Source of the DNA: Flavobacteriales bacterium
Lineage (GTDB): Bacteria > Bacteroidota > Bacteroidia > Flavobacteriales_H > JAHEZO01
Direction of reading: 5' to 3'
DNA length: 43,144 nucleotides
Assembly: GCA_023250995.1 (NCBI GenBank)
Contig: JAHEZO010000003.1
Span: 1 to 43,144 of the forward strand
The notes under the pieces are model-generated. The model was given only the letters and a program-made list of their open reading frames with translations, did no database searches and had not been told where the DNA came from. Shown here piece after piece: positions 1 to 43,144 of this stretch (position 1 is its first letter; every line of letters starts with the position of its first letter). Made by a program: the position numbers and the translations under genes.

Positions 1-570
1 ATTCCCACCGGTTGTGCCAATTGTCCCCGGAGAGCCATTTAATCCAGGAGAGCCATCGCCAGAAACAATTTTACATCTTACAATATTATAATTTGAGCAG
101 CCATTGAGATAAACGGCATAAACAGAATTTCCATTTCCGGGTGCATTGGCAACGATAATAGTTAAATCCTGCAACCTGAAACCCGTTTTATTAATTCCCT
201 CCACTCCGATTAAAGCGGTGGACGGGGAAAGGTTCAGATTATCCCTTGCAATAATGGATTCAGCCGAATTGCTTTTTGTCCATGTTGCAACGTCAAAGCC
301 CCCTTCTAAGGTTACGCTGTCGGGGATGGAAAGCTTTATTGAAATGTTGTAAGTTCCTGTAGAGAGCCAAATCCGTTTTGAGTTTGTGGAAACAAGATTA
401 AAAGCAAATTGCAAACTTGCCGGGTTGGTTCTGGTTCCGGTTAATCCGGAAGAAGCCCCATTGGGAGAAACGTAAATAATATTGCATTCCTGGGCGGGGG
501 CGAAAGACCAAAAGCCAAGATTAAAAATTCCAATAATAAACCAAGAAAAGAAAATTAAAACTTTTTTCAT
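1..570 (-). CDS. Secreted beta-helix / collagen-like repeat surface protein; only the N-terminal 190 codons are present (the 3' end lies beyond the window start)
   Basis: It is absent from the ORF track because it is open at the window edge. There is a reverse-strand ATG at 568-570 and I checked every in-frame triplet down to position 1 and found no stop. The translation begins MKKVLIFFSWFIIGIFNLGFWSFAPAQ (signal-peptide-like). It continues IYVSPNGASSGLTGTRTNPASL and LQDLTIIVANAPGNGNSVYAVYLNGCSNYNIVRCKI (parallel beta-helix-like). It ends at the window edge in GDGSPGLNGSPGTIGTTG (Gly-X-Y triplets). Confidence 0.7.
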   Translation of the reverse strand, partial: MKKVLIFFSWFIIGIFNLGFWSFAPAQECNIIYVSPNGASSGLTGTRTNPASLQFAFNLVSTNSKRIWLSTGTYNISIKLSIPDSVTLEGGFDVATWTKSNSAESIIARDNLNLSPSTALIGVEGINKTGFRLQDLTIIVANAPGNGNSVYAVYLNGCSNYNIVRCKIVSGDGSPGLNGSPGTIGTTGGN

Positions 571-605
571 TTATAAGATTTAACCAAAAAGAATTTAACT
601 CTACT

Positions 606-795
606 TTAAACCTGAAAGGTTCCCCAAACTCGCAGGCGATGCTGCAAACCTTTCAGGTTGGAACCTTAACTTAAACCCGAAAGGCTTCCCAAACTCGCAA
701 GCAATGCTGCAAACCTTTCAGGTTGGAACCTTAACTTAAACCCGAAAGGCTCCCCAAACTCGCAAGGGATGCTGCAAACCTTTCAGGTTGGAAAA
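606..795 (-). repeat. Three tandem copies of a 65-bp hairpin-forming repeat (AACCTGAAAGGTT...AACCTTTCAGGTT family)
   Basis: Units start at 606, 671 and 736, each beginning TTAAACC. In copy 1, AACCTGAAAGGTT (609-621) pairs perfectly with AACCTTTCAGGTT (647-659) over 13 bp around a 25-nt loop. The right arm plus flank GCTGCAAACCTTTCAGGTTGGA is identical in all three copies. The array abuts the stop codon of the PorP/SprF gene (796-798). Confidence 0.9.
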
Positions 796-1857
796 TTACT
801 CAGCCCGGGGCAAACCTTTAATTTTTATTTTATCCGTAGAAAAAATCCCGCTATACAATAAAGAAAACTCAATGCCTCCGTTATAGGTGCTTGCCGTTTT
901 CAATTTTGAAATATTCACATCATAAGAAATTCCCATTCTGATATTTCCATAATCGAAGCTTGTGGCGGCAATAATCGCATCACCCTTGCGGTAAAATGCA
1001 CCAAGATCCATGGTAACTTCATTGCGCCAATTGGTATAGCGGGAGGCGGTTTGCATTTTAATTTTGAAAAAGGCCCCAAGGAACAATTCCCTTTGCGCAC
1101 CCTGATTCATAAATAAAATTTTAGGAACAATGTACCGGTCGGGGAAGTTATCGTTATGCCTGAGTTTAATTTCGGTTTTTTGATGGATTACTAATTTTGG
1201 ATGCAAGGATTCTTTTTTGTTATTATTAAATGATTTATCGGGTTTATTGGCATGAAAAACTGCCAAGCCAGTAGAAAAATTTAATGCCTCGCTGTTTTGA
1301 AAATTCCAAAGGCCGCCAGCTGAAACATCAAAATAATTTTTTTTATCGGAGTAATTTAATTCTCTGGATGAAAGGGAGGGGTCAAAATTATTTCCATTGA
1401 ATTGGTTATCCCAGGTCAATTTTGAAAGGTTGATACTCTTTTGGGCATAACCACCCTGTATCCCTGCTGATAGGGTGTTGTGGTCGTTTATGATTTGAGT
1501 GGCCGCAAGAGACAAATTCACCTGGGTATTTGAAAGCTGTGATTTTCCGGCTTTATCATTAAAGGCAGATAATCCAACTCCCAGCCAGGTGTTTTTTCCC
1601 CTGTTTTTAAGAACATTCATATCATAGGCAAATGCTAAAGTTGAATAGGGAGCGGCCACACTGCTCCATTGATTTTTGTAATTGTTTGAAACGCGAAAAT
1701 TCAAATCCATCATCCCGGTGAGGGCGGGATTTAAAGTAAGGGGGGATGCATCAAACTGGGAAAAGTGAATATCCTGCGAAAAGGAATTTCTATCAATAAG
1801 CAGGCAATTGATTATAATTAAAATCAGAGACAAAAAACGAGTAAAAAATATTCTCAT
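796..1857 (-). CDS. PorP/SprF-family type IX secretion system outer-membrane protein
   Basis: 353 aa. A signal peptide is followed by FSQDIHFSQFDASPLTLNPALTG, which matches the characteristic opening motif of PorP/SprF-family proteins (FSQ-x-x-x-NP-x-x-x-NPA-x-x-G). The remainder has beta-barrel-like alternating composition. Confidence 0.8.
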   Translation of the reverse strand: MRIFFTRFLSLILIIINCLLIDRNSFSQDIHFSQFDASPLTLNPALTGMMDLNFRVSNNYKNQWSSVAAPYSTLAFAYDMNVLKNRGKNTWLGVGLSAFNDKAGKSQLSNTQVNLSLAATQIINDHNTLSAGIQGGYAQKSINLSKLTWDNQFNGNNFDPSLSSRELNYSDKKNYFDVSAGGLWNFQNSEALNFSTGLAVFHANKPDKSFNNNKKESLHPKLVIHQKTEIKLRHNDNFPDRYIVPKILFMNQGAQRELFLGAFFKIKMQTASRYTNWRNEVTMDLGAFYRKGDAIIAATSFDYGNIRMGISYDVNISKLKTASTYNGGIEFSLLYSGIFSTDKIKIKGLPRAE

Positions 1858-1922
1858 TTTGAATGATTTGAAATTATTATTGTCAAAGATAAAAAAATCA
1901 AATGAATGGCAATTTCTGCTAC

Positions 1923-2717
1923 TTATACTACTTTTGCTTTGCGTAAAATTTTCGAAAAAAGAAGGGGAAAAAATCTTTTTAAATATACTCCGCCTACCTC
2001 CCTAAAACCACCAATATAAACTTCTTCTTTTTCATTTTTAATGGCGGATAATATTTTTTTTGCACATAATTCCGGAGACAGTCCTTTATCTGTTGCATCA
2101 TCCATTTTATTCTGGGGAGAGCCATTTCCGGTGAGTGCGTTTATTGTAAGATGGGTTCTGACAAAACCGGGGCAGATCAGGGTAACCTTAATATTGTCAT
2201 CAAAATGTTCTGCTCTTAAAGAATCAAAAAATCCATGGAGTGCATGTTTGGTTGCGGCATAGGTGGAGCGAAAAGGGGAACCGTATTTTCCAGTTACACT
2301 TGTAACCACCACATAGTGTCCTTTTTTGTTTTGGATGAAGTAAGGGAGAAGAGATTTTGAAAGGGATATGGTACCAAGAAAATTGGTATCAACTAATTTT
2401 TTATCCACATTAAAATTTGTATCCTTTGCAAAGGCCCTTTGGGAAACTCCAGCATTGTTAATGAGAAAATCAATGGTTCCAAAAGTTTTCAATGCAAATG
2501 AAACTTTGGAAGGAATTTCATCGTGGTTTGCGAGATCGAGGGGCAATATAAGAAGATCGTTTTCGGGGAGAGAACAATTTTTTTTAACTCTTATAAGTTC
2601 ACTTTCTCTTCGGGCGGAAAGAATCAGTTTGGCGCCTTCTTTTGCAAATGCATAGGCCAGGGCTTCTCCCAGTCCGCCCGAAGCACCCGTTATCCAAACC
2701 GTTTTATTTTTGAACAT
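1923..2717 (-). CDS. Short-chain dehydrogenase/reductase (SDR) family oxidoreductase
   Basis: It carries TGASGGLGEALAYAF (TGxxxGxG cofactor site), NNAG, and YAATKHAL (YxxxK catalytic motif). I place the start at the ATG at 2715-2717 (MFKNKTVWITG). The ORF-track start at 2771 adds 18 codons that read through the upstream hairpin repeat. Confidence 0.85.
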   Translation of the reverse strand: MFKNKTVWITGASGGLGEALAYAFAKEGAKLILSARRESELIRVKKNCSLPENDLLILPLDLANHDEIPSKVSFALKTFGTIDFLINNAGVSQRAFAKDTNFNVDKKLVDTNFLGTISLSKSLLPYFIQNKKGHYVVVTSVTGKYGSPFRSTYAATKHALHGFFDSLRAEHFDDNIKVTLICPGFVRTHLTINALTGNGSPQNKMDDATDKGLSPELCAKKILSAIKNEKEEVYIGGFREVGGVYLKRFFPLLFSKILRKAKVV

Positions 2718-2744
2718 TAAGCAAGTAAAAGATTTTAATTTAAA

Positions 2745-2823
2745 ACTTAAACCTGACAGGTTCGGCAGCACGCAAATGCCATAGCTGCAAACCTTGCAGG
2801 TTGGGTGGCAAACCTTTCAGGTT
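2745..2823 (-). repeat. Dispersed copy (about 1.5 units) of the AACCTG-N-CAGGTT hairpin repeat family
   Basis: AACCTGACAGGTT (2750-2762), AACCTTGCAGGTT (2790-2802) and AACCTTTCAGGTT (2811-2823) are present with the same GCTGCAAACC flank seen at 606-795. The last arm touches the aldehyde dehydrogenase stop codon (2823-2825). Confidence 0.8.
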
Positions 2824-4193
2824 TAGGAGCGAAGATGCCAACCTTTAGGCTTTGCAAAAGCCCTTATTCCCAAATGAGAAAGCGTTGCTCCGATTCCTGA
2901 ATTTTTTCTTCCGCTCCAGGGTAAAAAGGGACTTACCCTATCGCAGCAATTCCAATAGGCTGTTCCGGTATTCATCCCGGCAAGAATTTTTTCCGCCCTG
3001 AATTTATCTTTTGAATAAACGGAGACCGTTAAACCGAACTCCGTATCCTGCATTAAAGCTGCAGCTTCATCGTCATTAATTACTTTTTGAATTCCGATTA
3101 CGGGTCCGAAAGTTTCTTCCTTCATTAAACGCATGGTGTGATCAACATTGGAAAAAACCGTTGGAGAAAATCCCCAGCCTTTTCCCGAAGAGGGAGACCG
3201 TTGACCGCCACACAATAAAACGGCCCCTTTTTTTAATGCATCTGAAACCAAATCTTCAAGAAAAATTAAATGTTCTTTTCGGGCAACGGGGCCAATCATA
3301 ACTCCATCCTCCATAGGATTTCCCACCTTCCATTTTTTTAATTCTTCAAGAAAACAACAAATGAATTCATCATAAACTTTTTGATGAACATAAATTCTTT
3401 TAACTGCACAACAACTTTGGCCATTATTGTAAAAAACCCCTTCAACAGCCGAGTTGGCCACATTTTTTATGCTTTCCACATCATCTGCCACATACAAGGG
3501 GTCGTTACCTCCGAGTTCCAACTGACAGGGGACCAGTTTGGGTGCAACTTTTTCGGCAATGTATTTTCCCGTTTTGAAAGAACCAGTGAAAAAATAACCA
3601 TCCAGAGGCAAGTCAAGCAATGCCTCACCTGCGTTTTTTCCTCCTGCAATTGCTTTAAAACAATTATCGGGGATGCCTGCTTTTAATAGGAGTTCTTCAA
3701 TTTTTAGCCCGGTTAAAGTAGCATACTCAGACGGTTTGTACAAAACAGAGTTACCGGCAATAAGAGCGGGAATAAAAACATTTACCCCCACCAGGTAAGG
3801 ATAATTCCATGCAGAAATATTTGCTATTATCCCTAGCGGTTCGTATGAAATTTTTTCTTTGGTGTTTCCCTCTAAAATCTGCCATTCATCCGAAAGATAT
3901 TTTTCGGAATTTTCGAGGAAAAAATTAATTCGGTATTGAGCGCCATTAATCTCGTTCAGCGATTGCCATAAAGGTTTCCCCATTTCGGAGGTAAGGATTT
4001 TAGCAAGCTCATCTTTATTTGTTCCAAGTAAATCAGAAAAAATCCGGATGCGGTTCAACCTCTCTGAAATCGGGATTTGTTTCCATGATAATTGTCCCTT
4101 TTTTAATTTTAAAAAAATCTGTTTAATAGACTCAGAAGAATATTCTGTTATTTCCTGAATTGTTTCTTCGGTGGCAGGATTGATTATTTTCAT
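2823..4193 (-). CDS. Aldehyde dehydrogenase family protein
   Basis: 456 aa with LELGGNDP (catalytic Glu region), NNGQSCCAVKR (catalytic Cys region) and EETFGPV. These are the classical ALDH superfamily motifs. Confidence 0.9.
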   Translation of the reverse strand: MKIINPATEETIQEITEYSSESIKQIFLKLKKGQLSWKQIPISERLNRIRIFSDLLGTNKDELAKILTSEMGKPLWQSLNEINGAQYRINFFLENSEKYLSDEWQILEGNTKEKISYEPLGIIANISAWNYPYLVGVNVFIPALIAGNSVLYKPSEYATLTGLKIEELLLKAGIPDNCFKAIAGGKNAGEALLDLPLDGYFFTGSFKTGKYIAEKVAPKLVPCQLELGGNDPLYVADDVESIKNVANSAVEGVFYNNGQSCCAVKRIYVHQKVYDEFICCFLEELKKWKVGNPMEDGVMIGPVARKEHLIFLEDLVSDALKKGAVLLCGGQRSPSSGKGWGFSPTVFSNVDHTMRLMKEETFGPVIGIQKVINDDEAAALMQDTEFGLTVSVYSKDKFRAEKILAGMNTGTAYWNCCDRVSPFLPWSGRKNSGIGATLSHLGIRAFAKPKGWHLRS

Positions 4194-4201
4194 TGCGATG
4201 G

Positions 4202-4891
4202 TTAAATAATTTTTAAAAATTCATCTCTGATGTTTTTTGAAAAGGGACTTTCAGTGTCTTTCATCCTTTCGGGATGCCACTGTACTAAAAGCAAAGGGGA
4301 TTTATTTGTTGGATTTTTCCATTCTAACCCTTCGATAATTCCATCATCAGCCAATGCTGTAACCTTTAAATCGGGTGCAATTACATCGGCTGATTGGTGG
4401 TGGGCACTATTTACTTCACCCCGGCCTTTACCAATAAATTTTTTCAGAAGCGAATCTTCAAAAATGTTTACGAGGTGAATTTCGTCATATCCGATTTTTT
4501 TTGAATGAGAGGGTTTTCCGAAAGAAGGAATATCGGGGATCAGTGTACCTCCCAAAAAAACATTGGTAACCTGCAAACCGCGGCAAATACCCAGCAAGGG
4601 TTTTTTCTGTTGGAGTGTTTTGTCAATCACTTTAATTTCAAACTCATCCCTTTCAACATTTAAATCATTGGGTTTTAAAAAGGAAATGAAATCGGGTTTT
4701 TTGTAAAATTCAGGATGAACATCTTCTCCTCCGGATAATACAATCCCATCACATTTTTCAATTTCATTGAGGTTGTTTTCTTTCCAGGTTAATTTAACAA
4801 CTGTTACCCCGGGAATTTTTTCAAACCAACTTGCGTAATTCGCCCATTTGCTGCAGTCAGTAATTCCGATGGTTAAATTTTTTTCTGTCAT
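4202..4891 (-). CDS. Class I glutamine amidotransferase-like hydrolase, peptidase C26 / gamma-glutamyl-GABA hydrolase (PuuD-like) family
   Basis: 229 aa with LLGICRGLQ (nucleophile Cys) and VQWHPE (His-x-Glu), as in peptidase C26 family members. Confidence 0.8.
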   Translation of the reverse strand: MTEKNLTIGITDCSKWANYASWFEKIPGVTVVKLTWKENNLNEIEKCDGIVLSGGEDVHPEFYKKPDFISFLKPNDLNVERDEFEIKVIDKTLQQKKPLLGICRGLQVTNVFLGGTLIPDIPSFGKPSHSKKIGYDEIHLVNIFEDSLLKKFIGKGRGEVNSAHHQSADVIAPDLKVTALADDGIIEGLEWKNPTNKSPLLLVQWHPERMKDTESPFSKNIRDEFLKII

Positions 4892-4906
4892 TAAAAAATA
4901 TATTTT

Positions 4907-5932
4907 TTAAAGTTTTTTGCTAAGATAATCAGAATACCAATTCATAGTTTTTGCAAGTCCGTTTTCCCAGTTTACCAGAGGAGAATACCCCAGAACGATT
5001 TTGGCTTTTTTGTTCGAAAAAATTAAATTTTTTCTTGGAACCGAAACGCGGTATTTTGTTAATGGAGGGGGTGATTTTTTATTTTGAACCTTCCATAACA
5101 ACTCAAAAATGGCCGCAACAATAAATGCGAATTTAAAAGGAACCGAAAGGAATTTATTTCCGGCTTTAAGTTTTTCTGCAATATCAACTGCAATTTGTTT
5201 CCATGAAACCGGATCATCATCACATATTATAAATGTTTCTCCAGAAGCCTTTGGATGAAAGCCCGCAAGAGTAATTCCCTCAACCAGGTTTTCGATAAAT
5301 GCAGTGGAGATTTTGGCTTTCCCGCTATTGATAAGAGCAAATTTTCCTTTGCTAATTGCCACTGCAAGGTGAATAAAAGAGGTAGTATCCCCAGGGCCAA
5401 AAGGGAAAAACCCTGGGCGCACAATTACTGTTTCAATAATTTTTTTTCGAAAAAAACCGTTCACCAGAATTTCAGATTCCCTTTTTGAAATGGCGTAGGC
5501 GTTGATCATGCTGTCAGCAATTAAATTTTCATCTGAACCATCATGACCATTTAATTTATGAATGGCAAGAGAGCTGACATAAAGAAATCTTTTAGCTCCC
5601 GCTTGTGCAGAGGCCTCCAGTAAATTTTTTGTTCCCCCCGTATTTACTTTTAAATGTAAGTGAATGCTTCCCCAGTCGGATGCGAGTGCGGCAAGGTGAA
5701 AAACATGAGTAATTCCGGATAACGAATTTTTGAGAGAGGCAGGTTTGGTAATATCCGCGAAAACAATTTCATTGACCACCCCGGAAATATTTTCAACCGA
5801 AGTTCCGGTGAGAGCCATACCTCTCACAAAAAAATTTAGGGAGGAAAGATGTTTACAAAGGTTTGAGCCAATAAACCCGTTGGCTCCGGTGACTAGGATT
5901 TTAATATTTTCTTTGTCAGTGATGTAAGCCAC
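4907..5932 (-). CDS. NAD-dependent epimerase/dehydratase (extended SDR, 3-beta-HSD-like) family protein
   Basis: 341 aa with ILVTGANGFIGSNL (Rossmann GxxGxxG) and YAISK (YxxxK). It overlaps the upstream CPBP gene by 17 nt. Confidence 0.8.
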   Translation of the reverse strand: MAYITDKENIKILVTGANGFIGSNLCKHLSSLNFFVRGMALTGTSVENISGVVNEIVFADITKPASLKNSLSGITHVFHLAALASDWGSIHLHLKVNTGGTKNLLEASAQAGAKRFLYVSSLAIHKLNGHDGSDENLIADSMINAYAISKRESEILVNGFFRKKIIETVIVRPGFFPFGPGDTTSFIHLAVAISKGKFALINSGKAKISTAFIENLVEGITLAGFHPKASGETFIICDDDPVSWKQIAVDIAEKLKAGNKFLSVPFKFAFIVAAIFELLWKVQNKKSPPPLTKYRVSVPRKNLIFSNKKAKIVLGYSPLVNWENGLAKTMNWYSDYLSKKL

Positions 5933-6632
5933 AGAAATAAGAATTTAACATACCGAGATAAAAGTGAAATAAAAGAGGCCAAAAAATAGAACGGGTTCTG
6001 AAAGCCAGCAAACCAAGGTAAAGGCCTCCGGGAATAGCACTCCAGGTTTCGCCCGAAGGCTTGCCAATATGAATAAGAGTGGAGGCGAGAGTTTGAATCC
6101 AGAGAGCGGTAAAAGGGCCTAGAGAATTCTTAAAGCCAAAATTTAAATAACCTCTGAAAAAAAATTCCCATCCGGTGTAATAAATTAAATAACCCATGCT
6201 CCAGAAAATAAAATTCTGCGGAGATTCCATTGATTTCATGCTTAGCGGATATTCGGCCAAAAAACTTTTATCAAAACTGTTAATGTACAATGGAAGTGGC
6301 AGTAAAGCGAAAGAAATTAATGTTGCTTTTATTCCGAATTTGTAATCACCCAGGCAAAAGCCATACTCCGATACTTTTTCTTTGAAAACAAAAAGTACGA
6401 TTAAAACAGGGATTAAAAAAAACAATAAAAATGTTGAACTGTGGTGAAAAAAATATTTATACCAATCCAAATCGTATTTTGACAGTGAGGTAAAATCAGG
6501 AAAAATTTTTACAAAAGAAGATTCATCGCCAGGGTAAATCAACAAGACCATCAGAACTATGCAGGAAACCCAAAGGATAAGGGTTTTTTTGTTGGTATTC
6601 AGAAGGGGGGAGAAAAAGGCGGTGGGATCCAT
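5916..6632 (-). CDS. CPBP (CAAX/Abi-type) intramembrane metalloprotease family protein
   Basis: 238 aa and strongly hydrophobic with multiple predicted spans. It has GWEFFFRGY (EExxxR-like motif), followed by conserved His residues in LIHIGK and LLFHFYLGMLN. Confidence 0.6.
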   Translation of the reverse strand: MDPTAFFSPLLNTNKKTLILWVSCIVLMVLLIYPGDESSFVKIFPDFTSLSKYDLDWYKYFFHHSSTFLLFFLIPVLIVLFVFKEKVSEYGFCLGDYKFGIKATLISFALLPLPLYINSFDKSFLAEYPLSMKSMESPQNFIFWSMGYLIYYTGWEFFFRGYLNFGFKNSLGPFTALWIQTLASTLIHIGKPSGETWSAIPGGLYLGLLAFRTRSIFWPLLFHFYLGMLNSYFCGLHH

Positions 6633-6664
6633 TTAATTAAATGAGAAAAAAAATCATCAATTTG

Positions 6665-7801
6665 TCAAAGTCCTTCCAAATATAGTTTTTTAAAATCTTC
6701 TCTAGTAACCGGCTTTGGATTATTCGGGTGGCAGAAATCGGCAAATGCCAAATCGGAAAGAGGTTCGATGTGTTCGGGTTTTACACCAATGCCGCTGAGT
6801 TTAACCGGAAGGCCTAGGTTATTATTTAATTGAAAAAGAAAATCCACCACATGTTCCCCTGTTTTTTTTTTCAAACCAATGGTTCGGGCAATCCGGGTGA
6901 ATTTTTCTTCGCATCCTCCAATGTTAAAGCGCATACCATAAGGAAGATTCACGGCATTGGCCAGGCCATGATGGGTATCCAATAAACTTGAAAGAGGGTG
7001 GGCCAGAGAGTGCACCACACCTAATCCTTTTTGAAAAGCAATGGCTCCCATGGTTGAGCCCATCATCATATTGGTCCGGCTTGCGGAATCGGGTTTGTTC
7101 ACCGCTTTCTCGATGGATTGAGTGATGAGCCGTATCCCTTCAAGGGCAATTCCCTCGCAAATGGGGTGTTCCATTTTAGCCAGAAATGCTTCCAGGTTAT
7201 GTGTAAGAGCATCCATGCCTGTAGCGGCCGTTATAAAAGGGGGCAAATCATTCGTCAGTTCCGGATCGCAAAAAACTATTTTTGCAAGGAGTTTGGGTGC
7301 AAAAAGAATTTTTTTCTGGTGGTTAATATCATCGGCAATTATGGCACTCCTGCCCACTTCACTTCCCGTTCCGCTGGTGGTGGGGACTGTGATAAAATAG
7401 GGAACTTCATTAGTAACATATTTATCCCCTCCAATTAAATCATCATAATAAAATAAATCTTCATGGTGATTTACTTTTAAAACAATTGCCCTTGCCACAT
7501 CCATAGCCACTCCTCCGCCAATACCGATAATGCAATCGCAATTTGATTTTTTAAAAACATCAGTTCCTTTTAAAACATCCGATTTAACCGGATTTTTGTG
7601 CATGTCGGAAAAAACTTCGGGATGAATTTTTTTTGAAGCAAGTTCATTCTTAGTTTTTTTAAAAAACTCCAGTCCGGCCACTACCGGGTCGGTAACAAGT
7701 AAGGGACGGTTCAGATTATTTGCTTTCAGGTAATCGGAAAGTTCGTTAATTACCCCGGAACCAAAGCGGATTGTTGTAGGGAAGTTGTAGGTGTATTTCA
7801 T
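6665..7801 (-). CDS. Iron-containing (group III) alcohol dehydrogenase
   Basis: 378 aa with GIGGGVAMDVARAI (GGGSxxD-type NAD site), TTSGTGSE, and VHSLAHPLS...HHG (metal-ligand His cluster). Confidence 0.9.
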   Translation of the reverse strand: MKYTYNFPTTIRFGSGVINELSDYLKANNLNRPLLVTDPVVAGLEFFKKTKNELASKKIHPEVFSDMHKNPVKSDVLKGTDVFKKSNCDCIIGIGGGVAMDVARAIVLKVNHHEDLFYYDDLIGGDKYVTNEVPYFITVPTTSGTGSEVGRSAIIADDINHQKKILFAPKLLAKIVFCDPELTNDLPPFITAATGMDALTHNLEAFLAKMEHPICEGIALEGIRLITQSIEKAVNKPDSASRTNMMMGSTMGAIAFQKGLGVVHSLAHPLSSLLDTHHGLANAVNLPYGMRFNIGGCEEKFTRIARTIGLKKKTGEHVVDFLFQLNNNLGLPVKLSGIGVKPEHIEPLSDLAFADFCHPNNPKPVTREDFKKLYLEGL

Positions 7802-7885
7802 AGATAAAAAGTGTAAGGGTTTAAGGGTTTATGAGTTATTAACTGGACTTACGAAAATGGTTTTATTAAAAATATTAAATAAAAA

Positions 7886-8076
7886 TTTCACGCAGAGCCG
7901 CAATGGTCGCAAAGTTTTAAGGCCGCAGATCAACCCCCACAGTAAAACTGTGGGGGACATTGCGTTCTTAAAAACGTAATTCGTATTTATTAAAATCAGC
8001 ATTAAAATTGATGAGAATTTTTAAATTTTCTTTTATTCAAATATTCCACTTGCGAACTTGGCGACTTTGCGTGAAA
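7886..8076. repeat. Imperfect ~30-bp inverted repeat (TTTCACGCAGAGCCGCAATGGTCGCAAAGT / reverse complement) enclosing ~130 bp with a GC hairpin; MITE-like
   Basis: The left arm lies within 7886-7918 and the right arm at 8047-8076, whose reverse complement is TTTCACGCAAAGTCGCCAAGTTCGCAAGTG. By eye about 24 of 29 positions match. The interior holds a 9-bp GC-rich hairpin, CCCCCACAG-TAAAA-CTGTGGGGG (7934-7956). Confidence 0.7.
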
Positions 8077-8282
8077 CTTTTAGTTTTTGCTTAACTTCAG
8101 TTATTAAGTTTAGGGCTTTTTGACGGATGTTGTAAAAAAAAATGTTTCAGTTGTCTCAAGCAATTTATTCTTCAAATTTCTGAATCTCCATTCTTTCTTT
8201 ATAAATTACAAACTTACGACTTATACCTTTTCTCATTATTAAACATGCTCTTACTTTTTTTATAAAAAGTAAGCAAAAAATC

Positions 8283-8400
8283 AAAAAATCTGATGAGCCC
8301 TGCGATGGCTGTTTTCACACGTCCAACGGCCTACAGGGCCACAGCCATCACATCTACCCCCAATGCTTCCGCACCAGATTTTTCAGAGAGCCCCCCGCAA
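8283..8400. other. GC-rich island with multiple complementary segments; candidate structured RNA or repeat-element core (strand undetermined)
   Basis: AAAAATCTG (8284-8292) is complementary to CAGATTTTT (8375-8383). GCCCTG (8297-8302) is complementary to CAGGGC (8334-8339). GATGGCTGT (8304-8312) is complementary to ACAGCCATC (8341-8349). The local G+C is clearly higher than the surrounding AT-rich spacer. Confidence 0.35.
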
Positions 8401-8631
8401 TTTGAGATGTAGAATGTTTTCCCTTTTTAAGATTTTTTTAAAATTTAATGATAAAAAATATATGTATTTTATTGGACTAAATTACATTGGGTTATGGTAT
8501 TAATAAAATCGGACATTCTGCGCAACATCGTTTAATAATAAACCTTTTAACCCCTAAACCCTAAACTTATAAACAAATTTACTGTTTACCATAATCCAAA
8601 GATTTGAAAATAAGTATTAGCAACCTCATAA

Positions 8632-10026
8632 TTATTTATTCGATTTCAAAATATTCATTTTTATCCCTCCCTGCGGCCGGAGGGTAATCAAGGGTTCGAG
8701 CAAGGGAACCGAATTTTGTGCCATGGTAAAATGAAAATGCTGAAGGATTGTTGCCACCACAAGCTGGGCCTCCATCATTGCAAAATTATTTCCGATGCAC
8801 AGGCGGGGTCCGCCTCCAAAAGGGAAATAAGAATATTTTTTGATTGAAGCAGCTCTTTCTGGTGAAAATCTTTCGGGTTCAAATTTATTGGGGTTTTCCC
8901 AATAATCGGGATGACGGTGAATAAGATAAGAAACCATTAGGACATTAATCCCCTTTGGAAGCAGATAGCCTCCCACCACATCATCTTCAAGGGGCCTCCT
9001 TCCCACAATCCATGCGGGGGGATAAAGCCTCAAAGTTTCTTCCACTACCATTTTAGTATATTTTAATTTTGGCAAATCTTCAAAGGATGGGGTTTTCCCA
9101 TTCAAAACGGTTTTTAATTCGTTTCTTAATTTTTCCTCCGCCTCCGGATTTTGTGAAAGGAGAAACCAGAGCCAGGAAAGGGCTATGGCCGTAGTTTCAT
9201 GGCCTGCAATAAAAATGGTCATTATTTCATCCCTGAGCTGCAAATCGCTCATTCTTTCTCCCGTTTCTTCATCTTGCGCCCCCATCAGCATTGAAAGCAA
9301 ATCGTTGTGCTTATCTGATTCATTTCTCCTTGAATCAATAATACCGTAAATCATTTTATCAAACTTTTTTGATTCGGAATTGAATTGCCGGTTTGCCGGA
9401 GTCGGAAACCATAAAGGAATCCGGACGGCCCGCTTAATCCGGTCCATGGCAAAATGATTTGAAACAGAAACGGCATTTCGGATTTCCTCCAGTTTGCCAC
9501 TCACATTTACACCAAAAAGCGCCTCGGCAACAATATCTAAGGTAACCTCATTCATCTCATCCGTAATGGTTATCACCCCTCCATAATTGTATTTATTCTT
9601 CCATTTCTGCACAAGCTTTTCGGCCGAAGCGGTCATTTGTTTTGTAAGTGCCTCCAATTTTTCGCGATGAAATGCGGGCTGGGCCAACCTCCGTTGTTGC
9701 CGCCAGAAATCTCCTTCGCTGGTAAGCAAACCGTTTCCTAAAAAAATTTTTAAAACTTCATAGCCAAAACTTTTAATATAGTTGCGGTTATTTTCCTGCA
9801 AAATATATTTTACATAATCAGGATTGGTTGTGAAACATAAAGAATGACTTATCACCTCTGTTCTGAAAATATCTCCATGCAGTTTTTGATTTTTTTCAAC
9901 AAAGCCGATAATGTCTTTTTTAACATCAAGGCTGTTTTTCATAAACCATCCTCCCGAAACTTTTGGAAGTGGTTTGGCTGTTTTGGTTTTGGCGGAAATG
10001 GTTTTGGATGAATTTTCAGTTAGCAT
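8632..10026 (-). CDS. Cytochrome P450
   Basis: 464 aa with IAGHETTA (I-helix), ETLRLYPP (ExxR) and FGGGPRLCIGNNFA (heme-thiolate loop FxxGxRxCxG). Confidence 0.95.
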   Translation of the reverse strand: MLTENSSKTISAKTKTAKPLPKVSGGWFMKNSLDVKKDIIGFVEKNQKLHGDIFRTEVISHSLCFTTNPDYVKYILQENNRNYIKSFGYEVLKIFLGNGLLTSEGDFWRQQRRLAQPAFHREKLEALTKQMTASAEKLVQKWKNKYNYGGVITITDEMNEVTLDIVAEALFGVNVSGKLEEIRNAVSVSNHFAMDRIKRAVRIPLWFPTPANRQFNSESKKFDKMIYGIIDSRRNESDKHNDLLSMLMGAQDEETGERMSDLQLRDEIMTIFIAGHETTAIALSWLWFLLSQNPEAEEKLRNELKTVLNGKTPSFEDLPKLKYTKMVVEETLRLYPPAWIVGRRPLEDDVVGGYLLPKGINVLMVSYLIHRHPDYWENPNKFEPERFSPERAASIKKYSYFPFGGGPRLCIGNNFAMMEAQLVVATILQHFHFTMAQNSVPLLEPLITLRPQGGIKMNILKSNK

Positions 10027-10084
10027 AATGATCTTTTTTCATTGGGAAATTATTTTGAAAGGAGATAAAGTTTTCCTTATCATG

Positions 10085-10092
10085 CAAACATA
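10085..10092 (-). promoter_or_regulatory. Candidate Bacteroidota -7 promoter box (TATGTTTG) upstream of the P450 gene
   Basis: The minus-strand sequence TATGTTTG matches TAnnTTTG exactly and lies about 59 nt upstream of the start codon at 10026. I saw no clear -33 TTTG. Confidence 0.3.
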
Positions 10093-10305
10093 AAGAAGTT
10101 CTGTGAAAAACCGGAAAAAGTTTCGGGCTATACCCCTTTAGAGCGTGTTTAAATTTATTTCCACTGTGGACTCGGGTGAAATTTTTTTGCTTTTCTCTCT
10201 GTAAAAATTTTTACCGGAGTGATTCGCAGCCGATGGGCAGAGTACCAGGGTTTAAATGCCGCATCATGAGAAAAAATAAACTTACTAAATTTACATCAAA
10301 AACGT

Positions 10306-11904
10306 ATGCCTGTCCGGGGACCCTTGGTTAAAAAATTAAAGCAAATTACATTGCCTTTTTTGTTTTTTTATTCAACCATTTTATTTTCCCAATCCGCTGG
10401 AGATTCTTTATTCAACACGTTAAAAGTTCACTCGGTGCAAATTAATTTTCAGCAATCAAATTACTGGACTTTGCTCACCGGTAATAAAGCTTTTGATGAT
10501 GCGAATGATTCCTCCACTTATATTCCTGCCCAAATAAATATTGACGGCACTATTCTGGATTCGGTAGGAATTCAGTTTAAGGGAAATTCTTCTTATTACA
10601 ATTATCCCGGAAATAAAAAACCTTTCACACTTTCGTTTGATCAATACGACACCCTTCAGAAATACGATGGATTAAAATCAGTAAACCTGAACAACCTTTA
10701 CCAGGATCCGTCCTTTATGCGCGAAAAACTATTTCTTGATTTTATGAATGAAAAAGGGCTCAATGCCCCGAGGGCCAATTTTGCAAGAGTTTTTATCAAT
10801 GGTACCTATTGGGGTTTATACTATCTGAGCGAAAGAGTGAATAAAACATTTTGCAAAAGCCGTTTTGGCAATAAAGACGGGAACTTATTTAAGGGGGATG
10901 GAACTGGTTCTGCCTGTGCCAATCTGGAATATCACGGAGTGATGTCGCCCTACTATAATTGCTATACACTTAAAACGAATACCAGCTCAAATGATTGGTC
11001 GGGTTTGGTTAACCTCACCTACCAAATTAATAACAGTCCCGATGGAAGTTTTAAAGATTCATTGGATGCTGTTTTAAATACCAATTCATTTATCGGTTCA
11101 TGGGCTGCATGCAATATGTTTGTTGATTTCGATTCTTATGCCTTCAGGTTTGTACATAATTACTATATATACCAAAACACCTCGACAAATAAATTTGAAT
11201 GGATAACATGGGATGTGAGTACTGCCTTTGGAATGGATGTACCCGGAACCGTTCCCTCCGTTGAATCGAAAAGCATTTTTTACATTGAACCACCCGAAAC
11301 TTACCGGCCCCTGGCTAACAGGATGTTGAACGACTCGTTTTATAAAAATCAATACCTGAATTTTATTTGCAGCTACCTTCAGGATTTTAACCCTGCGGTT
11401 TTGAACCCAAATATAGACAGCATTTATAATTTAATAAAAGCAGATGTTTATTCCGATTCTCTCAAAATGTTTTCCAACAGCAATTTCGACAACAATATTT
11501 CCTCCAACATAACCATAAATTCTCTTACTTATCCCGGATTAAAATCTTTTATTCAAAACCGGAGCGCTTCCATTCAAAACGAACTAAACTCCCTTGGAAT
11601 TAACTGCAGTTTATTCTCCTCCGCTGAAAACCCGGGAAATTCTGTAAATGAAATAAAAGCATTTCCAATTCCGTTTTCTTCCCGGTTAACGTTGGAATAT
11701 TTCCTTGAAAAATCCGAAAAAACATCCATCGTAATTTTTGATTATCTGGGAAGGGAATTATTAAAAACGGAAAGCAAACAGGAGGCCGAAGGATTAAAAA
11801 AGGTAATAATAAATACCGAAAACTTCCGTTTGGGCGGGATATATTTTTTAAAATTGCAAATTGGTCATGAAATAATTACAAAAAAATTGATTTGCCAAAA
11901 TTAA
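10306..11904 (+). CDS. CotH-like kinase family protein with a T9SS C-terminal sorting domain
   Basis: 532 aa with a signal peptide. CotH-like blocks are present (GIQFKGNSS, KKPFTLSFDQY, LKSVNLNNLYQDPSFMREKL, ARVFINGTYWGLYYLSERV). The C terminus reads AFPIPFSSRLTLEY...DYLGRELL...GGIYFLKLQ...KKLICQN, the Por-secretion-tail pattern. Confidence 0.75.
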   Translation: MPVRGPLVKKLKQITLPFLFFYSTILFSQSAGDSLFNTLKVHSVQINFQQSNYWTLLTGNKAFDDANDSSTYIPAQINIDGTILDSVGIQFKGNSSYYNYPGNKKPFTLSFDQYDTLQKYDGLKSVNLNNLYQDPSFMREKLFLDFMNEKGLNAPRANFARVFINGTYWGLYYLSERVNKTFCKSRFGNKDGNLFKGDGTGSACANLEYHGVMSPYYNCYTLKTNTSSNDWSGLVNLTYQINNSPDGSFKDSLDAVLNTNSFIGSWAACNMFVDFDSYAFRFVHNYYIYQNTSTNKFEWITWDVSTAFGMDVPGTVPSVESKSIFYIEPPETYRPLANRMLNDSFYKNQYLNFICSYLQDFNPAVLNPNIDSIYNLIKADVYSDSLKMFSNSNFDNNISSNITINSLTYPGLKSFIQNRSASIQNELNSLGINCSLFSSAENPGNSVNEIKAFPIPFSSRLTLEYFLEKSEKTSIVIFDYLGRELLKTESKQEAEGLKKVIINTENFRLGGIYFLKLQIGHEIITKKLICQN

Positions 11905-11915
11905 AAACCCTGATT

Positions 11916-12263
11916 ATGAAAACACTTAGTCAATTTTTTGTTCTTCTTTCACTTTTTACTTTGTCGGCAAAAACTTTTTCGCAGGAAAAGAAAAGAAAAG
12001 AAACCATCACAGTTCAAACATCTGCTCAATGCGAGCAATGCAAGGATCGTTTGGAAAAAAAACTGGCTTATACCAAAGGGGTTAAAAAATCGAATTTGGA
12101 TTTAAATACAAAAGGGATAACCGTAGTTTATAATCCCAAAAAAACAACCCCGGAAAAGATAAGAGAAATTATTTCCAAAACCGGTTATGATGCTGACTCA
12201 ATTGCAGCGGATGCCGGTGCCTACCAAAATTTACCTGGATGTTGTAAAAAGGGGGGCCATTAG
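11916..12263 (+). CDS. Heavy-metal-associated (HMA) domain protein, secreted/periplasmic metallochaperone-like
   Basis: The signal peptide is MKTLSQFFVLLSLFTLSAKTFSQ. An HMA-like fold with CEQC (CxxC) is present, and the tail is Cys-rich (PGCCKKGGH). I place the start at the ATG at 11916 rather than the ORF-track start at 11892, which overlaps the CotH stop. Confidence 0.7.
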   Translation: MKTLSQFFVLLSLFTLSAKTFSQEKKRKETITVQTSAQCEQCKDRLEKKLAYTKGVKKSNLDLNTKGITVVYNPKKTTPEKIREIISKTGYDADSIAADAGAYQNLPGCCKKGGH

Positions 12264-12371
12264 CAACAAAAAGGCAATCCATTTTTTTAGGAGAAGATTT
12301 ATTGGTTGGGAGAATTTCATTGGGCAATAAACAATTTCTTTGTCAAATTTATTTTGTGGTTTTAACTTGCA

Positions 12372-13550
12372 CTAATGTGGGTCTCCCGGAATTACATTCT
12401 CACCGGCAATTCGCCTTGTTTCACGGTCAGTTTCAACAAAATCAGAATAGGTAGGATGCTGAATAAAAGGCACGTTATTTAAACAGAATTCTATGAGATC
12501 GGGGATTCGGAGAAAGCCAATTTTATTTTTTAAAAAAGCCTCCACTGCAATTTCATTTGCTGCATTTAGAATACATGGAGAATTTCCTCCCGTTTTAAGC
12601 ACATCATAGGCCAGGCCCAGGGAACGGAATGATTTAATATCGGGTTGTTCAAAAGTTAGCGAAGGATATTTTTGAAAGTTGAACCTTGGAAATTCAGTTT
12701 TAAATCTATAGGGAAATCCAAAGGCGTAATGGATTGGAAGCTTCATATCCGGTAAACCCATTTGCGCTTTTATGCTTCCATCCTCGAACTGAACCATTGA
12801 GTGAATGATGGATTGGGGGTGGATAATAACATCTATCATATCGGGTTTTACATTAAAAAGCCAATGTGCCTCAATTACCTCAAGCCCTTTGTTCATTAAG
12901 GTTGCAGAATCAATAGTTATTTTTGCTCCCATTTCCCAATTGGGATGTTTAAGGGCCTGCTCCCTGGTTACATGTTCAAGTTCATTTTTTGTTTTTCCTC
13001 TGAAAGGTCCACCCGAAGCGGTAAGGTAAATTTTTTCAATTTTATTGTGGAATTCACCGGCCAGACATTGAAATATTGCCGAATGCTCGGAATCTACAGG
13101 ATAAATATTTACTCCTTTTTCTTTTGCCTTTTTTGTAACCAATTCGCCTGCCACAACCAGGGTTTCTTTGTTGGCTAATGCAATTTGCTTTCCGGCTTCA
13201 ATGGCGCTCAGGGTTGATTTTAAACCGGCATAACCAACAATGGCTGCCAAAACCAGATCAACCGTTTCCATTTGCACTACCTCGGATAAAGAATCCTCCC
13301 CCGAAAAAACTTTTATTCCTGCCGGCTGAAGTTCATCCGCCACAATTTTGTATTTGTCATTATCTCCTATTACCACACAGTTTGGGTTAAATTCCTTAGC
13401 CTGCCTGATTAAAAGGTCAGCATTGCTTTTTGCGGCCAGAATTTCAACTGCAAATAATTCGGGTTGGGCCCTTATTACCTCGAGGGCCTGTGTACCTATG
13501 GAACCCGTGGAACCAAGAATGGCAATATTCTTTTTGGGTAATTCTTTCAA
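12372..13550 (-). CDS. dxr: 1-deoxy-D-xylulose-5-phosphate reductoisomerase
   Basis: 392 aa with ILGSTGSIGTQALEV, LANKE, DSEHSAIFQC and NKGLEVIEAHWLF, the canonical Dxr motifs. Confidence 0.95.
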   Translation of the reverse strand: MKELPKKNIAILGSTGSIGTQALEVIRAQPELFAVEILAAKSNADLLIRQAKEFNPNCVVIGDNDKYKIVADELQPAGIKVFSGEDSLSEVVQMETVDLVLAAIVGYAGLKSTLSAIEAGKQIALANKETLVVAGELVTKKAKEKGVNIYPVDSEHSAIFQCLAGEFHNKIEKIYLTASGGPFRGKTKNELEHVTREQALKHPNWEMGAKITIDSATLMNKGLEVIEAHWLFNVKPDMIDVIIHPQSIIHSMVQFEDGSIKAQMGLPDMKLPIHYAFGFPYRFKTEFPRFNFQKYPSLTFEQPDIKSFRSLGLAYDVLKTGGNSPCILNAANEIAVEAFLKNKIGFLRIPDLIEFCLNNVPFIQHPTYSDFVETDRETRRIAGENVIPGDPH

Positions 13551-13753
13551 ACCAAAAATTTTAAGGGAGCCAAAGTTAAAAAGAATTAGACCAGTAAGTA
13601 AAATCTGATGTGCCCGGTGGATGGGGTAATTCTCACCTATGCCTCTTCCTCTGAAAAGCTTTTTGAAACGGATTAGGATTACTGATTAAGTTTTTATCAA
13701 AAAGTGTAAATCCGCTCAACAAAATTTTTTTAATACCCCTGACAAAAATCATA

Positions 13754-13783
13754 TTTGTTTACTAAAAAAATAGAATACATTTG
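13754..13783 (+). promoter_or_regulatory. Candidate Bacteroidota promoter (-33 TTTG, -7 TACATTTG) for the 13843 gene
   Basis: TTTG (13754-13757) and TACATTTG (13776-13783, an exact TAnnTTTG match) are separated by 18 nt. The -7 box lies about 60 nt upstream of the ATG at 13843. Confidence 0.4.
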
Positions 13784-13842
13784 CATCGTTATTTAGAATT
13801 AATCTAAATAATAATTTTAACCACTTAACTTAGATTTTAACA

Positions 13843-14682
13843 ATGAAAAAGTATGTTTTTCTTGGGATATTATCCTTTTCAGCCATCCTGAATCCGGCCA
13901 AAACCCAGGATCGTCATTTTGCCTGGACCTATGAAAGCATCACCCTTCCAAAAGGATCTTTTGATTTTGAGCCATCCTTTATTTACAGTGCGGGGAAAGA
14001 AAATTTTTATAACAGATTATTCACCGCACTGGAATTTGAGACCGGACTTACCGACCATCTGCAAACGGCCTTTTACTTTAATGCGGTTAAGTCAATGGCG
14101 GCTGTTGCCGACTCGAATAATCTGATAACAGGCCTTTCAAGCAGCAGCAGTATATCCATTTCAAATGAATGGAAATTGAACATTTTGAACCCCTCTTCTT
14201 CGCCCGTTGGATTTGGGTTATACGGGGAATACACCCTTTCGGCAGAGGAAATAGAGATTGAATACAAATTACTTCTGGATAAAAAAATGGAAAAGGATCT
14301 CATTTCATATAACCTGGTAGGCGAGCATGGATTTGAATTTATTTTCGAAAACGATGGTAGCGGAAAGGGAGAAATTGAAACAGAGAAAGAAATTAAATTA
14401 GAAAATGACCTCTCTTACATGCACATGTTTAAGCCCACTCTTGGTTTGGGAATTGAAATAAGGAACCATAATATTATTGAAAAAGGGGAATTGGAATTTG
14501 CACCGGTTTTCGCAGGGCCCACATTATTTTTTTCAACCTCAGGGGAAACGGGAAACGACTTTTTTTTTATTATTAATGCCCTGCCCCAATTAACCAACAT
14601 TGCCGGTGAGCGGGTTGGGAAACTTGATTTAGAAGATCACGAAAAAATTGAAGCCAGGGTTTGTTTGGGTTTTACCTTTTAA
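13843..14682 (+). CDS. Hypothetical secreted protein, outer-membrane beta-barrel-like
   Basis: 279 aa with signal peptide MKKYVFLGILSFSAILNPAKTQ, an alternating strand-like pattern and a C-terminal GFTF aromatic terminus. I recognised no family. Confidence 0.4.
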   Translation: MKKYVFLGILSFSAILNPAKTQDRHFAWTYESITLPKGSFDFEPSFIYSAGKENFYNRLFTALEFETGLTDHLQTAFYFNAVKSMAAVADSNNLITGLSSSSSISISNEWKLNILNPSSSPVGFGLYGEYTLSAEEIEIEYKLLLDKKMEKDLISYNLVGEHGFEFIFENDGSGKGEIETEKEIKLENDLSYMHMFKPTLGLGIEIRNHNIIEKGELEFAPVFAGPTLFFSTSGETGNDFFFIINALPQLTNIAGERVGKLDLEDHEKIEARVCLGFTF

Positions 14683-14687
14683 ATATA

Positions 14688-15023
14688 ATGAAATATTTAA
14701 TTATTGTTTTTTGTTTGTTTGGATTTGTACTTGCCTGTAAGCCCGGTTTGTTAATTCCTGTGGAAAAGGATGTGCAAAGGGCACAGGAAAGGTGGCATGA
14801 TATGGATTTGCAAACACTAAAGAATGCTCATAAACTGTACCTTTTAAAATGCGGAAAATGTCATTACACCTATAACCCAACAAATTATTCTGAAGAAGCG
14901 TGGTTAAAGCGAATGCCCGATATGAAAAGAGAAGCCAAACTTGATTCTGCTGAGTTTAAGCTTTTGACAAAATACGTTCTTACAATGAGGGAGGCTTCTA
15001 AATCCTCAAATAATGAAAGGTAA
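14688..15023 (+). CDS. Small lipoprotein with a single CxxCH haem-c motif (haem-binding-domain-like)
   Basis: The start is taken at the ATG at 14688 (MKYLIIVFCLFGFVLAC, lipobox-like); the ORF-track start at 14661 is a TTG inside the upstream gene. The motif LLKCGKCHY is followed by EEAWLKRMPDM. Confidence 0.5.
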   Translation: MKYLIIVFCLFGFVLACKPGLLIPVEKDVQRAQERWHDMDLQTLKNAHKLYLLKCGKCHYTYNPTNYSEEAWLKRMPDMKREAKLDSAEFKLLTKYVLTMREASKSSNNER

Positions 15024-15036
15024 TCAGTCTTGCCTT

Positions 15037-16197
15037 TTAGTTTGGGGAAAAAGCCACAATTACCTTGCAGCTCTGTAGTGTTCCCGAACCCTCTGAGGCA
15101 CTGTGTTGACTCCTTATAGTGTATTCGTGGCCTTCCGTTAAAGCTACAGAATTTGTGGCTGAGGAAAAAATCGGGTTGCTGTTACCAGTATGTGTAACGG
15201 TGATTGTGAGTCCCGTAGTTAATGAGGTTGTGGTATCAAACAAATCAAGTGTGTAAGTGGTTGTTGAGGGGCTGGCAAGGCTGTTGTCTCTAATTGACAA
15301 CCAAATTTTTGTAGCCGTTCCGTTCACCGGACAATACCAAAGGTTATCCGAACCAATGGCAGAAAGAATTGTTGCTGCATTGTCCTCCGGAGTCATAATG
15401 CTTACTCCGGCCCAGTTATAAGCCCCATTGGAGGGATCTGCACTCCAGAAGTATCTTGTTAAAGTTCCGGAGGCAGGAGAAAGACTTCCTGCCACCCAGG
15501 TTAAAAACAAACTTTCTCCTCCGCCTGATCCGGCAGGGCCGGTTGCACCTGTGGGGCCAATATTTCCGGTTGAGCCATTTACACCATCATTCCCACTTGT
15601 TCCGGTTGCCCCGGTATTTCCTGTGGCACCAGTTATGCCATCAGCTCCATTGATTCCCGAAGGCCCGATCAATCCCGTAGGGCCTGTTGCACCATCACTC
15701 CCTGTACCTCCGGTAGCCCCGGGTACCCCCGAAGTTCCTGTTGGACCTATGTTTCCCGTAGCTCCCGTTGGGCCGGTAATTCCATCGATTCCATTATTTC
15801 CGGTTGGCCCCGTTAATCCGGTTGAACCTGTTGGGCCGTCAGTTCCTGACGTTCCGTTTGCTCCTGTTGGGCCCTGTGAACCCGTTGGCCCGGTTGGTCC
15901 GGCAGAAGAAGATGTGATAAGTGACCTCCATATATTACCATCAAAATAATAAAACACATTGTCGGCTGTTTGATAAATTAACAATCCGGTTGCCGGATTT
16001 CCGGGAAGGGATGCAACGTTTACGGTATTGGTATCCGTCCTTGGAACTAATAATCCTTTGGAGCTTGATTGAATTTCAAGGGCAGAGGTGGGGTCGGGAG
16101 TTAAAGTTCCTATGCCCACATTTTTGTTTTGTGCATAAACAGAATAAAAAAAAATTCCAAGGGCAAGGGACAGAAATTGTTTGCGTTTTATTTTCAT
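15037..16197 (-). CDS. Collagen-like triple-helix repeat surface protein: signal peptide, conserved N-domain, about 42 Gly-X-Y triplets, globular C-terminal domain
   Basis: 386 aa. The N-domain [16 protein letters not shown]...[23 protein letters not shown] is shared with the protein at 29468-31312. An uninterrupted [16 protein letters not shown]...GPAGSGG run spans roughly 15523-15900. The roughly 160-aa C-terminal domain has no Por-type tail. Confidence 0.85.
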
Positions 16198-16244
16198 ATT
16201 ACCAATTTGATGTATTAGAGAAGTAACTCTATTGGGGTTGATAC

Positions 16245-16432
16245 GTTTAGGATTTAGGAGTTTAGGGGTTTAAGGGTTGAAGAGTTAAAGGGTTGAAGAG
16301 TTTAAGGGTTGAAGAGTTTAAGGGTTTAAGAGTTTAAGAGTTTAAGGGTTTAAGAGTTTAAGGGTTGAAGAGTTTAAGAGTTTAAGAGTTTAAGAGTTTA
16401 AAAGTTGAAGAGTTTAAAAGTTTAATTCTTAA
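16245..16432. repeat. Tandem octamer array (GAGTTTAA / GGGTTTAA / GGGTTGAA variants, about 22 units)
   Basis: The sequence reads directly as ...GAGTTTAAGGGTTGAAGAGTTTAAGGGTTTAAGAGTTTAAGAGTTTAAGGGTTTAAGAGTTTAAGGGTTGAAGAGTTTAAGAGTTTAAGAGTTTAAGAGTTTAAAAGTTGAAGAGTTTAAAAGTTTAA. It lies 50-235 bp upstream of the collagen-like gene start. Confidence 0.9.
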
Positions 16433-16555
16433 AGTTCATAATAATAGATTCAATTTCTTCCGTTGTTTTAAATAGCCTTACCGGTTAAGTTTGGAAATAT
16501 TAAATATATATGTTTCAAAAAATAGTTAACATTTTTTATCTAACCACAAAAGCTC

Positions 16556-16632
16556 AAAACTATAAACCCATAAACCATAAACCATAAACCCATAAACTAA
16601 TAAACTGATAAACTTTTTAACTCATAAACTAA
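16556..16632. repeat. C/A-rich octamer-like array (CATAAACC / CATAAACT variants), complementary in sense to the 16245-16432 array
   Basis: The sequence is CTATAAACCCATAAACCATAAACCATAAACCCATAAACTAATAAACTGATAAAC...CTCATAAACTA. Its reverse complement (GGTTTATG-type) mirrors the G/T-rich array across a ~120-bp AT-rich centre. It overlaps the ilvA stop codon. Confidence 0.75.
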
Positions 16633-17882
16633 ATTAGGTATTGAAACAAATCTGGCCGGTCATTTAAATATTCTCCCAGAAAATTTTTGTTTTTCATGCG
16701 GTTTATCAAAGGAGCAAAATCCTCTTTCCTTTTAAGCTCCACCCCTACCACAGCCGGTCCTTTTTCGCGGTTGTTTTTTTTCGAATATTCAAAATAAGTG
16801 ATGTCATCATCCTTACCTAAAACATCATTCAAAAATTCACGCAATGCACCTGCCCGCTGCGGAAAACGGATAATAAAATAGTGCTTTAATCCTTCGAACA
16901 AAAGGGCCCGTTCTTTAATTTCTTCCATCCTGGTTATATCGTTATTGCTTCCGCTGACAATACAAACCACATTTTTTCCTTTAATTTTTTCTGAATAAAA
17001 ATCAAGGGCAGAAATTGATAAAGCACCGGCCGGCTCAATAACAATCGCGTCCTTATTGTATAGTTTTAAAATGGTGGAACAAACTTTTCCCTCAGGGACA
17101 AGGATAAGCTCATCCAAAACATTTTTGCAGGTTTCAAACGTAAGTTGTCCCACCCTTTTAACTGAGGCCCCATCCACAAAAGTATCAATGGTATCAAGAG
17201 TAACCAGTTTGTTTTTTTGCAATGATATTTTCATTGCCGGAGCCCCGGCAGGCTCTACCCCAATGATTTTTGTTTTTGGGCTTAAAAGTTTAAAAACACT
17301 TCCCACCCCCGAAGCTAATCCGCCCCCTCCAATTGGCAAAAAAAGAAAATCAATGGGCTTTTTTGAATCCCGGATAATTTCCAAAGCAACGGTTGCCTGT
17401 CCTTCAATTATTTTTTCGTCATCGAATGGATGAATGAAGGTGAGTTGATTCAAATTGCAAAAGTCATTTGCTTCCTTAAATGAATCATCATAAGAATCTC
17501 CTGTTAAAATAATTTCGGCAAATTCTTTACCGAACATTTTCACCTGATTAATTTTTTGTGCGGGTGTGGTTTGAGGCATAAATATTTTGCCTTTTGTCTT
17601 AAGTGCCCGGCAGGAATAAGCAACCCCCTGGGCATGGTTTCCGGCACTGGCGCAAACAATTCCCTTTTCCAATTGAACTTTGCTGAGGGATTTTATTTTA
17701 TTGTAAGCCCCTCTTATTTTATAAGAACGCACAATTTGCAAATCTTCGCGTTTTAAAAAAACATTTGCCCGGTGTTCCTCAGAAATGTTGAGATTAAACA
17801 TAAGGGGGGTGGGAAGAATTACCGGTTGCAGGACTGATGCGGCTTTGTTGATTTTTTTTATGTTACAAATCCATGGAGGCAT
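16629..17882 (-). CDS. ilvA: Threonine ammonia-lyase (biosynthetic threonine dehydratase)
   Basis: 417 aa with SYKIRGAYNK (PLP lysine), ASAGNHAQGVA, PIGGGGLASG and a C-terminal ACT-like regulatory domain. It is the last gene of the ilv cluster. Confidence 0.9.
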   Translation of the reverse strand: MPPWICNIKKINKAASVLQPVILPTPLMFNLNISEEHRANVFLKREDLQIVRSYKIRGAYNKIKSLSKVQLEKGIVCASAGNHAQGVAYSCRALKTKGKIFMPQTTPAQKINQVKMFGKEFAEIILTGDSYDDSFKEANDFCNLNQLTFIHPFDDEKIIEGQATVALEIIRDSKKPIDFLFLPIGGGGLASGVGSVFKLLSPKTKIIGVEPAGAPAMKISLQKNKLVTLDTIDTFVDGASVKRVGQLTFETCKNVLDELILVPEGKVCSTILKLYNKDAIVIEPAGALSISALDFYSEKIKGKNVVCIVSGSNNDITRMEEIKERALLFEGLKHYFIIRFPQRAGALREFLNDVLGKDDDITYFEYSKKNNREKGPAVVGVELKRKEDFAPLINRMKNKNFLGEYLNDRPDLFQYLI

Positions 17883-18041
17883 TTTACTACTATATAAATA
17901 AAGTTTTTAAATTGAGTTTTGGATAAGGTTTAAAATATCATTCTAAAAATAAAAAGGTTTACTTTTTCATCTTGCCACAAAAACACAAAAGCTGTGTTTG
18001 CACTTTCTTTTTATGCAAAACTCAGGCTATTAATAACCATC

Positions 18042-19088
18042 TCATTTATTTCCCGGCCGGAGTTTTCTAACCTGAGCACCTGCCTGCCAAAGTTCGGAAT
18101 CGTGAATTTCCTTTAATTCTTTCGAGAGGTTTTCCCTGTAATCAGGCTTTTTATTTGCCCTGATCACTATTTCGGCTTCCTTGCCGGTTGCAACACTTTG
18201 ATATAATTCTTCGAAGAGAGGAGTAACAATATCCCTGAAACGATGCCTCCAATCGAGGGCGCCACGCTGGGCGGTGGTGGAAGTGTTAGCATACATCCAA
18301 TCCATCCCGTTTTCGGCCACAAGAGGCATTAAACTTTGAGTTAGCTCTTCCACCGTTTCGTTAAAAGCCTCGGAAGGAGAATGGCCATTTTTTCTTAAAA
18401 CGTTAAACTGGGCTTCAAACAAACCAGCCAGGGCTCCCATTAAAATCCCCCTTTCTCCGGTAAGGTCTGAAAATACTTCTTTTTGAAAATTTGTTTCGAA
18501 TAAATACCCCGACCCCACTCCAATTCCAAGTGAAATTACCCTGTCTTTTGCCTTTCCGGTAGCATCCTGAAAAATGGCATAGCTGGAATTTAACCCTTTC
18601 CCCTGAAGAAATAATCTTCTCAATGAAGTACCCGAACCCTTGGGTGCCACTAAAATTACATCAACATCAGCAGGGGGAATTATCCCTGTTTGTTCCTTAT
18701 AAGTTATACCGAACCCATGCGAAAAATACAAGGCCTTACCTTTTGAAAGGTGCTTTTTAACTATAGGCCAGCATTGGATTTGCCCTGCATCGGAAAGCAA
18801 ATACTGAATGATGGTGGCTTTTTCACAGGCCGCCTCAAGATCAAAAAGATTTTTTCCTTCTATCCATCCATCTGCCAGGGCATGATCCCATGATTTCGAA
18901 TTTTTCCGTTGGCCCACAATAACATTAAAGCCGTTATCACGTAAATTAAGCGACTGCCCGGGGCCCTGAACTCCGTACCCAATTACCGCTATCACCTCAT
19001 CTTTGAGAGTATCCTGTGCTTTTGCAAGGGGAAACTCCTCTCTGGTAACAACGTTTTCTTCCACTGAACCAAATTTGATTTTTGCCAT
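18042..19088 (-). CDS. ilvC: Ketol-acid reductoisomerase (class I)
   Basis: 348 aa with IGYGVQGPGQSLNLRDNG (NADPH site) and conserved KARI C-terminal blocks (SHGF, LFEAQ, ETVEEL). Confidence 0.95.
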   Translation of the reverse strand: MAKIKFGSVEENVVTREEFPLAKAQDTLKDEVIAVIGYGVQGPGQSLNLRDNGFNVIVGQRKNSKSWDHALADGWIEGKNLFDLEAACEKATIIQYLLSDAGQIQCWPIVKKHLSKGKALYFSHGFGITYKEQTGIIPPADVDVILVAPKGSGTSLRRLFLQGKGLNSSYAIFQDATGKAKDRVISLGIGVGSGYLFETNFQKEVFSDLTGERGILMGALAGLFEAQFNVLRKNGHSPSEAFNETVEELTQSLMPLVAENGMDWMYANTSTTAQRGALDWRHRFRDIVTPLFEELYQSVATGKEAEIVIRANKKPDYRENLSKELKEIHDSELWQAGAQVRKLRPGNK

Positions 19089-19156
19089 AAAATAAATTAA
19101 TTTGTAAATGATTTAATTAGCTAATTAGTTAACAAGTTAATTACTTTCAAAACTTT

Positions 19157-19729
19157 TTATCCCTGGTGTGCTTCCTCCAGTTCCTTTAAATAAATTGATA
19201 ATTCTTTCATCGGTTTGGTGATAGCCACTCTACCGGACCTTGCAAATTCGAGAACTCCAAAAGGTTCGAGTTTTTTAAATAAAACCTGTGTTTCGTGCTT
19301 ATGCCCTGTCTTTTCAATAACAATATAATCTCTTGCCACTGAAAGAATCCTGGCATGATTATCACGCACGATTTTTTCAATATTGTTCTCACTGTTAAGG
19401 GAGGAGGTTTTTAGCTTGTAAAGAGCTATCTCCTGATGCACAACATCCCGGTCTTCGTGAACAAATGCCTTTAAAACCTCCACGAGTTTTTCAATTTGTT
19501 TAACCACTTTTTCTATTTGCTCCCTGGTGGTTTTGCAAACAATAGTATACCGGTGTACATCCTTTATTTCCGATTCTGAAGCGGTAATACTTTCAATATT
19601 CAGATGTCTCCGTGTAAAAATTATTGTGATGCGGTTAAGCAGGCCGATTTTATTTTCGGTGAAAATAGAAAGGGTAAAAACTGTGCCTTCCGATGCGTCT
19701 CCGTTTTGATGAACCTCTGTTTTATTCAT
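19157..19729 (-). CDS. ilvN: Acetolactate synthase small (regulatory) subunit
   Basis: It has the ACT domain FTLSIFTENKIGLLNRITIIFTRRHLNIESITAS. I place the start at the ATG at 19727-19729 (MNKTEV). The ORF-track start at 19753 is a TTG reading through an A9-G-A9 tract. Confidence 0.85.
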   Translation of the reverse strand: MNKTEVHQNGDASEGTVFTLSIFTENKIGLLNRITIIFTRRHLNIESITASESEIKDVHRYTIVCKTTREQIEKVVKQIEKLVEVLKAFVHEDRDVVHQEIALYKLKTSSLNSENNIEKIVRDNHARILSVARDYIVIEKTGHKHETQVLFKKLEPFGVLEFARSGRVAITKPMKELSIYLKELEEAHQG

Positions 19730-19753
19730 GTTTTTTTTTCTTTTTTTTTCCAA

Positions 19754-20049
19754 AGAGACGCCCTTGTAGGGCGTCTTTACGGTTTTATCGTGCCTTCCTG
19801 TTCGATGATATCCTCCTATAGGACGCCCTTGTAGGGCGCCCCTACGGTTTTATCGTGCCTTCCTTTGCGAGGATATCCTCCTATAGGACGCCCTTGTAGG
19901 GCGTCCCTACGGACCTATCAGATCTCATGGTGGGTGCCCTTCCTTTCATGCCTGGAGACGCCCTTGTAGGGCGTTTCCATGGGACTATCAGATCTCACGG
20001 TGGTTGCCCCTCCTTTCATACCTGGAGACGCCCTTGTAGGGCGTCTTTA
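19754..20049. repeat. Array of five GACGCCCTTGTAGGGCGTC palindromes at 65-70-bp spacing (REP/BIME-like), between ilvB and ilvN
   Basis: The palindromes start at 19757, 19822, 19887, 19957 and 20027. The two 65-bp units are near-identical to each other (...TACGGTTTTATCGTGCCTTCCT...GATATCCTCCTATAG). The two 70-bp units are also near-identical to each other (...CTATCAGATCTCA-GGTGG-TGCCC-TCCTTTCAT-CCTGGA). Confidence 0.9.
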
Positions 20050-20069
20050 CCGGGCTTATACGGAAAGGA

Positions 20070-21815
20070 CTACTCCAGCCTTATCTCCGATACTGAAGCC
20101 CCTGTTGGTATCATCGGAAAAACATTGCCTTCTTTTTCTACCACCACCTCTAAAAGAAAAGCCTCTTTATGTTTCAGCATTTCTGTAATCGAGTTTTCCA
20201 AAAGGCTTCTTTCGGTTACTTTTTTTGCATTTATCCCAAATCCTTTTGCAACGGCCACAAAATCGGGGTTTGTCATTTCGGTAAAGGAATATCTTTTTTC
20301 AAAAAACATTTCCTGCCACTGACGAACCATACCAAGGAAATTATTATTCAGGATAACAATTTTTACTGCCGCTTTAGTTTGAGCAATGGTTCCAAGTTCC
20401 TGCAGGGTCATTTGAAAACCACCGTCACCAATGATGGCAATAACCTGTTTATTCGGGGCAGCAGTTTTTGCTCCTAAGGCAGCCGGAAGTGCAAAACCCA
20501 TGGTTCCCAGTCCACCCGAAGTAACATTGAAACTTTCATCTTTGTAATTAAAATACCTCGAAGTTACCATCTGGTGTTGCCCCACATCCGAAACAATAAC
20601 AGCATTACCATTGGTTTTTTCGGAAATGATTCTAATTGCCTCAGCCATTTTTAATTTTCCGGAACCCGGGTGCAATTCATTTCTTCCAACTTTTTCGAAT
20701 TCCAATTTATTTCCTTCATCAAACTTTTGCAGCCATTCGGCATGAGAATTTTTTTTCGCCAATGGTATAAGGGCTTTCAGCGCCTCTTTCGCATCGGAAT
20801 TAATGGCAACATCAACCTTTACATTTTTGTTTATTTCGGCCGGATCAATTTCAATGTGAATTATTTTTGCCTGCCGGGCATACTTGCCCAAATTCCCCGT
20901 TACCCGGTCGTCAAATCGCATCCCGATAGCAATAATTACATCGCTTTGGTTGGTTAAAATATTTGGAGAATAATTCCCGTGCATTCCAAGCATCCCTGCA
21001 TAAAGAGGGTGATTTACAGGAAAACTTGAAAGGCCAAGTAAAGTACAGGCAACGGGGATTCCGGTTTTTTCAGAAAATGTTTTCAATTCTTCTTTTGCTC
21101 CTGAAAGTAATACACCCTGGCCAGCCAATATAAGTGGTTGTTTCGCATTGTTGATCAGTTTGGAAGCAGATTCAACAGATTCAGGGTTAAATTTTGGAAA
21201 AGGAATATAACTTCTGATTTTTCCACATTTTTCATATCTGAATTCCAGATTTCCGAACTGGGCATCCTTTGTAATATCAATGAGGACAGGACCAGGCCGA
21301 CCGGTTTTTGCAATAAAAAATGCCTTGGCAACTGCCTCAGGAATTTCCTCTGCTTTAGTAACCTGGCAATTCCACTTTGTAACCGGCATAGATATTCCGA
21401 CAACATCGGTTTCCTGAAATGCATCGGTTCCGAGAAGATGAGAAGAAACCTGGCCTGTAATACAAACAAGAGGAGTAGAATCAATTTGAGCATCGGCAAT
21501 TCCTGTAATTAAATTGGTTGCTCCGGGCCCAGATGTGGCAAAACAAACTCCGGGTTTTCCGGAAACCCTTGCATAACCCTGAGCGGCATGAACAGCTCCC
21601 TGCTCATGTCTTACCAGAATGTGATTTATTTTATCCCGGTAATCATAAAGTGCATCGTAAATGGGCATTATTGCCCCTCCCGGATACCCGAAAATTGTTT
21701 CAACATTTTCTTCTATCAGGGAAAGGATTAAAGCTTCAGCACCGGTAATTCCGGCATTTTTCTTATAAATTTTTTTAGGTTTTGTAATAGTTTTTTCTTT
21801 CATTTTATAATCCAT
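20070..21815 (-). CDS. ilvB: Acetolactate synthase large (catalytic) subunit, biosynthetic type
   Basis: 581 aa with [14 protein letters not shown] and the ThDP motif [13 protein letters not shown]...[10 protein letters not shown]. The alternative ATG four codons downstream (MKEKT) would remove the 11-nt overlap with ilvD. Confidence 0.95.
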
Positions 21816-23478
21816 CAGTTAAGCATCCTTCGGATGCAGTTGAAACAGACTTGGCGAATTTATACAATGCCCCGCTATTTACTTTTAATTTTGGTTGTTT
21901 CCATTTTGATCTTCGTTCCAAAATTTCCTTTTCGTCAAGATGAACTTCAATACTGTTTTTGGTTGAATCAATTGTAATTTCATCTCCATCTTTCAGAAGT
22001 GCAATCATTCCGCCATCCTGGGCTTCGGGGGTAATATGCCCAACAACAAAACCATGTGTTCCCCCGGAAAACCGTCCATCGGTAATTAAAGCCACATCGT
22101 TTCCTAAACCAGCACCCATTATAGCAGAGGTTGGCTTTAGCATTTCGGGCATCCCCGGACCACCCTTCGGCCCTTCATACCGAATTACAACCACATCGCC
22201 TTTCTTAACTTTGCCATTTAAAATCCCTGCGGTGGTTTCGAATTCACTGTTAAAAACCTTTGCTTTGCCAATAAATTTTTCTCCCTCTTTTCCGGTAATT
22301 TTTGCTACAGCACCTTCTTTAGCCAGGTTGCCAAAAAGAATCTGAATATGGCCGGTTTTATTTAGTGGATTACTTAACGGTTTTATTACATCCTGATTTT
22401 TTGGAAGGGGTTTTATTTTTCTCAGATTTTCTTTTAGGGTTTTCCCGGTGATGGTTAAACAATCTCCATGAAGAAAATTATTTTCGAACAAAAGCTTCAT
22501 TACTGCAGGAGTGCCACCAATGCGGTGAACATCTTCCATTAAATATTTTCCGCTGGGTTTTAAATCGGCAAGGAAAGGAGTTTTATCGCTGATTTTCTGA
22601 AATTCATTCAGGCCGAATTTTATTCCTGCGGTTTTTGCGATGGCAATAAAATGAAGTACTGCATTCGTTGATCCTCCTAAGGCCATCACAAGGGTAATGG
22701 CATTTTCCAATGATTTTTTTGTAATAATGTCGAGGGGCTTAATATCCTTTTGAAGCAGGTTTTTCATTTCCTTGCCAGCCTCGAAACATTCAATTTTTTT
22801 CTCCTTACTCAAGGCCGGATTCGAAGAACTGAAAGGAAGGGACATTCCCAAAGCCTCTATTGCCGAGGCCATCGTATTAGCAGTATACATTCCTCCGCAG
22901 GCACCAGCACCCGGACATGCATTTTTTACAATGTTTTTAAATTCCCGGTTCGAAATTTTTCCGGCATACTTTTCACCAAGGGCTTCAAAAGCTGAAACAA
23001 CATTGAGGATTTTTTCTTTATAACAACCGGAAGCAATGGTGCCACCGTAAACCAATATCGAAGGGCGGTTCAGCCGGCACATGGCCATCAGGGCACCGGG
23101 CATATTTTTATCACATCCCACCACGGCCACCAATCCGTCATAACTCTGAGCATTCATTACAGTTTCAATGCTATCGGCAATAATTTCCCTCGAAGGAAGG
23201 GAATATCTCATCCCCGGAGTACCCATCGAAATGCCATCACTTACTCCGATGGTGTTAAAAATTAATCCGATTAATCCCGAATTATTGGTCCCGTTTTTTA
23301 CCAAACCGGCTAAATCATTTAAATGCATATTGCAGGGATTTCCATCAAATCCGGTGCTTACAATTCCCACCTGTGCTTTTTTTAAATCTTTTTCCTTTAA
23401 TCCCAAGGCATAAAGCATGGCCTGAGCGGCAGGCTGGGTTTCATCCTGTGTTACTGTGCGGCTGTATTTATTAATCAT
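21805..23478 (-). CDS. ilvD: Dihydroxy-acid dehydratase
   Basis: 557 aa with [21 protein letters not shown] and [14 protein letters not shown], the IlvD/Edd family signatures. Confidence 0.95.
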
Positions 23479-23480
23479 GA

Positions 23481-26400
23481 TTAAAGTTTAATATATTTTC
23501 TTTTAAATACGCAGTCGGAGCCGGCAGATATTGAAAGCAAAAAAATTCCAGGAGGCAAAGGTGGTAATTCAAGAGTTAATACTGTATCTGAATTCCGCAC
23601 ATTTTTTTCAACCGCCCCCCTGCCGGTAATATCATGCAAAACTATACTTAAATTTTTATGCCCTGCCGGGGTAAAAATTGCAAATTGGGAAAAATCCGAA
23701 TTCGGAAATGCAATTATGCCCGATTCAATGGAGTAACTTACCGATATAGGATTAAATTGTTGGAAACTGCCATTGACATCCACCTGAATTAATTTAAAAT
23801 AATTTATTCCGGCCAGCGGATTTTCGTCAATAAAGCGATAATAATTAATAGTGGAAGAATTCCCTGAGGCACTCATGGAGTCGATGGTAAAGTATGTTTT
23901 TAAATCGGCTGACTTAAGCAGAAGAAAATAATCCGAATTAATTTCGGATGCCGTGGACCAACTGATAAAAATTTTGTTTTCTTTTAAAATAGCGTTAAAT
24001 GAAATCAGGTCAACCTGCAAAGGAGCATTTGATTCATATGCACCCCGCCATGGCCCATTGCATGATCCACATGGAATGGCCACAGTACCCGAAGCCCTGC
24101 TCACTCCATCAATATCCACCGTTATTCCGGTTGTGTTTATTCCATTAGATTTTACATCTGCAGTGGTGGCCGAAGGAACATTTCCGGCAGGGGCAATAGT
24201 AATGGTTCCGTTTATATCATTTGCTCCTTTTGGAATGGCCTGCCAGCCCGCAAAAGAATAATCCTGTGCTGCTCCTGCCGCTCCCCAATGCACGCATTTG
24301 TTTACATTGTCGGAAACTTCGAGATAATTGTAATCCCAGGTTCCTACCGGACTGGATTTTACCTGCTGGAAAGCATAATTAAAGCCGGAACCTCCGGTTC
24401 TTTTATTCTGAAAAATATTATTTTTTACATTGAAAGCAGATCCATCGCTATTATTTAAATAGTATGAACTGCTGGTGGTTGACCCTCCGGATGTTCCTGC
24501 CATTTTAATCGTGTTGTGGTATAATTCGGGAGCCCCGTTGGTAGCTCCTGATCCCCAATAAGAATAAATTCCATACATTGAAACCGAATTGGTATTGGTA
24601 GAATTATCGAGTACCATGGCATTATTGTGGTATTTAAAATTATTCGAGATGGAAGCCGAATTATTATATTGAAAAACTCCTGCAATTATTCCCGAACCTC
24701 CGGTTGAAAGGTTTGAAATTGAATAGATGTGATTTTGTTTAAGATTAAAGCTTGCCCCCGCATCCCCGAAAAAAATTCCCGATATCAAATTATTTATTGC
24801 GGTATTATCGGTAAGAGATAAATCATTGATGGTATTGCCGGTAATGGAATTATCAGAGGATGTCCCATTGGTACATAAAAAATTCAGGGCTGAAACTGAG
24901 GGGGCGGTAGTAGAAGCATATTTTGAAGCTGAAGTAATGTTTGCTATGGAATTATTTGTAATGGCACAATATTGAGGATTTCCGGAGGAAGGGCCAAAAT
25001 AAATTCCGTAAAATTTATTGCTTGTGCCGGTATTTGTAAGGTTAAATTGCCTGATATTATTGCTGCTGAAAGTATATGTATTTGCACCGGCAGGTGTATA
25101 GGAATCGGTGAAATAAATTCCAAATGTTGAGCAATTGGCTGCGATACTAATATTGTTTGAAGAGCTTCCCCCGATTAAATTTGAATTTATTGTTGCAGGT
25201 CCAACTCTCGAATCAACATAAATAAAATAAATTGAGGTGGCTCCGCTAATAGTAATGTTGCTGATAGAGTTTCCCGATATATCAAAATTCCCGGCCCGGT
25301 TATAAACCGTATTACCATTGGAAATTAATTTAAAAGAGGAAGTGGCCGTTGAACTTATATTTGAAAAAACATTTCCTGTGCAAACCAAAAGGCTGTACTG
25401 AACGCCCCCGTTGCTTACCGTTTGATTTAAGCCCAGTTCATTGAGGATTCCATAAATCGGAACTGCAGAAACGGTGGAAATTTTAAAGTTTTGAAAAGTA
25501 TTGTTAGTGATGGTTTGGGTAATGGAAGAAACATTTCTGTCGGAGGTGGTGCTGTAGTCAGTTATCCATTCTTCCTTCATTCCGGCAATAATATCCATAT
25601 TGTCGGCTGCTCCATTTCCAAAAGTATTGTTATCAATAGTGGCATCCACACTGCATAAATTTTCAACCAGGCAAATTTTTCCGGAGGTGTTAGATCCGGA
25701 TACTTTAACCCCCCCCATGGTATTGTACCCCACGTTAACGGCACCGGAAGTACCTGCAATTTTTATTAATGAAAAGGATCCCTGCGACCCTGAATTGGCT
25801 GAATTATCCGCAATGCTTATTCCATCGGAAGATGACCAAACTCCGGATGTTGAGCCAATGGTATTAGGACTTGATTGAGTACCAATGGTAATGGAAGCTG
25901 CTCCGGAGGTATTAATAGCGGTAAACAAGGGGACAGAAGTGCTTGTTGAAGTAAAGGAAATATCGTTGATAATGTTTCCGGTAATCGTAATTGAAGTGCT
26001 TGCCCCTGCATCAATTCCGCTAAAAGTAGAAGCTCCGGTTTGAGTGAGGTTGGTGAAACTATTGTCGGTAATACTAACGGTTGTAGCAGACCCCGAATGA
26101 ATGAAAACCCCGTAAAATTTTGTGGATGTAGTAATGTTTTGAATGGTATTGGTATTTATATCTGCCGTAGTGCCTCTGAAATAAACACCATAAAAAGGAT
26201 CTGCCGTACTTGTCCCCGAACAGGTAATATCTTTTATCTGATTTAAAGAAGCTGAGGGTAAAGTGGCTGTTGAGGATGAGCCATAATCAATTTTTATTGG
26301 CTGGAAGCTGGCACCTGAAGAAGAGCTGGTTTGGTTAATTTGCTGAATTACATTGTTATTTACTGTAAACGTCCCCTGGTATCCGAGGTAAATTCCCTGA

Positions 26401-28199
26401 TGATAGTTTGCAGAGGCAAGAGAAAGATTATTTGCAGGAGAGGATGCTCCTATGGTATTGCCGTTGCAGGTCAAAGTGCCCGAATTATCAAGTTCTATAA
26501 AACTAACCCAGCATTTGGTGGTGGCTGATTGGGTAATGTTTGAAATGGTATTTGAGCTTACAACCAAGGTGCCGCTGCCTGTGGATGATTTTAGGAAACG
26601 CCAGTTTACATTAGAGGCAGATCCTGCGGTAGAAATAGAAATGTCGTTTATAACATTATCTGTTACCGTACATGATTTCCCTGTAGTAGAATTAAAATAA
26701 ATCAGGTTGCCGCTGTTATTATCATTTACAGCCGCATTAAAGTTAATTCCCTGCAAAGTATTATTTGTAATTGTACAGGTGGTTGGTGAGGTTGTTGCCT
26801 GCGTGGATATTCCATAAAAAACATTTTTTATACCATAAACAATATTATTTGATGTTGTGTTTCCAATGGTGTTGTGGTCGATGGTTACCGAGGAATAATA
26901 ATTTGCCGTGGCAACAGTACCGATAAAATATATGGAGGCGGGGGTGGAAGTGCTGGTTATTGAAATGGCCCCGAAAGTATTATAGGCTACGGAAACGGTT
27001 TGAGTGGTAATGGAGGTGGAAGTGTATATTCCCTGAAAAGGAGAAAGAGACGTGTTATTTGCAGCAACAATAATGCTGGCCGTTGCCCCGCTCGTTTCGC
27101 CAAACTGGTTTCCGTTTCCGGAAGAACCGATAATATAATTGCAGCTTCCAAATAAGCTGAAACCGGAAAAGGCGGCTTCTCCCGCAGTGGAATTGGTGGT
27201 GGTTACGCTAATATTTTTAATGGTATTTCCCGAAATGGTTATTGTTCCTCCGGAGGTGCTTGTTCCTGAGGTAACCACCGAAAATGTGTAAGCAGATGTA
27301 TTAAGGGTAAACGGGGTTGCTCCAGCGCACAAGGCATCCTGACCTCCGAAATAATTTCCTGTAATGGTATAACCTCCTCCGCTGGTAAGGTAAACCATGT
27401 AAACTTTTGCTGCAGGGGTAAAGGCGGTGGATTGATAAAAGCTATTATTTGTTATTGAAAAAGAATTGGTATTAGCTGCGCAATAAATCCCCACCATTTT
27501 GAAATCAAATATCCTGCAATTAGTTATGGTATTTGCGCTGTTGGATTTTGAAGCCGTCCCATTTGATAAAATGGCATTCCCCACGAGCTTGGTGTTATCA
27601 TCCGTTCCAATATAACAATTTGAAATCTCGTTATTGTTATTTCCGGAGGAACCGGTGGTGGTCGAAAATATTATTGCTCCGTCAGAAGTTGAACCTGCAT
27701 TGGAGTTATAGGAAAATATCTTAGAATATTTAACGATGTTTGAGGTGGCATCGTTTCGGAATAATACCGTGCCGGCACCGCTGGAAGTGTTGGTATTTTT
27801 AATTACCAGGTCCTCGGTGGTTCCGCTGGCGTTCACTCTGCCATCGAGGGTAACATTATCTGCTCCGTTAAAATCTATTAAAGGTGAAGCTACACTGCCC
27901 GAAAGAGTATAGCCGGTTGCGGTTGGATAAATGGTTAATGAAGTCCAGGAACTTGTACCGGGCTGGTTTAAAACAGCCGATGCATTATCGGTAATGCTGG
28001 TTGTAATGGTAATAACAATGTTGTTCCCTCCCTGCGCCCCCTGGGCGTTAATGGCGGCAAAAGCTAATCTGAGATTTGCATAAGTTCCGTCCGCGCCTGT
28101 TGACCCGGCAACTGTGGCTTGTGAAAAAGATTTCAAAAACATTACAGAAAACAGAGTCATCAAAAAAATAATTATCAGATAGTCTTTTTTTAAAAACAT
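23481..28199 (-). CDS. Large secreted Ser/Thr/Asn/Gly-rich parallel-beta-helix repeat protein with a T9SS C-terminal sorting domain
   Basis: 1,572 aa with signal peptide [27 protein letters not shown], followed by hundreds of residues of NxI/TNN beta-helix-like repeats. The pre-tail module reads [28 protein letters not shown]. The tail reads AFPNS...HDITGRGAV...GIFLLSIS...KRKYIKL. Confidence 0.85.
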
Positions 28200-28209
28200 T
28201 TAACAAAAT

Positions 28210-29079
28210 TTATCCTGAAAAGGAAACTTTTTTCCTGTATTCATTTGCCAACAAAAAACCCTTTGTTTTCTTCCATTTAACTTTGAATTTTACTCCATCA
28301 ACGGAATTGATTCCTGCCACTTCAGCAGCGGTGCCGGTAAAAAACGCCCCATCGGCAGTGATAAGTTCAGAGGGTTTAAAAAACCTTTCTGTAACTTCTA
28401 TGTTTAAATTCCCTGCAAGTTCAATAATTGTTGCTCTTGTAATTCCCGGAAGAATATTTCCGAGCGGAGGGGTAAAAAGAATGCCGTTTTTTTCAAAGAA
28501 AAAATTCGCACCCGGGCCCTCTGCAACAAATCCATTCATATCGAGCATCAGAGCTTCGTCAAAACCTTTTTGTTTTGCTTCGGTAGTAGCAAGAATTGAA
28601 TTGGTATAATGCCCGGAAACTTTTGCATCCACATGGCAGGATTTGGGATTGGGCCTTTGGAAAGAAGAAACCATAATATTCAATTGTTTATCTCCCAGAT
28701 ACTTTCCCCACTCCCAGGCAGAAATAAATAAATTGGCTTCATCAGTAGGAGTAAGTGACATATTAGCCCCCAGGTAAACAAGCGGGCGTATATATGCATC
28801 TCCCAGATTATTTTTTTTCAGGACCTGATACGTTATTTTGGTGAGTTCATCCGAAGAATAATTTAATTTAATGTGCATTTTTTTTGCAGAATACAAAAGC
28901 CGCTCAAAATGCTCCTTTGCTTTAAAAATTTTTACTCCGATGGAGGTATTATAAGAACGAATCCCCTCAAATACCCCGTTTCCATAATGAAGGGTTTGGC
29001 CGTAAAGGGAAGAATTGGCATTTTTAGCCCGGATGAATTTTCCGTTGAGGAATACTATTGTGTTTTCGTTGTAATACAT
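28210..29079 (-). CDS. ilvE: Branched-chain amino acid aminotransferase (class IV)
   Basis: It has GNGVFEGIRSY and AYIRPLVY blocks and sits first in the ilv cluster. The start is taken at the ATG at 29077-29079 (MYYNENTIVFLNGKF). The ORF-track start at 29097 is a TTG inside the U-tract of the upstream terminator. Confidence 0.9.
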   Translation of the reverse strand: MYYNENTIVFLNGKFIRAKNANSSLYGQTLHYGNGVFEGIRSYNTSIGVKIFKAKEHFERLLYSAKKMHIKLNYSSDELTKITYQVLKKNNLGDAYIRPLVYLGANMSLTPTDEANLFISAWEWGKYLGDKQLNIMVSSFQRPNPKSCHVDAKVSGHYTNSILATTEAKQKGFDEALMLDMNGFVAEGPGANFFFEKNGILFTPPLGNILPGITRATIIELAGNLNIEVTERFFKPSELITADGAFFTGTAAEVAGINSVDGVKFKVKWKKTKGFLLANEYRKKVSFSG

Positions 29080-29095
29080 ATATAAAGGTTTAGTC

Positions 29096-29129
29096 AAAAA
29101 AAAACCATCCTTTTTTTAAGAATGGTTTT
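29096..29129 (-). terminator. Rho-independent terminator (attenuator) between the leader ORF and ilvE
   Basis: The minus-strand RNA reads AAAAACCAUUC-UUAAAAAAA-GGAUGGUUUUU followed by more U. The stem is 9-11 bp with one G-U pair. It ends 16 nt before the ilvE ATG. Confidence 0.7.
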
Positions 29130-29149
29130 TGAAATATAAAAAAGTATTT

Positions 29150-29227
29150 TTTATACCTGCACCATCCATTTCCTGCGGCTAATTACTGCAAGGATAATTT
29201 GAATGATTATGGCACTGAATATTTTCA
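29150..29227 (-). CDS. ilv operon leader peptide (25 codons, Ile/Val/Leu-rich)
   Basis: The minus-strand ORF runs from the ATG at 29225-29227 to the TAA at 29150-29152 and encodes MKIFSAIIIQIILAVISRRKWMVQV. That is 7 Ile, 3 Val and 1 Leu in 25 codons, with III and II runs. The terminator follows about 20 nt downstream. Confidence 0.65.
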
Positions 29228-29467
29228 TGTTGCTTTTGATTTGAAGTGCGAATGTACAATTAGTTTTAGAATTGGCTTTGGGGGTGATTTAAAAATTGGT
29301 TTCTTGGGCTTGCCCTCCGCGTTTTTTTTGCATCCAGGTTTGAAAGTTTAGCCTCTTTGCCCCATCGTAAAAAAAAAGAAATGCCACTAAAACACTAAAC
29401 CACAAAATCCCACTAAATTAATTTTCCTAAATACATTTCATCTTTTTCCCACTTAATCATACAAAAG

Positions 29468-31312
29468 CTATTTTACCTTTCGTTCCATTCCATTATCATC
29501 ATTTCTCATTGGAGAGGAAACATTTACCGGTCCGGGTTCAAAACGGATATCGGCAAATGGCGAAAGACGTTTTCCCACCATGGCATCCGCCACATTGCAG
29601 GTAATACTCCATTGAAAGGAGGTGTTTGAAGTTCCCCCATCCAGTTCAACCACATCAAATCCATTTTTTGTTTTGTTGGTAACATACACCCCCTTGCAAT
29701 TCCCTTCCAACTGAACAAAAACCCTCAACGGATGTTTTTCGCTGATCATTACATTTTTTGCCAGTATGGGATCAATTTCAATGTGAGCTTTGCCATTGTT
29801 AAGTTTCCCTTCGCCATAATCCTGAAAATAAAATTCAGGAGTTTCGGGGGCATGAAGTGTTGCTGGATTTCCATTTAAATCGGGAACTGAAGTGGAAGTC
29901 GTTCCAACATTATTTTGCCAAATTTTATAATGAGTTCCCCCCACAGAGAATGCTTCAACCAGCGTAGTGCTGAAAGCGCCTCCCGCTCCATCACCTGCAA
30001 CAAAATATCCACCTGCTGTTTGTCCGCTTGTGGCCGCTTGATAACCCGATAAGCCATATTCATTTCCTATAAAGGCACCACCGCAACCGGAGGCAGGGGC
30101 AGAACCGTTGGCATTGCTGGATTTTCCAACTACACCATAGGAAGAAGTAGCGAAAATGGCTTTGCCATAAACCCCATAAGCACCGCTATTTGGAGCATAC
30201 CCATAAACACCCTGAAGGGTCCCGAAAAACGAACCTCCTGCTCCCCCGGCCACATTGGTATAGCTGCTCACATTATTTCCAATGCCAATTATTCCTGTTC
30301 CTGTAGTATTCAGGTTTGAACCATAAACTCCATATCCTGCCGATTGCTGGGTGGCTCCATAAAGTCCGATGCCCGCACCGGCACCGGAAGCTGCGGTATT
30401 TTGCCCTGTTAACCCCACACCGGCACTGTTACTATTGGAAATTACAGCCAAAGATGAAGCATTGCTCCCTAACCCATGAAGGGGATAGGACGGTGATGCG
30501 GTACCAAAGCCAATATTTCCGGTGGTTTGTTTCACTCTTAACCGCTCAATAGAATTAGTTCCGATTACAAAATCATTTGCTGCTGTTGCACCAATCCAGT
30601 TTTCGCTTCCCCCAATGGTTGAAGTGCCATAGGTTGCGGGAGTGGCAGGGTTTGTAAGTGTTGCATTCCCATTTAATCCCCAGGCACTTCCTCCTCCTCC
30701 TGACCCTGTTGGCCCTGTAACTCCGGTTGCTCCTGCAGTTCCTGTGGGGCCGGTTGTTCCAGCTCCCGTTGGGCCGGTGGCGCCTGTCCCGGTTGGGCCG
30801 GTGTTACCCGCCACACCTGTTGGGCCCGTGGGGCCGGTACTTCCTGTTGCCCCGGTTACTCCACCGCCTCCACCACCGGATGGGCCGGTAGGCCCCTGTG
30901 CCCCGGTTGGTCCTGTTGAACCATTGGAGCCTGTTGGACCTGCAATTCCGGTACCGGTGGGACCAGTGGCACCAATAGTTCCCGTGGGGCCCATTGGCCC
31001 GGTTGGGCCTTGAGAACCGCCTCCTCCTGAGCTAATGGATTTCCAAAAAGTTCCATCAAAATAGTAAAATACATTATCTAAAGTTTGAAAAATAAGCAGG
31101 CCTGTGGCCGGAGTTCCGGGGGCATTGTTTACAGTAACTGTATCTGTTCTTGGAATCAACACTCCTTTATCCGTTGATTTTAATTCAAGCAAAGCACTTT
31201 GATCGGGAGTAAGGGTTCCCACCCCAACATTCTTTGTTTGTGATTTTAAATCCTTGAAATTCAGAATTACCGAAAAGGCAATTAGGCCAAAAGCAAGAAT
31301 TGGTTTTTTCAT
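29468..31312 (-). CDS. Collagen-like / tail-fibre-like Gly-rich surface protein
   Basis: 614 aa. The signal peptide and N-domain [16 protein letters not shown]...[23 protein letters not shown] are paralogous to the protein at 15037-16197. Interrupted Gly-X-Y run spans roughly 30683-31018. An internal [24 protein letters not shown] motif is followed by a Gly/Tyr-rich region (GYGVYG, GAYGVYG, SYGVVG). There is no Por-type tail. Confidence 0.8.
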
Positions 31313-31370
31313 AAATGGGGATGTGTTATGTTTAACTAAATTATTGACCGAAGACGGAAGCTGGGAGCTG

Positions 31371-31424
31371 GAAGACGGAAGACCGAAGCTTGAAGTCTTT
31401 TTCCGTCTTCGGTCTTCCGTCTTC
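31371..31424. repeat. Perfect 18-bp-stem hairpin of low-complexity sequence (GAAGACGGAAGACCGAAG / CTTCGGTCTTCCGTCTTC) with a partial third copy
   Basis: Positions 31371-31388 are exactly complementary to 31407-31424, with an 18-nt loop. A partial direct copy, GACCGAAGACGGAAGC, lies at 31347-31362. The element sits between the giant-gene stop (31499) and the collagen-like gene start (31312). Confidence 0.85.
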
Positions 31425-31498
31425 TGACTTCCAAAATCCTTTTGTTTCTTTTAATTCTATAAAGACAACTTTTGGAACAGGGATAAAATATTCCGGGT

Positions 31499-34400
31499 TT
31501 ATTCTTTCACAATTTTTTGCAAAAATTTTCTTTCCGAATTTTCTCCCTCGGCAGATATTATGATAAAATAAATTCCCTGATTTATTCCGGTCAAATCAAA
31601 TTGGTAATTCCCGTTTTTTTTAATTTTAAATTTATCCTTCCACACTTCCCTTCCGAGCAGGTCGGTTAATTTAATTTGGCAATTCAAATTTTCGTAACTT
31701 CTAATCTCAACATTCAGACTTTCGGTTACCGGATTGGGAAACACCTCTGCAAAAATATTTTCTTTTTCCGAATATGATAATGAAATTGTTTTTGAATAAA
31801 TGTACCTTCCATCAAAGTCAGTTTGTTTAAGGCGGTAATACAAAATAGTTGAGAGTTGAGGGTTGAGAATTGAAGGGAGCTCTCTATCAACAAAAGAATA
31901 ATCATTGGGGGAGGAAGAATTACCGGCTCCTTTTACCTTGCCGATGTTTGAAAAATAATGAGCATCCAGGCTTCTTTCAACAGCGAAATAATCGTTGTTG
32001 GTTTCGGAGGCGGTGGACCAGAAGAGGTGGGAATTACCCTCAATAAGGATACCTGAAAAATTCAAAAGTTCAATGGGCAAAGGGCTATACGCTTGACTAC
32101 ATGTGCTTGCCCAACTATACATTGAGTAACTTGCAGAATACTCATCGGCCCCAATATCGGGTGAAGAACGGGTATTGTCATCATAGTCTTTTGAAACACC
32201 CACATTCGTTCCTGAATTTATGGCCGGGCTTGAGCTTCCGATATGAAGGTCGGGGGAAGTGCCGGAGGGGCTTACGAGCAAGGGGTCAGATGATTGTCCG
32301 TTTATATCAAATCCGGTTCCGGAAGTGGGAGCAGGTGTTGCGCTCCAGGCTGCAAGTGTTGAATAATCCACATTTGTGGTGTTGTTACCCGCGCTTCCGT
32401 AATAAAAATTTGTTCCTGTGCCGTACACTAAATTATAATCGCACGTAACATTCACCGTGGAATTATAATTGAGTAAGTAAATGCCGTAATTTTTTCCTGT
32501 GCCGGCAGTGGTGGTTCTGTTATTAACCACAATATTATTTTTTATAGTGAACGCCTCGTATTGTGCGCTGCTCCAGTTAAAATAGCGCGCGATGCCGTAG
32601 GAATTCAGGTTATTGCCTCCCGTGTTATCGTTTGTGCCTTCTATGTAAACTGTATTGTCGTAGAAATAATATTTGAGCCAGCCGGTGTTATTGGAAGAGT
32701 TGTCATCCCAAATCCCGAATATGTAAACGTTTTTCACAGTGGTTCCATCGGGCTTCAGGCCGAGAGAAATCATATTATTTTGTACATAATAATTTGCTCC
32801 CGGTGAACTGCCGTTTCCCGAAGGCAAATCAATTCCAACCAGGCCTCCGTAATCACCGCTTCCGCCAAACCCATCGGGATAATAAAAATTATAAATCACA
32901 TTATTCTGAATGGTAGTAGTTCCATAAGGACCTGCCATCGCCACAATTCCTTCTATGTATGCTTTGTTGGTTCCACCTGTCATGTTAATTTCCAACTCAT
33001 AAACCTGATTATTGGAAATCATATGCGTGTGGGTTTCAGAATAAGAAGTGTTGAGTACAATACCTCCGATAATAATCATGTTGTAAATGGGCGAAGTGTT
33101 ATATGAACTTCCGCCTGCAGGAATCGGCAAATACAAATTGTTGCGGTAATTGTTTGCCGAGATTAATCCGTTAACAATATTATTTGTAATTGTGTTGTCA
33201 CCGATTTGCCCGGCAGTATAAGTCATGATGCCGATTATTCCATCGTACGTATATGTTCCGTTCGGGAACGCTCCATCAGAGGTCATATTGCAAACATTGT
33301 TTCCGCAAATAGTGGAGATTGCCTTACTTGAATTCAAGATCCCCAGCATCGTTCCGTACTGCCCTGCATGAATATTTCCATGGCTTGCAGTGGGGTCTCC
33401 AATACGGTTATTAAGAACGTTATAGGTTGCTAAAGTGGATGTGCCATCCACATTGATTCCGCAAAAAGTCTGAGAACCGGCATTGCTTCCCGTTGTATTG
33501 TCGAGATTAATATTTTGGATAATGTTAGCAGAAACGGAAACTGTCCCTCCCGAATTCACATAGATGCCTGTAAAATCCTGCGGGTTAATATCGTTATATC
33601 CTCTATGTCCTTTGTACGACATAGTGCCCGTTGCCTGCGCAGCATTTCCTCCAATGTAATTTCCGGAAATTGAGTTCCCGCTCGAGGTACTTCCTGCATT
33701 AAAACTTATTCCGGCTACAAAGGAAGATCCGGCAGGAATTGTAGTTGCATAAATGCTGTTTCCCGAAATTGTCCAATTGTTTCCACTGTTGTTGGATGTT
33801 ACGCAAATTGCCGCGTTGGTAAAAACTCCGGACGCAGGGTAACTTCCGGCCAATCCCTGGAAATTATAAATATTGTTATTCATAATTTTAATATCAGAAT
33901 TGGTTCCTGAAGCACTGGTTGCCAGAATTCCGTTATACTGATACGAAGAAAAATTTCCAATGTAGTTGTATTGAATTACATCGTTGTTGTTCCCACCGGT
34001 ACTGAGTAAAATAGTTCCTGTTGTATTGGCAGGACTGCCCAATACTTTTACATATTCCAAAGTATCGGAAGTTGCTGCACTGATGAATCTGAAATTCGGA
34101 TAGGAAGTTCCATTCGTTGTGTTGGTAATTGTCCATAAAATATTACTCATATTTCCGCTCCCTCCCGGTCTTCCGTCAAACGTGAGGCGGTCAACTCCGT
34201 TCAGGTCGATAAATGGCGCGCTGGCCGTTGCTCCGGAGGTAGTGAGCATTGATGAAATTCCTGAAGCGGGACGGATGGTTGCATTCCATGGTCCACCTGA
34301 ATTGGTGAATTGATTAAACGTAACGGGAAAAGTTTCTCCGGTGCTCCCATCATAATCCGACTGAAGTTCAAAGATTACATTACCGGAAACAGCATAGGTG

Positions 34401-37400
34401 TTCAGCGCTTTGGCAACGTCAGTAACCTTCAGCAGGTGTCCTGAATTTCCTACCGTGTAAACTCCGCTCAGCGTTACTACCCCTGCTGTTCCCAAAACAA
34501 AATAACCCAAACTCGTTCCTACATTACTTGAAAGCACCGGTGATGGAGAAGTTCCTCCTCGCGTTACATAAGTTCCTGCCAGGGTAGAGGATTGCCCAAC
34601 CCGGTTTGCAGTCCCGAGTGTTCCCTCGGTTAATCTTACAGTAGTAGTGTTCAGGAAACCTGATGAAGCTGATGCAGACCAATACCGATTCGTATTTAAT
34701 GCCGACAATCCGAATCCTGCAGTTCCTCCTGAGTTAGCATCGAACACTTCGGCAGTAACAGTGCCTGCAACACTTGTGGTAGGATTAACAAGTTCAAATA
34801 AATTATAACTCCCTTTTCCTATAGGAAAAGTGTAGGTGCTTCCGGATCCAAGTGATGCAGGAAATGACCTTGTGAGAGGTCCATTCACATAAGAAGAGGC
34901 TGAACCGCCCGAAATTCCTCCCGTTGCCGTATTGTTTATCGTCAAAAGATTTGAAGAAGTAGTGGTAAGCAGCCCGTTTGTCAGCGTAAGAACTCCGGTT
35001 GTGCTCAGAGAAAGAGCCGCCCCAAGCGTTGCACCATTGGCACGGTTCATCGTTAAGTTCTGTAAATTATTTGTAATGGCAGGAATGGTAAGATTGGTTG
35101 ATGTTCCGCTGATAGTGAGCGAAGATGTAGTGCCTCCGGTGAGTGTTCCCGAGGCAACAGAAATATCTCCGGTTAATGTGAGCGTAAATGCGCCAATAGA
35201 AAAAACTCCTGCACTAAGTATGAGTGTTCCGGCAACAGTAAGGTTGCCTCCGTTTGTAACTGTGAATCCACTGCGGTTAACGGTAAGGTTCAGAAGTCCG
35301 TTGGTGATGGCAGGAAGTGTAGTGCTGACACCTCCTGTAAATTGTATGCTCGAAGTGGGGCCTGATGTTCCACTAAAAGTTCCCGAATTGGTGATTGTTC
35401 CATTAAAAGTGATGGTGTTATTATTTCCGAGTGCAAAAGTTACATTGGCGCTTGCATTGGTAAAATTTCCTGCAACTGTAAAAGACGCTACTGCTGTTTT
35501 AGTTCTTCCGGATGTTGCTGCAGTCATGGATAGATTTCCATAGGTAAGCGCTTCAATATTTTGTGTGTTGTCTCCATTGTAATTCACGGTGCTGGTTGAA
35601 CTGAAGGTGTAAGTCTGAAATAAAGGAAACGGACTTGCAGCAGTATTCAAATTAGTATAAATGCCTGAATTATTTATTGTAAATGTTTTTCCTGAACCGC
35701 TTCCCGGACCCGTTAAGAAAAAGCTTGCTGTTTCCGCCAGAGTGCCGTTATTAATTATGAGGTCTCCGCTCACTGTAGTTGCACCGCCTAATGTTGCGGT
35801 GTTAGAACTTTTATCGATCGTAAGATTATAATACGTGGTGCCCTTCACTGTTTGGGCTGCTGTTCCGGTATAGGTAACCAGATTTGGATTTGCTGTTGCC
35901 GTTAACGTTGGGCCGATACTCGCATTTGCCAAAGTGAAGGATGCGTTAGAGGCATTGGTGATAGAACTTGCTCCTGCAATGGCAGCGGTTCCCGTTGAAT
36001 TTAAAATTCCATTATTGGTTAGAGCGGCATTTATCGTGAAAAGTCCGGAAAGATTTACGGTTGAAGCAGAATTGATGTCTGTAATTCCTCCCATGGTTAC
36101 TGCTCCGAAAGAGCATGAGCCCGCTCCGCTTATTGATTTGGATGTTCCGTTAAAAGAATACGTTCCGGTTCCGGTTGAAACATTGAATGTTCCTGAATTA
36201 GAAAGATTGCCGGAAAAGCTAATGTTGGCAGCCACTGCCGTTGAATTGAAAGTTCCTGTTCCGCTCACAGTTACATCTCCCGTAAAAGTTTTTGTGCCGG
36301 CGGCTCCGTTAATTGTAAGAGTGCCGCCATCGGTTGTGGTTCCTGCCACAGTTAATCCGGTTGTAAAATTCCCGATATTCAATAATCCTCCTGTCACCAC
36401 AATATTTCCATTTACAGTAAGAAGCGAACCTGCTGTTCCGCTGAAAGAAACTCCGGAAGCATGGCTGTTGTTAAATTCAATATTTCCGAAATTGGTTCCT
36501 GTTCCAGAAATAGTTTGTGCGCTGGTGCCTGCAAGCAGAATTTCTCCGGAGCCGGGCGAACCCGAAGTTCCGTTGATGGTTCCGTTATTGGAAATATTTC
36601 CGTTTGCTGTAACAATATTTCCTCCATCATAAAATGCGCTCGTTGCATTTACAACTGTAAGAGTACCTGCAATCGTAAATGCACCTGCCGCTGTTTTTGC
36701 GTTTGCGAGCGCACCTGTACTTGTACTTAGATTTCCATAGCCGGGAGAAGGAACGGCATATACATCTTGTGCCGCAGCTCCATTGAAATTAACGGTGCTG
36801 GTTGTGCTGAAGCTGAAATTTAAGAATATTGGAAACGAACATCGATTGGTGGAATTATTAGCCGTACTCGCATTCGTCATGGTAAAAATTCCGGTTCCGT
36901 TAATTGAAAATGTTCCGGCACTGCCCGGGCCTGTGATCAGGTTTGTTCCGTCAGCAAGAGTAGCGCCTGTATTTATGGTAAGGTTATTTGCAATCGTTAT
37001 GGGAGAGGTTGCCCCCAGTGTAAGTGTTCCGCTGTTTACGGTTATATTATAGAATGGAAAGCCGTTATAAACGAATGAAGATGCTCCGTCAAAAATAACT
37101 GTGCTTCCATTTGTATTTCCAGCAGAATAATTTGCTGTTCCGGGATTAAAAGCAGTTTTAATAGTAATATTTCCTGCAGAAGATAATATAGGGTTAGTTG
37201 CAGCTGAAGTAGTAAGTGTATAATACGTTAATGGCATAACTGTTTGACTTATTCCCTGGTAAGTCACTGTGCTTCCTGAATTAGGAGTAACCGTTCCTGA
37301 ATTTGTTACAGTGCCAATTAACGTTAAACCGGTAACGGTTCCGGAAAAAGTTACAGTGCCGCTATTATCAAATGCTCCATTTACAATTAAGGGAGAAGTA

Positions 37401-40400
37401 GCAACACTTCCCGAAAGCGTAAGAGTGCATCCGCTTCCGATAGTAAGGTTATTTACATTGGTCGGTGTACTTGCTGATCCGCTTAGTGTAAGTGTCGGCT
37501 GAAATGTTGCCGATGAGTTATTGATGGTAACATTGGCAGTAGTTGCATTCGGAACAGAAGTAGGAAGCCAGTTTGCGGCAGTCGTCCACGCTGTACTTGT
37601 TCCTCCTACCCATGTCCATGAATTTACCGGACAAGGATCATTATTCACTTCTGCAAGATTGAAAGGATAGGTTCCGGCCGATGTGAGGGCTACAGAAGTT
37701 TTTGTAATAGTTGTGTTGGCTCCTGATGTTCCGTTCGATGTTTGTGCTTGTACTGTCCAACAACTGATGTATCTCCAGAAATTTACATTGGTCGCGCTCG
37801 AGGGTGCAGTATTAAAATCCGCATTCTGATAAGTCATGGTAACATTTGGTCCTGTGCTGCCGATAGTTCCGCTCAATGTAACATTTGCAATATAGTTTGC
37901 CCGGGTATTGTTTAAAGGAATTGCATCAACAGTTGGAACATTGGTGGGTGAATAAGATGTTCCTCCGGTATGATCAGTGAATCCGATTTTTACTGTTTCG
38001 CTCACAACAATATTTGTAGTTGCATTTGTCGTCAAAGTAAAAGGCCTGAAACCATTCACTACTCCGGCTGGCCCAATAGGAAAATTCAAAGTAAGTCCGC
38101 TGTTCAGGGCGGCAGTGATTTCATTGAGAATAAATCCTCCGCTGGTTCCAAGAAAAGCAAAATAACTTTTTGCATTTCCTGTATTAAATGCGGTGATCAG
38201 ATTTCCTGCAGTGGCAGCATTGTTTGTGTACGTAACTGTATTGTTCCCCATACTTACAATTCCGCTTGTTAAAGTTAAGGTAGCTGCGGATGTGGAAAAA
38301 GTCAGGTTGCCGCTTACAGCAAGTACTCCGCCTCCGGATGCATTTCCGTTCATCACCAAAGCAGAGGATGCTGCAGCAAGAGTGATGTTTCCGGAAAAAG
38401 TTACAGTGGGACTTGCAGTTGAATTTGTGGTGCTGCTGTTGTTGAAAGTAATTGATTGAAATGTTTGCGCTCCACCCGAAAGATTTATTGTTCCCATATT
38501 GGTTGAGCTTCCGCCTATGATCAGTATCGCGTTGCTTGTTCCGCTGGTGAGTGTGCCTGATCCGCTCACTGTTCCGTTCATGGTAAGTGTAATCCCGGTG
38601 TTCACCGTGAATGCGCCCGACTGAAAATAAAGAACTCCACTTACGGTAGTGGAAGTTGCAAGCGCTGCACCCGCGCTGTTATTTATCGTAAGATTCGGAA
38701 TGGTGGAGCTTGTAAATGTTCCCCCGATAGTTAGCGTCTGAGCACCGCTTCCATTTAATAATACTGTGGAACCGGCAGAACTGGCGTTAAAAGTTCCGGT
38801 GTTACTGATCACTGCACCTGTGGCAGATAATCCAAGGGAGAATCCATTTACATTGAAAGTGGCTCCACCGATGGAAGTAGTTAAACTTCCTATGTTGGCA
38901 TTTTTATCCAGCGTAACAACATCTGTTGCAAGAGAAACTGTGAGGACTCCGTTAGTAGGAGTAGTAGAGACAGGCAATTCATTTAACACAGTATATGTTT
39001 GAGAAGTTCCGTTATAAGTTATTGCGTAAGCCCCCGAAGTAAAATTAAATGTTGGAACAGTAGCGAGCGAACCCGCACCGCGCGTGGTGGTAACCGCAGT
39101 TGCAGGAATTCCAATTGTTAAAGTTCCGCTTCCGCCTAAAATTCCGGTGGTGAGGTTTAATGCAGTTTGAACTGCCACATTCACATTGAGATTCACTGCA
39201 GGATTAGATCCTGAATTATTATTGACAGTAAGATTGAGTAATCGTCCAGCGGTTCCTGTGGTCCAACTGCCTCCTCCCGAAATTGTCTGAGCAACGCTTC
39301 CGTTCATATTCAAAGCCGAAGAAGCGGTGGTGGAAATAATTGTTCCGCTATTGGTTACATCATTTTTCACCGACAGCGTTTGCCCGTTCAGATTGAAATA
39401 TCCGCTTGCAATAACATTCAGATAATTTACCGTGATGGCTCCACCCATCTGCGCACCGGAAGCCGCATTTGTATTTGAAGAACTGATCTGGTTGATCAAT
39501 GCGCCCGTGATGGTTCCACCTGCAGTGAATGTTTGTGCAGCGGTTCCGTTCAGCAGTACAATGGAGGTAGAAGCGTTCGCTGTGAAAGTTCCGGTGTTGC
39601 TCAGAGCCGGTGTGCCTGAAAGGCCTAGTGTAAATCCGTTTACATTAAATGTGTTGCTCGCAAGCGATGTAGTAAGCGTTCCTATGTTGGCATCTGCGCT
39701 GAGCGTTACATTGGTATTCGCAGTATTAACCGTAAGAGCACCATTAGTAGGAGTAGAGGAGAGCGGAACTTCATTTCCTGTATTGATCGCTCCTCCACCA
39801 TTATAAGTTATTGCATAAGCTCCCGAAGTGAAATTAAATGCCGGAACATTTGACAGTGAACCGGCAGTGCGTGTGGTGGTAACCGTTGTTGCCGGAATTC
39901 CGATAGTTAAAGTTCCGCTTCCTCCAAGAATTCCCGCAGTAAGATTTAATGCTGTTTGAACAGCCACATTCATATTCAGATTCATTGCAGGATTTGCGCC
40001 TGAATTATTATTGATGGTGAGATTTAGTAATCTGCCGGCAGTTCCGGTTGTCCATGTTCCCGATCCTGAAATTGTTTGCACTCCGCTACCGTTCATGTTC
40101 AATGTTGAACTTGCAGAAGTAGTGGTGATCGTTCCGTTATTGGTAACATCACCCGCTACATTCACCGTGAAGCCGTTGAAATGCATGGTGCCGGCAGAAA
40201 CAGAAAGATTACCTGCGATGGTGAGCGCTCCCGCAATGGTTCCGGTTGCAGAAGTTTGCCCTGCATTGTTCCATGTAAAATGCCCGAAGGTTCCGGATGT
40301 GCCCGTAGGATTTGTAGTGGTGGTTCCTGTGATGTTACAAGTGGAAGTTGCGTTCCACGCAGCTGTCGGAACTGTTCCTCCATTGATAGCGTGATAGTAA

Positions 40401-43144
40401 TTTGATCCGGCACCAAAAACAAAAGTGGCAGCAGAAGTAGTGAGAGTTCCTCCATTCTGATTCACAATTCCCGTGGATGACACCGTTACTATGGTAGAAC
40501 CAAGCGCGCTTGTATTAAAAGTAGAACTCGTGTTTACGTTCAATGTTCCCGAAATATCCCCACGCTGGCTGGCAGTACTGGCATAGGTAAGAGAAACTGT
40601 TGCACCCAATGTTAATGTTGAACCGCTTGCAATGCTGATATTATTTGTGAGTGTTGCACCGTTGATAGAAATTGTAGAGGCGCCCGATGAATTAAAAGTC
40701 ACCGCAGTGTTATTTGAGATCAGGATCTGATTTTCTGTTTCACTGGGAATATTTGTTGCGGTGGAAGTTCCTCCTGAATTAAACTTAAGAATGTCGGTAG
40801 AGCAGGCGGTGAATCGCGAAGGGCTCCAATTTGTAGGAGTCACCCAGCTGGCGCTTCCCGATGTCGGAAGCCATGTATAGGTTTGCGGGGGATTGTATCG
40901 GATGGCAAAATCATTTCCTCCCAGTGCACCTGAAACATTTGTAAATGATTGCAGCGTGGCTGCAGTCGGAGAAGTGACGGTAGAATTTAACTGATACCAG
41001 TTGCTTCCATCCCAACGGTTAAGCTGATCATTGGTTGAGTTAACAGTTCCAACAATGTCCGATGCCGTGTTAATAAACGTTGCAGTCAGTGTACTGTAGG
41101 AGTAGGAGGTGAACGAACCGGATTCTGTGAATGTCCAGTAACGGCTCACATAATTTGTTTGAGAATAATTTGAACTTATCTGTGAGTGGATTGCATCGTT
41201 GACAATAACTCCTATCGTTGCCGTAGCTCCGGCAGGATTAAAATTTGTGAACTGAACAGGAGTATACTCCGCGCTTCCGCTATTATCTCCTATAGGGAAA
41301 GTGAAATTAGTATTTGTTGCAGCGGGAAATATTTTTTTCAGTTGGCCGGACCCAACGGATGCATCTGCAACAATCATGTTTGTTGCAGCAGGAGTTGTGA
41401 TGCTAATGGTGGAAACGGAAGAAAGTATCAGGTCGTAATTTCCAAGAATTGTTTTTCCGGCTCCGGCTGCAATTGTTAAACCTGTGCCGTTTGCATTCAG
41501 TGTAATGGAACTGTTCAATGAAATTCCATTCGTATTATTCACAGTGAGTGCGCTTAAGTTTGAAATACTAGAAGGAATACTTACTCCGGCTGTACTTCCT
41601 CCGAACGTAAGCAATGAAGAAGTAGTGGTGGAAAGATTCGTTGGTGTTCCGGCTATGGCAGGACCGTTGAGCGTAAGCGTAAATGCTCCAACACTGAATG
41701 TTCCGGTTGTCAGCGTCAAGGTTCCTGTTGTTCCGATAATAATATTTCCGGTCATGGTTGCTCCCAGCGCATCATTCAATTCAAGATTATTAAAAGTTCC
41801 TCCGCCTGAAAGGTTGTGCGCAGCACTTCCTCCGCTCAATAAAATTTTTCCTGCCCCGCTGTGTGTTCCTGTCATTACGGCATTTCCATTTACGGTAATT
41901 GTATTTCCACCATCGGCAAAAGTTCCGGCATTTACAGTTAAGTTTCCTGAAACATTAATTGCTCCGTTGGCAGTTTTAGTACTTGCAGAAGATAAAGTAA
42001 GATGACCGTAGGAAGAAGGCGTGGAAGAAATTGTTTGTGCTCCCGTGCAATTATAAATTACCGTTGAAGTTGCGCTAAGTGAAATATTGGCATTTGTGAA
42101 ACTTATCGGAAACGATGTTACAGTTGCACTGCCCGCACCTATTTGAAGAGTTGCTCCTGCGGCAACGGAAAGAATTCCCAAGGCATTGCCCGTTATCTGA
42201 AATGCGCCATCTGCAAAAGTTCCGTTGCTCACCGTGAGATTATTATTCACCGTAATGGCAGCTGTTCCAAGTGTTCCAATCTGTCCTGATTTATCTATCG
42301 TGAGATCGTAATAGCTCAAGGATCCCTTCACTGTTTGCGCTCCGCTTGCGCTGTTGTAAATTACCGAATTGGGTGTGTTCGCTGTACAATTCAATCCCGT
42401 GATGCCGGAAGTTCCCCCTATATTCAGAGTAGTGCTTGTTCCCATTGTTAACGTGCCTGCACCCGAAAGGGCGGTTGAAACAGTGAGCGTGGTAATATTA
42501 TTTGTAAGCGTTCCGCTCACAGTCATACTTGGAATGCTGATTGAAGTTGTGGTGCCGCTGATCGTTTTTGTTGCGCCTGAAAAAGTATAAACTCCGGAAC
42601 CCGCAGTAAATGTTGTTCCGTTGTGAACGAGATTTCCCGCAATAGTTACCGCTGCATTTCCGGAATTGTTCCAGGTGCCGTAGTTGGTGACATCACCCGT
42701 AAATGTTTTTGTTCCCGTTGCATTTGTGATGGAAAGTGTTGCTCCGCTTGCAATGGTGGTTGTTCCGTTTACGGATAACGAAGTTGAGAATGAGCCGAAG
42801 CCCAGCGTTCCCGCAGTGATCGTGATTGTTCCGTTAACAGTGGCTGTGCCGGTACTGGTCCACGTAGCGTTTTGCGTATCATCCAATTCAATATTTCCAA
42901 ATATGCCGGGAGTTCCACTGATGGTATGGCTTCCACTTCCTCCGTTGAGATAAATTTTTCCTGCCCCTGAATACGTTGCATTGTTCGTTACATTTCCTTT
43001 AATGGTGATAGTGTTTCCTCCATCTGCAAAAGTTCCGGCATTGATCGTTAAATTACCATTGAGTGTTAAAGGAGTCGTGGCAGTTTTTGTACTTGCACCT
43101 GACAAAGTAAGATTTCCATACGATGACGGAGTGCTGGAAATATT
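31499..43144 (-). CDS. Giant secreted beta-strand-repeat / beta-helix surface protein with a T9SS C-terminal sorting domain (5' end beyond the window; at least 3,881 codons present)
   Basis: The ORF-track M at 43105 is an internal TTG (Leu). The frame stays open to 43144, reading NISSTPSSYGNLTLSGASTKT, a motif repeated at about 42010. The C terminus has LLNFSGILIEGNSHLFWSTASETNNDYF...YYRLKQTDFDGRY, then VFPNPVTESLNVEI...LTDLLGREV...GIYFIIIS...KIVKE (Por-secretion tail). Confidence 0.9.
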   Translation of the reverse strand, partial: NISSTPSSYGNLTLSGASTKTATTPLTLNGNLTINAGTFADGGNTITIKGNVTNNATYSGAGKIYLNGGSGSHTISGTPGIFGNIELDDTQNATWTSTGTATVNGTITITAGTLGFGSFSTSLSVNGTTTIASGATLSITNATGTKTFTGDVTNYGTWNNSGNAAVTIAGNLVHNGTTFTAGSGVYTFSGATKTISGTTTSISIPSMTVSGTLTNNITTLTVSTALSGAGTLTMGTSTTLNIGGTSGITGLNCTANTPNSVIYNSASGAQTVKGSLSYYDLTIDKSGQIGTLGTAAITVNNNLTVSNGTFADGAFQITGNALGILSVAAGATLQIGAGSATVTSFPISFTNANISLSATSTVIYNCTGAQTISSTPSSYGHLTLSSASTKTANGAINVSGNLTVNAGTFADGGNTITVNGNAVMTGTHSGAGKILLSGGSAAHNLSGGGTFNNLELNDALGATMTGNIIIGTTGTLTLTTGTFSVGAFTLTLNGPAIAGTPTNLSTTTSSLLTFGGSTAGVSIPSSISNLSALTVNNTNGISLNSSITLNANGTGLTIAAGAGKTILGNYDLILSSVSTISITTPAATNMIVADASVGSGQLKKIFPAATNTNFTFPIGDNSGSAEYTPVQFTNFNPAGATATIGVIVNDAIHSQISSNYSQTNYVSRYWTFTESGSFTSYSYSTLTATFINTASDIVGTVNSTNDQLNRWDGSNWYQLNSTVTSPTAATLQSFTNVSGALGGNDFAIRYNPPQTYTWLPTSGSASWVTPTNWSPSRFTACSTDILKFNSGGTSTATNIPSETENQILISNNTAVTFNSSGASTISINGATLTNNISIASGSTLTLGATVSLTYASTASQRGDISGTLNVNTSSTFNTSALGSTIVTVSSTGIVNQNGGTLTTSAATFVFGAGSNYYHAINGGTVPTAAWNATSTCNITGTTTTNPTGTSGTFGHFTWNNAGQTSATGTIAGALTIAGNLSVSAGTMHFNGFTVNVAGDVTNNGTITTTSASSTLNMNGSGVQTISGSGTWTTGTAGRLLNLTINNNSGANPAMNLNMNVAVQTALNLTAGILGGSGTLTIGIPATTVTTTRTAGSLSNVPAFNFTSGAYAITYNGGGAINTGNEVPLSSTPTNGALTVNTANTNVTLSADANIGTLTTSLASNTFNVNGFTLGLSGTPALSNTGTFTANASTSIVLLNGTAAQTFTAGGTITGALINQISSSNTNAASGAQMGGAITVNYLNVIASGYFNLNGQTLSVKNDVTNSGTIISTTASSALNMNGSVAQTISGGGSWTTGTAGRLLNLTVNNNSGSNPAVNLNVNVAVQTALNLTTGILGGSGTLTIGIPATAVTTTRGAGSLATVPTFNFTSGAYAITYNGTSQTYTVLNELPVSTTPTNGVLTVSLATDVVTLDKNANIGSLTTSIGGATFNVNGFSLGLSATGAVISNTGTFNASSAGSTVLLNGSGAQTLTIGGTFTSSTIPNLTINNSAGAALATSTTVSGVLYFQSGAFTVNTGITLTMNGTVSGSGTLTSGTSNAILIIGGSSTNMGTINLSGGAQTFQSITFNNSSTTNSTASPTVTFSGNITLAAASSALVMNGNASGGGVLAVSGNLTFSTSAATLTLTSGIVSMGNNTVTYTNNAATAGNLITAFNTGNAKSYFAFLGTSGGFILNEITAALNSGLTLNFPIGPAGVVNGFRPFTLTTNATTNIVVSETVKIGFTDHTGGTSYSPTNVPTVDAIPLNNTRANYIANVTLSGTIGSTGPNVTMTYQNADFNTAPSSATNVNFWRYISCWTVQAQTSNGTSGANTTITKTSVALTSAGTYPFNLAEVNNDPCPVNSWTWVGGTSTAWTTAANWLPTSVPNATTANVTINNSSATFQPTLTLSGSASTPTNVNNLTIGSGCTLTLSGSVATSPLIVNGAFDNSGTVTFSGTVTGLTLIGTVTNSGTVTPNSGSTVTYQGISQTVMPLTYYTLTTSAATNPILSSAGNITIKTAFNPGTANYSAGNTNGSTVIFDGASSFVYNGFPFYNITVNSGTLTLGATSPITIANNLTINTGATLADGTNLITGPGSAGTFSINGTGIFTMTNASTANNSTNRCSFPIFLNFSFSTTSTVNFNGAAAQDVYAVPSPGYGNLSTSTGALANAKTAAGAFTIAGTLTVVNATSAFYDGGNIVTANGNISNNGTINGTSGSPGSGEILLAGTSAQTISGTGTNFGNIEFNNSHASGVSFSGTAGSLLTVNGNIVVTGGLLNIGNFTTGLTVAGTTTDGGTLTINGAAGTKTFTGDVTVSGTGTFNSTAVAANISFSGNLSNSGTFNVSTGTGTYSFNGTSKSISGAGSCSFGAVTMGGITDINSASTVNLSGLFTINAALTNNGILNSTGTAAIAGASSITNASNASFTLANASIGPTLTATANPNLVTYTGTAAQTVKGTTYYNLTIDKSSNTATLGGATTVSGDLIINNGTLAETASFFLTGPGSGSGKTFTINNSGIYTNLNTAASPFPLFQTYTFSSTSTVNYNGDNTQNIEALTYGNLSMTAATSGRTKTAVASFTVAGNFTNASANVTFALGNNNTITFNGTITNSGTFSGTSGPTSSIQFTGGVSTTLPAITNGLLNLTVNRSGFTVTNGGNLTVAGTLILSAGVFSIGAFTLTLTGDISVASGTLTGGTTSSLTISGTSTNLTIPAITNNLQNLTMNRANGATLGAALSLSTTGVLTLTNGLLTTTSSNLLTINNTATGGISGGSASSYVNGPLTRSFPASLGSGSTYTFPIGKGSYNLFELVNPTTSVAGTVTAEVFDANSGGTAGFGLSALNTNRYWSASASSGFLNTTTVRLTEGTLGTANRVGQSSTLAGTYVTRGGTSPSPVLSSNVGTSLGYFVLGTAGVVTLSGVYTVGNSGHLLKVTDVAKALNTYAVSGNVIFELQSDYDGSTGETFPVTFNQFTNSGGPWNATIRPASGISSMLTTSGATASAPFIDLNGVDRLTFDGRPGGSGNMSNILWTITNTTNGTSYPNFRFISAATSDTLEYVKVLGSPANTTGTILLSTGGNNNDVIQYNYIGNFSSYQYNGILATSASGTNSDIKIMNNNIYNFQGLAGSYPASGVFTNAAICVTSNNSGNNWTISGNSIYATTIPAGSSFVAGISFNAGSTSSGNSISGNYIGGNAAQATGTMSYKGHRGYNDINPQDFTGIYVNSGGTVSVSANIIQNINLDNTTGSNAGSQTFCGINVDGTSTLATYNVLNNRIGDPTASHGNIHAGQYGTMLGILNSSKAISTICGNNVCNMTSDGAFPNGTYTYDGIIGIMTYTAGQIGDNTITNNIVNGLISANNYRNNLYLPIPAGGSSYNTSPIYNMIIIGGIVLNTSYSETHTHMISNNQVYELEINMTGGTNKAYIEGIVAMAGPYGTTTIQNNVIYNFYYPDGFGGSGDYGGLVGIDLPSGNGSSPGANYYVQNNMISLGLKPDGTTVKNVYIFGIWDDNSSNNTGWLKYYFYDNTVYIEGTNDNTGGNNLNSYGIARYFNWSSAQYEAFTIKNNIVVNNRTTTAGTGKNYGIYLLNYNSTVNVTCDYNLVYGTGTNFYYGSAGNNTTNVDYSTLAAWSATPAPTSGTGFDINGQSSDPLLVSPSGTSPDLHIGSSSPAINSGTNVGVSKDYDDNTRSSPDIGADEYSASYSMYSWASTCSQAYSPLPIELLNFSGILIEGNSHLFWSTASETNNDYFAVERSLDAHYFSNIGKVKGAGNSSSPNDYSFVDRELPSILNPQLSTILYYRLKQTDFDGRYIYSKTISLSYSEKENIFAEVFPNPVTESLNVEIRSYENLNCQIKLTDLLGREVWKDKFKIKKNGNYQFDLTGINQGIYFIIISAEGENSERKFLQKIVKE
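38715..40200 (-). repeat. Internal tandem duplication (two units of about 790 bp) within the giant gene
   Basis: The protein block NMNGSGVQTISGSGTWTTGTAGRLLNLTINNNSGANPAMNLNMNVAVQTALNLTAGILGGSGTLTIGIPATTVTTTR... recurs as NMNGSVAQTISGGGSWTTGTAGRLLNLTVNNNSGSNPAVNLNVNVAVQTALNLTTGILGGSGTLTIGIPATAVTTTR.... The matching DNA (about 40030-40100 versus 39241-39312) is offset by roughly 788 bp. Confidence 0.8.

Follow-up and report, generated by a model that had tools for sequence, protein, structure and literature searches.

The intergenic repeats of this window (the whole 43,144-nt stretch of DNA analysed, from an uncultured groundwater Bacteroidota organism) are of two kinds. In b, c and e, which lie in co-directional gaps, tandem 7-9-nt words make up the arms of long inverted repeats. 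In a and d a 65-70-nt unit containing a short self-complementary word has been amplified in tandem at one locus each, without dispersal. The periodic-arm build of b, c and e is widespread among the Bacteroidota, where it occurs between cistrons and at the 3' ends of genes. Because the three families share the build of gene-enclosing hairpins, and b also their words, they point away from classical REPs and towards selfish or RNA-processing elements of an undescribed class. We favour, with some reserve, reading them as gene-less hairpin elements resembling the intervening sequences (IVS) of 23S rRNA, whose double-stranded RNA stems may be processed or may stabilise the mRNA.

We placed 25 genes in the window, and its intergenic DNA amounts to 3498 nt (8.1%). 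All nine segments that a sequence-only reading had assigned to five hairpin-repeat families were recovered at their places and fold far better than shuffled sequences. They total 1172 nt, 34% of the intergenic DNA, which bears out the density and diversity described there, and their REP-like placement at gene 3' ends and between cistrons was also confirmed. The segments are intergenic overall, but not strictly so, as a2 and the right arm of c2 enter a stop codon by 1-4 nt; the bounds of b had to be corrected to 7877-8085 and e was extended to 31433. Except for 17883-18041 and 29228-29467, each of the six co-directional gaps longer than 100 nt contains an element. Neither of the divergent gaps (10027-10305 and 13551-13842, about 280-290 nt) holds one. 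A canonical intrinsic terminator is found at 29098-29135. As had been stated, the window contains no transposase, integrase or Y1 (RAYT) domain among the 24 ORFs examined. The metatranscriptome of the same sample has zero coverage of the window. The features are as follows.

606-795, minus strand: family a1, a 65-nt unit repeated three times in tandem, flanked by the PorP/SprF stop (796) and the ATG of the next gene (570)
2745-2825, minus strand: family a2, one copy of the unit, containing three AACCTNNNAGGTT words
7811-7843: c1 left arm, GTGTAAGGGTTTAAGGGTTTATGAG, ending 10 nt short of the Fe-ADH start codon
7877-8085: family b, gene-less hairpin with arms 7877-7912 and 8050-8085
8535-8574: c1 right arm, complement of GTTTATAAGTTTAGGGTTTAGGGGTTAAAAGG, 58 nt past the P450 stop
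16245-16432: c2 left arm, 22.8 copies of GTTTAAGR, ending 48 nt before the ATG of a collagen-like gene
16433-16552: c2 centre, about 120 nt, with TAnnTTTG promoter-like boxes on both strands
16553-16632: c2 right arm, on the transcribed strand GTTTATGG-type 7-8-nt words beginning at the ilvA stop codon
19754-20049, minus strand: family d, five palindromes GACGCCCTTGTAGGGCGTC at spacings of 65 or 70 nt, separated by linkers of two types, between ilvB and ilvN
31346-31433: family e, hairpin of 7-nt purine words (GAAGACG, GAAGACC)

Tandem repeats were called with Tandem Repeats Finder, inverted repeats were searched separately, and the transcribed (minus) strand was folded against 100-200 dinucleotide shuffles. 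The folding z-scores are -4.1 for a1, -2.35 (weak) for a2, -7.7 for b, -4.15 for c2, -9.3 for d and -6.7 for e. Sense and antisense folding give an inconsistent strand signal, a1 being better on sense and c2 on antisense; for a1 the minus strand folds 20 kcal/mol better than the plus strand, via G-U pairs. Tandem Repeats Finder reports 606-793 in family a (period 65, 2.9 copies, 93% matches), 16245-16425 (period 8, 22.8 copies), 16553-16630, 7814-7831 and 8548-8566 in c, 19757-19912 (period 65) and 19887-20045 (period 70) in d, and 31346-31432 (period 7) in e. The inverted repeats pair 2748-2767 with 2806-2825 in a2, the 36-nt arms of b (81% complementary), arms of 22-51 nt in c2, and 27 nt at 85% complementarity in e, where a perfect 18-bp core (31371-31388 with 31407-31424) extends to 27-31 bp. 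A common build of low-complexity arms facing their complements, as proposed for all families, does unite b, c and e.

In each a1 unit a AACCTGAAAGGTT-type and a AACCTTTCAGGTT-type word pair to form a stem of about 13 bp. The a2 unit is flanked by the aldehyde dehydrogenase stop (2823-2825, which it overlaps) and the SDR ATG (2718), and relatives have a different sequence at this junction. The d palindrome folds into an 8-bp stem capped by a loop of 4 nt. No extra copies of a or d occur in the source metagenome (run X1), and we therefore regard both as local tandem amplifications; for d, neither viral contigs nor any of the other loci fetched gave a match. Both families form intercistronic stem-loops as well. 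A reading of these as RNase III substrates was rejected, the stems (13 and 8 bp) being too short.

Spread of the motifs beyond the window was found for b, c and e, which have further diverged copies on other source-metagenome contigs of similar depth, but not for a and d, each present at one locus only. In run X1 the depth of b reaches 209 over a baseline of 7, and that of e is 30-56 versus 5.5, the contigs involved differing in their flanks and bearing related purine words. Family e lies between the gene of a 3868-aa T9SS protein and the next gene. The c2 left arm, a G-free C/A-rich tract on the transcribed strand, has a depth of 20-45 versus 7.5, on other contigs, and the c2 centre is single copy (baseline depth) apart from an AT-rich stretch. 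The 12-mer GTTTATGAGTTA is common to the c1 left arm and the c2 right arm. Family c had been described as octamers and their complements; the octamers are present, but the right-hand arms are GTTTATGG-type minus-strand words only about 71-86% complementary to the GTTTAAGR arms.

The b arms are built of words of about 8-9 nt (TTTCACGC AGAGCCGC AATGGTCGC AAAG) around a 137-nt centre with its own 10-bp hairpin. They belong to a very large word family, TTTCACGCA[A/G]AG ... CT[C/T]TGCGTGAAA, found at at least 120 metagenome loci where fewer than one is expected by chance, and the terminal words also occur in Chitinophaga niastensis. In this class the arms consist of NNGCAAAG or NCGCAGAG words, around centres that vary freely; by position, 34 loci are tandem, 14 convergent and 4 divergent. 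The 12-nt word TTTCACGCA[A/G]AG is retained across hosts of 32-70% GC. A target-site duplication is absent in 110 of 117 b elements, and pairing continues past the supposed ends; fixed ends are lacking.

The copies are not fixed across relatives. At the orthologous junctions of genus-level relatives (L082-L085 and L202) the words of the window are absent, from which we conclude that the elements turn over fast; the periodic-arm hairpins come and go between close relatives. The gap from PorP to the next gene is 225 nt here versus 33-58 nt in relatives with 79-81% PorP identity, and the gap from ilvA to the collagen-like gene is 431 nt versus 17 nt in L202 (82% IlvA identity). After the stop codons, relatives carry other words (GTAGATT, GGCAGTT, GAGATGT). 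As the motifs are not fixed, ancient conserved sites are excluded, but proliferating REPs are not borne out either.

Across 80 Bacteroidota species (1.4 Mb) we counted 26 periodic-arm inverted repeats, compared with 1 after dinucleotide shuffling. By position, 25 such repeats are co-directional, 6 convergent and 0 divergent, with 7.6 divergent expected, and a T-tract is present in 4 of 41. Eight Flavobacterium species or MAGs have GTTTCAA-type hairpins between ilvB and ilvN; this junction is also the site of family d in the window.

Some periodic-arm hairpins enclose small genes. A gene for a GxxExxY PD-(D/E)XK nuclease of about 125 aa (PF13366 / TIGR04256, with invariant D...ExK residues) lies inside or beside the arms 14 times among the at least 120 b-class loci. 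These 14 genes fall in 714 kb of b loci, versus none in 2.5 Mb of other loci; the b loci were picked by b words, so the association could partly reflect host taxa, but the adjacency argues against this. Words of b stand on both sides of 10 of the 14 genes, compared with 21 of 2070 other ORFs. In eight GxxExxY cases an inverted repeat with 21-46 matching bases spans the gene, four of them from an independent viral-contig sample with unrelated words; inverted repeats also span some ordinary genes. The arm words co-vary with the GxxExxY subfamily, b-type words accompanying some subfamilies and unrelated words others. Four-helix-bundle genes ('23S rRNA IVS', PF05635 / TIGR02436) lie within GAGATNT / ATCTCAN arms, in 7-nt-word hairpins of one close relative (L085) and three other organisms (L335, L345, L348), and this gene is found at one conserved place, fadB-thiolase, in four organisms. 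The periodic-arm copies of the window are all gene-less, and its gaps contain no remnant of a GxxExxY or four-helix-bundle gene. Families c and e are linked to the gene casings only via the build and one relative, the words not being shared. The shared mechanism suggested by the sequence-only reading is plausible, as the build common to b, c and e encloses both kinds of gene elsewhere.

We propose that the periodic-arm elements would be co-transcribed with their neighbours and that stems of 18-35 bp would fold, as in rRNA intervening sequences. Such stems may be cut by RNase III or may block exonucleases, uncoupling the neighbouring cistrons. Gene-less copies could be derivatives of gene-bearing elements, or their targets; in the b class the GxxExxY nuclease is the candidate for the activity that mobilises them. 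The arms probably grow and drift through replication slippage, which would be tolerated because a repeat-built stem pairs in shifted registers.

A less likely, though still credible, explanation is that these are host regulatory hairpins arising in place without mobility, the stem being selected for processing, mRNA stability or translational coupling. Slippage would supply the repeated words, and the nuclease and four-helix-bundle genes would be passengers settling in or using the hairpins. This agrees with the recurrence of hairpins with different words at ilvB-ilvN in many genera, with the four-helix-bundle gene fixed at fadB-thiolase, with 5' arms that often begin 0-10 nt past the stop codon, with the missing target duplications of b and with the single-copy centre of c2. 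However, a 12-nt b word kept over such a range of host GC is hard to square with independent local origin, the arm words follow the nuclease subfamily, and the 431 versus 17 nt gap in close relatives resembles gain or loss of a unit. It is improbable that the repeats are neutral by-products of slippage and template switching, with no function and no mobilising agent. Low-complexity sequence, fast turnover, absence in relatives and the purely local a and d would be expected in that case, but not the avoidance of divergent gaps (both empty in the window), the 26-fold enrichment over shuffles, the recurrence at one junction, or arm pairing that is kept while the words change.

We regard as very unlikely that REP-like or MITE-like elements are spread in trans by a transposase (RAYT or IS enzyme) encoded elsewhere in the genome. 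The position between co-directional and convergent genes, as for REPs (PMC3733652), and the multiple copies of b, c and e in the source metagenome fit this, but nearly all b elements lack a target duplication and overrun their supposed ends, centres are not conserved, unpaired GTAG or CGTC tags are missing from every family, no Y1 transposase is encoded in the window, and the gene adjoining b elements is a PD-(D/E)XK nuclease and not a transposase. With a and d undispersed in addition, REP-like membership of all five families, as originally proposed, is not supported, nor is membership among MITEs. Finally, the c arrays might act on DNA, as invertible-promoter repeats or as regulator-binding arrays for the collagen-like surface protein gene, and the arms do flank a centre with promoter-like boxes on both strands upstream of that gene. 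This is highly improbable: the arms are imperfectly complementary, the run X1 contigs have no strand-changing joints, the window has no recombinase, and these words also border another, unrelated gap (c1).

The preferred IVS-like reading of b, c and e can be compared with several known systems. Intrinsic (Rho-independent) terminators are also stem-loops at gene 3' ends, but T-tracts are rare among periodic-arm repeats and present in none of the window's elements, several of which lie within operons, e.g. ilvB-ilvN. The ends of MITEs are fixed, and these elements have target-site duplications and a conserved IS-related core; in Neisseria, RNase III is reported to act on the transcript stems of the Correia / NEMIS elements. 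The elements here resemble Correia / NEMIS in being gene-less, 100-200 nt long, with inverted ends, beside genes and with long transcript stems. Correia / NEMIS elements are listed as MITEs (PMC3733652); unlike MITEs, the b class has no fixed ends, target-site duplications or conserved core. REPs are 20-40 bp long, bear a GTAG or CGTC tag that is unpaired, and occur in near-identical copies numbering tens to thousands (PMC3733652). As in the REP/BIME of E. coli and Pseudomonas (PMC3733652), we find clustered hairpins in gaps of co-directional or convergent gene pairs, presumably transcribed and mRNA-stabilising, and the d hairpin (stem 8 bp, loop 4 nt) has the size of CGTC-1 REPs. In contrast to REPs, the b, c and e arms have 18-50 nt of periodic words, d has GTAG in its loop and a paired CGTC, a and d are single-locus, and there is no RAYT in the window.

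[quoted passage not shown] Unlike IVS, located in helix 25 or 45 of 23S rRNA, the present elements lie between protein-coding genes, have arms of tandem 7-9-nt words, and are of a build that also encases a second, unrelated gene family (GxxExxY nucleases). The likeness to the IVS of Leptospira and Coxiella (PMC4990558) lies in terminal inverted repeats that form a long stem, a small four-helix-bundle gene in the loop of some copies with other copies gene-less, a sporadic distribution regarded as selfish, and the same protein family (PF05635 / TIGR02436) inside the periodic-arm hairpins of L085, L335, L345 and L348.

The window, 43 kb with about 40% G+C, carries nearly every gene on the - strand. 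According to Pfam, a PorP/SprF protein and two proteins with a type IX secretion sorting domain place it in the Bacteroidota, and it contains an ilv operon (ilvD, ilvB, ilvN, ilvC, ilvA). One public run holds this sequence, the groundwater metagenome X1. The closest match to IlvB among the species-representative genomes listed has only 70% identity, and genus-level relatives are known solely as short metagenome contigs (PorP identity 73-84%, IlvA identity 82%). Two very large ORFs of 1572 aa and 3868 aa lie at 23481-28199 and 31499-43105; the former has no Pfam match, and the sole match of the latter is a C-terminal type IX secretion sorting domain. One X1 contig omits 111 nt (15625-15737) inside the collagen-like gene (15037-16197), which is either a length variant of the Gly-X-Y repeat region or an assembly collapse.

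The sequence-only reading listed five families of intergenic repeats in nine segments, whose positions, as corrected here and with the centre of c2 added, are (forward-strand coordinates):

606-795: family a, tandem array a1
2745-2825: family a, single unit a2
7811-7843 and 8535-8574: family c, the two arms of c1
7877-8085: family b, inverted repeat with periodic arms
16245-16432, 16433-16552 and 16553-16632: family c, left arm, centre and right arm of c2
19754-20049: family d, tandem array
31346-31433: family e, inverted repeat with periodic arms

These repeats are real. All nine segments were recovered by Tandem Repeats Finder and a repeat finder. Folding of the transcribed strand, scored against dinucleotide shuffles, gave z-scores of -4.1 (a1), -2.35 (a2), -7.7 (b), -4.15 (c2), -9.3 (d) and -6.7 (e). 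With 25 genes placed, 8.1% of the window is intergenic, and the nine segments make up 34% of this DNA. The description of the repeats as strictly intergenic holds for nearly all of their sequence, the overlap being just 1-4 nt of a stop codon at a2 and at the right arm of c2. The elements are confined to co-directional gaps, and both divergent promoter gaps (~280-290 nt each) are empty. As the earlier reading had stated, the window holds no transposase, integrase or RAYT-like gene: Pfam finds no transposase, integrase or Y1 domain among its 24 ORFs. Rfam scans, run on the entire window (E up to 1) and on 8090-8640 (E up to 10), gave nothing beyond chance microRNA-like matches on e. No tRNA, tmRNA or rRNA is found in the window.

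Bacteroidetes promoter boxes were considered as an explanation of the repeats. TAnnTTTG boxes are enriched in the gaps, with 9 of 40 inside the intergenic 8% of the window, but they account for ordinary promoters instead (PorP, P450, dxr, 13843), and the explanation was rejected. Within c2, the single-copy centre contains a full TTG-N-TAnnTTTG promoter-like site at 16463-16493 (+), antisense into ilvA, and the inner edge of the right arm has a TAnnTTTG box at 16555-16562 (-) directed at the collagen-like gene; as promoters these boxes are only suggestive. At 29098-29227 a canonical two-way terminator hairpin (AAAAAAAACCATCC...GAATGGTTTTT) lies 3' of a 25-codon hydrophobic ORF (29150-29227, - strand), so the organism uses ordinary terminators too.

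The five families fall into two kinds. In a and d, a unit of 65-70 nt that carries a short self-complementary word (AACCTGAAAGGTT in a, GACGCCCTTGTAGGGCGTC in d) is repeated in tandem, and the stems measure 13 bp and 8 bp. In b, c and e, tandem 7-9-nt words make up the arms of a long inverted repeat, and these arms are 33-36 nt long in b, 22-51 nt in c2 and 18-31 nt in e. To compare copy numbers, X1 contigs were placed on each element at 80% likeness. The depth of a and d stays at the baseline, without extra copies, whereas b reaches 209 against a baseline of 7, c 20-60 and e 30-56. In X1, the one metagenome run that holds the organism, b, c and e have 5- to 30-fold depth at 80-95% likeness, and their copies lie on contigs with different flanks and similar depth. 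The loose ends of e-like copies consist of other purine-rich words, so the copies have a common style more than a common sequence. A copy-number variant of d, suspected from a contig joint, was rejected, as the Logan contig matches the window exactly. In viral contigs the d palindrome has no matches, and the short word of b has 116 chance matches, none of them paired. For a and d, only a general scheme fits, in which intercistronic stem-loops were amplified in situ.

Two further stretches of the window were noticed. Positions 8240-8450, located after b and before the right arm of c1, have an X1 depth of 70-128 against a baseline of 6-7, and therefore represent another multi-copy element; it opens with a terminator-like hairpin (8250-8273), is not matched by any Rfam family and does not resemble GxxExxY or four-helix-bundle genes. 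The 68-nt ilvN-ilvC gap consists mostly of TTAATTAG-type 8-nt words (19097-19143, 5.9 copies, 66% matches), a sixth short-period intergenic array that was missing from the earlier list.

If the motifs were ancient regulatory sites, they should be fixed across relatives. This is not the case, as the elements are missing at the orthologous junctions. The gap from PorP to the next gene is 225 nt in the window and 33-58 nt in three relatives (L082, L083, L085), the gap from ilvA to the collagen-like gene is 431 nt against 17 nt in a fourth (L202), and the gap between aldehyde dehydrogenase and SDR has a different sequence in the relatives. Other short words directly follow stop codons there (GTAGATT, GGCAGTT, GAGATGT), and L085 contains a full c-like arrangement made out of GAGATGT words. 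The five word sets are absent from 1.4 Mb of loci from 80 other Bacteroidota species, except for one b-like element in Chitinophaga niastensis.

The periodic-arm build itself is widespread in Bacteroidota. A purpose-written inverted-repeat finder detected 26 periodic-arm repeats in the loci of the 80 species (1.4 Mb) and one after shuffling, and in its first run 17 of 27 repeats had a period of 7. With a laxer setting, co-directional gaps contained 25 repeats and convergent gaps 6; divergent gaps contained none, against an expectation of 7.6. The ilvB-ilvN junction, the site of family d in the window, is occupied by GTTTCAA-, GTTTAAA- or GTTTCAC-type hairpins in eight Flavobacterium species or MAGs:

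L046, L055, L065, L066, L070, L074, L077 and L079, about 11690-11800 in each locus: heptamer hairpin at ilvB-ilvN

Within each of these species the words change in concert and the pairing is kept. Draconibacterium and other genomes have C-free word arrays at this junction, and in many other species the gap is 1-16 nt. The structure therefore recurs at the same kind of place and the sequence drifts.

Family b belongs to a large word class. Scanning JGI metagenomes for TTTCACGCARAG followed after 145-175 nt by CTYTGCGTGAAA gave at least 120 loci, with less than one expected by chance. The arms are NNGCAAAG or NCGCAGAG words, often nested or tandem, and the complementarity often runs on past the terminal word, TTTCACGC. 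Another 130 b words, where about 10 are expected, occur in these loci outside the chosen element. The elements are located after genes, 34 in tandem, 14 in convergent and 4 in divergent gaps. Their host contigs form two G+C groups. Hosts at 40-50% have type IX secretion and SusC-like genes. Those at 55-70% have flagellar genes and DUF3738 and are therefore probably another phylum; together with CarboxypepD_reg, these genes suggest hosts outside the Bacteroidota, perhaps Acidobacteriota. In the literature searched, we found no description of the b words as a repeat, and the words of the families returned primers or nothing.

The element of C. niastensis (L006:389-498) is a 110-nt b-class hairpin that takes up the greater part of a ~170-nt divergent gap. 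The right arm of this hairpin opens with TAACTTTG, a perfect Bacteroidetes -7 box, so judging from this motif some b-class copies may carry promoter signals. On another contig with b elements (L239:7495-8000), a nuoK gene lies between GTAGAGACAAGGCATTGCCTTGTCTCTAC-type palindromes; these form a REP-like family headed by GTAG, which is separate from the periodic-arm class.

The periodic-arm build is physically linked to two small-gene families, the GxxExxY nucleases and the four-helix-bundle proteins known from 23S rRNA intervening sequences (IVS). Nine small ORFs in the b loci, 125-142 aa long, turned out to be flanked by b words to the left and right, and eight of them belong to PF13366 (PDDEXK_3); two of these eight were scanned against NCBIfam and both are TIGR04256, GxxExxY. 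There are 14 GxxExxY genes in 714 kb of b loci; the window, 1.4 Mb of Bacteroidota loci and 1.06 Mb of viral contigs contain none. Of these 14, ten are flanked left and right by b words at distances of up to ~150 nt; among other ORFs the same is true of 21 in 2070. The clearest examples have the gene in the hairpin loop; in locus L314 one arm ends 4 nt ahead of its ATG and the other begins 2 nt past its stop. The D...ExK residues are invariant in the GxxExxY proteins, and solved structures gave no sequence match to them. An independent sample of GxxExxY genes from viral contigs has the same casing made of quite different words, for instance a perfect 46-nt repeat of TTTTACTTAAAA-type words, or CACAAAG / CTTTGTG words.

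In L085, a 24-nt repeat spans a four-helix-bundle gene (TIGR02436 / PF05635) that is located within a GAGATGT hairpin. Three other sample sets (L335, L345 and L348) have homologues of this gene at the same fadB-thiolase junction, where 25-36-nt arms of GAGATNT / ATCTCAN words enclose them. A single four-helix-bundle query returned 3824 homologues. The other small ORFs spanned by inverted repeats are of mixed families, so the link is specific to these two. In the window gaps, profile searches of all six translated frames turned up no trace of either gene. We consider this link the most useful result; no description of it was found in the literature searched, where one paper mentions GxxExxY in passing.

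Beyond the structures, places and turnover that we observe, the elements would be co-transcribed with neighbouring genes, and the transcripts would fold into 18-35 bp stems. By analogy, these stems may act like the stem of the 23S rRNA intervening sequence, which is cut by RNase III (PMC4990558), or alternatively as exonuclease barriers. The arms would lengthen and drift through slippage, and gene-less copies may be derivatives of gene-bearing elements or their targets. A same-sample metatranscriptome, the sole RNA run, has no reads over the window, and comparing the G-U pairs of the two strands gave no consistent answer.

In a homing-type reading, which we regard as a long shot, a GxxExxY gene and its palindrome would form a selfish element. 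The GxxExxY proteins would be small structure-specific PD-(D/E)XK nucleases recognising the periodic-arm cruciform or hairpin; the element would turn gene-less hairpins such as b gene-bearing, or leave gene-less scars, and the same vehicle would carry the four-helix-bundle genes as another passenger. If true, an undescribed class of mobile element, acting via DNA secondary structure and not via terminal sequence and a transposase, has left the many gene-less periodic-arm hairpins of Bacteroidota, and of some high-GC soil bacteria, as its footprint.

The earlier finding is real and more interesting than a mere list of repeats. Bacteroidota genomes are full of unannotated intergenic stem-loops and, to our knowledge, thousands of their GxxExxY and four-helix-bundle genes have no known role. 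The hairpin-gene link offers one testable explanation for both the stem-loops and the orphan genes, an IVS-like hairpin vehicle living in operons. In this phylum, which lacks Shine-Dalgarno-led initiation, the hairpins likely set the relative expression of adjacent cistrons. The hairpins also break short-read assemblies, X1 contigs ending at a, b and d, and terminator and REP finders would mis-score them.

The sequence-only reading proposed five REP-like families, possibly spread by one mechanism. This is only partly right. The REP-like position stands; a and d are undispersed. A REP is an imperfect palindrome of 20-40 bp, one end of which bears an unpaired tag, GTAG or CGTC, and a genome has tens to thousands of near-identical, dispersed copies (PMC3733652). 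The window elements differ in size and tag, and their copy pattern in X1 does not fit well: b, c and e, with arms of 18-50 nt of periodic words, have no tag, and in d GTAG is in the loop and CGTC is base-paired, so REP/RAYT membership is not supported on structure. The small genes flanked by b words also encode PD-(D/E)XK nucleases, not the Y1 (IS200/IS605-type) transposase of RAYT. A MITE was rejected for the b class, as fixed ends and target-site duplications are absent (110 of 117 elements lack any terminal direct repeat of at least 2 nt) and the centres of 120 elements are mutually unrelated; a conserved MITE core was rejected also for c2, whose centre is single copy in X1.

Intrinsic terminators were rejected, since a T-run follows none of the window elements and only 4 of 41 periodic-arm repeats in the Bacteroidota loci (laxer setting); searching the literature for Bacteroidetes terminators gave nothing relevant. 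Read as CRISPR arrays, a and d would have spacers that are themselves repeated (unit identity 92-93% in a and d type 1, 87% in d type 2), and the window has no cas gene, so this was rejected. As to an invertible promoter at c, the X1 contigs, which drop rare variants, have no strand-changing joints, and the window has no recombinase.

The nearest known thing is the rRNA intervening sequence with its four-helix-bundle ORF. Its inverted-repeat stem, some 20 bp or longer and enclosing a variable centre, is found in b, c2 and e, and not in a (13 bp) or d (8 bp). The four-helix-bundle ORF lies in the loop in L085, L335, L345 and L348, whereas the window copies are gene-less and the b word class encloses GxxExxY instead. 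The site of an IVS in the 23S rRNA gene is helix 25 or 45, and every copy described here is between protein-coding genes; the elements differ further in their periodic arms and in a casing that is also used by a nuclease family.

Follow-up and report, generated by a model that had tools for sequence, protein, structure and literature searches.

A 4.7-kb gene for a predicted T9SS-type surface protein lies within an attenuated ilv operon of an uncultured Flavobacteriales bacterium

The window analysed here, a 43,144-nt stretch of DNA from an uncultured Flavobacteriales bacterium, raises the question of how a 1,572-codon open reading frame of ~4.7 kb (here called BIG) came to lie between ilvE and ilvD, and whether it is read as part of the ilv operon. 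Along the minus strand, an Ile/Leu/Val (ILV)-rich leader peptide and terminator are followed by ilvE, 10 nt, BIG, 2 nt, and then ilvD-ilvB-ilvN-ilvC-ilvA. An earlier, sequence-only reading had reported this gene order and these junctions, and both the ORF listing and our direct reading of the two junctions match it base for base (Table 1). The ilv genes, all on one strand, were identified by Pfam and NCBIfam; ilvE scored above the cut-offs of the NCBIfam equivalogs NF005146 and TIGR01122, and for ilvD the proteins of relatives align from residue 1-2 of the start given. The true start of ilvE is probably the ATG at 29079 (MYYNENT..., shared with all relatives) rather than the TTG at 29097. A public gene call places the start of BIG 13 codons later, resulting in a 1,559-aa protein and an ilvE-BIG gap of 49 nt; because the upstream ATG yields a normal signal peptide (MFLKKD, a hydrophobic core, and SFSQA), we consider the 10-nt gap the better reading.

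Table 1 Features of the ilv locus, in positions of the 43,144-nt window.
Feature	Position	Strand	Basis
Leader-peptide ORF MKIFSAIIIQIILAVISRRKWMVQV followed by a stop; 9 Ile/Leu/Val in an 11-residue stretch	29151..29228	minus	sequence reading
Attenuator terminator (predicted): 13-bp hairpin AAAAACCAUUCUU/AAGGAUGGUUUUU, then U-run	29096..29130	minus	terminator-like match in scan
ilvE, branched-chain amino-acid aminotransferase, class IV	28210..29079	minus	Pfam Aminotran_4, 2.3e-55; ORF open from TTG 29097
ilvE stop TAA	28212-28210	minus	direct reading
ilvE-BIG spacer aattttgtta, 10 nt	28200..28209	minus	direct reading
BIG, 1,572-aa predicted secreted beta-helix protein with T9SS-type C-terminus	23481..28199	minus	intact ORF
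BIG start ATG	28199-28197	minus	ORF listing and direct reading
BIG signal peptide (predicted), aa 1-27	28119..28199	minus	sequence inspection; modelled as N-terminal helix
BIG right-handed parallel beta-helix passenger (predicted), ~aa 40-1390	24030..28082	minus	AlphaFold, Foldseek
BIG FN3/Ig-like domain (predicted), ~aa 1397-1490	23730..24011	minus	pLDDT above 90; Foldseek: tandem FN3 domains
BIG C-terminal beta-sandwich, divergent T9SS type A sorting domain (predicted), ~aa 1496-1571	23484..23714	minus	Pfam, homology, structure
Perfect Bacteroidota -7 box TAGTTTTG, only one in the 3' part of BIG; weak internal-promoter candidate	23637..23644	minus	
BIG stop TAA	23483-23481	minus	ORF listing and direct reading
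BIG-ilvD spacer tc, 2 nt	23479..23480	minus	direct reading
ilvD start ATG	23478-23476	minus	direct reading
ilvD, dihydroxy-acid dehydratase	21805..23478	minus	Pfam ILVD_EDD_N and ILV_EDD_C
ilvB, acetolactate synthase large subunit	20070..21815	minus	Pfam TPP_enzyme N, M, C domains
Five tandem 65-70-nt hairpin repeats, occupying most of the ilvB-ilvN spacer	19755..20050	.	
ilvN, acetolactate synthase small subunit	19157..19753	minus	Pfam ALS_ss_C and ACT
ilvC, class I ketol-acid reductoisomerase	18042..19088	minus	Pfam KARI_N and KARI_C
ilvA, threonine dehydratase	16629..17882	minus	Pfam PALP and Thr_dehydrat_C

A small ILV-rich ORF occurs at the equivalent position in 67 of 86 related loci, and in L163-L170 as well. 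The terminator that follows it ends ~17 nt before the ilvE ATG and is the sole intergenic terminator-like site on the minus strand from the leader to ilvD, in a scan whose overall count of such sites was no higher than in shuffles. Folding of the 151-nt leader gave z = -3.15, and the left arm of the terminator can instead pair with GGAUGGU from the 3' end of the leader ORF, an antiterminator geometry (-13.2 kcal/mol and z = -1.55 with the right arm omitted from the fold). An Rfam scan of the whole window returned no family at threshold, so the attenuator does not belong to a curated family. Judged by its leader, the ilv operon is under an Ile/Leu/Val leader-peptide attenuator that we take to be real and conserved. 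Together with the Pfam and NCBIfam identities of the genes, this upholds the earlier placement of BIG within an ilv operon that is canonical in other respects, and on the downstream side of a BCAA attenuator.

The description of BIG as secreted, beta-helical, and ending in a T9SS-type C-terminal domain (CTD) also agrees with its signal peptide, its predicted fold, and the homology of its CTD. By inspection, the N-terminus fits a cleavable Sec signal peptide, with T after the predicted cleavage point. The AlphaFold model of aa 1-700 reached a pLDDT of 84 and a pTM of 0.87, the beta-helix continues in the model of aa 1151-1315, and the passenger repeats the motif N-x-I-x-N-I/L; Foldseek matched the helix to PL6 lyases, phage tailspikes, PfbA, and pertactin. 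Homologs of BIG are large T9SS or beta-helix proteins from Bacteroidota and Ignavibacteria, some of which contain PF13229; BIG itself had no Pfam match to Beta_helix (PF13229)/PbH1 even at E <= 5. Its CTD matched PF18962 at E = 0.0076 (17 bits, under the 27-bit cut-off), and its C-terminus matched no NCBIfam model, TIGR04183 included. The last 440 aa, CTD included, have 29% identity to a neighbouring giant protein whose own CTD passes PF18962 at 2.8e-11, most relatives of the C-terminus carry PF18962, and many members of the BIG family pass it. The predicted C-terminus consists of an FN3-like domain and a terminal beta-sandwich, with Foldseek matches that include PorU. BIG is probably a Sec-exported T9SS-type cell-surface protein with a beta-helix of ~1,350 aa. 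Duplication of the neighbouring giant T9SS gene was rejected as its origin, the relatedness being limited to the C-terminal 440 aa at the identity given. Further PF18962 cargo genes occur in the window or contig.

The sequence-only reading had called the embedding unusual and had proposed a synteny comparison, which we ran. In 81 of 81 related Bacteroidota loci with both genes, ilvE and ilvD are directly adjacent with nothing inserted (gap from ilvE stop to ilvD start -14 to 382 nt, median 6), and they are adjacent also in seven further loci (L163-L166, L168, L170, and L171) whose ilvE genes are the closest to those of the window and of L161. The ilvE-BIG-ilvD layout is thus rare. Loci in which ilvE is not followed by ilvD proved to be leuC-leuD-leuB-ilvE operons with no BIG-like gene.

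BIG had also been seen as an unrelated insertion, and of this view the rarity stands but the one-off character needs qualifying. The closest homolog, P0003 (top HSP 455 bits versus 288 for the next match), is the sole other protein sharing a 15-residue motif of BIG among the 120 homologs listed, and it starts 8 nt after ilvE in a second uncultured species, where ilvE has its own leader and terminator and the spacer, TAA-attttaat-TTG, is similar to that of the window. T9SS genes with the same FN3 and CTD module recurrently adjoin ilvE in the clade: they lie directly upstream of it in L117, L163-L166, L168, and L170, and 8 of 11 matches to the module across 1,588 kb of flanking sequence adjoin ilvE. 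P0003 is not followed by ilvD; conservation is limited to the ilvE-BIG half of the arrangement. The ilvE proteins of the window and the second species have 63.5% identity, and in a single-gene NJ tree the two genes are not sisters (82/100 bootstraps), which complicates a simple story of common ancestry. Other family members (P0002, P0016, and P0243) have genomic contexts unrelated to ilv genes, and the collagen-like gene upstream in the window showed no homology to the upstream T9SS genes of relatives.

The reading we prefer, with a probability of about 0.6, is that BIG, intact and native to this genome, is lodged in an attenuated ilv operon and read on one ilvE-BIG-ilvD..ilvA transcript, and that the arrangement is old. 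An ancestral ilvE-ilvD junction of a few nucleotides would have been opened when BIG became lodged between these genes of the canonical Bacteroidota ilvE-D-B-N-C-A operon. Given that the new junctions are again minimal and contain no terminator, a single transcript comprising the ilv promoter, leader/attenuator, ilvE, BIG, and ilvD through ilvA is most likely. That neither junction leaves room for a terminator had been noted before, and our scan likewise predicted none there. Co-transcription of ilvE, BIG, and ilvD, judged from their shared strand, very short spacers, and lack of an intervening terminator, is most likely, as is the reading of BIG from the ilv promoter and attenuator along with ilvE. 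BIG would then be made whenever charged Ile/Leu/Val-tRNA is scarce, and expression of ilvD-ilvA would need RNA polymerase to traverse the 4.7 kb of BIG. Local rearrangement of a T9SS gene already beside the operon, for example by tandem duplication plus loss, is suggested by the homologous ilvE-BIG pair of a distant species, with its similar spacer, and by the T9SS genes beside ilvE; we consider such a rearrangement as plausible as foreign insertion.

A possible, if tentative, alternative is that the operon is transcriptionally split, with a promoter for BIG inside the 3' end of ilvE and/or one for ilvD-ilvA inside the 3' end of BIG, in which case physical embedding need not mean shared regulation. 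Bacteroidota promoters can lie within the 3' end of an upstream gene. The perfect TAnnTTTG box in BIG is 158 nt upstream of the ilvD ATG, and 4 nt separate the BIG ATG from the end of a one-mismatch -7 box, AAATTTTG, a geometry similar to that of L163, L164, and L166, where a TAcaTTTG box precedes the leader ATG by 5 nt; neither of the two boxes in the window, however, has a -33 TTG at usable spacing. Promoter-bearing spacers in relatives are as short as 26-53 nt. In L168 just 26 nt separate the leader ATG from the T9SS gene upstream, and a promoter is thus compatible with a short spacer. Against a split, the density of promoter-like motifs is lower in BIG (0.42 per kb) than in the window on average (0.70 per kb), counts of TAnnTTTG are below shuffled expectation, and no terminator isolates the units, so that transcription from the ilv promoter would still run on through them. 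Scans for Bacteroidota -7/-33 motifs showed no enrichment and no convincing internal promoter; they also missed the operon's own promoter and are therefore too insensitive to dispose of internal promoters. A sigma-70 promoter scan, uninformative for Bacteroidota, gave counts below shuffled expectation. For the promoter near 23500-24000 that had been suggested to rescue ilvD-A expression, the scan that misses the operon's promoter gives no sign beyond the lone -7-like box.

Unlikely, in our estimation, is adaptive coupling, by which the surface protein would be displayed specifically under Ile/Leu/Val limitation (e.g. in attachment or foraging) and the ilvE-BIG pair kept by selection. The pair and its spacer are kept in two species despite the divergence of their ilvE proteins, with an attenuator in both. 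T9SS genes recur beside ilvE in the clade, and in L117 a terminator-free gap of 25 nt separates the end of such a gene from ilvE. Yet the layout is found in two species only, the insertion is missing from the loci whose ilvE genes are closest, and neighbourhood conservation among related genomes can be neutral. BIG shows no BCAA sparing either, as its Ile+Leu+Val content of 19% is like that of the window's other surface proteins and its Ile content, 9.4%, is high. The conserved ilvE-BIG/T9SS neighbourhood only hints that BCAA status and the cell surface are linked by regulation, and such a link is speculative. We would be distinctly doubtful of its fullest form, in which a T9SS beta-helix surface protein was recruited into an Ile/Leu/Val attenuator regulon in a group of uncultured Flavobacteriales, scarce charged BCAA-tRNA switching on its display; if true, a ribosome-sensed nutritional signal would control cell-surface composition (adhesin or enzyme display).

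It is improbable that BIG is a mobile or horizontally acquired gene that was inserted recently and neutrally and is tolerated by chance. BIG is absent from ~100 related ilv loci, surface-protein genes turn over fast, and the family member P0002 adjoins a DDE transposase, but the GC content of BIG (40.5%, GC3 37.1%) matches that of its neighbours and its codon usage (RSCU) is native-like, correlating with that of the ilv genes (0.89) and of housekeeping genes (0.87); composition thus gave no sign of foreign origin or chimerism. A repeat search of positions 14500-31800 found no target-site duplication and no direct or inverted repeats at the BIG junctions, and Pfam searches found no transposase domain or recombinase flanking BIG; a 21-nt AT-rich inverted match (28189-28209 versus 22921-22941) was judged to be chance. 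The junctions, moreover, are trimmed to a few nucleotides, and the homologous ilvE-BIG pair occurs in a divergent species. An assembly chimera that joined a surface-protein gene into the operon, a possibility the earlier reading had itself raised, is very unlikely indeed: although the window comes from a metagenome assembly and the two records that carry it may share the same reads, the three genes concerned are complete and in frame, and the joins coincide exactly with the tiny spacers between them, without shared repeats and amid uniform composition, the gene order is identical on two contigs (43,160 and 50,630 nt), and the ilvE-BIG join recurs in an independent species, sample, and assembler. 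The layout is probably inherited rather than an artefact.

If the attenuated ilv transcript includes BIG, as our preferred reading holds, a very large surface protein would be wired to amino-acid starvation sensing in Bacteroidota, and a tightly coupled operon would tolerate, perhaps exploit, a 4.7-kb passenger that polymerase would have to cross before transcribing the four to five essential genes beyond it. If BIG is merely tolerated, the locus is an instructive but ordinary case of operon plasticity. The recurrent ilvE-T9SS neighbourhood provides a concrete comparative handle.

In E. coli, the ilvL-ilvGMEDA operon is controlled by leader-peptide (ribosome-mediated) attenuation, and Vitreschak et al., in a 2004 paper in FEMS Microbiol Lett, reportedly predicted ilv attenuators in Bacteroidetes/Chlorobi by comparative genomics. 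The window resembles such systems in its short ORF of Ile/Leu/Val codons, potentially alternative hairpins, and intrinsic terminator before the first biosynthetic gene, and resembles the E. coli operon in joining several ilv genes, including ilvE, ilvD, and ilvA. It differs in its order, ilvE-D-B-N-C-A, in its uncultured Flavobacteriales-like host, and in the 4.7-kb gene without a biosynthetic role that follows the attenuator. No paper dealing with T9SS cargo encoded in an ilv operon, or with ilv attenuators of Bacteroidota, came up in the literature search. BIG shares with T9SS type A CTD cargo proteins such as RgpB of P. gingivalis and SprB, RemA, and ChiA of F. johnsoniae (PF18962, TIGR04183) the build of signal peptide, large passenger, Ig/FN3-like domain, and a C-terminal sorting domain of ~75 aa of the beta-sandwich type; it differs in a CTD under the Pfam cut-off, a beta-helix as passenger, and the unusual location of its gene inside an amino-acid operon. 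The predicted fold of aa 40-700 is like that of right-handed parallel beta-helix proteins (PL6 alginate lyases, tailspikes, PfbA, and pertactin), but TM-scores to these are only 0.2-0.3 and identity is ~10%. Given these low scores, the lack of a Pfam Beta_helix match, and a passenger with no identifiable catalytic residues, BIG could be an enzyme or an adhesin. Lastly, the BT_3892-BT_3893 dicistron of B. thetaiotaomicron consists of a BCAA aminotransferase and a hypothetical protein co-transcribed according to dRNA-seq (PMC7366714); it is not inside an ilvD-A operon and serves as a lead only. Both there and in the window a Bacteroidota ilvE-type gene has another gene downstream, with co-transcription experimental in that case and inferred from spacing in ours.

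The ilvE, ilvD, ilvB, ilvN, ilvC and ilvA genes were recognised on one strand with Pfam and NCBIfam models; the ilvE product matches Aminotran_4, with equivalog models exceeding their cut-offs, and ilvC encodes a class I KARI of 348 aa. The sequence-only reading had placed a long gene (here BIG) between ilvE and ilvD, and direct reading of both junctions showed its coordinates to be exact, with spacers of 10 nt and 2 nt. The ilvE start is most likely the ATG at 29079 (MYYNENT..., as in all relatives). The public gene call begins BIG 13 codons later, giving 1,559 aa and a gap to ilvE of 49 nt; a normal signal peptide with a charged n-region is obtained from the first ATG only.

Features of the BIG locus, and structural models of its product
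Feature	Position	Strand	Basis or result
Leader-peptide ORF MKIFSAIIIQIILAVISRRKWMVQV*	29228-29151	minus	about 150 nt upstream of ilvE, read from sequence
Terminator-like 13-bp stem + U-run	29130-29096	minus	terminator scan; hairpins between leader ORF and stem
ilvE stop TAA	28212-28210	minus	direct reading of sequence
ilvE-BIG spacer, 10 nt, aattttgtta	between 28210 and 28199	minus	direct reading
BIG start ATG	28199-28197	minus	ORF of 1,572 codons
BIG stop TAA	23483-23481	minus	direct reading
BIG-ilvD spacer, 2 nt, tc	between 23481 and 23478	minus	direct reading
ilvD start ATG	23478-23476	minus	direct reading
Neighbouring T9SS giant protein, at least 3,868 aa, runs off window	31499-43105		CTD passes PF18962 at 2.8e-11
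BIG, N-terminal model	aa 1-700		AlphaFold pLDDT 84, pTM 0.87; signal helix + long right-handed parallel beta-helix
BIG, N-terminal Foldseek matches	aa 1-700		PL6 lyases, tailspikes, PfbA, pertactin; low TM-scores, generic fold
BIG, C-terminal model	aa 1151-1572		AlphaFold pLDDT 76.5; helix end, confident FN3-like domain, terminal beta-sandwich
BIG, C-terminal Foldseek matches	aa 1151-1572		tandem FN3 domains, PorU

No Pfam or NCBIfam model matched BIG at threshold, and the sole domain hint was to the T9SS sorting domain PF18962 (E = 0.0076, aa 1498-1568). Its last 440 aa, comprising the helix end, the FN3-like domain and the C-terminal sorting domain (CTD), match the C-terminal part of the neighbouring giant protein (at least 3,868 aa) with 29% identity. 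A cut-off of E <= 1e-3 gives 621 homologs, all large Bacteroidota and Ignavibacteria proteins described as beta-strand repeat or T9SS proteins. Together, the signal peptide, the models and the homologs support the proposal of a secreted beta-helix T9SS protein, with the qualification that the CTD is divergent.

An attenuator responding to branched-chain amino acids (BCAA) had been proposed upstream of ilvE, and the combination of an Ile/Leu/Val-rich leader ORF with a terminator hairpin bears this out. Leader ORFs of this kind recur at the equivalent site in 67 of 86 related loci, and also in the nearest relatives; Rfam holds no family matching the leader. Folding of the 151-nt leader is more stable than that of shuffled sequences (z = -3.15), and the terminator scan in total gave no excess over shuffles. 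With the right arm of the terminator omitted, its left arm pairs with GGAUGGU from the last part of the leader ORF; this pairing alone is not significant and, as modelled, has classical antiterminator geometry.

From the leader to ilvD, the attenuator is the only terminator-like site between genes on the minus strand, in agreement with the proposed lack of terminators at the BIG junctions; a few other minus-strand matches lie inside coding sequence, and the total count equals the shuffled expectation. We describe the layout as an ilv operon that is attenuated through a leader peptide and carries a large gene for a T9SS cargo protein. Judging from the gene arrangement, its most likely state would be a single attenuator-controlled transcript that includes BIG (probability about 0.6), with possible translational coupling of ilvD to BIG over the 2-nt gap. 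A further promoter inside the operon would be compatible with this transcript, and we consider it a tentative possibility. The Bacteroidota -7 motif TAnnTTTG occurs at two sites on the coding strand within BIG (23644-23637 and 25626-25619), a count at or below chance, and the former, 158 nt ahead of ilvD, has no -33 element; the -7/-33 scan also misses the window's own ilv promoter, so that its negative result is insensitive. A one-mismatch -7 box, AAATTTTG, precedes the BIG ATG, a near-match expected by chance in AT-rich sequence. A regulatory link of BCAA status to surface remodelling was one of two readings earlier drawn from the tight embedding; that such a link is adaptive is a less likely, speculative possibility.

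Related loci were collected through an ilvD search restricted to a single genome from each GTDB species (L001-L080, identity up to 74%) and an ilvE search of JGI metagenomes (L081-L160, at most 73% identity). In line with the claim that the embedding is unusual, ilvD lies directly after ilvE in 81/81 loci with both genes (gap -14 to 382 nt, median 6 nt), and a BIG-like gene between them was found in none of the 81; loci with ilvE but without ilvD are leuCDB-ilvE operons. Among 5.8 billion database proteins, the ilvE proteins nearest to that of the window (74-75% identity, Flavobacteriales-like sources) come from loci where ilvD begins 10-12 nt after ilvE. The ilvE-ilvD gap is minimal across relatives, and therefore the ancestral junction would already have been minimal. 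By this comparison with distant relatives, the window layout is rare.

By far the closest homolog of BIG is P0003 (top HSP 455 bits vs 288 for the next match), a 1,988-aa protein from a second uncultured species with 38% identity to BIG across about 1,000 aa; of the 120 listed homologs, P0003 alone shares a 15-letter BIG motif. Its contig L161 (Logan SRR9302961) carries the end of a leader ORF (...NVIIIIE*), a terminator, ilvE and, across TAA-attttaat-TTG, P0003, with an 8-nt spacer similar to that between ilvE and BIG. JGI contig L167 overlaps the L161 end at 99.6% identity, and there P0003 is succeeded, in place of ilvD, by copies of a repeat about 110-135 nt long, a GIY-YIG gene of 95 aa and a giant gene of SprB type. 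Therefore, conservation extends to the ilvE-BIG half of the layout but not to its BIG-ilvD half. The two ilvE proteins share only 63.5% identity, both have closer matches (69-75%) among ilvE genes with an ordinary ilvE-ilvD junction, and their sisterhood was rejected in 82/100 bootstraps of a 45-taxon single-gene NJ tree. This mismatch might reflect an ancient insertion that was later lost many times, transfer of the T9SS gene from one lineage to another, or the unreliability of a tree built from one gene. The repeat on L167 (cagatcccgggtctccgtttcacttcgcccgggaatctgag..., 745-1500) is present in at least four copies around the GIY-YIG gene; L161 ends within the first copy, which probably caused its assembly to break there.

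T9SS genes also adjoin ilvE in other relatives. In six of the loci with the closest ilvE genes (L163-L166, L168 and L170), the leader is immediately preceded on the same strand by a T9SS gene (579-636 aa) that has the same FN3+CTD module. A 635-aa ortholog of the L168 and L170 upstream genes ends 25 nt ahead of the ilvE ATG in L117 (8068-10001), with no leader peptide and no terminator in the gap; this is a further form of fusion between a T9SS gene and the ilv operon. Across 1,588 kb of flanking sequence, 8/11 occurrences of the module are directly beside ilvE, and the genes upstream of ilvE in L117, L168 and L170 share 30-31% identity with P0003 over its N-terminal 440 aa. These data suggest that the position after ilvE arose by local rearrangement of an adjoining T9SS gene, and not by arrival of unrelated DNA; one route would be tandem duplication of a T9SS-leader-ilvE unit followed by losses. 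The earlier description of an unrelated gene embedded in the operon thus holds for the rarity of the layout and needs modifying as to unrelatedness, since the closest homolog also follows ilvE and T9SS genes are recurrent ilvE neighbours. The interest of the layout lies mainly in this recurring association.

A recent neutral insertion of BIG is disfavoured and, in our judgement, improbable. Its composition is like that of its neighbours (GC 40.5%, GC3 37.1%), its codon usage correlates with the ilv genes (RSCU r = 0.89) and housekeeping genes (0.87), and repeat and domain searches of its flanks found no direct or inverted repeats, transposase or recombinase. That an assembly chimera joined BIG into the operon, raised earlier as a possible refutation, is very unlikely given this uniform composition, the identical gene order on two contigs (43,160 and 50,630 nt; reads may be common to both), the location of both joins in tiny spacers among three complete genes, and the ilvE-BIG join in an independent species (L161).

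Several further features surround these genes. The 316-nt ilvB-ilvN spacer is largely taken up by five tandem 65-70-nt units (19755-20050), each with the hairpin GACGCCC-TTGTA-GGGCGTC, a motif absent from the rest of the window; they may act in RNA stability or processing as REP-like elements, or be the scar of a recombination event. The window ilvC (18042-19088) is 72-79% identical to class I KARIs of Ignavibacteriales, Cytophagaceae and Saprospiraceae, whereas the genomes with the closest ilvE (L163-L170) have a class II KARI of about 490 aa; ilvN is split likewise, so the operon looks mosaic downstream of ilvB. Collagen-like (Gly-X-Y, PTL_trimer) genes at 29468-31312 and 15037-16197 bracket the operon on the same strand and are paralogs that share 56% identity in their N-terminal 230 aa, so that duplicated surface-protein genes stand on either side of the operon. 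Some 25-30 copies of an 8-nt tandem repeat of the TTTAAGAG / GGTTGAAG type (16214-16450) separate ilvA from the downstream collagen-like gene, and an imperfect 27-nt inverted repeat with GGAAGAC-type units (31350-31433) lies between the upstream one and the giant T9SS gene. The window also encodes a CotH protein with Por_Secre_tail, so that, with the giant T9SS gene, the region is dense in surface proteins.

Only 26 nt separate the stop of the upstream T9SS gene from the leader ATG in L168, a spacer so short that relatives evidently have promoters reaching into the 3' end of the preceding gene. L163, L164 and L166 carry a perfect Bacteroidota -7 box, TAcaTTTG, which would imply a nearly leaderless leader mRNA. 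In these relatives the perfect box stands 5 nt ahead of the leader ATG, whereas the box before BIG has one mismatch and ends 4 nt from the ATG.
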